DNA from: Lepidodermella squamata
Lineage: Eukaryota; Animalia; Gastrotricha
DNA length: 64,000 nucleotides
Assembly: GCA_047495785.1 (NCBI GenBank)
Contig: JBLDXI010000042.1
Coordinates: 124,001-188,000, forward strand
Direction: 5' to 3'
Part shown: positions 1-64,000 of the stretch, piece after piece
Layout of the letters: each line of letters starts with the position of its first letter
How positions within the stretch are numbered: the first letter of the stretch is position 1
Notes under the pieces: model-generated
What the model saw: the letters and a program-made list of their open reading frames with translations, nothing else
Databases searched by the model: none
What the model was told of the DNA's origin: nothing
Made by a program: the position numbers and the translations under genes

Positions 1-513
1 CATTAATCATGCTTTATTGAAGCGCCGTTTTCCAAAGCCAAAGATGACTCATTTAAGTCGGCCGAAACCGCTAGATACCTCTTAGTCATCAACCTATTGA
101 ATACTAACTACAACTGCCTTCAACGACAGACATAAATCATGTTTTTTTCGACCACGCGTGACTGAACACGCATGGGCGTTTGTAAAAAAAAGAGAATTAT
201 CAAAAGCCATCATTGAGCAGAGATTATTTCTATACATAAGTTTAAGAGGAGAAAAAAGTTGAATAAAAGCACGCGCGTGGTGGCATGGTTACGACTGAAG
301 CAACACCTACCCCCTCCATAGTAATATAACAAGGCTTTTATCATCAGCCGTATCATCACCACGTAGATATTATTATTATTATTATTCAATGACAGCGCGA
401 GATAATCTCTTCCTCGTCATCATTAGCAACTTTTTCCACTCGAGAGCGAGAGAGATATTACACATTTTATCAGCTGATTTAAACTTGTATACTTGACTTT
501 TGATTTTCGAACG

Positions 514-1431
514 ATGAATTTATCAGTTTTTGCCACATGCTTGGCTCTGGTTGTGTTAACTGCTGTGCTGTTACCAGTTAATTCGCGGCCTCTTTCGCGA
601 GCGAAACGATCTCAAGTCGATGATGCAAAAAGTAATTTGAATTTTTCAAATTTTCGCACACGAAAACAAAAATAATGTTTTGAAAAATTCCAATCAAGAG
701 CAAACAGTTCTCAAGAGAGAGAGAGAAAAGAGTAAAAAAGAATTATTTCAAAAATCAATAAATTTGAAAATCTCGGAATTTGTGGAATAACCCCAATTTT
801 TCCGAGATTTTCTCAAATTTTAATATAATTTGGAATTTTCTTCAGACGCGTTTTATAATTTTTCTCGAATTTCTAGTAAATCACAAAATAATTCTTAAAT
901 TCATAAATTTAAATGTTGAGTTTGAAGCGAAAAATTCACATTTGCAGCACTCATAGGTATTTTTAAATGTAAAAATTAATTAAATAATAACCATTTAAGC
1001 GAAATCGTCAATGATACCAAAATTATGACATCCTAATTTTTTCAAAATTATCGCTGAATTTTTTTTACAGTTCAATTTTAGTCGGTTGCGATCATGATTA
1101 CCTATATGCACAATATTTTTTTACGCGCTTGTAAATTCAAGCCCACTATCTTCTAAATTTGTTACGATGATTTTTTCTATAATTTTCCTATTTTTTTCCA
1201 GGTTCTCCCGTAGAGGTGACCGATGTAGAACAATACATCACTGACTTGGTCGAAAAGCGCGACTACGACACGCTCATCTCCCTTCTCCGATTTATCCGGC
1301 AAAAAGAGAAGGCGCAAATTCAAGCCGACTGTATGGCCATCTTCAGATCTCGAGCCATCTGCAACGGCTCGGCAGCGTTCAACATATGGCAAAAAACGAT
1401 TGCCGAACGGCTCAAGCCACATAAAGATTAA
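514..1431 (+). CDS. Putative secreted prohormone/neuropeptide precursor, 2 exons (514-631, 1202-1431), ~115 aa
   Basis: Signal peptide MNLSVFATCLALVVLTAVLLPVNS. A phase-1 GT-AG intron joins the exons in frame. Two dibasic KR sites (RAKR, EKR); the C-terminal peptide has a C-x9-C loop (CMAIFRSRAIC). Confidence 0.7.
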
Positions 1432-1552
1432 TTAATCGATGTATATAATTCATCAAATAGGCCCTGAATATATTGCCAATATGCATGAAATACTCTAATC
1501 ATTTGAAATACAACAAGTTCGATGTTTATTTTTCCATTGTAAATGTTAAAAT

Positions 1553-2727
1553 TTAGTCGAAACGATCGCAGGAGAAGGTGGTGAAGCCAGCTGCAGTTTG
1601 GAAGGCCTGCTTAGCCGCTTCCTTAACGTCGCTACCATCGAGGGACAGACCGGCCTCAACAACTGCAGCGGCAGTTTGGATGGTAGCAGCTGAAACCTTC
1701 TTGATAAAGTCCTTGCAGCCCTCTTTGTCCTTGCAGCAGATGGCGCCGAAATCGTACGGGCGCGAGCTCGGGCAATTGGCCCAGCAGACGGGTCCAACAC
1801 CGGAATACTTATCTGGGCAGTACGGGTAGCACAGACCAGCATCGTACTCCTTATCCGGGCCGCATCCCATCGGTTTGCCAACTCCACGGCCGTAGCTGGC
1901 CTTGGCGTAAGTATGGGCATCAACGCGGCACGTGCAGCCGTCGTTTTTGTATGGCGGGTCGTATGGTGGGCAGAAGGAGCAGCCTTTCGAGAAGGTAAGG
2001 CCGCATTTGTCGTACCATGGGCAATCATTGTTGTTGGATGAGATGATCTTAGCGTTGCGGGTGCAGAAAGCTCCGGTATCGCTGTAACCGGGTTTGCAGG
2101 TTTCCCAGCACTGAAAGGATTGAAGAGGAGTTTTTTGAGTAAAAAGCTTGAGAAAACCTAATTTCAGTGAACCTAATTTGAGTGAAAATCATAAAAAACT
2201 TTGGTAATTCCCGGGTTTTAACTGAATTTCGGAGTAATTTCTTGATTGCGTAACAATTTTGGGGAATATCTGTATATTCTATTTCTTCAAATCGGGTTTT
2301 TACCACCTAGAATTAATCCCGATCCGGATTGTGATTTTTTTTATATAGAGAGGATCAAAACTTACAACTGGGCCAACTCCCTTGTAGCCGGGTTTGCAGT
2401 AGAGGTAACACAAACCAGTGTCCTTTTCGTAGCCCTCGGCGCAGGAATTTACTGGCTTTCCAACGCCACGGCCCTGCGAGCTCTTCCAGCACAGACCGAG
2501 CTTTTCCTTCATGATGACAACAACATTGGTGAAGTTGACGTTAGCCAGGATGTTGCTGATTAGGTTTCCAATCGGGTTGAACTCTTCGTCCTCGTCAACC
2601 CAGCCAGACAAGCTTTTACGAGCGTCGACTAAGGAAAGGAAAGTTTGAAGAAGTGAAAGTTGTAGTCACGGGTTTTACCTTGAGACGCTACGGCAACGAG
2701 CAAAAGAGCGGCAACAAAGAATCTCAT
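1553..2727 (-). CDS. Secreted Cys-rich repeat protein C1, 3 exons (2679-2727, 2366-2628, 1553-2110), ~289 aa
   Basis: Signal peptide MRFFVAALLLVAVASQVDA, acidic propiece, two GRGVGKP..C..D.GLCY..C...Y.GVGPVCW..C units, Ala-rich helical C-terminus. Exon structure is conserved in paralogs C2 and C3. Confidence 0.9.
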
Positions 2728-2780
2728 GTTTTATCGCGTTAGAAAATTAAGGTTATACCGTTTTTTATGAACCCCGACTC

Positions 2781-2788
2781 TTTTTATA
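2781..2788 (-). promoter_or_regulatory. TATA box of C1
   Basis: TATAAAAA on the minus strand ~55-60 nt upstream of the ATG. The equivalent position is conserved upstream of C2 (~12769-12776) and C3 (~51967-51976). Confidence 0.6.
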
Positions 2789-4299
2789 CGTTTGAGGAGT
2801 TGCGTGCGGGATGGGCCCATTTATCGCGAATTTCGTCGGGCGAGCGTTTTTTTCCGGTTCCTATGCAAACACCGTGTGAGAGCGTTTTATCATTTTGGCT
2901 CAGGTAGCGCCCGCTTTATCGCTTAATTTTTATCGCGTCGCTCGCTAGAAAGGACATGTCTGATGCCTGCGAGTGGTGTGTAAAAGAATGTTTCAGCAGA
3001 ATTATCTGACGGCGAAAGGTCATTAAGAGCACAGGAGCTAGAGATTATTAAGGTAGCATTATTGAGTTCACAAAATCACAGCTCGGATCTAACTGCGCCA
3101 CGTCATGATATAGTGCTTTCAAAATCACCAAGGGTTCTAGATGCCTTTGGGCGTGGTGAACGATAAAGAAAAAGGCTTCTACAAACGATACAGCCTGCAT
3201 CTCGTTAATTTGACGTAGGGACGCCAAAGGTGTGTCTCGAGATAAAATCTTACAATTGTATGTACAGCCCAAAATAGGAAAAATGTCAGCCTGTGATGAT
3301 TAGGTTGTAGGGAGCAAAAAAGACCCGGTTTTAATGAAAGAATTACTAAGCATGAAATTGAATATCATTCTTCTCAGCTACTGAAATCATAGATCATAGC
3401 TTTAGATTTCGCCCTCAGTTTACGAGCCCGTGGCAAAATTTTGGATTTATTATTTTACGACCATCCACCCGAAGGTGCTCTGTTTTGAATTTTTCCGCGA
3501 ATTACTCGTCTGAAGTTAGCTATGTGATGTTTTCGGAGTCGAAATTGAGTTTGTTTGGTGATTCGAACAGGCTCGGAGGGCGACCAAGGCATTTGGTTCC
3601 CATGAATCCAAGGGCCACCACAGGCCCACAAAGCTCCCATAGATCCCAAGGCTCATAAGGCTCCAAGTCCGCGTCGTATAGGGTAGATCAAGGGCTGCGC
3701 GAAGGCTATTGGCTTGCATCTCAAACCACCGGTCACGTGAAGACTTAGGGAGGCAATAGACCATGTCGGCGAGCTGTAAGTCATCACGTATCATTAAAGT
3801 ATCAACACAGCAAGTTCTATCTATCCCTTCTAGTTCCATGATTATCTAGTTGATATTCTAGTTCCAGTTTTATCTAGTTCCATGATCCTAGAGCGAAAAT
3901 ATGAAAATATGAGCCAGGCCTCCCGTGGAAGGCTGGTTACACTCCCGGGTGAAATCAAGATTAAATCGCGTTGTTCGAGTGAGGACTAGCCTTAAGCAAC
4001 AGCAAATTTGGCAATATGAGGATCAGGGCTGCAAAAAGTGTTTTTCTTCCCACCACCGGCTTCAAAATTTCCCCAAAAAAAATTTTCACGTAGAATTTTA
4101 TCAATGCATGATATGTAATGGCACGTGCTTTACAAGCACTTATTTTCGTTTTTTATAACTTTTAAAAATTTGATTAATTTTTTGTTATCATAGTTGGCTC
4201 AATAAAGCAATTTTCTTGATGCTATCAATCTCTTTTAATTTTACTCAGAGGTAAATAAATAAACTTTGATTTTTCTAGCAAGTTATTGTCTTATCCACC

Positions 4300-7200
4300 A
4301 TGGTTCCACCATCTCACGAAGTGGTGAAATGTGAATTTTGCCATAAACCTATGAGGCGAGATAAGTTGAGTCGCCACAAGGAGGCAAAACATAAGAAAAT
4401 GTTGGATAAAATCCAGAAAAAGTTGTCGTTTTTTATTCCAAACAAAGCTTCGACTAGCAATCCTTTAGTTTGTCAGCCTTCCACTTTAGAGGTGAATTCA
4501 GCAGTGGACGATAGTTCCCCTTTTGATCAAGCTCAAGCTGAACGTGTTTCTCGTGAAGTAACTCCGACGAACGACAACAGAATTGAAGAAATCTCCGATT
4601 CGAGTCTGGCTGACGTCGAAGAATCGGATGATGCTTTCCAACCTGAATTCAATTCATCTCAACCTCGAGTTGCCAGATCTGAGTCTGTTACCTCAAGCCA
4701 TAGCCGAATTTCGGTCACAGACGAATTCATAACTGAGAAATTCGACGAATTGGGCCGAAAAATGGATTTGCTCACGTTGATTTCACAGCAAAAGTCTGGC
4801 TCGAAGGTAGTCAATCAAAATAATAGTCGAGAAGCTGAAGACGAGGATGAACTGATGCTAGACGTTTTGAAGGCCTCAAAGTCCTTGAATAAGATATTAA
4901 GGCTTTTCCCATGTTTTGAGCTGGTTTTCGAGGAAACGGACGAGGAAACGAAAACAGTCATCAGGTGCAATAACTGCACCAAAAATGGTGCTAAGAAAAT
5001 GAAAACAGGACGCTTTGACTACGATGTGAAGCTCGGCATTGAATTTCACAACACAAATCAGCCTGAAGAATATAGAAACTTGAAGGTGAGTAGACTGATG
5101 AAAAATGTCCCATTTCGAAATTCTTCTGCTAATTAGAAGTCGCTGGCTGATCATTTGACTTGCAAAACCCACATCAATGAAGAAAACGTCGCTGAAAAAT
5201 CCAAAAAATCAGCTGGTACATCGGTTGAATTTAAAATTGGTGATATTCGAATGTGTAAAATTTTTACGATTTAAACTCGGTCGTTAAATCAGGAATGTTA
5301 TTGGGGAGGCAGGTATACAGCAATGCTCGAGAGGCTATATCCTATGTGAAGTTCGAGCGACAAGTGGCCGCTTTAGCAGCTTCGAAGGTCGAAGTCGGGG
5401 AAATCAACCACGGCCGGCAATTTGCCTCTTCTTTCACCGGAACTCTTTACGCAACACTGCTGGAAAAATTTGTCGAGCTTCTTCATTCCCCGTTGCCGGC
5501 TACGGGTTTCCCGACACCTTTAGCAATTTTGACCGATAAAATGACGGCCAAAAGACGGACGGGTCAGATTTTGGCCATTGCTGCTCTGGTTCGTGGTCGA
5601 ATTCGAGCAATATTCGTTGACAATTCAATAGTTCAAGATCACACAGGTGAGTATTGAATTAATGAATTAATTTTAATTTTAATTTTAATTTTAATTTTAA
5701 TTTTAATATTAATTTTAATTCATTTAAGGGGCTGGTTTGGCCAAGTCAATGATCGAGGTGTTGCATTCAGTTTTACGACTGGATAAGCAGCAACTGCGAG
5801 AAAGGCTAACCGGCCTTGCTTGCGATGGTCAATACGTCAATTTGAAAATTGAAGATAGGTTTCACGATGAACTGGGATCTGAAGTCTGGTTGACAATCAC
5901 CTGGGATCCAGCGCACAAAATAGAGCTCGCTGTTTCAGATGCCCGCGCGCTTCATGATTGGGTCAAAGCTATCACCGACACTATCACCGAGGTCCTGAAA
6001 CAAGTCGGCCGCGGCAAGAAGCTGGAAGAATTGCGAGATATTGCTTCCGCCTCTGGCGAAGAATTAGCGAGCGTTGGCTTGTTCTCAGGTGAAGCATATT
6101 TTAAAAACATTTTTGTTTTGGGGAATTTGGCGATGAAAATTAGATATTCGGAATCAGCGCGAAAAGTTATACATTACCTCAAATTTGTGCATGCGTATCG
6201 TTAAAAATAGTGGAGACGGCTAAAGTTTGGTGTGAGTGGCGCGCGCGCACACACACACTATTTGACTTCAGCGCTCTCGCGCGCTTTGCTCAGTTCTGTG
6301 CGTAAATGGGAAGGAGCGTATTTCTGGGAAGTCAGCTTTTGAAAGCGCGCACACGCACGCACAAGACCGCGCGCACACCGCACACTCATTTTTATAATTT
6401 TTAATCGCCGATTTCTTTGCGAATTCGGCTGCGAATCGCGCGCAAATTTGAGGTATAGCCTAATTTTACTCGCTGATTTCAAATATCTAATTTATTTTGG
6501 GAAATTCGTCAGCCTTAAAAAGTTGCAAAAAGCAGGCCATTTTGATTTGTTTTATCGAAATTCTTCCCAAATTTTCCTAGAAATTTCAAATAAATTAATC
6601 CAAATAGCGCTCTGCATTTCCCATTCTCCTTCCCATTTCCAGATGAACCATTGTAAATTAAATGGTATTCAATTTTTTCAAAAATTTAATTTCTTAAAAA
6701 ATTTCTTGAAAAATTAGGACTGATTTGACCCTCATTCAAACCTTAATATTATATCATAAGATCATAAAAATCGTTTACAAAATTTTATCATTTTTAGAAG
6801 ATTTTTGCGAATTCCTGATCAATTCGATAAATAAATAAATTCCTGATAAAAACGACCGAGGGTTTAGAAAATGGGAAAATAATCTTTACATTCATGTATT
6901 ATATAGGCACCCGTTTCGCCGCTTACGCAGCATCAGTTCTCCGAAACTTCCGAAAAAATTACTGTCATTTAAACGCTCGGCTCAAAATGAAAAAGGATGA
7001 ACTCTCGTCTAAAATTGGGAACGTCCGATTTGTGCTCCTCTTGGAATTATTAATAGACATCTACGATCGACTTGGCAAATTATCATCAGAGGTACAAATC
7101 TTCGAAATGCTGCCTTGGGAAATTGACACCATCATCAAACTGGCCAGGTTAAATTTTTCGAATTTAGCTGAAACTTCCGAACTGGAAATTATCGATAACT

Positions 7201-8006
7201 TCCCGAATTTCTACAAGGCGAGGAGCCAATTGCTAGAAACTGGGAAATACCGGAACGCTGAAATTTCGCTTACCGACAGCTCGAAAACTACTCGTTCCTC
7301 TACTCGGTCGAATGAAAATTCGGGAAATACGATTGAAGAAGTTGCGTTGTGTTGTGTTGGGCTGGGAATGAAGTTCTGTGGTAGCTTGGGAAATGAACTT
7401 TTCAAAAGATTTCCGATTGCGAAGAACCTGATCCGAAAAGCTGAGCTGGTTTTCAACTTGTCGATGATACGAAACCACGGCCCCGATTGCACTGCGACTC
7501 TAGCGGAGATGGTAGATGAAGCCAATCGAGCGGGACAGAACTTCCCAAAGACAGCGATTCTTTCCCAGTACTCAATCTGGAAACAGCGTGTCCGCGCGCT
7601 TCCCCCGATCGCTTCACAAAAACCAATTGAGATCCTTTACAAATTCCTCGCGGAAGAATCCCTGTACGGCGGCATTAAGGAGTTCATGAGGTTTTATCTC
7701 ACTTGCTCTCTGAAAACTCATTGTGAGAGCATCGTCGAGAGCATGGGGGCTGTGCTGGATCGCCATGCCTCTCATGACAGGCCAATCGGCGAGGGAGCTG
7801 TGGCCAAAGAAGTATTCCTTCATTGGAACGGCCCGAATCCAGCTGGGAAAAAATCAGATCGGTTTATCGAAGCAGCGTTGAATAGACATTTTTCGAATGA
7901 GCCGTGGCAATTCCAACGACGATCAGGCGATTCTCGGCTCAAATTTCGTAAAACAAGCGAGGTCGTCGACAGAATTGCTAAAGAGGAAGGGCGAATCGAA
8001 TTTTGA
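4300..8006 (+). CDS. hAT transposase, 5 exons (4300-5085, 5137-5239, 5293-5646, 5729-6088, 6907-8006), ~900 aa
   Basis: All four GT-AG introns keep frame (2703 nt total). N-terminal CxxC..H..H finger; candidate catalytic motifs ILTD, ACDG, WDPAH (CxxH position), TRF and ESIVES; lies inside the TIRs. Confidence 0.85.
6137..6494. repeat. Palindromic MITE-like insert in transposase intron 4
   Basis: Imperfect ~57-bp inverted repeats (aaattagatattcggaatcagcg...cctcaaatttg / caaatttgagg...cgctgatttcaaatatctaattt) with GCGC/CACA-rich inner arms. Confidence 0.6.
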
Positions 8007-8720
8007 TTGACTAAGGGTAAAGAAAAAGGTGACAGAGGCGAGAGTTGAGTGAAAATAAAACCGATGTCTGATGTGGATTAATTGAACAGTTGATGTATTA
8101 AAATTTCAATTTCCCATTCAAACTTCCCACAAAAAGAGGGTTCATTGTTCTGAAACTTCCCACCACCAAGGGTGGCATGGTGGTACACTTTTTGCAGCCC
8201 TGATGAGGATTTTTTAACACTTTAAGCGCCGGGGTTTTTCACGTGTACCATTCCTGCAGCGCCGGGGTATTTTCGATGTACCTACCAAAAAATTCGACCC
8301 CCAGATTATTATATTTTCTTGAAGGTCATTGAATTCCAAGATCTTTGGTCAATGTCCTGAATTTTTCTAGCTCATCCAAAATTCCATACAAAATTCCAGT
8401 CACAAAATTCTTGAAAATTCTAGAAAATATCTATTCAGGTGTACAAAACCAAGGTGTTGCAAGGTGTTTCTCAAATGAAAGCCAGCTACGCCAGAAAAAA
8501 CAGTTTGTCTATTTGAGGTGCACATTGAAGGTTTAATGAACGATTTCACAATACATGTGACAGTTTACAAATTCAGTATGTTATCCGATAATTTACTAAT
8601 ATATTGTCCAAACAGCGAGTTGACCGATTACTCACTCCTACTCACTGGAAAGATTGTCTCTCGCTCTGATGATTTCTACATTCACTATTCTTGCTTCTTC
8701 GGGACCTACGGACTTCATTG

Positions 8721-8790
8721 CTGACGTAGGTCCCGAATGACTGGCTCATCGAGAAGCTCATCGATGCTCAGATCATTATTCAAGTTTCTA
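8721..8790 (+). promoter_or_regulatory. Conserved proximal upstream element of peptide genes (TGACGTAGG...CATCGAGAAGCTCATC...TCATTATTCAAGTTT)
   Basis: The same motif block lies ~40-125 nt upstream of the ATG of P1, P5 (~20469-20541), P6 (~22208-22275), P7 (~24194-24267), P9 (minus, ~25973-26048) and P11 (minus, ~33520-33592). It contains a CRE-like TGACGT. Confidence 0.6.
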
Positions 8791-8831
8791 TCTTCAAGAT
8801 AAAGTTGAATTATTTCCTTTCAACTGTTAAC

Positions 8832-9152
8832 ATGGCATTTAAGCTTGCATTAGTGATCGTCGTTTTGGTGAGCATTCTCCTGTGGTATTTCGTATTCTAC
8901 CATTTTATTTCCAAATAGGCCGCTGTTACTCTTACGGCGTTCGCAGTAAGGGACGGAGATTCTTGCTGTTATATCGGGAGTAAGCCGGGTGTATGGAAGA
9001 AAAGCTTGAACACGGGTCTGCTGGTTTGCACCATGTCATGGGGAAAGCGCGAGGAAGCGCAGCTGGAGGAAACGGCGCGGGAAGCCTGTAAACTTCCAAA
9101 CGGAAAGCCTGGCTATCGGCATGCTGGCGCTGCAAACTGCTTCAAATACTAG
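8832..9152 (+). CDS. Secreted peptide precursor P1 (exons 8832-8867, 8919-9152), ~89 aa; 3' end truncated by a rearrangement
   Basis: MAFKLALVIVVL|AAVTLTAFA-VRDGDSCCYIGSKPGVWKKSLNTGLLVCTMSW-GKR-EEAQLEETAR-EACKLPNGKPGYRHAGAANCFKY*. 51-nt phase-0 intron. Confidence 0.75.
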
Positions 9153-9567
9153 GATAACCTATTGTAACAACTCGTAAATTTCAATCTTAAGTCCTTTGGT
9201 TCGGCTCATTATAAGTTTCCCCCAGATTTTACAAAGGTTTCATCTTAATGAATGACGACGAAATGAACCGACAATATTTCGAAGCAGCGAAGAACACATC
9301 ACCGGTTCAAAAAGCTAGCTATTTGTTCACGAGGGCACATGCGCCAAATGATCCGGCCGATGCGATAACAACTCGAAAACAATCTTGCTATAAATGCGCT
9401 TATTGAATCAGTCTCTTTTCTGCTGCTAAAAGTGCTCGATAATATCGATTAATCATAATTACGGTTTTTTGCTAACCATGCGAATAACTGACAAAAGGAT
9501 CTTCGAGTTGACTGAACGAGCTCAGTTCAGTCATTTATTCATCTTTTCAATCATCTTTCATTAAGTA

Positions 9568-9781
9568 ATGGAAAATCTCTCTTCAGCCACCGCTGCTCTG
9601 GTAAAATCAATTATCCTTCCCTAATTTACATTGAAGGTATTCGATTATCTAACAGGTTGCGGTCAGCATTGTCTTGGCTTTGGCTGATGCTTACATAAAG
9701 AATGAAGATGGATGCATCTTCCATCTTTACACAAACTTGGCTACTAGGGGCTCGACACAACGACCAAAGCAGAGACTTTGA
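9568..9781 (+). pseudogene. Peptide gene P2 (B-type, paralog of P4), frameshifted and truncated
   Basis: MENLSSATAAL|VAVSIVLALADAYIKNEDGCIF, then a frameshift; homology ends before the second Cys. Confidence 0.75.
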
Positions 9782-10071
9782 TTTGATTCGATTTGATTGT
9801 GATTTGATTTGATTTAGGCCGTTTTTTGATTATCTGATTTCATTATAGTCCAGCTTTGCAGGATCAAAGTCCATATTTAGCTGATTAAAACGCTCTATCG
9901 GCCGAAGGTTTTCGCGTGTACCTTTCCTGTAGCACCGGGGTTTTTTCGATGTACCTACCAAAAAATTCGACCCCCAGATTATTATATTTTCTTGAAGGTC
10001 ACGGAAATCCAAGATCATTGGTCGATGTCCCGGATTTTTCCGGCTCATCCTTATTACGTAATAACAAAAAA

Positions 10072-10727
10072 ACACTTACTCATATTTGAGTATAAGTCGC
10101 CATCGTGCAAACTGCTTACTCACCTATATGAGTATACGGCGTTTTCTAGCAAATCTCATTTACTCACTTTACTTTATTGCTATACTCACCTATGAGTATT
10201 TAGCGCTAGCTTGGAAACATTGCAAGACCAAATTATGCAGCTATCATGTGGTTTTAGGGTTTGGTTGTTGAAAAGACACTACCAGCGATTTTTTGGAATT
10301 TTTTTTCTTGGATAGCGTGCCTTCTAAAAATAAGCTGTTTTAAAGGAAAAATACTTTGAAACATGTCGCATCTCATGTAGGTGAAATGAAAAAATCAGCT
10401 AATTCTGGAATTCGATAATCTATCTATAATCGATAATCGATGATCGATAATCAGTGAATTCTTATTCAAGAAATGAGTATAGGGTGATTTTGACATCAGA
10501 TTTGATGTGACTTGGTGTGACTTGTGTCTTGGGGTGCATCATGGGTATTTTCAGTTTTCAGATGCACAGGTCTCGCGTAAAAAAATCGCAAAAAAGCAAC
10601 ACTTCTGTGTACTCATATATGAGTATACGGCGAATTTCTGCAAATTGGAGGCTACTCAAATGTGAGTATATAGCGAATTTCTGCAAATCCGAGAATACTC
10701 ACATATGAGTATTTGGACGATAGAGTG
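10072..10727. mobile_element. Non-autonomous DNA-element remnant with subterminal palindromic repeats
   Basis: Six copies of TACTCA(n3-6)TGAGTAT, three clustered at each end; no credible ORF; TIR/TSD not resolved. Confidence 0.45.
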
Positions 10728-10752
10728 TTCATGAGTTCGTCAGTTCGTCAGT

Positions 10753-10753
<1 letters not shown>

Positions 10754-10800
<47 letters not shown>
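10754..10800. repeat. (CGT)n microsatellite
   Basis: About 15 CGT units with one interruption. Confidence 0.95.
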
Positions 10801-11249
10801 AAAAAATTGCAGAAAAATACTAAATGACCGTAGAAATTGGAACCGTTGGACTTGGAATCGAACCTTAAAATATCTTGCATAGCACTGAGCACGCAGCAGA
10901 AAATAGCGCAGTAAGGCCATTATTTCTGAAATCTACCTGTAACTCAACCTTTGTCACACCTGTGTGAATCATCATCTACCCCGCCAAAATTGTTGAAGGT
11001 TGTATTATTGCAGATTCGAATTCTGCGCATCAAATTAGGGTACTCTTGTCAAACCCGAAAGCTTAATGCCGATCTCACCGGGAAAAACATAAGTGGACTT
11101 TTGTCCTGATTTTTGGACATTTCGTTTTTTGCAATTTCTGAGGTTCCATTGAGCCATTCTCTTCTGTGAAAAAATTGACGCTTTACCCATGATGAGGCAC
11201 ATCTTTTGACACCGAGCTTACCTACACCTCGCGTACTCATCGCACAGGT

Positions 11250-11337
11250 GAGAAGGTGAGATTTTTTATTTTGATCAATAATTATTCCGAGGTCTTTCAC
11301 TGAGTCCACAGCAGCAAGCTCGACGTCTTTAATTTTG
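11250..11337 (-). mobile_element. Short LINE RT fragment
   Basis: KIKDVELAAVDSVKDLGIIID is nearly identical to the LINE at ~32522-32600. Confidence 0.8.
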
Positions 11338-11427
11338 GATATATTGGTCAAATATATGCATGAAATACTCTAATCAGTTGAAATACAAGAAGTTCGATGT
11401 TTATTTTTCCATTGTAACTGTTAAAAT

Positions 11428-12715
11428 TTAGTCGAAACGATCGCAGGAGAAGGTAGTGAAGCCAGCTGCAGTTTGGAAGGCCTGTTTAGCCGCTTCCTTA
11501 ACGTCGCTACCATCTTGAGACATGCCGGCTTCGACAACGGCGGCAACAGTTTGGGTTGTAGCCACTGAAACCTTCTTGATAAAGTCCTTGCAGCCTTGCT
11601 TGTCCTTGCAGCAGATAGCTCCAAAGTCGTACGGGCGTGAGCTCGGACAGTTAGCCCAGCAGACAGGCCCAACACCGGAATACTTGTCCGGGCAGTACGG
11701 GTAGCAGAGACCAGCATCGTACTCCTTATCCGCGCCGCAGCCCATCGGGTAGCCAGCGCCACGGCCGTAGCTGTGCTTCGTGTAGGTGTGGACGTCAATG
11801 CGGCACGTGCAGCCGTCATTCTTGTATGGCGGGTCGTTTTTTGGGCAGAAGGAGCAGCCCTTCTCGAAGGTTAGGCCGCAAATGTCGTACCATGGGCACG
11901 CCTTGTTATTGGATGAGATGATCTTAACGTTGCGGGTGCAGAAGGCTCCGGTATCGGTGTAACCGGACTTGCAGCTTTCCCAGCACTGAAAGGATTTAAG
12001 AGGAGTTTTTTTGAGTAAAAAGCTTGAAAAAACCTGATTTTGGTAATTTCCGGGTTTTGACCCTTACCAGTCCCCTTGGGTGGTATTCCACCCAATCGAA
12101 ATTTCACGCCAACATCTTTTTTATAGCGCGGAATTTTTCGAACCAAATAACCAAAGGGGTGTTACCAAAATCTGTAACTAGGAATACCCCTGAAAAACCA
12201 GATTCGGTAAATTTGAGTAAAAAGCCCATATTAACCCCGAAAAAACCGATTCCGGTAAATTTGAGTAAAAAGCCCATATTAACCCCGAAAAAACCGATTC
12301 TGGTAAATTCGAGTAAAAACCCGAGAAAAACCGAGAAAGACTTTCAACTTACAACTGGGCCAACTCCTTTGTAGCCTTCGCGGCAGTAGGGATAGCACAA
12401 GAGTCCGTCCTTTTGGAGGCCCTCAGCGCACGTGTTGATTGGCTTTCCAACACCACGGCCGTGCGAGCTCTTCCAACACAGACCGAGCTTTTCCTTCATG
12501 ATGACAACAACATTGGTGAAGTTGACGTTAGCCAGGATGTTGCTGATTAGGTTTCCAATCGGGTTGAACTCTTCGTCCTCGTCAACCCAGCCAGACAAGC
12601 TTTTACGAGCGTCGACTGAGGAAAGGAAATTCTGAAAAATCTGAAGCTAGATCAGGCGGGTTTTACCTTGAGACGCTACGGCAACGAGCAAAAGAGCGGC
12701 AACAAAAAATCTCAT
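11428..12715 (-). CDS. Secreted Cys-rich repeat protein C2, 3 exons (12667-12715, 12353-12615, 11428-11985), ~289 aa
   Basis: Close paralog of C1 with identical exon lengths (49/263/558 nt) and an intact frame. Confidence 0.9.
12200..12320. repeat. 48-bp tandem repeat (~2.5 copies) in C2 intron 2
   Basis: ggtaaatttgagtaaaaagcccatattaaccccgaaaaaaccgattc is repeated. Confidence 0.85.
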
Positions 12716-14172
12716 GTTTTATCGCGTTAGAAAATTAAGGTTATACCGTTTTTTATGAACCCTGACTCTTTTTATACCCTTAGCGAGTTGCGTGCGAGAT
12801 GGGCCCATTTATCGCGAATTTCGTCGGGCGAGCGTTTTTTTCCGGTTCCTATGCAAACACCGCGTGAGAGTGTTTTATCATTCTGGCTCAGGTAGCACCC
12901 GCTTTATCGCTCAGTTGTTATCGCGTCGCTCGCTAAAATCATCAGGAAAAGGACTAGTTTCTACTGACATGTCTGCAAGTGGTGTGAAAAAGAATGTTTT
13001 AGCAGAATTAACTGACGGCGAAAGGTCATTAAGAGCACAGGAGCTAGAGATTATTAAGGCAGCATTATTGAGTTCACAAATTCCAGCACGGAGCTAACTG
13101 CACCACGTCATGATATATCTTGAAAATGCTCTCAAAGTCACTAAGGGTTTCTTGATGCATTTGGGCGTGACAGAAGAGGAAACATAGGCGCTTCTACAGG
13201 AGCTTCTACAGGAGATAAAGCACGCGTCTTGGTAATTTGACATAGGGACACCAAATATAAGTATCTCGAAATAATGTCTTACAAGTTAACAGTATCCGAA
13301 AATAGGAAAAATGTCGTTGGGTTTGTAAATGAGTACAGTAAGTAAAGAATTACAAACTTCCCGTGAATGGGAGATTAATTATCACGCGAATGGCGAGCTT
13401 GCAGCTAATTAATTCGTAGCTTAGGATTTCCCCGTCTGTTTCCAAAGCCTGCTAGCAGATGACACAACTCTTGCATCTATTCTTTCAGCGGAAGCAACCT
13501 TCAAAAAATGGGACGAAAACCTAAAACAGTGCCACTAGCCACTATTTCGAAAACATTCTTGAAAAGAGACTTGGTCACGTTCTGAGTGATGACCGGCCTT
13601 AAATCTCGAAATATACACTTAAATGGGAAGTTGTGAATGTAATAGGGAAGTTCCGGCTATCTCAAATAGGGAAAAGGCCCTTTCATAAGGCGTATTTTGA
13701 AAGAATGACAATACGATTAATGCAATGAAATTACTTTCCAAAGATCTCGACCTGTTTCTTTCAAATGCAAAGACTCCTGAACATTCAGCAATAAGACCTG
13801 AATACTGAAACAAGTAACAGTTAACAAGTGAAAAGTGAGGTATGGCGTATTTTTGTATTCTCAGCAGATGACAAAACGTAATTTACTTGAAGAGGAGCGA
13901 TTCTTGGAACATTTGGTGTTCTTACTTAGTTATTCTTGACCTTTAGGAGCCTCCTATCCACCTTAATAGACGGGAGAAGTCAAAGGCTAATTTAGGTACG
14001 CAGTAGCTATTCGGGTTGTTTCGGGTAGTAGGAATGACCTTGTTATCCAAGCCCGTTTTATTACACTGTTAGTTTGTGGCACCAGCTCTCAACTCTTAAT
14101 GTATCATCAACATAAAAAAGATTTCTAATCGCCATTTGCAAAGCTCAAAGCAACGCCAATGCCTCAAATCAC

Positions 14173-16263
14173 TCATTCGACATACGTTTCACATGCTGTG
14201 AATGATACAGTGTTGTCGCAATCAATTAAATACATCAAAAAATCATAAATCAAGCCACAATTGTTATTATTCAACGAGTTGCCAAACTGAGTTTGATTGA
14301 ATGTGAAAGCGGTACCATCCGACCATTTGAGAACGCCTGCTTCTGGAGCAAGACCCAGCCATGCATAGCCGGTGGGTACAAGGCTGCCAACCTGGGCAAG
14401 GTCGGAAGCCGTTTTAACAGTTGCCAAAATGGCACCCTGTTTCGAACACTTTTTGGCTGCAGTTGAGTGAGCATAAGAACCCGTATCAAGGTAAAACACT
14501 TTCTTTCGAGCGTTTTGGCACTGCGATTCGCCGCTGAACGTGACATTTGCAGGAAATCGCCTCTCAGTGCTGGCGTCGCAGCTGATTGAGCTCGGTCGGC
14601 AGGTTACTGTACCGTCAGCAGTTCGCAGGCATCGATGCTGAGGGATCTATAAATAAATTTCGTATTTCATGAAATACCAAGGAACGCTCGGGGGTTTTTC
14701 CAAGGATGGACAAATTTATCCATGTAAATTTAGATTACTGTATTGCGATTAGTATCAGCGAAACAGCAGGTTAAAGTTACGGCTCAATACTACGAAAAAT
14801 AGGAAATCATGATATCCTAAAAGAAATGAACTCACAGGAGGCGTTATATCCGTAATGCATTTGCCGTGGTTGAGTTGAAATGACTGCAAGCCAGAGAACA
14901 GCTTAACCTGTAGTAGGAAAACAGCTGATAGCGGAGAAAAAACCGTGCTTTTTGTTAAGCTTTACCTGAGATTGATCTAGCGGGCATGCAGCGTAGCAAG
15001 ACAGTCGGCCGGACGAATCCTTGCACGAGACAGCATTCTGCAGAACAAGAGTTACCGCAATAATAATTGCCAAACCAGAAAGGATAACATACTCCGAGCA
15101 TGCAGACTGCACGGTTGATGTAAACTCTCGATGAGTATTGCTGAGTTTCGTTGCTAGCCATACAGCCGGAGCTTTGCGGTCGGCAGTCATTGAACTTTTT
15201 GTTCGTAGAATCAAAGCACCGAATGTGTGGTTTTTCGCTGACCGGAACTGTGACTGTAATGACAATAGGTCCGTAGTTTCCCCCCAAGTTTCCGCCTCAA
15301 TTTGCGATCAATTTTATTCCGGGAAAATTGTTCAAAATTCAAACTGGTTAAGATAAGGAAATCGACCTAAGAGTTCCCCCTTTAGTCTTAGACTGAGTTC
15401 ACCGTACGGGCCGATGAGCTGGTAGGGATGATCCCTAGCGGTAAATCACGAACCTGTTCCATTGGTACAAGGCGCAAGAGTCGTAAACAGAGTTGTTCCA
15501 GTTAACTAGGAAAACAAGACTCATCGTCACTCACCAATCCTCAAATTTTTCAAATCGTTCACCCAGTTGTTGGGGCAGAAGTAAGGGTCTGGAACACAGG
15601 TCATGGTGACGTTGTTCGAAGTACAGCGCCTGAATTTTAGAGTCTCGAATGATACATATATTAAGCCTTAATCCGTATGGCCAAGTTTCCTGAATTCTCA
15701 CCTCGAATGCAGCTTTCTTTTTCTCGCATTCATCGAGGTTGAATTTCAAGCTCAACGTCGCATTCTGGTTGTCGAACCAGAACGTCTGAGGCATAAATTA
15801 TATTATAGTGATTAGAAATTACAGGTTAATCGAATAAGGCTTACATTCATATCACCAGGATTGTTACAGCCAATGTTTCCAGGTACGCAAAACGGGGTGA
15901 GCGCCTCGTATTTGTAGCACATCCTGGCATTCTATAGATAAAACAGACAAAAATTGCAAATAGATATAGCAGAAAGGTTATAGCAGACCCCGGTGTTGCA
16001 GACCCCCGTTGTTCGGAAGATTGGGCCGAGCTATATAGATTGAGAGTTATTCCAATTGTTTGGCATTTCAAACAGTTTCAATCAGAATTCAGAAAAACCT
16101 GATAATTAGCGAGTGGGTCACAGCCATTGGCAGCTGGTATGCAGCTGGTAAATCGGTTGCTGAACTGCGAGAAGCATCGAACCCAGTTCAACGGGTCCTT
16201 GCCCCATGCCATGTCGCTCGATGCGAGCACAAGTCCCAGAAGAACGAAATAATATCCGGCCAT
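14173..16263 (-). CDS. Secreted multi-exon protein L1: six novel Cys modules plus a C-terminal C-type lectin domain
   Basis: Signal peptide MAGYYFVLLGLVLASSDMAWG. About 10 short exons are homologous, largely exon for exon, to L2 (34698-37927). CTLD hallmarks: A..KC...GAILATV, AWLGL, LKWSDG, NNCG..DC....FTACE. Confidence 0.8.
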
Positions 16264-17715
16264 TTTATTTGGCTAATTTCGAATAAAAGCTCGGAAAAAT
16301 GCTATCAAATGAAATGAAAATGAAATGAAATACTACGTGTTTCGACTTGAAAACTAGAGACTCGAAAATACTCGTCCTAATTTCAACTTGGACAATAATA
16401 TTGTCTCCGCCCAATTTTCCAATAGGCATTTCAGAAATAATCGCGTGATTCTCAACCAAGCGCGTTTCATAAAATAATTGGCAAAAACTTGTCTTGTCCT
16501 TATTCTTTCTATTTAACAAATGCACTTTCAATTGGTGACCTGATTTGAACATTAATTGTCTTCCACTTTTTTATTCCATTGTATTTTGCAATTTATATTC
16601 ATCGCGGAAACGCCTTATGATCATGCATTCAGCACGTCTCGACGAATTGACATTGGAAATATTATCTTGACCGAAGCAATTGAAGGATCACGGCGACGAT
16701 AGGTACCGTGGGACATTTGTCTCTTCATCGATATAGTTTTTTCCTTTGAGCCAAATCGAAATTGTGGTAAGCTCGAACGCTGAAATGATGCAACTGGCTT
16801 GAAGTTCTTGAGAATTTAGGACATATATCAATGTGAAATGGGAAAATAGACAAAATTTGGACAAATGCAAGCAGTCTCAGTTTGAGAAACCTCGAAGCAT
16901 GCCTCGGGTGGCTGAGAGTTGAATGGACATTGCCAGCAAAATTATCTAACTTGAAATTTATCACCAGCGCCAATGCGTCGTTAGTGAGCATGCATTATCC
17001 CTGAAAAATGTTATCGAGTTATTCAAACGCCCGTATCAGCCGAAAAATTCAACTTCTAATAAAAATTAAGATTCTGAAATATTAGCATTAGTGCTTACTC
17101 TGGCCATTTTTTTCTCGATGACCATCCATCATCAACCATCCATTACCAACCAGTTTGGGAAAATGACTGATTATAATGCATGTCTCACATGAATGACAAC
17201 GGAAGTCATATCAAATTATTTTCCAACGATCTCGATTCTTTCTAGCCCGATTACTCACTGGAAAGATTGTCTCGCGCTCAGATGATTTCTACAATCATTA
17301 ATCTTGCCAGTGCTTAAGACTTAAGAAATTATTCTATTTGTTCAATTAGTCGCTCTACCGCCGTCACCGCTATCTGTCATGAAGAGTCAATGTTTCCCGA
17401 GATGCTTGATTTATTCATTGAAAATAAACTGAACACCAGTCACTGGCAAATTAAGAGCTTAAGTACTGACAATTAGTTATCACATGATCATATATCACAA
17501 GTCCTAGATCACAGCTATGGTTATTCATCTTATTAGTCATGACCGGGATGCCGCCGTAACACCAATCGTTACACTATCACATGATAATATCAACTTGTTA
17601 TGCTCAACTCATCGTCGATCCAGCCGGCTTTATTAATAGCCTGTTTTCATAAACAACGGACTTCATTATAATAAATTTTTATAAAGTCTAAATATTTCTC
17701 TCAATTGTCTTACAC

Positions 17716-18058
17716 ATGACAGCAAAGATTGCATTGGCGATCGTCGTTTTGGTAAGAAGCTCCTCATAGTCTGTAACATGTAATAATCTATCGTTTATAG
17801 GCCGCTGTTACTCTCGTGGCACTCGCACACAAGGAAGGAGATTCCTGCAGTTTCAGCGATGGTCTACCGGGCAAATATAAGAAAATCGCAAAAACTGGTC
17901 AAATCGTTTGCTCCTTTTCATTGGGAAAGCGTGAGGAAGAACAGCCAGAGCAAGTGGCACGGGAAACCTGTACACTTCCTAACGGAAAGCCTGGCAAGTA
18001 TCGGCCTGTTGGTATTGGCGATCTCAAATATTGTGGGCCTATCAAGTGGAGACGATAG
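17716..18058 (+). CDS. Secreted peptide precursor P3 (exons 17716-17751, 17801-18058), 97 aa
   Basis: MTAKIALAIVVL|AAVTLVALA-HKEGDSCSFSDGLPGKYKKIAKTGQIVCSFSL-GKR-EEEQPEQVAR-ETCTLPNGKPGKYRPVGIGDLKYCGPIKWRR*. AATAAA at ~18184. Confidence 0.88.
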
Positions 18059-19393
18059 ACTGGCGTCCGCTGGTCGAATGAGTGATGCTGATGGGTGTGA
18101 TGAGGAGGTTGCAGCAATTTTGCGAATGCGGTGCGAGGTTGCATGAATACAAAATTTTGAGACATGGTGTTATTCCATACTTAATAAAATTAAAACTATT
18201 TAGAACTCCCGTGACGGTTACTTTCGATTTTCAATAATTCATTCATTTATATTCCTTTTTCAATCACGGAAGAAGTAAATTTGGATCTTTTGGTTTTAAG
18301 GTTCCTCCCAAGTTCGGGGATACTGCTTCACACGAACGCAGAGATGAATACTGCGTTCATAAAAAAATGTTGCCAGTGCAAAACTGGTCTCGGCCAATTA
18401 TTCTCCCAGTCACGTTTCCTCCTAGAAACAGGAAATCCCTGTGGTATCCGTTTGTCCTCATCAATCTAAGAGCAGCATTTGGAACCCCTCACCTCAAATC
18501 CCCGTGTGAGATATCCGAGTCGAGCTAAGCAATAGAGCTCTGTGATCGAAGTTATGCGGATTCAGATTCAAATAAACCTGGGCAGTTTCGAACGGCGCGC
18601 GAAGTAGGATTCTCGGCCGGAATTTTATGACAGAAGGGTTCCCAGTCGTCTTTTTGGGGTTTCACCTCATTTCCCCCTGTACTTTGCGCACTGGTTTCAA
18701 GCCATGTTACATCGGGATCCCAATCAAAAGTCATTGGTCTTACAAAGGTTAGTTTTTTTACAAAGGTTTATATCATATTGATTGACGACGATTGAAGTTA
18801 ATCGGATTCAGATTATAATAAACATGGGCAGTTTCGAACGGTTCGTGACATAGGATGCTCGAACTAGGGGGTAATATCAGGCCGGAACTTTATGACCAAA
18901 GGGTTCCCAGTCGTCGTTTTGGGTTTCCCCCTGAACTTCGCGCAATGGTTTCAAACCATGTTAAATCGGGATAACCTATTGTAACAACTCGGGGTCCCAA
19001 TTAAAAGGTCATTGGCTCTGCTACAAATCATTTTCCCCGGTTCCCTTAGTTTTTACAAAGATTTTATAATATTGATTGACGACGAAATGAACCGATAAGA
19101 TGACGGAGCAACGAACAAAACATCACCGGTTCAAAAACTGGCTATTTGCTCACGTGGGGAATTGTGCTATGAACCGGGCGATGCGATAACAACTCAACAA
19201 AACAATGTTGTTGTGAATCCCCGTATTGAATCAGTCGCTCTCCTACCACCCACCGCTACGGCTAACGCTGCTCTGTTATCGATTAATCATTTTTGCGCAC
19301 CGAGAAAATGACTGGAAAAGGGCTCGTCGAGTAGTCCGAACGAGCTCAGGTCATTAATTCATTTTTATCTTTTCAATCATCTTTCATTAAGTC

Positions 19394-19748
19394 ATGGCGA
19401 ATCTTGTTTCCGTCACCGCTGCTTTGGTAAAATCACCTATCCTTTTTCCCAAATTCAAGTTGAAGGCATTGCTTTATCCAACAGGTTGCGCTCAGCATTG
19501 TCTTGGCATCGGCTGATGCTCAGATAAAGAATGGAGATGATTGCATCTTTCGTGGACAAAAGCCTGGCCACTATGAACTGAATACAAGGACCAACAAGTG
19601 GGTATGCATGCCGAAGCCACAAGGACGCGAAGCTGCGGCGGAGGAGGCAAGCAGAGGAGAAGGAGACTACTACTGCCTCACCAGTAAATTGGCATTAGGC
19701 CATTGGATAATACAGAATCGCAAATCAATTTGCGTCAAGAATAACTGA
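19394..19748 (+). CDS. Secreted peptide precursor P4 (B-type; exons 19394-19426, 19485-19748), 98 aa
   Basis: MANLVSVTAAL|VALSIVLASADA-QIKNGDDCIFRGQKPGHYELNTRTNKWVCMPKPQ-GR-EAAAEEASR-GEGDYYCLTSKLALGHWIIQNRKSICVKNN*. AATAAA at ~19868. Confidence 0.88.
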
Positions 19749-20591
19749 ATCACGAGGCTTCAAGCATCGACCGACTCAGATATCAGATCGACTGATGAGA
19801 GGAAATATCGGGCGCTGTCCTGAAGTTGCACATAGCTCCAATCAATGGAAATATTTCGATTAATTTGAATAAAATATAAGTATGGACTTTTTTCTTGTTA
19901 TTTTAAACAACGCCTTATCTAATCGTCCTTGAAAGAAATTGTGCATCTGAGACGAGATTTTTGTTTCATTTGCAAAATAGCTCATCTGCTGAACCTATTT
20001 TAGATTTCACCTCATTATGAGGGTGTCCAATGTCCAACACCGATTTTCCAAGGAAAGATGATTTGGGGAGGATTCTCACACAATAATTATGTAGCTTTCA
20101 GTCCAAAATGATGGCAGGATCGGGCAGGATGGTGCTGGCTTAGCGATCGGTATGGTCTTGGGAGTATTACAAAGCTGAAGGCTGCCCTACTGAATCCTCT
20201 TTCTACCTGCCCGATCCTTGGGACCAATACTGTATGGACTCGACACTAGCCACTTTTCTGCTGGACAGGAAAAAAATCAATAATTTCGAAGCGAGAAAAT
20301 CGCATGAAAAAATGTTTTTTTTACGCATCAAAAGCATCATTTTTACGCATCCGCCCGTCAATTGTTATTTTTTCAATTTGTTTAATCAGTCGCTCCGCCG
20401 CTATTCTACTGGCTTGATGCACCGCCAAGTCATAATAGCCTGCCTGGGTAAACAATCGAAGCGAAGGTTGACGTAGGTACCGAATGACAGGCAAATTGAT
20501 CATCGAGAAGCTCATCAGTGCTAGGTTCATTATTCAAGTTTCTATCTTCAAAAAAGAGTCGAATTGTTTCCCTCAAGTTAAAAAAAAACTC

Positions 20592-20945
20592 ATGGCATCT
20601 AAAATTTCATTGGCGATCGTCGTTTTGGTGAGGAGGATCATCGTTATTTAGTCTGTAAATGATCTGTATCGTTATAATTTCACATAGGCTGTTGTTACTC
20701 TCATGGCATCGGCACAAGAAAAACAACACAAGGAAGGAGATGCGTGCACATTTAAGGGTTTTCTCCCGGGCAAATGGACGAAACGCGCATCAACGGGCCA
20801 AGTGATTTGCATCACGACAGTTGGAAAGCGTGAGGACGCACGGGCAGAGGAGACGGCTCGAAATAAGGAAGAATGCCCCAGCAAGAACGGCAAGCCTGGC
20901 GTTATTAAGCAGTACAATGGCATAAGGGTCTGCAGTTGGATTTAG
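20592..20945 (+). CDS. Secreted peptide precursor P5 (exons 20592-20627, 20688-20945), 97 aa
   Basis: MASKISLAIVVL|AVVTLMASA-QEKQHKEGDACTFKGFLPGKWTKRASTGQVICITTV-GKR-EDARAEETAR-NKEECPSKNGKPGVIKQYNGIRVCSWI*. AATAAA at ~21041. Confidence 0.88.
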
Positions 20946-22331
20946 GCTCCCATGCGATTGCTGGGTGCGATGGGGAGAGAGCATCAAGATTGGAAATATT
21001 TCATCTCCGAATTTTACTCCGGTGTGATTCGAAGTTCGACAATAAAAACTGATAGCTACGACAGAGGAAAATTGTTAACCTCGGAAATCTGCAACAGCTG
21101 CAAAAGCATCGTTTTGGTTCGCAGGTTCTGTCTTGCATATCCCGATTGAACAAATGGAAATAGGGGCGAAAGAAGGAGCGACCCCGCAAGAAATCTGAAA
21201 TTAACCGTAATCTGTTCATTCTGTACATTCCCAGCAAAATTCGACGTATCCGAATAGCCACAATTTTCTCAAACATTTGTTGCTTCGCTCGCTGATTCAC
21301 GTTCAAATTTTGTTATATTTTGAGGTTAGAAAGGTTTTGGGGTCGTGGGGTCGCGAGAAACACTCAAAGCCCACTTTTAGATTTTTCAAAACTTTTCAGA
21401 GAGAATTATGAAAAAATATCGTCAGCTAAATCTCGATTTGCTCCCAAAGGTTAATTAATGCACTGGTTGGAGTTTGGAGGGCAAATATTAATAGGCTAAA
21501 AATTTACATGCAATTTCTTTCACTTTTCGATTTTTTGAGAGTGGCGAGTGGCGACTTCAGTTGGATGACAAATCAGGAGACGCGTAACAATTCATTCAAG
21601 AACCCTCAAAACCCCAACCAACCAATAACCAATCCGCTCAAAAGCGCACTCGAAAACTTCAATTCTCGATTATAGAGGCGTGCGGCCGGGAAGGTCCTCA
21701 TTTATCATTACAAGTGGCCGGTTGAGAGTTCAAGAGGCAATGCGGCCGGAAAGGTCGACAGCCGGCCGCCATTTTGACCGGGAGCGAAAATAGTTCGAGA
21801 ACCACTGTTTTAAGTGAAACGTTTTCGCTTATTGTATACTATCGCATTGGGGCGGCACTTTGTAGGTTTGAGGGGCGCATTGAAGGATTAATGTACGATT
21901 TCACTTTGAGTGACTGTCTACAATTCGATTGACGAAATATATTACGGCGATAATTAACTAATTTATTGTCTAAACAACGAGAAATTCACCCGATTACTCA
22001 CTATTACTCACTGGGAAGATTGTCTCGCGCTCAGATGATTTCTACATTCATTAATCTTGCCAGTGCTTAAGAAATTATTTGTTGAATCAGTCGCTCTATA
22101 CCGCCTTCACCGCTATCACATGATAATATCAACTTGTTATGCTCAACTCATCGTCGATCCAGCCGGCTTTATTAATAGCCTGTTTTCATAAACAACGGAC
22201 TTCATTGCTGACGTAGGTACTGAATGACTGGCAAAGTGCTCATGGAGAAGCTCATCTGTGATCAGGTCATTTTTCAATTTTCTAACCTTAAAGATAAAGT
22301 CAAATTATTTCCTTTCAACTGTTTACTACTC

Positions 22332-22658
22332 ATGGCAACTAAGCTAACATTGGTGATCGTCGTTTTGGTAAGAATTCTCCTGTGGTATTTTTTAGTCTAC
22401 CATTTTTATTATACCAGGCCGCTGTTACTCTCACGGCGTTCGCACACAAGGACGGAGATTCTTGCAGTTATATCGGAGGTATGCCTGGTACATGGAAGAA
22501 AAGCTTGAAAACGGGTTTGCACCATGTCATGGGGAAAGCGTGAAGCGCAGCCGGAGGAAGCGGCACGGGAAGCCTGTAAACTTCCAAACGGGAAGCCTGG
22601 CAAGTATCGGCATGCTGGTGCTGCCGGTTTCAAATACTGTGCGCCTATCCATGCGTGA
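22332..22658 (+). pseudogene. Peptide gene P6 (close to P1), frameshifted by an 8-nt deletion
   Basis: MATKLTLVIVVL|AAVTLTAFAHKDGDSCSYIGGMPGTWKKSLKTG, then loss of ctgctggt relative to P1 gives a stop at 22541-22543. The downstream frame still reads CTMSWGKREAQPEEAAREACKLPNGKPGKYRHAGAAGFKYCAPIHA*. Confidence 0.82.
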
Positions 22659-23095
22659 CGATAGACTGAAGTCCGTCGCACGATTGAAAAATGCTGATGA
22701 GAAGGTAGCAGCAAGCTTGCGAACATGATATCTCAAATACACTTCTAGCCGCGGTGCAAGGTTGCATAATAAATGAAACACGTTAAGACATGTGAGGGTA
22801 GAACGGCGTTGTTCCATAGTTAAATAAAATAAAACTGTCTAGAACTTCCGCGAATTTCCCGTGCTCGATTGTCGATAATTGATTCATTTGGCGTCAATTG
22901 TCAAACCCGGAAGAAGAACATATTGCTGGGATCCTTTCGTTCAAAGGTTCCTTCGAAGCTTCACGCGAAAAAAAGGCGAATGAAGGGATGAAGGCGGAGT
23001 TGTTTCTCGTTTCCACAGGTTCCAGTCACGATTTGTCCTAGAAATATGAAATTACATAAAGGATTTTTAGAATCCGTTTGTCTCTATCTATCCAG

Positions 23096-23944
23096 TAGAG
23101 CTGTCGCGGTTAAAAAAAATCAGTCCTCCGGTTAACCCGGTTAGGTTACTCACAATTTTAATTTTAACCCGGTTAACCCGGTTAACCCGGTTAATCGCCG
23201 GTTAACCGCCGGTTAAGCGCAATTACTGTTTTTATATGTAGTTTTTAGAGTGCTTTTAAAGTCAAATTTGATAGGAAATTCGGATTCGGCGTGAAATTCT
23301 GCGTTAGAACATGTATAACACTATGTTTTTCAATTAATCCAAGAAAAACTTATTTTTCACTAAATAGTGCAAATTGAAATTTTATAAATGAAAATATCTT
23401 AATAACTTATCAACGGTTCGTTTTTTGAGGGTTTTGTCACCCACAGGGCGGATATCTGGCCTAATATTACATGGGTAATCGAATAGAACTGTCAGATTTT
23501 GAAAAAGTTGCTTCCGATAGCTTCCGGAAGCAATTACCGATAATTACCAGGTCGTAAAATTTATTGCACCCTTATTTTTTATGGAAATACCCCGCAATAT
23601 ATCAAATTATGCAGAAATTCACGCAGATTTCAAATTTGATGTCTATATCTTTATATGGGCAATACTTGATACCGATAATTGCTTTACCAACCTTATAATG
23701 TTGTTTATTCAAATTTGAAACTTGCGCCATATAGAAATATTTTGCATAACGTTTTTAACAGTAGCTGTGGTTGATTGCAGACTGTTGAAGCCACGCTGTG
23801 ATTTGGCACCATTTAAATTTTTTTAACCGGCGGTTAACCGCGGTTAATTTCAATAACTTTGGCTCTAACCGGGTTACGCCGGTTATAACCTAACCGGCAG
23901 TTAACCGCGGTTACTCGGTTAAATTCTTAACCGCGACAGCTCTA
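23096..23944. mobile_element. Non-autonomous hAT element (849 bp)
   Basis: 18-bp TIR TAGAGCTGTCGCGGTTAA; 8-bp TSD CTATCCAG (23088-23095, 23945-23952); many subterminal (C)GGTTAACC motifs; no ORF. Confidence 0.9.
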
Positions 23945-24277
23945 CTATCCAGTAGCAGCATCCAGAAAATGAGAACGGAGAGTAAACTAATTTATTGTCT
24001 AAACAACGAGAAATTAACCCGATTACTCACTATTACGAAGATTCTCTCGCGTCCAGCTGATTTCTGTATTTCTTAATTTTACCAGTGCTTAAGAATTTAT
24101 CATCTTTGTTGAATAAGTCGCTCTACCGCCGTTAGTTCAAATGCTAACAATTTGCCATTCGCACTTGATCGTCGATCCGACCATTGCCGATTGCTGACGT
24201 AGGTTCCGTATGACTGACAAAGTGTTCATCGAAAAGCTCATCTATGCTAGGATCATTATTCAAGTTTCAATCTTTAA

Positions 24278-25131
24278 GATAAAGTCTAAATATTTCTCTC
24301 AATTGTCTTACACATGACAGCAAAGATTGCATTGGCGATCGTCGTTTTGGTAAGAAGCTCCTCATAGTCTGTAACATGTAATAATCTATCGTTTATAGGC
24401 CGCTGTTACTCTCGTGGCACTCGCACACAAGGAAGGAGATTCCTGCAGTTTCAGCGATGGTCTACCGGGCAAATATAAGAAAATCGCAAAAACTGGTCAA
24501 ATTGTTTGCTCCTTTTCATTGGGAAAGCGTGAGGAAGAACAGCCAGAGCAAGTGGCACGGGAAACCTGTACACTTCCTAACGGAAAGCCTGGCAAGTATC
24601 GGCCTGTTGGTATTGGCGATCTCAAATATTGTGGGCCTATCAAGTGGAGACGATAGACTGGCGTCCGAGGCGAGCTAAGCAATAGAGCTCTGTGATCGAA
24701 GTTATGCGGATTCAGATTCAAATAAACCTGGGCAGTTTCGAACGGCGCGCGAAGTAGGATTCTCGGCCGGAATTTTATGACAGAAGGGTTCCCAGTCGTC
24801 TTTTTGGGGTTTCACCTCATTTCCCCCTGTACTTTGCGCATTGGTTTCAAGCCATGTTACATCGGGATCCCAATCAAAAGTCATTGGTCTTACAAAGGTT
24901 AGTTTTTTACAAAGGTTTATATCATATTGATTGACGACGAGATTGATTGATTGAAATGAACTGACGAGATGACGAAGCAAAGAAGAAAACATCCCCGGTA
25001 TAAAAGCTGGCTATTTGCTCACGTGGGGAATTGTGCTATGAACCGGGCGATGCGATAACAACTCAACAAAACAATGTTGTTGTGAATCCCCGTATTGAAT
25101 CAGTCGCTCTCCTACCACTCACCGCTACGGC
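24278..25131. repeat. Duplicated block matching ~17680-18068, ~18521-18790 and ~19137-19263
   Basis: Near-identical sequence blocks separated by deletions relative to the P3-P4 interval. Confidence 0.85.
24314..24656 (+). CDS. Secreted peptide precursor P7 (exons 24314-24349, 24399-24656), protein identical to P3
   Basis: Recent duplicate of 17716-18058 with one synonymous difference seen (atc/att); the 3' UTR is deleted. Confidence 0.82.
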
Positions 25132-25250
25132 TAAGCCTGCTCTATTATTAATTTCGGTTTTTTGCTAACCATACCAATGACTGGCACAAAGATCTTCGAG
25201 TTGGCCGAACGAGCTCAGATCATTAATTCATTTTCATCTTTCATCAATTA

Positions 25251-25430
25251 ATGGCATATCTCTCTTCAGTAACCGCTGTTCTGGTAAAATCAACTATCCC
25301 TATTTCCTAATTCACGTTGAATGTTTTACTTCATCTAACAGGTTGCGCTCAGCTCTCAGCATTGTCTTGGCATCGGCTGATGCTTATATAAAGAATGGAG
25401 ATGGATGTATCTTCAGTGGACACGAACTCG
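25251..25430 (+). pseudogene. Peptide gene P8 (B-type), 7-nt duplication frameshift and truncation
   Basis: MAYLSSVTAVL|VALS, then an extra tctcagc gives a stop at 25378-25380. The remnant ADAYIKNGDGCIFSGHEL ends at a 44-bp tandem repeat. Confidence 0.78.
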
Positions 25431-25672
25431 AAGATCCATGTGATGATGCCGAATAAGAAATGCTAAATTCATATGAGATCCATGTGATGATGCCTTATAC
25501 GAAATGCTAAAAATTTCGAAAGGCGCTGTTGTCTAAACTGGATAATTAAAATGGGGTTGGGTTGCAATGGTTTTTTATTGTAACGATAATTTGAAGATAA
25601 ATTCACACGAGTGCTGCTCTCTGCCCTATCCTCATCGCACCCAAAAGCCTGTTTTTAATCATCAAGAGACTG

Positions 25673-25934
25673 TCAATACGTTTCCTTCGGCTGCAATTCC
25701 TCGCGCTTTCCCGCATTCGGATCGCAAAACAGTTGATTTTGCCCGAGATGTAACCCAAAAATGTGCACGCATCTCCTTCCTTCGGTTGCTGTTGCTGTTT
25801 TTGTTGTTCAGCGAATGACATGAGAGTAAGAGCGGCCTATGCATAAATATAACCAATGATTATTAAAGACTATAACGATGAACGATGATGATCCTCACCA
25901 AAACGACAATCGCCAATGAAAGCTTAGCTGCCAT
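25673..25934 (-). pseudogene. Peptide gene P9 (inverted, P5-like), frameshifted, second peptide lost
   Basis: MAAKLSLAIVVL|AALTLMSFAEQQKQQQQPKEGDACTFLGYISGK, then a deletion; the shifted frame reads NQLFCDPNAGKREELQPKETY*. Confidence 0.78.
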
Positions 25935-27115
25935 GGTTTTTTAATAATTGAAAGAAATAATTCGAATGTGAAAACTTGAATAATGAACCGAGTATAGATG
26001 AGCTTCTCGATAAGCACTTTGCCAGTCATCTCACTAGGCTTACGTCGGCCATCGGCTCGATTGTTTACAAGCTATTATTACTGGCATGTTAGACCGACGA
26101 TCAAATGCGCCGTAACACCGTAACAGAGCGACAGAGGCAGATGAGGCAGAGTTAGAGGCAGAGCGACAGAGCAGCAGAGCGCGGACAAGCACAGTAATAG
26201 TAAAAACATAATAATAAGTGCAAGGCGATTCTCCCAGTGAGTAATACTATGGTAATAAACTGACCTGCGAACTAATCGTCCTAAGTGACGGCAAAGAGTG
26301 AATGGACTGAGATGAGAGGTGCCCAAGCTAATTCTCTATAAAAGCAACTGATCTGCGGCTTTGAACTGCCCTGCTGCCATCAGCATGGATCATGGATTCA
26401 CCCCTCATCCCAACTTTTGGTCTGAATTCACATGTATCACATCCTTAAAGAAGCTATTTCAACGACAATAAGATGAACATGCGGTTTAAGAATATCTCCC
26501 GCAACTTGAATTGTTCCTCTGTCGATGGTTAGATGGTTGGATTTCTTCATATCAAATTCGCTTAAAGCCGGGCTGCTAGGCTTAAAAAAACAGGCGTAGT
26601 CACCCGTTAAACCAGTGCTTTTCAAGAAAGCCTGAAACCGTTTGACAAGTTACTGCACAATTTCAGCGAGAAATCACCCTTCGATATTTGAACCGCAGAT
26701 TTCCTCAATGTTGCAATTTTCAGTTGTTCACAATTCACAATGAGAAATCAATTGTTAAATATCTGCAAAATGTTGGTGCCATCATGTAGAGAATGCAGTT
26801 CTGAGTTAGACTCTTGGGGTCTCAACTTTAATGGGTCAGCTGAGGATAAGAAAAAAATGCCTTAGGACCCCGGCAAAAACACAAGAAGAACCATTTATCG
26901 GAAAACATCAGGCCGGAAAATTCTTAGTGGCTCAGACCTGGCCAACCTAGTGCTAAAGATCGCTGATCGGCCTGACCAGTGGATCGAAATCAATTCTTCA
27001 AGCTGGTCAGGATCATAGCCAAACAATGCCAATGCACAAATTCACATCCTTATAACTCAAAAATCTCTCTACACAACATTGAGGTCTGGCGATGTATGGG
27101 AAATATTTCTTAGCT

Positions 27116-28381
27116 TCATTCTAGCATCTTGCGGCCATAATATAAGATGATCGCCGAAACTGTGAGAAACGCACTCGTCGCCACTAGAACATCGATGATT
27201 CTCAGCAGTCTAAAACCTTTCGAGGCGTCCCCTCTCCATAGACGAGTTTTGCCGAATTTATGCTCGCTGAGAGTAAGCGTGACCAAGGCGTAGATAGTGA
27301 TTAGGCCACAGATAACGTTCGCGCTTATCAAGATGTTGATCAGATAAATTTCATCGGCGGTCCGTGGGATGAGGGAGTCGACCAGCGCTAATAGGACTGA
27401 CGTCGCCAGGTTGACTGTAATGCAGAAGTTTGGCCGATCAGGGTGTCGCGGGTCCATGATCAGCGCTGAAATTTGCAAGATGAACAGGGTCGAAGAAGGG
27501 ACGAGAACATTGCCAACGTAGTACTCATGCTTCCGCTTCAGCATCAAGTTGATCGTTGCATGTGGATATGTCTTCGCATTTGAAAGCGATCCGTTGAACT
27601 CGATAAACTGCCAAATTTCGTTGTTGCGCAGAGGCGAATAAAGAACATCATAGTGTATCAACTCGATTTTCAAGTCAACTTCATTCGCAAAGTTCTCATT
27701 CTCAAACTCAAAAGTGCAAGTTGCGGTATCGAATGGGAATTTCGTATACTTGAAAAAGAAACAGCTGGTTGTGAACGGACGAACTGTGTAGATGAGAAAC
27801 CTTGGTTTAGGACCAACAAATGGTTGAACTTTGATCAATCTCTCGCTGTAAGTGCTGCGATAAAAGCAGTTTTTCAGCAATATATAAACGGTTACTATCT
27901 TAACGGCCGAGATTCGCCAACTGCGTTCAAGTGCTGCATGTCAGGCCACCAAACTTGATCGACTGGAACTTCGAATTGAACTCGAGATAATTGAGTAATG
28001 TTGAGTTTTTTGTAACCAGGCCACAACTCGCTTCTGATATCACGATCGCACGGGATCTCCCAAAATATGCGAAGCGACATCGTCGCCGTTAGACTAGGCA
28101 AATAGGCCGTGAAGCACAAATTCCCTATATTTTTCATAATTTGTTTCATACCTCATATCAAGATCGCTAACATCCTTAATGTAAGCAAGACTCAAGTGGA
28201 GGTAGCTGTTTATCGGCTGTGAGAAATTCTCCGTCTGCTGGTGATATTCCGCGGGCAAATTTCCAGCTAGGGCAATGGGGCACAGCTCGAAAAAGCGCTT
28301 TTTCATAGCGTCGGGTTCGTACTTTTTACTAGACACTGAATGCATGAGCGCACAAAAAATGAGTGCATTGGAAATCTGCAT
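27116..28381 (-). CDS. Divergent Cys-loop ligand-gated ion channel subunit, 3 exons (28152-28381, 27896-28093, 27116-27854), ~388 aa
   Basis: Signal peptide; loop A VWWPD; Cys loop CFFFKYTKFPFDTATC; pre-M1 LKRKHEYYV; four TM helices. Introns of 58 and 41 nt keep frame. Confidence 0.82.
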
Positions 28382-29489
28382 GAGAATTCGCACACTTGAC
28401 GAACTTCTTCAATGTTGATGAAATATTCGACCTGTTGCTAGTCAAGTGAGGAGGGCTGAAAGTTCAATCGATCAAAATGCTTCCATACATATCCACCGGA
28501 AATTGACTATGCCGCCGAACCTTCGACCCGCACTTTTTTCGATTTTAGTTGCAATTTATTACCGAATGCACATGCCTTCCTTCATCAAGTCGAATCCGAA
28601 AACAACAGATATATGGAAATAAATGCAATATCTACCATTTGCAACCATAAAATTTAGACTTTGAACAGACAGTTAGAGAACTCAGCATTACGAGATGTTA
28701 TTCTTTCATTTCGAGCAGGCATGGAAACACTGTTGTAATCGGCCAAACTGGACAGAAAAGTGACAATTTTGAGTCCGCTGTTTCGTCAATATTAAAAGGG
28801 TTTGGGACGTACTTCAGTGAAAAATCTTCAAAATATGCGTTCGCTTCGCTAGTTTTTTCGGTTGAAATCAAAAGTCATTATGGCAAATATACAGCGAGCA
28901 CAATATTTTTAATCCCTGCCAGATCGCTCACTGAATAGCAATTTGACTTTACGCAAGAGACAGGGCGCATAGAGATCACGATAAAAGACTCCTTAAATGC
29001 AATATCGATTATCGAAACAATTTTCGTGCTGGGCTAAGACAACTAGATTTTGCAACGATCGAACAGTTTACGTAACAACCAAAATCTAAGTAACGCCTGG
29101 GAAAGACTGCTGTAACCTCATTTTTAGAAGGTTTTGGTGGAAAACCCTCAAAATTTCCTCCCTTCGCTGGTGTTGTTGGTATAAAAGTTTCTTGTAATTT
29201 TCACCAATGCGGGACAACAATTTCCCCTTCGAGATAGGTAACTACCAAAAATCATTTGTAACAACCAATCGTTTGCTTAATTTTTAATTTTTAATTGGAA
29301 TTAAATTTTTGAATTCAGGAAAAAGAGGTCCTTGAAGGCTTCATAGTCTGCATTTCCACCACACTGAAAAAAATTGGATAAGAGGGCGGAGAAGTTGATT
29401 TAATTTGATTCAGACAATTTTGTTGGTTATTTTGTTTTGCAAAATCTTTCACAATGATTTGATTCGCAAATGATTCAGCCCCTTGATTT

Positions 29490-30020
29490 ACCTTGGAGTA
29501 ATGAAGGAGCCGCAGAATCGACCGAAAAAATTATCCTTTGCATTCGCCGAGGCCTCAACTTGAGCGTGAAAACTGGCGCATCAACAACAATCCGGTAGAA
29601 CAGTTTTTTCGGTGGTAGTCGCCGCCTGTCAATGTTGCGGGTGTACCAACAAACCGCGCGGCTTCGATTCGTTGGAAGCAGTTTTTCGCTCTCCAGGGGC
29701 GTCAACATCAAGGGCCAGTCTTTCCTTTCCCTGCCTATTACTGAAATGCGTCGGGAATTGAAAGAAGTCGCTAGCCGACTGGCGAAAGATGATGTGACTC
29801 TACAACAGCCTCTTCCCGAAAGGCTGATCGTCGACGAACAGTCAAATCGGAACATCGCCGGCTACATCACGGCTAAAATAAACGCGAAACGAGTCGCTGG
29901 TAAGAAACTAGCTCAAGATCTCATCCAGCCAGCACCCTCAAACAGCCGAGGCGGATTGGCAAGGCCCAATCGGGGTGTGCTGTCTATCGTCAATCATGCC
30001 ACTTATGATTGGATGTTAGC
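29490..30020 (+). mobile_element. Degraded P-element/THAP9-like transposase C-terminal fragment
   Basis: With two compensating frameshifts it reads KTG(R)INNNPVEQFFGG (cf. the NQDxxExxFG motif), then NIAGYITAKI...SRGGLARP, which resembles the P-type C-terminal region. No TIRs seen. Confidence 0.45.
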
Positions 30021-30415
30021 AATAATAATAATAATGATTAGAATTGAACTGAAGAGAACAAATTAAGTGATATATAGTCAAATGACAAAAAAATAGGAAT
30101 GCCATGTAAGGAATGGTGGCAGCTTTCTTTCATCAGCTGCTAGCTGAATTTATGAAAAATTGCACTCAGCTTCACTCGGTTACCTCTCACAGTTTTTAGC
30201 CGTTATTTATGCCAAGTATACTTGAAGGCTATTTAAGGATTAAATTATCTCCGTTTTGTTGAATCAGTAGCTCTACCGCCCTCAAAGGCTAAGTGCTCAC
30301 TTAACGATCGATTCATGTGTTGACAGAAAAAGCCGTTGTCGAGAATCTTTGGCAAATTTAATTCATTCTTCCATTTTATTCTTTGTTCATTTTCATTTTC
30401 TCTCCAATTTCTATT

Positions 30416-30731
30416 ATGGCTAAGCTCTTTCTTCTAACCGTTGTTTCGGTAAAAATTTCGGTCAGAGATGAATGAATTCTCGATGAATGTAATATTTTTC
30501 CAGGCTGCAATTGTCATTGCATCGGCCATCAAGCCAGGCGACAAATGTGAAACCCAAGGCGTACAGGGCCGTTACGAGCGCGATGAAACCGGTTCTGCTT
30601 GGATTTGCGCAGTTGAAGAAGATGGGCGTGAAGGTGGGCGGATAGGCAGGGAGTGTAAGACGAGTAATGGCAAGCCTGACAGGATTACATTAGGCGACGG
30701 TGGTTGGCATTGCCGAGCAGCTCAAGGATGA
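30416..30731 (+). CDS. Secreted peptide precursor P10 (exons 30416-30448, 30504-30731), 86 aa
   Basis: MAKLFLLTVVS|AAIVIASA-IKPGDKCETQGVQGRYERDETGSAWICAVEED-GR-EGGR-IGRECKTSNGKPDRITLGDGGWHCRAAQG*. AATAAA at ~30865. Confidence 0.85.
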
Positions 30732-30900
30732 ATGTAACACTGCTGCTGCTGCTGGGTGCGATGAGGAGGAGCAGCAAGATGAGAAGCAAGAATATCTGTG
30801 ACGAGTTTTTCAAATCGCCAAACCGTCTATATGAAAGCTAGATCTTGAATAGACTCGTTTGTTGAATAAAATGAGGCATGAGACTTTTCTCAGGGGAACG

Positions 30901-31207
30901 CCGCATTGTGTTTGAGGTTGTAAGTTGAAAAAAATCCGCACGCTGATTGGTCAGTTGGCTCGTATCCATGACTCCGCCTTGCTACTTGATCGTGCGATCT
31001 ATATAATTTGTGGCTTTTATTATTTTTATGAAGGCCGTATCGTAGCACGCGTTTCCAACAAATGCGTAAAACCATTCATAAAAAGATATTTTTTGCAAAC
31101 ATTTTATGGATCGCACGATCAAGTAGCAAGGCGGAATCATGGATACGAGCCAACTGACCAATCAGCGTGCGGATTTTTTTCAACTTACAACCTCAAACAC
31201 AATGCGG
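30901..31207. mobile_element. Foldback/MITE with ~100-bp near-perfect terminal inverted repeats
   Basis: 30901-30999 is the reverse complement of 31108-31207 with 1-2 differences; AT-rich spacer. Confidence 0.85.
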
Positions 31208-31999
31208 GCATTGTCCTTACAAACATTATTTTTTTTTAATATTTTTCAAGTGCCTTTTGCGATTGTCATACTGCGAGGCAATAAGCCAGAAAACAGACGA
31301 AACGTTCATTTTTATTGTTACTTATTGGTGGAAATTTTCCTTTTCCCTGCCATCAACTTTCATTGCAATATTTTTGTACTGGGTTCGTTTTAATGTGAGA
31401 TAAAACAGGGCGCAAAGTACGGGATGAGGGAGTGAGGGGTGTCGTAGCCCCGAGTTCGGCAGGCCAAGGTGGAAATTACCGAAAAAACCACCGATGGGTC
31501 TTTGGTCATACAAATTGAGCCCGAAGATACTCCCTAGTTTGAGGATTCCACATTGAGCATGAGCCTGTGGATACCCTGAGCGACAATTTCGGGCCTTTTA
31601 ACTGCCTAAATCAAAAAAACTAAATATGCAAATTAGCGAGAGTTTGTCTGAGGACAGTTTTATGCTGAAAGTGTAGTTTTTTGAGGAGCTGGGGCAGCAG
31701 AACCGCGGTGAGAGTTTCGCTGTGAGGAATGCTTTCTACTGCGCACTGCGCAAAAAACTTGCTCCTCGCCAATAGAACTTTCACTTTGGGCCGTTAGCAA
31801 TTTATCGTTACTAATACTATACTAATGAAGCAATTTATCGTTCACTGTCTAGATCATCTAATTTTTCGCTGGCCCCTGGGAAAATCGTTGCTTAATCAAT
31901 TTCGTCGTTTTTATAGGTCTATGAGCCGTTTTCAAAATTCAGCACCATTAACAAGTTACGTAATGTAACACCGGCGTTACAATGGGCGGATGCCCGCCT

Positions 32000-33060
32000 T
32001 ATACCTGTTGTGAGACGCAGTTGTTGTCATGTATTACTGATTGGCTGAAACTATTAGATCAACTCATTGATATAATTGTTATATACCTTGACCTGTCAAA
32101 AGCCTTCGATGTTGTGCCGATCTCTTTGTTACTATCCAAGCTCTCAGATATCAATATTTGTGGAAACCTGCACGCCTGGATAAAGGCTTTCTTGAGCGAC
32201 CGATTTTTCAGGGTAGCAGTGAATAACAGTGTGTCATCATGGTCGGCGGTCACTTCTGGAGTACCTCAGGGCTCTGTTCTAGGGCCGCTGCTGTTCTTGA
32301 TTTTCACGACAGAAGTAAATGTGTTGGTCGAGAGATCGATTGCAAAATTCTTCGCCGACGATACGAAGCTATAGCGGGCGATCCGTTCTTTAAGCGATTG
32401 CATCGAACTGCAGAAAGACTTGGATGAAATCATTAACTGGTTTGACGCTAACGGCCTGTCTGTGAATTCGAAAAAATGCGTCGTGCTTATACTCGGGCAA
32501 AACAAATTTATGTTCAAATTCAAAATTAAAGATGTCGAGCTTGATGTTGTGGACTCAGTGAAAGACCTCGGAATAATTATTGATAAAAATCTCACCTTCT
32601 CTGAGCACTGTAACGCATTGGCAACTAAATGTCACAGAATTAACGGTGTTATTTGTAAATCGTTCGCCTCTAAATCCTTACGTCTCAAAGCCTATAAAAC
32701 GTATACTTTATCTCGTCTTGACTTTTGCCCGTCTGTTTACTCACCTTACCTAATAACAGATATTGAAAAGGTCGAATCGATTCAAATCCGCTTCACAAAA
32801 CGTTTGCTATATCGTAGTACCTACTACTCATCGATCGAAGGCTCCTCCTATGAAGAACGACTAAAAAAGCTTGGGTTGTGTTCACTCGAATTAAGACGCT
32901 ACCAACACGATCTTGCGTTATGTCATAAAATGTACCAGCGTGCTGTGGACTTAAATTTCTCTGACTTCTTTAATATTTCCACTAATCCGCGCTTACCGCA
33001 TCATTCTGTTACAATGGAAAGCTACAGTCATTCTCCCCTTACCCCCCGGTCTCGGAACAC
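32000..33060 (+). mobile_element. 5'-truncated non-LTR retrotransposon (CR1/L2-like RT), one nonsense codon
   Basis: RT motifs YLDLSKAFD, SGVPQGSVLGPLLF, FADDTKL, KDLGI and SYEERLKKLGL. An in-frame TAG at 32372-32374 splits the ORF. Confidence 0.9.
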
Positions 33061-33173
33061 TGCTATCAAGCGCGTGTCAGCTCTCGCTTATTTATTTATT
33101 ATTTCGCTTATTGTTGCACCTCATTTGCGGCCGCTCTTCATCCTCATCGTAGCCGGCAGCATTGGTGTGCAAT

Positions 33174-33464
33174 TTATAATGTAGAGATCGTCGCACTGCA
33201 GTAGTATTTGCCACCATAGCCCATTTTAATCCTACCAGCCTTTCCATTTGGAGCCGTGCACCTCTCACCAAGCTTTCCTACTTCTCGCTGAGCTGCCTCG
33301 CGGCTCTTAGTGACTCCTTGTCCAGGGGCTTCTGCATAATCTGCATTTGCCATGATGGTAACAGCGGCCTATTTGGAGAGATAACAATGCATTACAAAGT
33401 CTGTAAACCATTATGTAAGACGTCTCACCAAAACGGCCAACACCAGTACGAGCTTAGCTGCCAT
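33174..33464 (-). CDS. Secreted peptide precursor P11, single-peptide variant (exons 33429-33464, 33174-33368), 76 aa
   Basis: MAAKLVLVLAVL|AAVTIMANA-DYAEAPGQGVTKSREAAQREVGKLGERCTAPNGKAGRIKMGYGGKYYCSATISTL*. Same intron position and upstream/3' motifs as the family; absent from the ORF track. Confidence 0.82.
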
Positions 33465-34697
33465 GAGTTTGAAAGTTGTTGAACGAGAAGAAAAAAGTCA
33501 ATTATCCTTATAAGATAAAAACTTGAATTATCAACTGAGCATAGATGCGCTTCTCGATGAGCACTTTACTAGGCACCCTGTTACTGCGTCGGTATTCGGC
33601 CCGATGCTTATTTAGCCTTCTATTATTAGTTCTTTGTTTTAATAGCTGCTCGTTTCATCATACGAAATCGACTTGAAGTTTTTACTAACATAAGTTTCAT
33701 TAAAATTAACGCTAATAAGTAAGAAAGTTAGCGCGTTGTTTGTTTTGGTTAGCGGATATTTCATCCCTTTCTCATATCCCCCTTCATCCCGCCTGAAAAC
33801 CGCACGCTGGCGATACCAAAAATTTTATGTCCTGGCAAAATTTTCTGGCACTGGAGAATAAATCTTCTCGTTATTCTCTTAGCATCGCCTCGCCCAAATC
33901 CAAGCTCACATTGATAGCAGTGTATTATAGCTTTTTAGCCAAATAAAAAATTCTTGCTGATAAAAAGTAACGGCGCCGAAAGCAGGGTTTCGAGTCGAAC
34001 GTCGAAATCATTATCATAACTTACGATCGAAGAGGACGGGAAAAAACATACTTTGCTTCATCTTTGTATGAGTCGGATATTAACCACTAACTCCATAACA
34101 GTAATTAGCAGTAATAGTTTTCAACGAAAATTTGAACCCAGCGAAAATTTAAGCCTAATGAAAATTTGGAGCAATGAAGTAATAATTTGTCGAGCCCAGA
34201 GAAAATCGGAAAATGAAAATAAATTATTTACACAACAAATTGTATAGCGTCGGATAGAGAAAATTCTCAACGTGGATTAACTGATTTTTTCAAATTTTTC
34301 AAAAATTTCCGGAAAAATTCGTGTTGTTGATGTAAAATGTGCATATCATAGATTAGTCGTAGATTCGTCATTTTTCTAATTTTCCTAAGTTGCCAATAGA
34401 TACTGCGATATTTTCTTACCGTAGATATTACAGTACTTTTTCAGTATAGTCACCGTATAGCTACTGAAAAACAACGTAGAAATCGTATATTGGCTATCGG
34501 CTTAAATCATGAATCATTAGAGCTTCAGAACCTTGTTAACCTTATATCGCAAAATCAGTTGTGTTAAATTCTATTAAACCACGTAAAGTTGTTTTCAAGT
34601 CGAAATCTGGCACGAGCCACGAGGCCGAGTCAAATCATGTGATTTAAGCAGGCTGTTGTAACCCTAGCCACGTTATTTTTTTGTGAATGAAAAATAA

Positions 34698-37600
34698 ATG
34701 AACAATTTTATTTTAACAGTTCTATTGGTTTCGTTCGCGGTTATCGGCCATTCATCAGGTCAAGCTTTCAAGCGATGCTTCCAGGTGACCAACAACGCAT
34801 TCATATCTTGCCGCAATAATAACCCTACCTGTGATCCTATCACCGAATATCAGGTATTTTCAGAACTTTTTTGGCGATCAAATTGAAACTTGAAATTATA
34901 CATTATAATTCATTGAACTGATTGAAAACGTTATTTTACTTATTTTAATCAATTCAATGAATTTGCGTCCACAGTGGGGCCCTTTCTTCGCAGATTTGGC
35001 AACGTGTCGATCGGGGGTAAGATTCGTGAAATTCAGACGTCACCCCTGTAAATTTTACCCAATTCGAAACAAGAATGCAAAAATGTGCTACAAATACGGC
35101 GCCCTAACGACGCGGTGCAATCCCGGCCTCGGCAACTGCAAATTGACTGGCGAACCAGCTGCTGACAGAGAAATCGAGGTAAAATTCACTGCTCTATTTT
35201 TCATTTCATCCTAATTTAAATTGCAGCTTAATTGGTTCAGGAAGAACACATTGAAAGACAGTTTAACCGCTTGCAATAACGCGAGATCGAAATTCCCGGT
35301 AAATTTCTTCTATTTGTTTTAGTTATAATTTGTGATTTTAGAATCAAGCATTCAAACGATGCATGGACAGCGGAGTGGTGAAAACTTGTGTTCCGGCCAA
35401 CTACGCCTGTCCCGAAAACTGGGTCAGAAAAAATGATCGATCAAAACTTGGCAAAGCTTTGTTTTTCTAGCTCGCGTCAGATGGTACTCTTTACGCTAAT
35501 CTCAGCATCTGCATCTACGGAACTTCACGTGAGTGTTTGTATACCGTCACTTGTACCTAATGAATTTGCTCATCTTCATTGGTGAAGTTCAAGTTCCAGA
35601 CAGCGAGAAACCGCATGTCAGGTGTTTCAGCTCATCGAACAGGAGCTTTATCGATTGCCGCCCCGAGACAACTGGCTGCCAGGCTGTGGTGGAAACACGA
35701 GAATTTTCCTCGGCTACGTTCTCGAATAAGGCAAACTGCTTGAATGGGGTAATATGCAAATTTGGAAATAGCATTTTTCACCTTGCATTTCAACTATGTG
35801 CAAATAAAATTTCGTTTTTTTCTGCTCATCTACGAATATACTTGCTTCGTTTTCTTACTAATTTTTGCCGATTAAGTTTCCGATTATTTAGATATTGAAA
35901 TTGAAGCTCTTTAACAGCTATTTATCTTCGACTTTGATTGTTGATCATTCTTCCTTTCAATAGAGAGCTGTCCAGTGTGTCACAGGCACCGGCAAGCAGT
36001 GCTACGGCATTTTTCCAATAGGAACCCGCGTTAGATTGTTATCTGGACAATTAGAATATCTGAAACGATTTCAAGATTTCAGGTTAAAGTCTATGGCAAC
36101 TCAACGTCTTTCAAAGAAAACCATGATGCTTGTACGATGGAAAATACCACAGAAAATACGGTATTTCGCTCGACTTTTGATAAAAAGAGATGGTGACACG
36201 AGGTATTTGTTTCTAACAGCACAAGCTTTGCACATTTGCCCGTCTCATGGCAGCAAAATGCTTTCCAGTAGCAAATGCCTGCCCTCAAGGCTGGGTAAGC
36301 TCCCATGTCTGCGAAAACTGTTGCATCAGAATTTATTTTAATTCAGACATCAGCATCGACGTTCCCAACTGCTGAGCTGTGTGAGAAACGTGAGTTAGCC
36401 TATTTTTTGCAGTATAAGAATCGACTCAAATTTCGTGTCTAGAGACGCCGTTTGGACTGCCACTCGAAACAGTCTACTTGCCTCTTAGCGATGTCTACGG
36501 TACCAGCGACATCAGTGGAAACGGCATCAACGGAAACTATTCCGGCTCATCTTTGACATACGAGGTGTCTCCGTTTCGCGGCACGGGGCTCTCAATAAAT
36601 TCGGCAATTGGATCCGTGTACTTGAATAGCAGCTTGCTCAACGTCGAGAATTCGTCGTTCACAATTGCTGTATACGTCGTATTTCCGTCGGGTTCAAGTG
36701 GCCTGCAAAGAATTTTCGAGTTCTACGAAACAAGTGATCTTACTTACATTGATATTAACAGAGCGACAGACTTTCTTCGAGTGGGCATAAGTATGTGTTT
36801 AATTGTGCATAAAATCGCAATACTTTTTTTCTGCCCTTTTGATACCCGAATTAAAGTATTCTTAGATCTAAAGAATGATTTATTTGTTTGTGATAGATCA
36901 GAACTACGCCATTCCTCTTGCTGGCGCGCTGCCAAGCGTTGATCGTATGACTGCTTTTGTTGCTATTTCCTACAACTACAATACGCAGAAGTTGCTGATC
37001 GTCCATGATAACTATGTCTACGAAGAATCAGTTACTCAAAATACGAGACCGCTGGTTAGCTCAAAAATAAAACTCGGTGGCGATTTGGGCGGATACAGCA
37101 ACTTCCAAGGCCAGCTTTCATGTTTCTCGCTTCACAAACACGCATTGACCCTTGACCTTTTATGGATCCTTCGAAAGAAGTGCCTTCAAATTCAGGCTGG
37201 GATGATTGTGACGCCGGACGTGTTCTACTCCCTGCTGTCGGCGAGCTATGGCAATTGGCCTTTGGCTTCCGATCTGAATGACCGCAGCGAGCCTAGAGCT
37301 GATTTTACGACCCCAAGTACACCTCTCCCGCAAGTGACTGGCCCGTTTGGCCGGCCTAGCACAGCGTTTTATTTCAATTCAACCGATCCTATTGCTGTCC
37401 TAACTGCCGGGAAAATTAAGCTAAACGATGGTTTGACCATCACACTTCATGCTACTTCGGCCAAACAGAAGGGCACAATCCTGGAGTTTGCCCCCGATGC
37501 GTCGACGACGGGTTTCAGGCTTATGGCTGATGTCAATCAAACCTTCATTCTCAGGCCGTATGGCGATGGGTCGGCTGATTTGGCAGTTCGCTGCTCGGAA

Positions 37601-37927
37601 TCGAGTGGAATCGAATGGCATTATCTTAGGATTCGGCTTCACACTAGTGACGAACTTCTGAAATTCCAATGTAATTCAAGAGCTGTAGCCGAAGCTACCA
37701 TACGCCAGCCATTCACCAGATCCGGATTATTCCACTTGGCAGGGTTTGTATCTTCCTATTCATTCTCGCCCAATAAAATGCTTGTTGACAGATCCTGGGC
37801 CACTCCAATCGAGCCGTTGAGGGGAAGCATAGCTTGCCTTAGCAGCTTCGGTACGACCCTCCACTCCGATCAACAACGAATCGCAGAAATTCGTTGTGCT
37901 TCGTATGCGATTCCAGAGCTGCTGTAA
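34698..37927 (+). CDS. Secreted multi-exon protein L2: six novel Cys modules plus two LamG/ConA-like domains
   Basis: Signal peptide MNNFILTVLLVSFAVIGHSSG. About 13 exons, the N-terminal ones homologous to L1. C-terminal beta-rich repeats (DISGNG..G, SFTIAVYV, NFQGQLSCF; GNWPL..D, WHYL, LRGSIAC) resemble LamG-3/pentraxin-like folds. Confidence 0.78.
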
Positions 37928-38249
37928 AATTTATCCTTTCACTCATGCCTCGCAGCGACATGTCACCTCTAGGATCTGTTAAATTGAGCTGTTTATGATA
38001 ATGTGGATTATGAAGTTTATATTATGCTAGTCTTGATAATAAGCCCGTTTCTATATGCAATGTGTAACGCAGATGTTCGCACTTCGCCTGTGCGACTCCT
38101 ATTTGCAATAATTGTTTTCGTCATCTGCACACTATTTTGAGCGACACGTGTCCCCCTTAATTTAATGAGCAAACAACAAGCAACAAAAATAGGAAACAAT
38201 AAAACTTAACAATCGCCTAAAATTTCCGGCATTGGCCAGCTGACGTTGG

Positions 38250-39748
38250 CCAGCTGCTTGTTTAGACCAGGATGCGGTTTTGGTTCGTGGAGCCGTAATA
38301 CGGAAGCTTATAACTAATGAAAAAATATCTGTAATGACAGCAAAGAGAGCACGAAAGCCTCCCGATACGGCCCTTTCACTATTGCATCCTCCATTCGTTG
38401 TTGCATGGTCGACAGCAAATCGTGGCCAGGCGGTGGTTCGTAGCCCTCATTTCCGACGGCGTTTTTCCACGCGAGACAAACCGCAGGGATGGCGCAGCAT
38501 AGCATGTACGTGAATTGGCTGCAAATCGACCATTTTCGCACGCAGGTTCTCAGTTCTTCGACTGACCATGTAACTTGCGTCCCATGACCGCGACCACAAT
38601 TCATTATTATAATACTGAGAGTAACGAGAACAACTTTCAAGAAAAAGCAGCTTTTAACCCTCTAAGGCCGGGAGCGTGTATACTCAAACTACGACGTCTC
38701 ACCTTGAATTCTCATACTTCCGGATTTTTGCCGGCCAAATGGTTTGGCATACGTTTAGATGACCATCTAAATACCCCGATTCCGAAAACCGCAGACTCGC
38801 CGCGTTGATTACGTAACACAGGTGAGCGCGCAAATCACGGGCACTCATGCCTATTGTGTAAACTCAGGCAAATTTCGACCAAATGACACGGGGGTCACGC
38901 GGGCGGCCTGTTTTGTGTGCATCGATTTACTAACTGCGTGTTAGCTCAACTGGCCACTTGAGTTTACTCATGCACCTATGGTTATTTCGATATCTTTTTT
39001 TTCATTTATGGTCGATAAAATAATAATCAAAGACATGGTGCGCACCCAGGGTGTGGCAGATGTTGTGCAACACAACATTGCGTAACAGTGATGAGTATTG
39101 TATTGTTACTCAATAATAAATGCTCATTCACAATGCATACATTCGGACATATAAACCACGCAGGGAGAGCGTATAGAATCACACATCTTTAGCTTATAGT
39201 TTAAGTTTTATTTCGAATTTGGCAAGTCAACTAATTTTTGATCCCGTGGTTAGCGGTAGTTGGCCTACAGCGATCCGAAGCGCGCTCGCGAACAACTAGC
39301 AGCGATATCTACCTGTGCTGCTGTTTTGCCGCCGTTCGCCGACATTCCAGATGCCGCTGAATGCTGTTTAATCGCGATTTTTTCATCAAATTTATCAATT
39401 TTTTAAATTGTTGAATAAAATACATGTGATTTTTGCGCTCTCCCTGTGTTAACTCAAGTGCGAGTTTTTACAAATAATAAGTGTGAGTAAAGTCAAGTAG
39501 GTGCTTGTGTATAATCGGTATTGAGTGTCGTAAAAATCGCCAATCCAAAATATCACCCCCAAAACTGAGTTCACACAAGTTGCAGCTTAGTTAACTCAAA
39601 ATGAGTGGTTTTTCCCCAATGAGTATACTCAAATTGTCAAAACTCAAGACGCTGCCGGCCTTAGAGGGTTAACTGAGCTTACTTGAGCCATGCCATTATC
39701 GCCTTGGATTGTTTGCTGTCCCATAGCTGAGTGAACTCATTGAGTCCT
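38250..39748 (-). pseudogene. Dispanin-like membrane gene T1, degenerate copy of T3
   Basis: Start codon lost (AGG) and a stop in exon 1; exon 2 ends prematurely; piggyBac MITE in intron 1; homologous to 46067-46645. Confidence 0.7.
38658..39668. mobile_element. Non-autonomous piggyBac element (1011 bp)
   Basis: TIR CCCTCTAAGGCCGG(G/C)AGCGT, 19/20 match; TTAA TSD (38654-38657, 39669-39672). The empty site is visible in paralog T3 at ~46555-46565. Confidence 0.92.
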
Positions 39749-40129
39749 TCTATGTTCCCTTTCTCCTCTTCTTTTATCGTTCAGAAATCTGCAGAAGTGT
39801 GTGTTTCCGTAAAGCAGCAGAGATATCTCATCTCCGAGTTGGCGGATGGCAAATTTCATAGAGGAAGCTAATTACCTTCCATTCATCAAAATCGACGTTT
39901 TCAGGAAAAATAATTAAAATCAAATATACCACTGGGGCTGATAGCCAGAATTTCCACTTAGGCATTGTGAACTGAGGGGTACTTTACCCCCAAATTGGGA
40001 ACAGAAAATTACCGCAGCATGGCACTATCATCACTAAAACTCACTCCTAACTCTATTAAACAAGCGATTTATTTATATATGATGATTGTTTACAGATTTA
40101 TTTTGATGAACATTTTCATTTAAATTTTA

Positions 40130-42379
40130 CTACATATGGCGGCGAACAGCCATAAGAGCTTTGTATGAAAATAGTACAAAAAAACTGGTCAAACACGATA
40201 TATTCATACTTGCGACTGATGCGACGATTTGCTGCGTCACATGAAAATTAGTCGACGCTACAACCATGAAAGTCGCCCCGATGACTAAGGGCAAGTTGAC
40301 GAGCGACGCCGTGCGATAACGTTTGATTTCCGGGTCTTTGACTTTAGCAATGACTATGGACAAGAGTACAGCAGCGCCCGCAGGAATCAGGTCGACCGCC
40401 GCTAACGTCATCATGAATTTAAAGTCCTCAACTTCACTTGCCTCGCATATCTCAATATAGACATGGCGTAAGATGTCACGTTCAGCCGCATACTCATTAA
40501 TGACGTTCTTGATACGTGATTTCATTACATTGCTGATGAGCCACGAAGCTAATGATGACAGGCTAATGATTAGGACAAGGATTGGTGCAACATTAGCGAA
40601 CAGGAATTGCAACCTATTAGAACCTCTCTTCATCACCCTTTTCAATTCAGCTGGAAGCCTAAGTATTACTGCGTTGTTCTCATAAATGCAGGGCAAAAAT
40701 GTGACGCGTCGCCTTGAAGTTACGTAAATTGCCAACTTTCGATAAATAAGCAAATGGACGACGGTTGCTCCAATTGCGAGGAAAATATACTTCAAATTAC
40801 AAACCACTGCAGAACGAATATTCAGGGAGAACAAGATTGAAGATGCGTTGAGTAACATGCAAGCTAGGGTGAAAATGATCCTATCGATTTTCAACTTCGA
40901 GATCAAAGCCAGCAGTTGAGCGATGGTTGCTACGGCGCTAAGGACGCATGCGAAGATGAGAAAAGCATTCGGAACGTGCAGTGTCTCAATTTCCTCGCCT
41001 GGCGAATCAGCTGGGGGTTCTTTATTCACTGAATACCAGACGTAAGGTTCGAAACTGCGAATCGCGTAACTTGAGATATCGCTCACGTTTGTGTTACTCG
41101 GTGGTAGAGTTATTTCGTAGTTGATCCGCACCCGATTTTCCTCCGGTGTCCACTGGAAAATGTACTGAGGCTCCGAGTCCTGTTCAAGCCTGTGCGAGTA
41201 CTCGATGACGCCCTGGCGGAACCCTACGAAGCTAACAGAGGCAGCACTTTTATTCGCAGCGTCCATTACTATCTTCGGATTGTTGCCGTAATCTTTTAGA
41301 GACATATTTTTCATTTTAAGGATCTTCTCAGCTCCGTCTAGCGTTAGTATGGCTTGAAGGTACGCATCGTGGCAGAGGTAACGCCTGCTGTAGCCGGACA
41401 TGTTTCTAGCATCGGGAATAGCCTTGTCAAGCATTTCAGCAAACCGCACTGTGTCGTAGCCTAGACTGGTTTTCCCGGTATTTTCGACCCCAAAGCCTGT
41501 CCATATTGATCCGATTAAAACGGTTGATTGATACTGCTGCAAGACAATGGCTTTGGTACACCCCGGTGCGATAAAGTCGGGTCTTGTTCTTATATCCCCA
41601 TAACTGAGCCCTGGCAGGATGAAAACGTAACGAGATCCAGTCAAGCCGTAGCTGAAGCATTTGCATAAAAAGAGCAAGGAACTTGGGAAATCTGTAATTT
41701 CATAGATTATCACTCGTGCACCTGAACGTTTCAATCCGAGCAAAAAATCATCATTCAAGTCAAATGCTGCATCGAAATGCACAACTCGTATGCCATTTTT
41801 GACGGCCAAATCGTAAAAGTAAGACGCTACGTGAAAGTTGACAATCGTAGAACCAGCATTTGCTAGTATTGCAATCTTTTGCCACCCGCCGATCTTCTTG
41901 ATGAAGTTGAGCCCCGGCAGGGCCAGTGCCTCTCCGGATAAACGAGTGCGATAGAAATTGGGATACACTGCGCGGTTCGCAGTGAAAAGGGGCGATAAAC
42001 AAACGGGGGAAACGGCTACCAGATTTGTGTGGTGAAGAATTTGCGCCAGAGATTTGCATCCAGCAGTATAGCCTCCTGCAAAAACAACCGGCGACTTTGC
42101 GGAATTGATAGCTGGCGTTTTCCTGTAGAATTCTATCACTCGCCGGGTTAGCAGAAAACTTCCTGGCCCCTCGTCCTGATTAAAGGCGACCAACTCGTAG
42201 CCGGGCAATATGTCGTTCCGCTTGTTGACTATTTCGATCAGTAGATTTTGAACATGCGGGCAAATGTCCCCGGCAGTATCGATAACTTGAATTGGCGTGG
42301 TGCCAAAAAACATCTCCAATTTGGTAGTTTCGCCTCGAACTGAGTATACTAGGAATAATGTAAAAAATGTTGATTTCAT
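40130..42379 (-). CDS. Intronless class C GPCR-like protein (Venus flytrap + 7TM, GABA-B-like), ~749 aa
   Basis: Probable start MKSTFF at 42379 with a signal peptide. VFT motifs VNKRNDILPGYEL, YPNFYRT, GWQKIAIL, ARVII, GSRYVFIL; no cysteine-rich domain; seven hydrophobic segments; almost no C-tail. Confidence 0.85.
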   Translation of the reverse strand: MKSTFFTLFLVYSVRGETTKLEMFFGTTPIQVIDTAGDICPHVQNLLIEIVNKRNDILPGYELVAFNQDEGPGSFLLTRRVIEFYRKTPAINSAKSPVVFAGGYTAGCKSLAQILHHTNLVAVSPVCLSPLFTANRAVYPNFYRTRLSGEALALPGLNFIKKIGGWQKIAILANAGSTIVNFHVASYFYDLAVKNGIRVVHFDAAFDLNDDFLLGLKRSGARVIIYEITDFPSSLLFLCKCFSYGLTGSRYVFILPGLSYGDIRTRPDFIAPGCTKAIVLQQYQSTVLIGSIWTGFGVENTGKTSLGYDTVRFAEMLDKAIPDARNMSGYSRRYLCHDAYLQAILTLDGAEKILKMKNMSLKDYGNNPKIVMDAANKSAASVSFVGFRQGVIEYSHRLEQDSEPQYIFQWTPEENRVRINYEITLPPSNTNVSDISSYAIRSFEPYVWYSVNKEPPADSPGEEIETLHVPNAFLIFACVLSAVATIAQLLALISKLKIDRIIFTLACMLLNASSILFSLNIRSAVVCNLKYIFLAIGATVVHLLIYRKLAIYVTSRRRVTFLPCIYENNAVILRLPAELKRVMKRGSNRLQFLFANVAPILVLIISLSSLASWLISNVMKSRIKNVINEYAAERDILRHVYIEICEASEVEDFKFMMTLAAVDLIPAGAAVLLSIVIAKVKDPEIKRYRTASLVNLPLVIGATFMVVASTNFHVTQQIVASVASMNISCLTSFFVLFSYKALMAVRRHM

Positions 42380-43656
42380 TGTCGGAGTATCTAGATTGCT
42401 GAAAATCGCAAAATAAATGTCGATTGAATTGAGCACACGCTATGAACATTGGCATATACACGAACGAAAGAGGGCGTCGAGTAACTGCACACCGAGAAAC
42501 CTAATTACTTACCCCGATGCTTAGATTTGCAGTAAGATTATCTGTAGTACGAGCATGCAGCCAAAATGTCCATACATTTTTTGGGGGTTAATTAGGCGAT
42601 GAGCAAATTACAATTAGAAAACGTACACCATCACGTACTACGTGAGTATAGAATGGCAAATGTCCGAATAGATGACCTGAAAGAAATGACAGCGGCATAC
42701 CAACCGTTCTCCATATAATTAGTACAATTTGGTTTTGCTAAAGAATTGATATCTTCCATACACCCGGTGGGGAAAATGTAGACCCTGGCATACAGGGGGG
42801 TTTTGACCACATTTGAACCCTTTCATGGCAATAAGGACGATTTCGGAAATTCGACTTTGACAACGCACTAATATTGCATTTTGATGAATTGTTGATCGCC
42901 CTTTTGAGCAATATTACTTTTCGATGTTGGCTACAAGAATTTGAAACAATCAGACCGCTATCTCACACCGTTTTGAAAGTATGGCCATTTTAAAATTGGT
43001 AGCCGAGGAGTGAAATTTCGATTTTTATTAATTGAAATCAAGGTAACCCAATTTCACTATCCGGTCAAACAAAAAATACTACAGAGTTCGGCATTGTCTC
43101 ATTGACTTGTGTGTGAAAACTAAGGGCGCTGCCTAGATTTTGGTTAATGAAAAAATGAAAAATGACAGTAAACGGCGTTTTCAGGCGGTTTCCTGCAATT
43201 CCCACTGGAACTTTGCAGTATTCCGCAAACAACGTGCACTTGCTGCTCAGGGAATTAATATTTCATCGACGAATCTATGCTTTCAGAACCGAATCAGCAA
43301 TACCGGGGTTTAGCAGCGATAGTTTCGAATAGCGACTCGATATTGTCCATTGCTCATGCTCATGACATGCCGCTGGATGATGCCGTTCGATTGCTGAGAG
43401 CGGTCGACAAGCTGCATGCATTTTTTTCGAATTTCTTCACTTTCTTGGCAGTTAATTAACTGATTGGGTGCAGATTAGCAACCGTCTGAACCAAATTTCA
43501 ACATCAAACATCAAATCGTCAATATCGAGTAAATATCAGATACCAAATACCTAGTTTGAAAAACTACAATTTATTCAAACCAGTTTAACCCATCACAGCT
43601 GGGAAGTTATCGCCGGCATAATGTCTGAATGGAAATTGTTTTCGAGGCGTGTGATT

Positions 43657-44788
43657 TCAGGCAATCCAAATGGTGCCTGTAACTTTAGCTGAAGCTGGTA
43701 CCGTTGTGTTAAACATTTTAGCATTAACATTGTAGGCGCAACTCAGCCTTGAGATGTTCTTCGCATAATAGGCGCAATCGCAGTAAGAACGCGCGTTTTT
43801 CGAGTACAGCTGCGTTGAATCGATAGACGTACCTGTAGCTTCGACGTCGTAAAGCAGCCATCTGTGAACATATAAGATCATAAAACGATGTAAGCTTGTC
43901 GTTGGCCTCCTTCAAAACTCGGATTTAGGCTTGGATTTACGATTTAGGGCAGGTTTAGGATGAATGATTCTCTGTGAAAATATTATTTTCTTAGCCTTTA
44001 CATTCACACTTTCATCATTCACACCTCGAAGCCAAGCCAAATTCCGGTTTTTCATCGTGCCAAAACATACACGGTATCATCTTTTGAAGGCGGGAATTGC
44101 CTATTGGTATTGCCATAGCAGTAATTAGGTGTTGTTGTGGGTTCTGTGTTGGTATTTGTTTGACTTTCTTTGCTGAAGAGCAACACTGAGGTGATTATCG
44201 CAGAGGGACCGCCCGTTGCAAAGCCTATCGTGGCGATCAAACACAGCAAAAAGGCACACTGGTACGGCCCTTTGAGCTTAAGATCCATAGCTCGTTGCTG
44301 TGGAGTCCACATAAAGGCTGGACCAGGTGGCGAAACGTAATTCTCATCCTCGACCACGTCGTTTTTCTTCTTCCAAGCTAGACAAACAGCTGGAATCGCG
44401 AAGCATAGCAGGCCGGTGAACAGGGTACAAATCGACCACTTTTGCACGCAATTCTTTATTTTTCCAACAGGCCAGGTCGCTAGAAACGGCTGAGCAACTC
44501 GCCCACGCCCAGTATTCACTACAACGATGCTGAAAAATAGCAAGATTTTCATTGGCCCTGTAAATTAGGAATTTACTTCTGGACAGGGGCCATTCCCATG
44601 TTGTTGTATTGGGGCTGAATGTAGATCGGCTGCTGCATCGGATACATATTGCCTTGCTGATACATGCCAGGATTATACCCCAGATTATTTGGTTGCTGAT
44701 AGTTTGGTGGGAAGTCATATTGAGGAACGCCTGGGTTCTGTGACTTCTGAGCTGGGTCGTAATACGGCGATGGCGCAGCTCCGTTCAT
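43657..44788 (-). CDS. Dispanin/CD225-like membrane protein T2 with ectodomain, 3 exons (44577-44788, 44071-44529, 43657-43909), ~307 aa
   Basis: P/Q/Y-rich N-terminus, Cys-containing hydrophobic segment WSICTLFTGLLCFAIPAVCLAW, second TM, Thr-rich stalk and Cys-containing C-terminal domain. Paralogous to T1 and T3. The family assignment is an inference. Confidence 0.68.
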
Positions 44789-45192
44789 CGTTTCTAGCAA
44801 AATGAAGTTAAAACAGTTTATCGGACAATGCACATTATCGGATGCGTTGGCGTTTTCATCGGTTTATCAATTATTCATCGATGAACGAGGGGGGGGGGGC
44901 TTGCTTGATGCGCAACGCTTAGGAACAATCGATGAGCCCATTTTGAGATTGCGCATCATAAAATCATGAATGCGTTTCACTATTATCTAGAGGAGAAAAA
45001 TTTTCTGTTCTGCCCTTACACACCTTGTGCCCATCTTGCGTTCTTTGCTGGGTCTAGAATATCGACGGGTTGAACGTTTTTGTTCATTCAGTTTTTGTTG
45101 TTCAGGGAAACTTGTTCATTATAGATAATCTAACATGCAACAAAAATGGTTTTTACTAAATGTTTTGAATTTTAACTAGATATAACCGGATC

Positions 45193-45551
45193 CAGAGTTG
45201 TCCCCGGGTCAGATCTAAGCCGGGTCGGATTCGCGTCCGCCCCGTGGACCCGACACTGGGTAGCTGTAACCTAGACTTAGCTAGAAACTCACCACACCGT
45301 AAAATTTAGTGTGTTCAATGTCACTTATTAACGGGAAAACGGGGATTAACGTAGCAAAACACATTTTAGCGAAGTTTCGGTTAGCGTAACCTAGAAAATT
45401 ACCCTTTCGTATTACCTAGAAAATTACCTAGAAAAAACCTCGGAAAATGCGGCCAGTTTAGACCCCGGTTCGGGTCGGATCGGATCCGGGTTTAGGATTC
45501 CCAAGTCCGGTTCGGGTCGGGTCAAAAATTGTGGACCCGAGGACAACTCTG
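45193..45551. mobile_element. hAT-type MITE (359 bp)
   Basis: TIR CAGAGTTGTCC(C/T)CGGGTC, 17/18 match; 8-bp TSD ACCGGATC (45185-45192, 45552-45559); subterminal CGGGTC repeats. Confidence 0.9.
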
Positions 45552-45810
45552 ACCGGATCAAACCAGGATTGAAAGATCTGCCTTAGTGTGGTCCAAGCCA
45601 AAACATTTTGGAATCAGCAGCCAAACCACAAAAAGGTCGCCAGAGTCCGCGTATCTTTTTAGTTTAGTTTTGCTGTGTTAGTCTCGAAAAAAGTCCGCAT
45701 TTGGACCACATCGGAGTTTCTAAACATGTCTACACATTCAAAGTTATTAGCATGGCTATTTTAGAGTGAAGATATTAGAAATATTGTTTGAATCAAGCAA
45801 TCCCTTGCTG

Positions 45811-46645
45811 TTAATCGAACCAAAAAACGTCTTTATATTCAGCTGAAGCTGGCAATTTCGTACCGAAGATTAAAGCATTGACATTGTAAGCGCAATTCAG
45901 CGTTGAGATGCTCCGCGAATAGTAAGCGCATTCGCAGTATCTACGCGCGTATTCCGAGTAGAGTTTCGTGGGATCGACCGACGCATTTCTTGCTTCGACG
46001 TCTCCCAGCAGCCTCCTGGAAATATACTTGATCATCCAGCTAATTCAGAGAGATGAAACAACATACTCTTTTTCGCTAGTCCAAGGTGGGTATCGCCTGT
46101 TGAATAAGCCATAGCAGTGATTTGGTGTTGTAGTTGGCGCCGTTGGTGTAGTAACATGGTCGATAATCCCAAATCGCAAATAAACTATAGGTGTCGTCAC
46201 CCCGGGAACGACGATCATGAAAAAGCCCAGCAATGACAGCAAACAGAACACGAAAGCCGCCCGATACGGTCCTTTCACTTTTTCATCCTCCATTCGTTGT
46301 TGCGGGGTCCATAGCAGCTGGTGGCTTGGCGGCGGTTCGTAGCCCTCATTTTCGACAGCGTTTTTCCGCTTCCAAGCGAGACGAACCGCTGGGATGGCGC
46401 AGCATAGCATGCACGTGAAGAGGCTGCAAATCGACCATTTTCGCACGCACGTTCTCAGCTTTTCGACTGACCATCTAACTTGCGCCAAATGGTTGCGACC
46501 ATAATCCATTATGATAATTCTAAAAAAACGAGAATAAAGTTCGAGAAAATGTAGCTTTCAACTGAGCTCACGTTTGAGGTTGAGCATTTCCATTAGCGCC
46601 TTGGGTTGTTTGCTGGCCCATAGCTGGGTGAGCCGCTTGAGACAT
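45811..46645 (-). CDS. Dispanin/CD225-like membrane protein T3, 3 exons (46572-46645, 46067-46519, 45811-46039), ~251 aa
   Basis: Paralog of T2 with the same intron phases; the model requires a 27-nt second intron. Confidence 0.62.
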
Positions 46646-47929
46646 TCAATATTCCCTTTCTCCTCTTCTTTTAGCGTTCGGGAATATACAGATTTGTGTG
46701 TTTCCGTAAACCGCAAGCAGCGGAGATATCATCTCATCGCCAAGTGGGCGGATGGCAAATTTGACGAAGAAGCATGTTATTGGCAGACTTTGTTAGATTA
46801 GGGGTTCCATTCATCAAAATCAATGTTTTCAGAAGAAATAATTGAAATCAAATACCACTGATGCTGATTGCCAGAATGTATAAAATTCTCGCAGTCAAAA
46901 ACATGTGTAAACAATTTGTATCACTTTGAGCATTGTAGTTTAGAACTGTTCAAACTAAAAATATTACTCGATCTAATAGAATAATGAATTTTCAGAATCC
47001 TGACGGTACCATCCCTGGCGGTACTTCGCTCTCCGAATTTTCAAAATCCTGACGGATCATAACTTGTAAGAAGGTGTCTTTAAACAGGGTGCTTTCATCG
47101 TAGGAGTACTGTAGTGGTCATGCCAGCCATTTCCATCATTCCGCACAGTTAACGCGATCACCGACCTTTCCATTTCTGCTGTCCTACTTCGCTCTTTGAT
47201 TCCTACCACTTTTCTGAACCCTCAAACAATAGTGTTTCAATCGGAAGGCATTGAGAACTAGGTGTGATCAGTGGATGGAACGCAATGTAACCGGAACAAT
47301 GTACAGACCCGGGAAAACCCGTCCTTTTTGGAATTTTCAAGCAGGATGAGCTCTGAGTTCCGAGACCGAGTTGAGTTCTTAAATTTGGACATTAAAACTT
47401 AAAGAAAAAAATTCAGTAAATTCGCAAAACCCCATTTTTCCTTATTTACGTTTAATTGTTCTGAACTTAGAAATAATTAAGAAGATCGTTAGGAATTCAA
47501 ATTTTTTGTAATTTTGTATGAGAATAGGATTGATGGGACAGACTCAATACATCCTTTTTGCTGCAGGATCATATTTACATTTGAGGAATGTACGGTTGAG
47601 AAAATTGAGCTTTTTCTAGCCAGTTTAAGCAGCAGGTGGAGCGCACGTAACTGACGCGAATGAAAGCTTAAGCTCCTTCTGCTTCCTGGAACTGGCTTCA
47701 AAAAGCCAACTTTAGGTAAAAACACGCAAAATAACTCCTATCACTATAGTAGTCGCGTCGATTTCACTGGCGGTTCCGGAATCCGAAATCTCAACCGAAG
47801 ACACAAGGTCAGCGCATATAAGATTTTTTATCAACTTAGTCAACCTTGTATTTTTCTTCAGCCACTGTACTTGAGTTACACAGTGGAATTTCTAGGCGTG
47901 CGCTGATTGGTCAATCGATCGTCGCTATG

Positions 47930-48152
47930 ACTCCCAGATGAAACATTATGGTCGTACGATCCATTTTTGATTTTTATGATTTTTCGCAGCATGTGATTTT
48001 TGCGGCAGTAATTAGTAATTAACAGCGATTAGCATGGAGTTTACGCTCGTGGTCAAAGGAAACCGTGCAGAGGGCGTGGCAAGGTCACTTTTTACAAAAA
48101 TAGAAAATAATTTATCAGTGGATCGCACGGCAAGGATGTTTCATCCCGGAGT
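47930..48152. repeat. Degenerate palindromic element, probably related to the 30.9-kb foldback
   Basis: Imperfect 34-bp inverted repeats at 47930-47963 and 48119-48152; the adjacent cgctgattggtca motif is shared with ~30944. Confidence 0.45.
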
Positions 48153-48399
48153 GATCATGTGACATAGATAGCACGCCGGCTGGCCGAAAGACGCGTTCGC
48201 TTTTTTCTCGTGAATATTCAGAATGATTTGCAGCCTAAAAAAATCAAAATGACTCCATTCGAATTTGTTAAAAAATTTGACAGCCCCCCTCTCCCCCTCT
48301 CAACCCCTCGCAAACAAAACCGGTCTAATGACTTACAAATTGCTCTGTCAAATTGCGATTGGTATACTTAGGGTTTATTTTCAGTAATTTTACAGAAAG

Positions 48400-50703
48400 A
48401 TGCCTACCTTCACTGCGTTCATTGCATTCACCTCCGTCGTTTGCTTTTCAGGTATTCGATTATGAGTAATCCCACTGTAAAAACGAGATTTCTACTTAGT
48501 ACCCTAAGAAGTAACCATCACTGCTCTTGGCGATTGTTACTTTAAAGTATTTTCATTCTTACTTTTGAGACTCTGGTTCCCAAATAGCACGGTCTTAAAA
48601 AGGAATAATTCTGAACCGCTGCTAATGAGCACGGTCTTTATAATTAATAATTTTATATTGTTCCTATATAGCCGATTCCTACGGTAGTTTTGCGGTAGTT
48701 TGGGCGGTAGTTTTACGGTATTTTTACCGTACTACTGCCGCGAACTAAAAATTCGGGTCAGCTTTGATTTCTACCAAGCTTACATGAACTTTAATTCAAG
48801 CCCAGCAAGGATTAACGATAGCCAGGATCATTCTCTACATTCCTACTTTATAGCAAAAGTTTCACAGCACAAAATCGCGTCGAAAGTCACTAAAATGGGC
48901 CAAATCGCGACATTTTGGCAACCTTTGCGCGCAGATTCTGGACGAACGGGCTATCGCCGGCGCGATTTTCGCATAGCATTAGATAGCAGGCTTCATTCTC
49001 TACAAGATAAACGCGGCTCAACTCGCGCCAGGTGGAATTTCATTGCGAAAAGTCGCGTCGAAAAGCTAACTTTTGACTAGGTCCGTGCGCTATCGGTATT
49101 TTATAGTGATTCTAAAGGATAAAATGTATTCCTATTATATTGGTTTACTTTTTTATTACTTTGTAATGGCATGTACGGCCACGTGGTCATATAACGTCAT
49201 TCATAATACCGTTTACGCTGGATAAATGACAATAATAATCGCGTATTGCACTCATAATGAATGAAAATCATGTCATTGCAGCCAATTTTAATTTTCAAAC
49301 GAAATTAATTATTTCTAGCTGGAATTTTGAGTTTTACAGCGTAAATGAGTTTGATAATCGGTATTTTGCTGATTCTGGTCCAAATGACACGTTTTTCGGT
49401 ATATTTGGGATTTGTTTCTCATTGCGGTAGTCTTGCGGTAGTTACGAGGTACTTTTTCGGTAGAACACCCGAAAAAATACCGAATTATTCGTAATATGGC
49501 ACCGTCTTATTTAGAAGACTTTGAGCTAAAAAACGGCTTTTCAGTAATAATTATTCAGCTACATTTTACGCCTAGTATACCTCAAAAAACGGACACGATG
49601 TAAAAGCGCATTTTATTTCGAAATGATTTAACACTTTTGTTCGAAATTCGGACGTTTTCCTCATATTGCCGAAAAATAAGTATAAAACTGATCATGAGTG
49701 GTAACAAAATTCAGAAATACGAAAAACGGGGCAAACAGACAAGAAGATCGGGAAAAAAATGGAGAATATAGTTCGCATGTCACAATAAATTCTCGCACAA
49801 ACTAATGTTTAGAGGCGGCGCGATGTCGTCTTCTTGATTTCTCGGAGTTTTCTGGTCGGTCGATTAGCAGCATTATTAGGTACGAGGTGCAGCCTTCAGC
49901 GATCGCGTGCCACATGTTCCATCTAAATAAGACAAATCGAAAAATTAACTAAGCATGGCATTGGAACGTTCTTGATTTCTGATAAAAATAATTCACTAAA
50001 TTATATTTTCCGATTTTATCAAATTTTCCACACAAAATTGAACTACTAGGTTTTAATTTGGACAAAAAAACAAGCTTACCACCAGAAAATAATAGCTCGA
50101 TGGATGAAATTCAGTCGCTGAAGGCAAAACGTTTTACTAAATGTTTTGAATTTTAACTAGATATAACCGGATCCAGAGTTGTCCCCGGGTCGGATTCGGG
50201 TCCACCCCGTGAACCCGACACTGGGTAGCTGTAACCTAGACTTGCATTCACCTCCGTCGTCGGCTTTTCAGGTAAGTATTCGATTATGAGTAATCCCTAA
50301 TGGATAAATTATCATCCCGTGCCCTACAACAGAAACAGTGGCTATTCAATGCTACGTCACTAACGGAGAAGGCGGATACACGACTGCGACAGGTTGCGGT
50401 GTGTGCAGCAAAGGCTACGCCAACGTTGACGGCATCGAATTGATTGAGAAGAGGTGCTGGCCGGGCACGCCTGGCACTATTAACCCAGAGTGCCAGACTG
50501 ACATTGTTCGCGGCTATTCGGTGCGTGTTTGCCTGTGCAACGACCGCGATTTCTGCAACAGCGCCCCACCTTCAGCAGCCTCCTTCTCGGCTATCACCAT
50601 CACTTTCATCGCAGCAGCTTTTTTTTTGCTTAATAGACCCGAATCAAGTTTTACTATCCAGCAAAAACATTTACCTAAAGTCCTAATTTGTATTGAGAAA
50701 TAA
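48400..50703 (+). CDS. Ly6/uPAR (three-finger, Quiver/sleepless-like) GPI-type protein; exon 1 48400-48451, exon 2 50333-50703
   Basis: Signal exon MPTFTAFIAFTSVVCFS joins in phase 1 to ETVA-IQCY...C..C.K...KRC...C...CLC....CN-S plus a hydrophobic GPI-like tail. The exon-1 linkage is uncertain. Confidence 0.65.
50131..50297. repeat. Chimeric duplication: MITE left end plus flank (from ~45149-45278) fused to a partial copy of the Ly6 signal exon (from ~48422-48473)
   Basis: Direct sequence matches to both source loci. Confidence 0.8.
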
Positions 50704-50797
50704 ATTTCGCGGTGTCCTAATTAGAATCAAACAAGCGATCTTTAAAAGGTTCATTAGACTGTTACTCTCGCTGTCTATATTTTTCTCCGAATTGATA

Positions 50798-51920
50798 TCA
50801 GTCAAAGCGTTTGCACGAAAAGTTGGCAAATCCAAGCGCGACATCCAGCGCTTTCTTGATAGCATCCTTCGCGGCATCACCAGTTGGCGCATACCCAGCC
50901 TCAACCGCCGCAGCAACAGCTCGAGTTGTAGCAAGAGAAACCTTCTTGATGTAGTCCTTGCAAGCATCACGATCGCTACAGCAGATAGCTCCGAAATCGT
51001 GAGGACGCGATGAAGGGCATGCGTTCCAGCAAACTGGACCAACAGGTGCCGAACCATCCGGGCAGTGGGGGTAGCACAAACCAGCGTCGTAGTGCTGGTC
51101 CTTAGGGCAGCTCATCGGGTAACCAGCCCCGCGACCATAGCTCTTCTTCGCATAGGTGTGAACATCGATGCGGCAAGTGCAGCCGTCGTTTTTGTATCCC
51201 GAGGGGCAGTGGGAACAGCCTTTTGAGAGGGTTAGGCCACACTTGTCGTACCATGGGCAGTTGTGGTTGTCGGACGAGATGATAGAGGTTGGGCGGGTGC
51301 AAAGGGCTCCGGTATCTGTGTATCCATCACGACAATATTCCCAGCACTGAAAAATAATTTCGAAATCGCATTAAACCATATGAATCAATGAAAAATCACA
51401 ATCGGTTCAAAAAGGATCCCAAAATTTTTAGATCCCGGATTCTACTACGTTTCAGACTTCTAAGGCCCTTCCAGACTCCTGAAACTTGACAATTCCTTTC
51501 TTTGAAGACTATCATTAAGAGAGACTTCAGGAGGATGTTTTGACTTACGACAGGGCCGACTCCCTTATAACCATTGGCACAAGGCGGATAGCAAAGAAGG
51601 CCGTCTTTCTCCAGGCCATCCCGGCAAGTGCTAACAGGCTTGCCAACGCCTCGAGTGGTTGTTTCCTTCCAGCAAAGGCCCATTTTCTCCTTCATGATCA
51701 GGATGACATTGGTCATATTGACGTGCTCCAGGGCTAGGCCGATCAGCTGCTTAATCGGGCTCGTCTCTTCATCGTCGTCATCGACGTAGCCGGAAAGACT
51801 GAAACGAGCGTTGGCTAATCAAATGATGGAAAATTTCGAAATTCTCAATGGTTTGATCCGAAATGACGAACCCTTGCAAAATATTGCGGCCAAGAGGAAA
51901 ACGGCGGTGTAGAACTTCAT
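50798..51920 (-). CDS. Secreted Cys-rich repeat protein C3, 3 exons (51872-51920, 51549-51814, 50798-51346), ~287 aa
   Basis: More divergent paralog of C1/C2 with the same intron positions and Cys framework. Confidence 0.9.
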
Positions 51921-52178
51921 TGCGAGCGTAGAAAAATTCGGATTCGATCGAACCTTAATAATTGCCCTTTATATATGGTGGCATTTGGGGTAAAAAAGTA
52001 CGTCAGAGCCTTTGGGTACCTGGAATCTGCTGGGAAAAGCAAGCCGTTTTCTCAGTGAGGCAAAATCGTGATAAAAACACTCAGTTTGACTGACTTTCCG
52101 TCCTAACAAGCGATTTATTTGTTCAAGATTTAAGGCGATAAATTAAAGCAATTGTCAGGCTTTGATATATTTTTTGGA

Positions 52179-53431
52179 TCAATTCGACGGATTTTCAACT
52201 GCGGTAGAATTAGCTTTAGCTTCAGCTGAGGCGATGAATTCCTCGGATAATTTCCACAGCCGCTCAGCTTTCATGTCATCCTTCGCAATGTTCCAATGGC
52301 CAATTCCAGTCACAGGCTTCGAATCACTGAAATAGCCACCGCTGTTTGTAAACTCCAGCCCAGGCTCACAGGCGCAGTAAATCGTCGTGGCCGCTCCTTT
52401 TTGTGGGGAGATAGCGAATAAGGACTGAACAGGCTCAAACCAGGCCATGAACGCTTTCGATTGGTTCTTTTTCGCAATTGTGGTCCGGACGAAGCCGGGA
52501 TGAAGTGAAAACACCGCAATCCCACTTTGGGCCGCAGACAGTGTATCGGCCCCATTCAAAATTTGGTGCAGCCTCCTGGCATGCAGAATATTCGCGAGCT
52601 TCGAATGGTTGTCTATAATGATTCACGTCAAAAATTTCCGATTTTCGAAGTTAGGACTTACAAGCTCGTAACGCGTCGTACTTGCCCGGCTCTTCGCAGT
52701 TCAAATCTTCGATGTCAAGCCCCTTCGGCCAGCAGAATTGATGAGCCGTGGATGCGACTATCACGATCCTAGCCGGCTGACTCTTCTTCAAAAGCGGAAG
52801 CAGTTCGTTGACCAGTAGAAAGTGGCCGAGATGATTAGTTCCGAAAGTTAGCTCGAACCCATCTTTTGTAAAGTTTCGCTTATCATTCGGCGCATGGACA
52901 CCGGCGTTGTTGATTAGAACATGTAGGACCTGTTCAGTTTCTAGAATCTTCTTGGCGCAGGTTCGGACAGATGCGAGAGATGAAAGGTCTAGTTCGATCA
53001 CTTCCAAGATGCAAGTCGAGGAATTCTCGCCGAGCTTTTCTTTGATTGAATTCACGGCTTCTTGAGCTGATTGTACGTTGCGACAGGCTAGGATAATTTT
53101 GGCTGCTCCTCGACGAGCTAGTTCAAGAACAGTTTCATAGCCGATGCCAGCGTTGGCCCCTGTAAAATTTAAAGAGAACATTGATAATTGATAATTACTT
53201 CAAGAATGGAAGAAAGCAGACATTCAGTTAGTATGATTTTTAGTTTGATTTTTTAGAAAATAATCTTGAAAATTTCAGAGGATTTCTTTCTGATTTTAAA
53301 GTAAAATCTGAACCTTACAAATCATCAAAATCCTTTTAAACAAAATGCAGCTCTGAAAAATAATTGTTCAAACCTGTGATGAAGACAACTTTGTCTTTGA
53401 TGGTCCATGTGGATTGAGTGGCCGCTGCCAT
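52179..53431 (-). CDS. Retinol dehydrogenase 11-14-like short-chain dehydrogenase/reductase, 3 exons (53374-53431, 52662-53159, 52179-52612), ~329 aa
   Basis: TGANAGIG Rossmann motif, LDLSSL, NNAG, FGTNHLGHFLL, catalytic YNHSK, LHPG. Confidence 0.92.
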
Positions 53432-53950
53432 TTTTGGAATACTTGTATTAACTGTTTTTACGAACTGAGGAACGAATTGTGTCGCGAACGTGGGCCTTTA
53501 CTACATGGATAAGGCTTATCTCGAGACGGGAAACGTGCTCAGAAAAAGTGACCCCTTCTTAACGGAAACAAGGTAGATTAGCCTAGCTAGTTTTTCATTA
53601 TTCAGTCTGAAGGGCTTATCATACCTGCCGGTCAGCGAGCTTGTACATCAAGTTCATCATCTTGCTTATTGGCAAAACATGCTCAATTTCCTCATTACCT
53701 TGGTAGCTGGGCTTGACTTAGGCTTCGTAGAGAACAAGTTTGATCTATTTTAGGCCGATTCGAATGACTAAAATCTTCATGGATTCAGATTTCTAGGTAA
53801 AAGAGTCAATGGTTTGCGTTATTGAGGTTATCTGGGTTATCTGGCTTGATTTTATTCTGCACCATTCACAGTATATTTGATCGAGCTAAATCAAGAGGTT
53901 CCAGCAATGAAGTATCGCTGTTACCGCGTTATCTTAATCCACACACAAAG

Positions 53951-55069
53951 TCACTCAAATTTCAAATAACGAAGCAAGGCAGGCGGTAAAACGCCGTCCA
54001 GTCCAATATCTATAGCCTCGATTCGTTTCTTACAACCGGGTGGCAGGCGGTTGAGAATCGCCATTCTGCACATCGCCTGTAGCGTCATTGGAAAAAGCTG
54101 AGCCACGTGAGGAATCAACATTTGTCGCAATCTCGTGCTTTCAACGCCATCGCCGGTTCGTGGCTTGAAGTTCACCGGGTTGAATGACGATGTCATTCTT
54201 GCGAAGAGAAGAATTTCAAACAAGCGATTGTCTAGCTGGCTCGGATTATTGATCCTTTCATAGGCAAAGCTTGACAATAGGAGGCTAGTGAAATAATCAT
54301 CCTTAGCGCAGCATTCGCACATCATACCAGCAATTGCCAGGGTTTTAAAAAATTCAGCCTTCACACCACCAGGGAAAACAACCAGCTGCATCCCGTTCAA
54401 AACAACGAGATCTGCCGCGCGGAGAAACAAGTCAACCATACAGGACCTCCATACACGAAACTTTTCCTCAGGTTGATGGGTAGCCTCTAGATGCGCCCCG
54501 GATTCAAGCAGAAACTTCGCAATGTCCCAACAGTTATTGAAGTAGGCAGTATTCAATGGAGATGATTCTCCGCTTGGGAAATTCAAATTCGCCCCACGGG
54601 CTACCAGAAGCTCAACCAACGGCCTCAGCCGATAGACCACACACAATTTCAAAGCTGTGTATCGAAATGAATCGACGTAATCGATTTCGGCGCCGTGGTC
54701 TAGCAATACGCTGACTGTTTTTGAACGATCTACGACACGGTCGCTATCTCGATGTTGTTCTGTAGTATGCAGTGAAACTTGGTTGAGCTCAAGCGCTCGA
54801 ATAGATGGATCGCAAGCTGCTTTTAAGCACGTATAATCGGATGTGAGAAGTTTTCGATAATTTGGATAGAATCCCTTAGTTTCCAAGTTGACTTTTCGCG
54901 TTGATAACAGGTAACTGAGGCATTTGTGGCTTGCTGCAGCGCTGACTACTCGAGCGATTTTATCGGCGCCCAGTACTGAAACAGCGTTATCGAGGTCAGA
55001 CGAGAAGAAGGCAAGGTCGTCGTCTTCGCAGGCTTGGGCAAATTTCGCATAGTTGAAGTTGCTTCTCAT
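53951..55069 (-). CDS. Ankyrin repeat and SOCS-box protein, intronless, 372 aa
   Basis: Ankyrin repeats (LLDHGAEID..TAL, LLVARGANLN..SPL, LLESGA) and a C-terminal SOCS box (TLQAMCRMAI...LPPALLRYL). Confidence 0.88.
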   Translation of the reverse strand: MRSNFNYAKFAQACEDDDLAFFSSDLDNAVSVLGADKIARVVSAAASHKCLSYLLSTRKVNLETKGFYPNYRKLLTSDYTCLKAACDPSIRALELNQVSLHTTEQHRDSDRVVDRSKTVSVLLDHGAEIDYVDSFRYTALKLCVVYRLRPLVELLVARGANLNFPSGESSPLNTAYFNNCWDIAKFLLESGAHLEATHQPEEKFRVWRSCMVDLFLRAADLVVLNGMQLVVFPGGVKAEFFKTLAIAGMMCECCAKDDYFTSLLLSSFAYERINNPSQLDNRLFEILLFARMTSSFNPVNFKPRTGDGVESTRLRQMLIPHVAQLFPMTLQAMCRMAILNRLPPGCKKRIEAIDIGLDGVLPPALLRYLKFE

Positions 55070-55590
55070 TTTGAAAGTGCGTAATCAATGATATCAAGTG
55101 ATATCAAGTTATAAACGGGGACTTACTAGCTGATAAGGAATGCGATAAGCAGCATGTTAGGAAATAGCGATATCTAGATGGGTAGGAGTAATTCAATCTT
55201 CATAAATAAATGCCGGGTCCAAATGGCTTAATTTTGTTCTCCTCAAACCTCAAACCTCGGAATGTCGATGTCTTCCTGTCATTCTTTCCATCTATTTTTT
55301 CCAATCTCCATTCTCAGAAGCTGTATTCGAGTCAAGAAAGGTGAATTCAAGAGGGGGGGGGCACTCGGCAGGGTTTGAACTGGTTCAAAATAGATCCTGA
55401 AAAAAATCGCGGTTTTTTCAAAAGCGTTTTTGGGGTGTTTTCACTTTTCACGCAAAAAACCTCAAATTTTCAAAGTTAACAGCCAGCCATTGATCAACCG
55501 CAAAAGCTATTAGAATTATAAAACTGATAATTAGTCATACTAATCACCAATTTATTTAGCTAGCGTAAAATTTCCGTTTCGAGCTGCCTG

Positions 55591-56718
55591 TTACATGATC
55601 AAATTATACGTGATGATATTTAGAAATGCTAGAATTATGAGGAACACTTGAAATGCTATGAAATCCACAATATCCCGAACGCTAATTTGTTTCCTCAAAC
55701 AAGAAACGATGATCGGTCTATCAGCTGCTTCGGGAAATCGATTGATAAGTGTGCACATCCCACCGCAGTACAGCGTGCAAATCATAGCAAATATTGTCTG
55801 GCCGAGGATGTAATACGAAATCACAATATGCCGCGGTGTTCGCGGTAAAACGGCCGAAATTTGGCTTTGAAGCACGAAAATCGACATCATGACAGTTGCG
55901 GCGAAGGTCGGCCGATCCGGAGCATCAGGTGGTACTAAGAAGCTGCCCAGAACTAGGATAGTGAGGATAAAACTCGGAGCTATGAGGCTGAGAACGAAAT
56001 AATCGGGCTTCCTCCCAAGCTTAAACTTGAAAGTGACTCTTTGCAACTTGTAATCGCCACTTTTGATAGTATCGTCTTGAAACTTTACGTCAGAGCTGAC
56101 GTTCAACAATTTCCAGTTAGCATTATCTGGCATGAAATCTTGGGATAAACCTAGAATGTAGGCGTCTTTAACTGCGATATTCTCGAGGATTGCGCTGAGT
56201 TTCAGCCTGATTTCACATGTTTGGCTATCGAACGGGAAATCGAAGAGCTGTAAATTGCACGACGAAACAATAACGCCGTAGAAGGCATGCGTGAAAAGGC
56301 CAGTTGACATGTTAACCTCCATTCGCCTTAGCGAGCCGTCGACGCTCGCTTCCATGCCGATATTCGTCAGACTGTTTTCATGCATCAGATCAGGCACCCA
56401 GAACATTTCAGGTTCGATTCGGATATTTTCAAGGATTTTACGCCATTCCAGGTCGTGGTAAGCCTTTGCAACGCACGGCACAATCCAATTGACAATGACA
56501 ATACCTACAACTGTTAGCGTTTCACCTACATCGTCGATTTCGCGAAATCGCTCGCCGTGGAAGGAAACGTTGATTTTCGTTGGCACACCTTCGGCTTCTG
56601 ACGGTGAATTGATGTGACGACCGACGTTGCACCGTGATAGGATGAAGTCTGTCGTGGAAGAGTTGTTGAAGCAGAATGCTGTGTTACTCAAAAACAACAG
56701 AGCGAATAAACTAATCAT
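55591..56718 (-). CDS. Divergent intronless Cys-loop ligand-gated ion channel subunit, 375 aa
   Basis: Signal peptide; FWVPD; Cys loop CNLQLFDFPFDSQTC; LGRKPDYFV; four TMs with a very short M3-M4 loop. Confidence 0.9.
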   Translation of the reverse strand: MISLFALLFLSNTAFCFNNSSTTDFILSRCNVGRHINSPSEAEGVPTKINVSFHGERFREIDDVGETLTVVGIVIVNWIVPCVAKAYHDLEWRKILENIRIEPEMFWVPDLMHENSLTNIGMEASVDGSLRRMEVNMSTGLFTHAFYGVIVSSCNLQLFDFPFDSQTCEIRLKLSAILENIAVKDAYILGLSQDFMPDNANWKLLNVSSDVKFQDDTIKSGDYKLQRVTFKFKLGRKPDYFVLSLIAPSFILTILVLGSFLVPPDAPDRPTFAATVMMSIFVLQSQISAVLPRTPRHIVISYYILGQTIFAMICTLYCGGMCTLINRFPEAADRPIIVSCLRKQISVRDIVDFIAFQVFLIILAFLNIITYNLIM

Positions 56719-57204
56719 TGGTTTCCAGCAAAAACTCCTAAAATAAGCGTCTAAAAGTTACTCGAAAACTATGGCGAATTCTTCCTAATTTAGCTCGTGA
56801 CAATAATAGCTTTAGGTAAACATTTTTTTCTCAATTAGTCAGGATTACTAATAAATATTAGTCTTACAAATGTTTGCATTGGTTTTTACTAGTGAGTTCC
56901 GGCAATCCTGTTTCTGTTTACTCAGCAGTGTCTTTCTTGAAGATTTACTACCATTTTAGTTTTCGGGGTTTTCCCTTTCCAATGTTCTGCTTTTTCCTGA
57001 AAATCATTCGGAAATTTTTGAATTTTTATCACGGAACTTTTGACATGTACATGGTCAGGATGATGACGCGATGAGGACACATCATGGCATAGAAATTAAC
57101 AGTAAGCTTAGACTATCGTAACACGCCACACGACTTTCAGTACACATTTTGATTATGAAAAAGACTGATCGGAGTCAACAAACGAGATTTATTTAATTTA
57201 GCTA

Positions 57205-57570
57205 CGAGCTTTTAGCTTTTTCGATCCTTTCCTCTGAGATTTTCCACAGCCGCTCAGCTTTCACGCCATCACGCGCAATCGCTGAAGAAACAACCGCTGT
57301 ACAGTTCGTCGATTTCTGGCTCACACGCGCAGTAGATCGTTGTTTTGGCGCCGTTTTGAGGTGTCATGGCAAAGCATCCTTGAACTGGCTCGAAGAATGC
57401 CTCGAAGAAGTACTCGACTGATTACGTTGAGCAATCGTAGTGCGTACGAAGCCTGGGTGCAGTGAGAACAACAGTGAGTATCATTGATGTTGCTTCCTGC
57501 TTCCTGGGCTGTTTGAGTGCTTCGCCAGGCCAAAATAACCTTACTAGCCCCTCGGAAAACAACCAGATGC
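57205..57570 (-). pseudogene. Internally deleted SDR pseudogene (paralog of 52179-53431)
   Basis: Fragments RGASKVILAWRSTQTAQEA, FSLHPGFVRT and KAERLWK match the intact SDR, with deletions and frameshifts between them. Confidence 0.8.
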
Positions 57571-58795
57571 ATCCCACTTAAACAACGATATCGGTCCCGT
57601 GAGGGTACAATCCAGTGTTCCGATTTTTGCCCACTGGACCACGCTCAGTAGAAGACCCATAAAAATATTCCTTATTGAAACCGTTGAGTAAAGGGGTAGG
57701 GATATAGTAAATTGGCGTACACTTTTGAGACCCTGTGAAGCCGGCCAGGTTTAGGGATTTTTTGAGTTAAAAATTCGCAATTGCCATGCTGTTAAATTTA
57801 ACATATTGCTCGCTCCGCTCGCCGCTCGCAAATATCCAACTCCCTTTTCTTCTCTATTCAATTACGCCAACGGTTCTAATTCTCATTGTTTCATTGTTCT
57901 AATTCTCATTAGAGCCAATTTTCAATGACCTGGAATCTGCAGTTAGAAGGTAGTTAGTTTATTTCTTCCCAGTGGCAGACACTTCCAAGTCGCGAAAAAA
58001 AAATCGGAGGACTGGTACAAGCCAACTATGCATGACCGCCATACACGACATAATATCTCCTCAGTATGATGGATAATCTCTTGATTTGCCTGGGGCAACA
58101 ATAACAAATTCCAAACCCGCCTTTACCTTTTCCACATAACGTAGCAAAACACCCCAGCTGAACAGGATCTAAGCAACTGTAATGCCCGCATATTTTCGTC
58201 CCGCCGGTATTTCCTCCGCGCGCGCGCCTTCCGATTGGCTGGGGCTTATTGCGCTACAATTCAAGATATTTAGATCCATCCCCCGCGCGCGACAAGCATG
58301 CCGCATGCTTTGCGAAGAACAGTAAAAAGCCCATCCTTGAAAATCGGGCTGTATTGTTTATAAAATCGACAGCAAAATTGACTGCATCGTGGCAGCCTAC
58401 ACGCCCTTATTTGATGACTTTTCAGTTCGTATAGAAAAACACCGGCCATAAGCATTGAAACCATAAGCATTGAAAATTTGATCTAAGAGATGGGATGCGA
58501 TGGGTGTTTTCATAGAACATGTTTTTTTTTATGAAAAATTGAATAATTATTAATGTTGAAATTGCTATTTTAGGCCCGCTCAGTGACGTTTGCTTAGGAA
58601 TATGCCTTATACCTATAAATGATTTGCCGTAATTTTTCCTTGCTATTTTCCTTGCTTGTCATCCTGTTGCTTAAAAAGCCAATATGCAGTTAAATAATGA
58701 CCTACTGATTTATGCGTACTTCGTACATCAGCTGAGTAAACTAAAAAAAATCGCGTGAGAAACGCCAGGGGAAATTAAAGTAGGTGCAAACTTAC

Positions 58796-59673
58796 CTCGC
58801 GTTTTTCCAATAACTGCATAACCATAAGGACATTTTAATGCGGTTTCGCCAGTTAATAAATCTATTCTGGTGTAAACTGTCCTCCTTCAAAGCTTCGTTA
58901 GCATAGTCGGTGACGAAAATGACGTCATGAAAAATAACGTTGTACTGGATATCACCCTGCAAGGATAAAACAACACACTTTAATTGCATTTGCGCATCAT
59001 GGATGTATATTTTATATTGAAGTTAGAGTCACAAATGTTCCTCACAAAATGAATGAATAACAATATCTTTATTTCATCAAATTTCCACTTCTTCAAGGAC
59101 AAATTCGAACCCAGCTGTGAAAAGAGTTCGTCCATGCGTGTCAGAACGTAGAAATCGAGGAAAGTCCGCTTATTGTAGAACAGCCATAAAGAATTCATCG
59201 TCATCTCCCAGTCAAATTTGAACGCCGTTTTGTAAGAATTTAGCCACTTTGCTAGATCAACCATTATACAACGGTCAAATAATTCAGCCAACTCATCACG
59301 TAGACGAGGTAGCGAAATCCTCAGTGCTGCTGGGATTAAGATGGACCCGTCGATTTTTGAAGCTTAAGTTCGATCTAGAATGGGCGGGAAAATTTTCCGG
59401 ATGAAATTCAGGGTTTTTCAACATCATCAGAATCGGAAACATTGAATAAGTATTGAAAGTCGCATGAGTCATATCTTCGATATTTCCCTTAAATGAAGCA
59501 TCACACATATCGGTGTAAATTTGCAACTCGCCTTGAGAGTCGAAATATCTGAAACCAATGTAAACAATTGTTTTGAGAAGTGTTTCGAATTTTATTTGCG
59601 TTGAAAAACATTTCGAAAAAGAGCGAAGTTTGAATTTTTCGTCGTTTTTCGTTGTCACTTTTCTAGGGGGGGC
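58796..59673 (-). pseudogene. Unknown, probably degraded multi-exon gene adjacent to the Harbinger pair
   Basis: Three consecutive protein-like ORF pieces with splice-like boundaries (ttttcag at 59674-59680, donor at ~58795); no recognisable domain; frames do not join cleanly. Confidence 0.35.
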
Positions 59674-59785
59674 CTGAAAATAAGCCGTTTTTCACGCGCA
59701 TCCGACTTTTATTATCGGTTTATTCAGCTGAGGTTCACATGAATAATAAGTGTATACTAACATAGATGGATAATTTTTTTTCAAA

Positions 59786-61645
59786 ATGAGGTAATAATTG
59801 TACTTCCGACGTTCCGTTTGCTATCCGAAAACATCTTCAGGTTTACTGAGGATGAATTTCCGGTTGTAAGACAGTTCAGCAACGTCAGTTCAGCAGTGAT
59901 ATTTGAGCAGGAGACACTTCAGCAACCGCTACTTCAGCAGACGCTATTTCAGCAGACAGCACTTTAGCAGGCGACAGTTCAGCAGAACTTAGTTCAGCAT
60001 TTGCTACTTCAGCAAACAGCACTTTAGCAGGCGACACTTCAGCAACTTCCACTTAAGCAGCTGTACTGTTCAGCAAAAGACTCTTTAGCAGAAGACTTAT
60101 GAGCAATGATATACTTCATCTCTGGAACCCCTCGATTCGTTTGGCTGCGCCAAACTCACTCGGGGTTCCAGATCGGGGGGAAATTATATTTCTCCATGGT
60201 TTGCCATAGAGTATTCCCTTATTTCCTATTTTTTTCATAATTCGTCACACCGATTTTACCGTTGGAAAGGAATCTACCTCCAAATGGAATTTTCGCGAAG
60301 AAAGTCTCTTAATTGACGAGCTAAAATCTCAGCAAGTTTCGGCAGCTACGATAGGAGCAGAGCTCGTGCAATTCGATTTGAAGTCGATTACGTCCATACT
60401 CAACGATGCTGGTAGCGCTAAAACGAGAGAGCAAGTGGAAAGAAAAGTTAATTGGTTGAAGGAAGAATATAAGAGAGAAGAGGCGAGAATGAAGGCGACT
60501 GGAGAAGAAGCCTCGACAATGAGGAATTACGAGCGCCTGAAAGATATCTGGGGTAAATCGCCCGCCTGCCTCCCACCCAAGATTCGGCGTGACTCCGGAG
60601 TTATAAATGTTGATCCAGATCTGGAAATCAAAGAGGAATTGGTTGATCCGCCGAGTTTACCCGAGCCACCGTTCAAGCGTGGGAGATCGCTTTCCGGCGG
60701 AGGAACTTCAAAGCGGCAAACGTTGGAAGTCGCGACAGCCACGGCCGGCTCAAATGTCAGTCTTACAGCTGCCGCGAAATCGACTGCGTCAACTTCTACG
60801 GCAAGCCGCGACGTTCCAGCTAGGCCGCGCTTAAAAACGAGGAAAGACTACCTCAAGTCCCAAATCGCGGAGGAGCAAGTAATTTGTAAGGAAATGCTCG
60901 AAATTGAACGCGAAAGTGTTCGTGAAAAACAAAACCGTTTCAAGTTGGAGCAAGCTAAAATTGAGCAGGAGGAGCGCCGGATTAAAATTGAAGAAGAAAG
61001 GTATAATTTTTGAATACAAAAATTGAAATTTTTTCAAATACATAAACATTCAAAATTTATTTTATATAGAATTTTTATGAAAACCGAGTTTTTTTTTTTT
61101 TTTTATTATTCAGAAAATTCGGCTTGATTTTAATAATTTTTCAGAGTTTTTTCAAATTAAAAGTGAATGCAAAAATAGACGCTATCTATTAAATTCGATT
61201 AAAATTATATTCGATTAAATTATTTAATTAAATTCGTAAAAATTCGATAAATTAAAAAAATGGCCGATGAAATAATTGATGATCACACGGAAATGATTTT
61301 TGTATACTATGCTGGTTACGGCAAAACAACGAGATGATGCGGCAGCAAATGGAGCTGAATCGACAGCAGCTTCAGCTCAGCCAAATGCAAGCCGCCGCTT
61401 TACTTCGCATGCAGTTTCCAGCTCAACAATACGCACCGCCTCCGCCACCACCAGCCGAACCACAACCGCGGCCACCTGGCCCCGCAGTCTTGAATCCGAC
61501 CGGGATGTTTGCTCCGAACCCGACCGGGCCCTTTGCTGTAAATCAGCCGACCGGAACATTCGCCCCGAATCCGAATATCCCTTCCTCTTTAAATCCGGGT
61601 TTCTTTCAGCCATTACCTCCGAATTTTCCTCAGTGGCGTCAATGA
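59786..61645 (+). CDS. Harbinger-associated Myb/SANT (trihelix) DNA-binding protein; exons ~59786-59790, 59841-59865, 60270-61000, ~61321-61645
   Basis: WNFREESLLI...KTREQVERKVNWLKEEYK trihelix pattern, coiled coil and Pro/Gln tail; convergent with the Harbinger nuclease. The last acceptor reads TACG rather than AG, so the gene may be defective. Confidence 0.7.
59875..60106. repeat. 15-16-bp periodic array (about 16 TTCAGCA-like cores with variable spacers)
   Basis: The core recurs every 15-16 nt; it is followed by a hairpin tctggaacccc...ggggttccaga (60121-60172). Confidence 0.85.
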
Positions 61646-61852
61646 AGAAATTCGAAAATTTCAACTGCGCTTGACTATCAAAAATTTCATTTTAAATATT
61701 TCCCTCTTCTTGATACACAATACGCTTTAATTCGATAGAAGCTGAAAAAGTCATTGCTATAACCATTGAATTTAAGGTCAAATAAAGCCAAATAAGTAAG
61801 AATGCAAGAATTGGATACTTTTATTCATGTCGAAAATCTTCATTTTCAATTT

Positions 61853-63190
61853 TCATTGGTGTCCCATAATATCAAGAAAATGACGAGAAAACGCATCTCT
61901 AACACGACGGCCCCGCTCGTGAAATAGCCCCTCCAGCTGTCGTAGAGCCGGGTTACCTGGCGGCATTGGAATCATGATCGGCTGTACACCAACGATTTGT
62001 TGCGCCCATTGCTCAAAGAAGGGTTGATTCGATCTTTGGCAATAGTTGTGTAGCGTGGTTGTAGCTGCGACCAAGTCGGCCTGAAATTCGACTGACATAG
62101 CATTCACGACCAGAACTCTCTGCCAGCGACCCTTCCACCATCCTATAACCTGTTCGTCCCACCAACGTGCTGCTTTATGGCTGTTGTTGTAAAAACGCAA
62201 ATTCGGATTCGCCTCGACCTCAGCTTCCGAATAAGGAGTTAATAACCACGGCAATTGAGGGTAAGCCCTGTCTCCAAGGACCGCAATAGGGACTTCTTCC
62301 CCGGAGACAATCGAGCCAAAATCAGGGAAAAGGTCACAGCCTTGGCGTTCCGCTCGGATGAACAAGGATGACCAGGTCAGCATTCGAGCGTCATGAACAG
62401 AGCCAGCCGAGCCCGCGTAGACATCCAGAAAGCAACCGTCATGTCCAGCCAAAAGCTACATATCAATTATAGCTTATTAATTTTCAAATATAATAAGCTA
62501 TAATTACCCTCCTCTTCCTCTTCAGTAAAATTCGTCTATATTTTTTTTTTCATTTTAAAAAATTTCTCACTGTCAATTAGTGACTATAAAAATGCATAAA
62601 AATCTATGTAAAACGGAGACAAATTTCAACCTGAACTGCGATTGAATAATTTTGCTTCCGATCGAAATAATCGGCAGGACCGTTAATTGCGACATGTGAG
62701 CCGTCGATTGCGCCGATACAGCCCGGAAAATTCGTACGATTTTGAAACCCTTCGATTGCCCTGGCAAGTTCGGCTGCATTTGAGGGCAATTTAACCAGTT
62801 GATGAAATAGGTGAGCTATAATCTATAGCACAATGTAGCAGTCGACATCCCGAATAATTCACCGACGGTTCGCATTTCACCATGTGTGGCAAGGAACCAC
62901 AAAGCTGCTCCGACCCGGTGCCAAACAGGAAACGCCGGCCGAAAAATTGTATCCTCCCGATACAAGTCATTGTATACAACCTCAACCAGATGATTATAGG
63001 CCCCTCGATTCATTCTAATGTTAGATATCATCTCCTCATCGGTGAAATTTAAAAAAATTTCATTAGCATAAGTTCGGCTCCTTGCTCGCGTCCAAAACCG
63101 TCGACTCACGATTGATGAAAATTCAAGTACTAGCCGGCGTCTCCTATTCAAACTGAGTCTAAACATTATTTTTCTCAAAAAACGCCTCAT
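61853..63190 (-). mobile_element. PIF/Harbinger DDE transposase (HARBI1-like), defective
   Basis: Motifs IRMNRGAY, ALWFLATHG, FPGCIGAIDGSHV, GSVHDARML, VLGDRAYP and EQVIGWWKGRW; intron 62456-62630; a deletion/frameshift at ~62815-62835. TIRs not identified. Confidence 0.88.
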
Positions 63191-64000
63191 TTTTGCAAAG
63201 AAACAGCGCCAAATTTCATAGTGTGAAAAATACATAAAAACTTTATTTTTTCAAAGGCTCAGTTGCATAATCAAAATGTGTCTTAACGGAGCCTAAATTA
63301 AGAGTGTAGCAACCGATGGCGTTAACGAACGCCTCCGTACCCCTCCGTCGTGTAAAAACGACGACGGGCTCAGAGGTGCGTTTTTCAACATGCCCGAACT
63401 TTAATTGTTCTCGACTGTGATCAAGTTTTCGGGCATCCACGCAACAAAATACTAACAATCAACTAATTTTCCGGTTCATGCCGGAGGTCGAGTGGGGGGC
63501 AGCTAAGACAAATCACCCTCCGACTCGACGAGATTTAAGCCTCGACAAAACGTGACATGGTTGTAATTAATTTACGACTGCGCCATGCGACCCTCGTTAA
63601 TTTATGACTACGTGTCTTGAGGTCATTTTTTAGCAAAACAACACCGAAAGGCTTGTTTTAGTTTCTTCGATTTATTTAGTGATAAATCAACGGGTAAATC
63701 GAATTTAAAAAATCGATGAATTTGGTAAAAATTTAGGGGAATTTAGTGAGTTTTAGGTGATTTCCGACGATTATTTTGAATCCAAACTTGTCGATAACTT
63801 CAATTTCCATAATTTCTAATATTTCAAATTTAAGAAGGTTTTGAAAAGCTTCACAATTTCGATTGTGTCATCTGTTGTTAACAACTGTAATTAAATTCAG
63901 GCTGACCGTGGGCATGTTGAAAAACGCACTTCAGAGGGCATTTTCAAATAAGCGTGAGTGTCCAGTCTCTTATTATTCAACTTTTTCACTTTTTCATTTT

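Follow-up and report, generated by a model that had tools for sequence, protein, structure and literature searches.

The window, as we call the whole 64,000-nucleotide stretch of DNA that was analysed, contains 11 tandem loci of one small gene family, in a cluster whose outermost two start codons lie at 8832 and 33464. One nhmmer profile of exon 1 with its donor site and another of the acceptor with the start of exon 2 each found the same 11 loci and none other in the 64 kb; g9570 and g25250, which were left out of profile building, were still recovered (E 5e-5 to 7e-4). Every locus (11/11) has an ATG, 11 or 12 exon 1 codons and a GT..AG, phase-0 intron of 49-62 nt that sits inside the signal peptide coding, with exon 2 completing the precursor. 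The two profiles and the 11 gene models confirm the common exon 1, phase-0 intron and signal build described in the original prediction. Its count of 11 peptide genes holds for the loci, but an intact, Cys-framed reading frame is present in only seven, and the other four, which had been counted as genes, are decayed copies (frameshifted or truncated). The features are as follows:

8752-8831 (+), example of the upstream block of type-A loci.
8832-9152 (+), locus 1 (g8832): intact two-module gene; exon 1 8832-8867, intron 8868-8918 (51 nt), exon 2 8919-9152.
8952-9041 and 9075-9149, modules of locus 1: module 1 with a third Cys, module 2 with a ring of x16.
9568-9781 (+), locus 2 (g9570): decayed type-B copy; exon 1 9568-9600, intron 55 nt.
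17716-18058 (+), locus 3 (g17716): intact two-module gene; exon 1 17716-17751, intron 49 nt, exon 2 17801-18058; AATAAA 125 nt past the stop; modelled with AlphaFold.
17834-17923 and 17957-18046, modules of locus 3.
19394-19748 (+), locus 4 (g19394): intact type-B gene; exon 1 19394-19426 (11 codons), intron 58 nt, exon 2 19485-19748.
19530-19619, module 1 of locus 4, followed by G-R.
20592-20945 (+), locus 5 (g20592): intact two-module gene; exon 1 20592-20627, intron 60 nt, exon 2 20688-20945; AATAAA 96 nt past the stop.
22332-22658 (+), locus 6 (g22330): broken copy; exon 1 and 50-nt intron intact, one frameshifting indel in exon 2.
24314-24656 (+), locus 7 (g24314): intact; a recent twin of locus 3 that encodes the same protein.
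25251-25422 (+), locus 8 (g25250): decayed, truncated type-B copy found with nhmmer.
25603-25934 (-), locus 9 (g25934): broken copy; exon 1 25934-25899 and 62-nt intron intact, exon 2 frameshifted.
27116-28393 (-), intronless gene for an orphan Cys-loop receptor, within the cluster.
30416-30731 (+), locus 10 (g30416): intact, divergent two-module gene; exon 1 30416-30448 (11 codons), intron 55 nt, exon 2 30504-30731; peptide 1 acidic; AATAAA 134 nt past the stop.
33174-33464 (-), locus 11 (g33464): intact one-module gene; exon 1 33464-33429, intron 60 nt, exon 2 33368-33174.

Nine of the 11 introns are not divisible by 3 in length and/or carry an in-frame stop, and all are GC-poorer (0.29-0.36). 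The frames of the intact copies are open over 64-87 codons, and an AATAAA lies 65-134 nt past the stop in six of these seven genes. Type-A loci have in common an upstream block of about 80 nt (mean pairwise identity 0.69, compared to 0.64 for introns), which we infer to be a putative promoter; in three of them an ATAAAG-like element precedes the ATG by 33-36 nt. Scanning the window for Rfam families and tRNAs gave no match.

Segmental duplicates among the loci range from 75% to 99.7% DNA identity. At the upper end are the twin segments 17681-18069 and 24279-24667 (99.7%): loci 3 and 7 encode identical proteins, leaving six distinct precursors from the seven intact loci, and locus 7 could be an assembly duplicate of locus 3. 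Locus 6 is nearest to locus 1, its DNA being 82% identical to 8708-9150, and locus 9, with an unrecognisable second module, is 75% identical to 20448-20774 in inverted orientation. The DNA similarity of locus 2 to locus 4 ends shortly past the signal and the first Cys, and its exon 2 has a short open frame with one Cys. Identity between copies goes down to 21-33% for protein and about 74% for DNA, and paralogues are only 21-57% identical. Global alignment of three decayed copies with intact paralogues was forced across non-homologous sequence, and only the single-frameshift count of locus 6 was used; indel lengths from the nucleotide pairwise alignments give no information, as these alignments are poor in the divergent peptide 2 region.

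Intact precursors, of about 75-97 residues, are arranged as a signal peptide, a short basic-ended pro-piece, peptide 1, an acidic spacer ending in Arg, and peptide 2; in locus 11 a Cys-free pro-piece takes the place of module 1. The n-region Lys, the ~17 uncharged residues and the A-x-A-type site of the signal arise only on reading exon 1 with exon 2. Directly past module 1, G-K-R or G-R occurs in the five intact genes that keep this module, and the same five have the acidic spacer with a terminal Arg or Lys. The translations contain what typifies an amidated prohormone-type precursor (signal peptide, basic sites, a Gly amide donor before a basic site, and spacers), a designation of kind and not of a homology family. 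Processing of prohormones by convertases and an amidating enzyme is established knowledge. Secretion and maturation of the present precursors would, judging by these motifs, involve a signal peptidase cut past the small-x-small site and perhaps removal of the short N-terminal piece with its terminal Lys or Arg; cleavage of the prohormone-convertase type at G-K-R (or G-R), then carboxypeptidase and the amidating enzyme, would give peptide 1 a C-terminal amide, and a cut at the terminal Arg or Lys of the acidic spacer would free peptide 2. Each two-module precursor should hence yield two short disulfide-closed peptides, with peptide 1 probably amidated at its C-terminus. The predicted peptides span 23-36 residues and are hydrophilic. 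As anticipated, they are cationic (net charge +2 to +4) except for the acidic peptide 1 of locus 10 (-3), and the proposed Gln N-termini are indeed possible at loci 4 and 5.

Modules 1 and 2 are homologous (hhalign probability 83%, E 9.6e-6), a relationship that, like the processing signature of G-K-R and acidic spacer, the original prediction had not used. In an alignment of 10 modules, which leaves out the second Cys pair of locus 4 (19662-19745, with no alignment to module 2 of other genes), 20/20 ring cysteines are kept at 20-60% identity to the reference module, alongside the turn glycine. The motif C-x3-[NDG]-x2-P-G-x-aromatic...C put forward in the original prediction is found in the modules of the intact genes, but the ring is C-x16-20-C rather than C-x18-20-C (C-x19-20-C in peptide 1 and C-x16-20-C in peptide 2). 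One module has a third Cys, and locus 11 has one module only. AlphaFold models, built on shallow alignments of 6 and 10 paralogous sequences, predict a three-stranded antiparallel sheet per module with the cysteines on strands 1 and 3 (pLDDT 70-79 within the precursor model; mean 83.8 for a single module). Both peptides would thus be copies of one ancestral module of ~26 residues, folded as such a sheet and with strands 1 and 3 joined by one disulfide; its conserved residues would be a Gly/Pro-Gly turn and, on strand 2, an aromatic one, and the strand 2-3 loop and the tails would be free to vary. We give somewhat less than an even chance to the tentative proposal that the module represents a new, minimal family of protein folds, namely a three-stranded sheet of ~26 residues with a single disulfide. 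It would then define a superfamily, so far undescribed, of amidated peptides with toxin or defence roles in an animal lineage that is poorly sampled, and with two diverging module copies per precursor one gene would provide two different effectors.

The divergence of the mature region over the signal, expected beforehand, is in the expected direction: peptide 1 has a dN/dS of 0.8-1.1 and the signal one of 0.4-0.85 (the range across signal and spacer being 0.13-0.85), and pN is 0.32-0.43 versus 0.15-0.18, respectively. However, dN/dS is not significantly >1, and peptide 1 is near-neutral, with counts too small to demonstrate positive selection. pS is about 0.2 in the signal-coding part versus 0.4-0.5 in the mature part. 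Given the dN/dS values and that third codon positions are but weakly enriched in substitutions (68/76/93), much of the mature region could be simply unconstrained. Birth and death is the best reading of how the gene family evolves.

Database searches, which had been proposed as a check on novelty, yielded no relatives. Up to an E of 1, the six exon 2 translations matched no relevant Pfam family, whether of toxins, defensins, antimicrobial peptides or hormones; a word-based protein search with exon 2 of locus 3 gave no match; and a profile of the six exon 2 sequences found no credible relative among 1.84 billion protein representatives. Three matches among the latter were rejected: they are long and repetitive, with no more than 17 bits for each repeat, hhalign probabilities of 25% and 7% against the module profile and no Pfam family covering their repeats. 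The best E was 0.34 in a PDB sequence search, with no relative, and in Foldseek searches of PDB folds it was 1.1 (precursor model) and 3.3 (single module), the matches being limited to generic sheets of three strands, among them WW and fibronectin type I domains. Metagenome contigs scanned with peptide patterns and a 25-nt exon 1/donor pattern gave no match either, nor was a matching family found in the literature on single-disulfide three-stranded venom peptides. Four hexapeptide motifs searched in literature full text hit one paper, on a human respiratory virus glycoprotein, which we take as chance. The family thus resembles no described one in any library searched and looks undescribed, as had been proposed.

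On balance, we see an even chance that these genes constitute a lineage-specific family of secretory-granule peptides under birth-and-death evolution, with toxin or defence effectors likelier than conserved neuropeptides. Because the genes multiply and decay in place, their products are likelier to be effectors against other organisms (granule-stored toxin or host-defence peptides) than conserved internal signals. Counting against an effector role are the low charge and the hydrophilicity, both atypical of membrane-active defence peptides, and neuropeptides are equally typified by G-K-R processing and acidic spacers. Indeed, a signal peptide, a Gly-Lys-Arg site, acidic spacers and several peptides per precursor make up the textbook prohormone build, and some neuropeptide families do occur as paralogue clusters, so the two amidated or cyclic peptides might instead be released from neurons or endocrine cells to act on the animal's own receptors. 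We consider such an endogenous neuropeptide or peptide-hormone family unlikely, in view of the 4/11 decayed copies, the near-neutral peptide 1, the paralogue identity of only 21-57% and the lack of any relative among the 1.84 billion protein representatives, when orthologues can be recognised for most neuropeptide families. Rapid divergence, turnover in copy number and small secreted disulfide peptides would also suit reproductive or pheromone peptides involved in gamete attraction or mate recognition, which evolve fast and often come as several disulfide peptides per precursor; starfish sperm-activating peptides (asterosap), for instance, have a single disulfide and about 34 residues, with several per precursor. 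Yet neither Pfam nor the 1.84 billion representatives provide a sequence link to such families, and nothing within the window points to gonad expression, making this role improbable.

Two further explanations appear less probable still. The loci might be non-working genes that form a decaying repeat, with open frames and cysteines still present only because the copies are young, in line with the four decayed copies, a peptide 1 dN/dS near 1 and the weak third-position excess. But the copies are not young, given identities as low as 21-33% in protein and about 74% in DNA, and they keep frames of 64-87 codons, 20/20 ring cysteines and the turn glycine in 10 modules, the signal peptide, splice sites, G-(K)-R sites and poly(A) signals, with dN/dS of 0.13-0.85 in signal and spacer; we rate this explanation as quite improbable. 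Physical linkage is what suggests that the peptides could be endogenous modulators of the orphan Cys-loop receptor encoded in the cluster, as a linked ligand-receptor pair; one linked gene among unrelated neighbours (lectin, retroelement) is, however, expected by chance, and the receptor is not co-duplicated with the peptide genes, so that we regard such a pairing as very improbable.

Known systems that come close include the conotoxin-type toxin gene superfamilies, which expand in tandem and in which, as here, the mature part is less conserved than the part coding for the signal (in our case even at synonymous sites), the Cys frame is fixed and the rest variable, copies turn over locally and C-terminal amidation (predicted in our case) is frequent. 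The present family differs in having one disulfide instead of two to five, two homologous modules per precursor, an intron inside the signal peptide and no match to a Pfam toxin family. The anti-lipopolysaccharide factor is about 100 residues long, has a Pfam family to itself and binds LPS through a disulfide loop of ~20 residues with basic and aromatic residues; our modules have a comparable loop of about 20 residues, but no Pfam match, and their precursors are predicted to be processed into short peptides. Beta-hairpin antimicrobial peptides are strongly cationic and cyclised by one or two disulfides. Disulfide-closed members such as arenicin, thanatin, ranacyclin and lactoferricin B are two-stranded hairpins of 11-25 residues in which a single disulfide ties the antiparallel strands into a ring, and many are C-terminally amidated and cut from larger precursors (PMC13001179). 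The one-disulfide ring, predicted amidation and larger precursor are common to these and to our peptides, which differ in their 23-36 residues, three modelled strands, net charge of +2 to +4 (one -3) and hydrophilicity. BRICHOS-type families have precursors of about 200 residues, with BRICHOS in the pro-region and the peptide at the C-terminus; membership was rejected for our precursors of 75-97 residues, in which Pfam detected neither BRICHOS nor any other known pro-domain. Like multi-peptide amidated neuropeptide precursors, those of the family combine a signal peptide with Gly-Lys-Arg sites and acidic spacers and are predicted to give more than one product each; they differ in the high paralogue divergence, the decayed copies and the absence of detectable orthologues. 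Altogether, of the venom, defence or pheromone family originally envisaged, the undescribed status and the secreted-precursor build stand, but hydrophilic, mildly cationic peptides do not fit a classic membrane-lytic antimicrobial profile.

If expressed, the family would offer a new bioactive-peptide scaffold that is short, has one disulfide and a predicted three-stranded sheet with variable loops, and belongs to a lineage with hardly any proteins in public data. Birth-and-death evolution would also gain a compact example, in which a precursor has two diverging copies of one module. Small intron-split peptide genes are routinely missed by annotation, and exon-wise profiles like ours can therefore be used to find the family elsewhere.

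Other genes in the window are a lectin, a retroelement and an ankyrin/SOCS-box gene. No database record matched any of four ORFs of the window in exact look-ups. Homologue searches retrieved one metagenome match (36%) for the Cys-loop receptor and three weak ankyrin matches for the ankyrin/SOCS-box gene.

Two nhmmer profiles, one built from exon 1 plus the donor and the other from the acceptor plus the start of exon 2, agreed on one set of 11 loci, all within 8777–33529, with no further match in the window; two of these loci lay outside the training alignment. As originally predicted, exon 1 had 11 or 12 codons at all 11 loci and was followed by a phase-0 intron of 49–62 nt; donors read GT[AG]A and acceptors [CT]AG. 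In nine of the 11 introns the length is not divisible by three, an in-frame stop is present, or both; GC content in the introns is 0.29–0.36 compared to ~0.42 for the window. Among six older type-A loci, mean pairwise identity was 0.81 in exon 1, 0.79 over the signal-coding stretch of exon 2 and 0.64 in the intron. A normal-length signal peptide arises only when exon 1 (Met, Lys at position 3–4 in type-A genes, then hydrophobic residues) is combined with the beginning of exon 2, where a small-x-small site follows hydrophobic residues; this bears out the claim that the intron lies inside the signal.

A scan requiring an ATG with 8–15 codons, a GT..AG intron of 40–89 nt and an open frame with Cys picked up the intact gene models; six of the seven have AATAAA 65–134 nt 3' of the stop. 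All 11 proposed genes exist as loci, but four, read here unrepaired, are decayed and two of the intact ones encode one protein (start-codon positions):

8832, 17716, 19394, 20592, 24314 and 30416: intact; 17716 and 24314 encode the same protein within a 99.7%-identical duplicate
33464, minus strand: intact, second module alone kept
22332: decayed by one frameshifting indel in exon 2
25934, minus strand: decayed, frameshifted, second module no longer recognisable
9568 and 25251: decayed, truncated copies of the 19394-type (type-B) gene

Self-comparison of the window revealed a repeat unit in which a type-A gene precedes one of type B; it is present three times (8.8–9.7, 17.7–19.6 and 24.3–25.4 kb) besides single copies and one inverted pair, with 75% to 99.7% identity among duplicated stretches. 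The 99.7%-identical duplicate (17681–18069 and 24279–24667) adjoins a stretch of its repeat unit with just 82% identity (19071–19558 versus 24942–25422), a jump that suggests gene conversion, mosaic duplication or an assembly artefact.

The signal is followed by a short piece with Lys or Arg as its last residue. Module 1 (the first Cys-framed repeat) then opens with [EDNP]-G-D-x-C and closes with a Cys 19–20 residues on; 4–5 residues past this Cys comes G-K-R in three type-A genes or G-R in two divergent genes, a standard signal for amidation plus cleavage. A mostly acidic spacer of 7–12 residues with a terminal Arg or Lys leads to module 2, whose pattern is C-x3-N-G-K-P-G ... C and whose ring has 16–20 residues, so that the Cys frame predicted originally is present but its C-x18-20-C spacing does not hold throughout. 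The precursor ends in Arg-Arg in one gene and Gly in another, which are trimming and amidation signals. By established convertase, carboxypeptidase and amidating-enzyme processing, the precursor would be cleaved and amidated, and a secreted precursor predicted to give two disulfide-closed peptides, one amidated, is well supported by sequence. The predicted products (23–36 residues) are hydrophilic and carry a net charge of +2 to +4; the exception is a single acidic peptide 1 (the module 1 product). This agrees with the mostly cationic set first described. At locus 8832, module 1 (8952–9041) has an extra, adjacent Cys, for a precursor total of five, and this could form an intermolecular disulfide.

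In profile–profile comparison, modules 1 (n = 5) and 2 (n = 5) aligned with their Cys matched (probability 83%, E 9.6e-6), which makes the precursor an internal duplication. The two Cys are the sole invariant residues in all 10 modules, and one Gly is nearly invariant. AlphaFold with a six-sequence exon 2 alignment gave two separate three-stranded sheets (pLDDT 70–79 in the modules, <50 in signal and spacer), and with the ten-module alignment a mean pLDDT of 83.8 and strands at residues 4–6, 12–17 and 24–28, the first and third of which carry the Cys; the module fold is a prediction, since both alignments are shallow and of paralogues only.

Nei–Gojobori counting on the three distinct intact genes closest to one another gave pN 0.32–0.43 and dN/dS 0.80–1.08 for peptide 1, pN 0.15–0.18 and dN/dS 0.43–0.85 for the whole signal, and dN/dS 0.13–0.70 for the G-K-R site plus spacer. 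Synonymous divergence was also lower in the signal (~0.2–0.3 versus 0.4–0.5), and there was a weak third-position excess of substitutions. The signal is more conserved than the mature part, as anticipated, but with small counts in peptide 1 (7–9 synonymous, 24–32 replacement changes) positive selection is not proven; peptide 1 changes in a relaxed or diversifying manner while its scaffold stays fixed.

Searches for relatives, with exon 2 (all except the first 11–12 residues) as protein query, agreed with the family being new: there was no family match in Pfam and no relative in a word-indexed search of 5.8 billion proteins, the best E was just 0.34 against PDB sequences and 1.1 and 3.3 with Foldseek against PDB, metagenome contigs matched neither the peptide nor the DNA pattern, and the membership tests for described protein families and solved folds were negative. 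A HMMER profile search of 1.84 billion representatives without length limit, hence also covering longer or shorter relatives, found three long repetitive proteins, which we rejected (≤17 bits per repeat; hhalign 25% and 7%; repeats without Pfam family). Absence from protein libraries is weak evidence that relatives are lacking, because small split genes often go unannotated and eukaryotic genomes and transcriptomes lie outside the DNA-level search.

The precursor works like those of conotoxin or prohormone type, and in their single disulfide ring the predicted products are similar to disulfide-closed hairpin peptides (PMC13001179). We give toxin or defence effectors about an even chance. Endogenous neuropeptides or hormones, which a prohormone-like build would suit, are unlikely: the turnover of copies, the presence of decayed ones, the conservation of the signal against divergence of the products, and the lack of orthologues in the searches speak more for effectors aimed at other organisms, or for reproductive peptides, than for conserved neuropeptides. 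A role in reproduction or as pheromones is quite improbable, and non-functional repeats are very improbable. The predicted peptides are hydrophilic and only mildly charged, which speaks against a simple membrane-lytic antimicrobial mode and would suit binding to a specific target.

Unrelated genes are interspersed in the cluster (a C-type lectin exon, a Cys-loop receptor gene, an RTE-like reverse transcriptase), and others, including Harbinger and other transposon ORFs, lie elsewhere in the window. The following were noted in or outside the cluster:

27116–28393, minus strand: Cys-loop ligand-gated channel gene inside the peptide cluster, split into three ORF pieces with what appear to be short introns between them, weak Pfam matches to ligand-binding and membrane domains
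31982–33184, plus strand: LINE/RTE-like reverse-transcriptase ORFs between peptide loci 30416 and 33464
40130–42436, minus strand: 768-residue intronless ORF, signal-like N-terminal start, multi-pass membrane tail
44052–44552 and 46045–46509, both minus strand: two paralogous small membrane-protein ORFs without Pfam family
53951–55069, minus strand: intronless ankyrin-repeat and SOCS-box gene, an architecture suggestive of an animal
55591–56718, minus strand: second, intronless Cys-loop receptor (375 residues), very short intracellular loop, nicotinic/5-HT3-like by PDB sequence search
60366–62452: Myb/SANT-like ORF (plus) adjoining a Harbinger-type DDE_Tnp_4 transposase ORF (minus), probably one transposon

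The 55591–56718 receptor had one relative (36%) among 5.8 billion proteins, and the source lineage appears poorly sampled or fast-evolving; the gene content points to an animal, and introns of ~50 nt, long intronless receptor genes, and remote invertebrate-type sequences as best protein relatives speak against a human contig. The 768-residue ORF matched nothing in Pfam at E 0.01 and may be a receptor that has diverged strongly. Around the paralogous membrane-protein ORFs there is local duplication (38333–39856 matches 46232–46762), and a segmental duplicate (1479–3155 and 11354–13169, 88–89% identity) holds Cys-rich minus-strand ORFs without Pfam family (e.g. 11428–11745, 12344–12598). A short fragment similar to the LINE/RTE-like ORFs lies near 11049–11351 (minus), and a triplet-repeat run at 10740–10920 would encode poly-Asp or poly-Arg, depending on the minus-strand frame.
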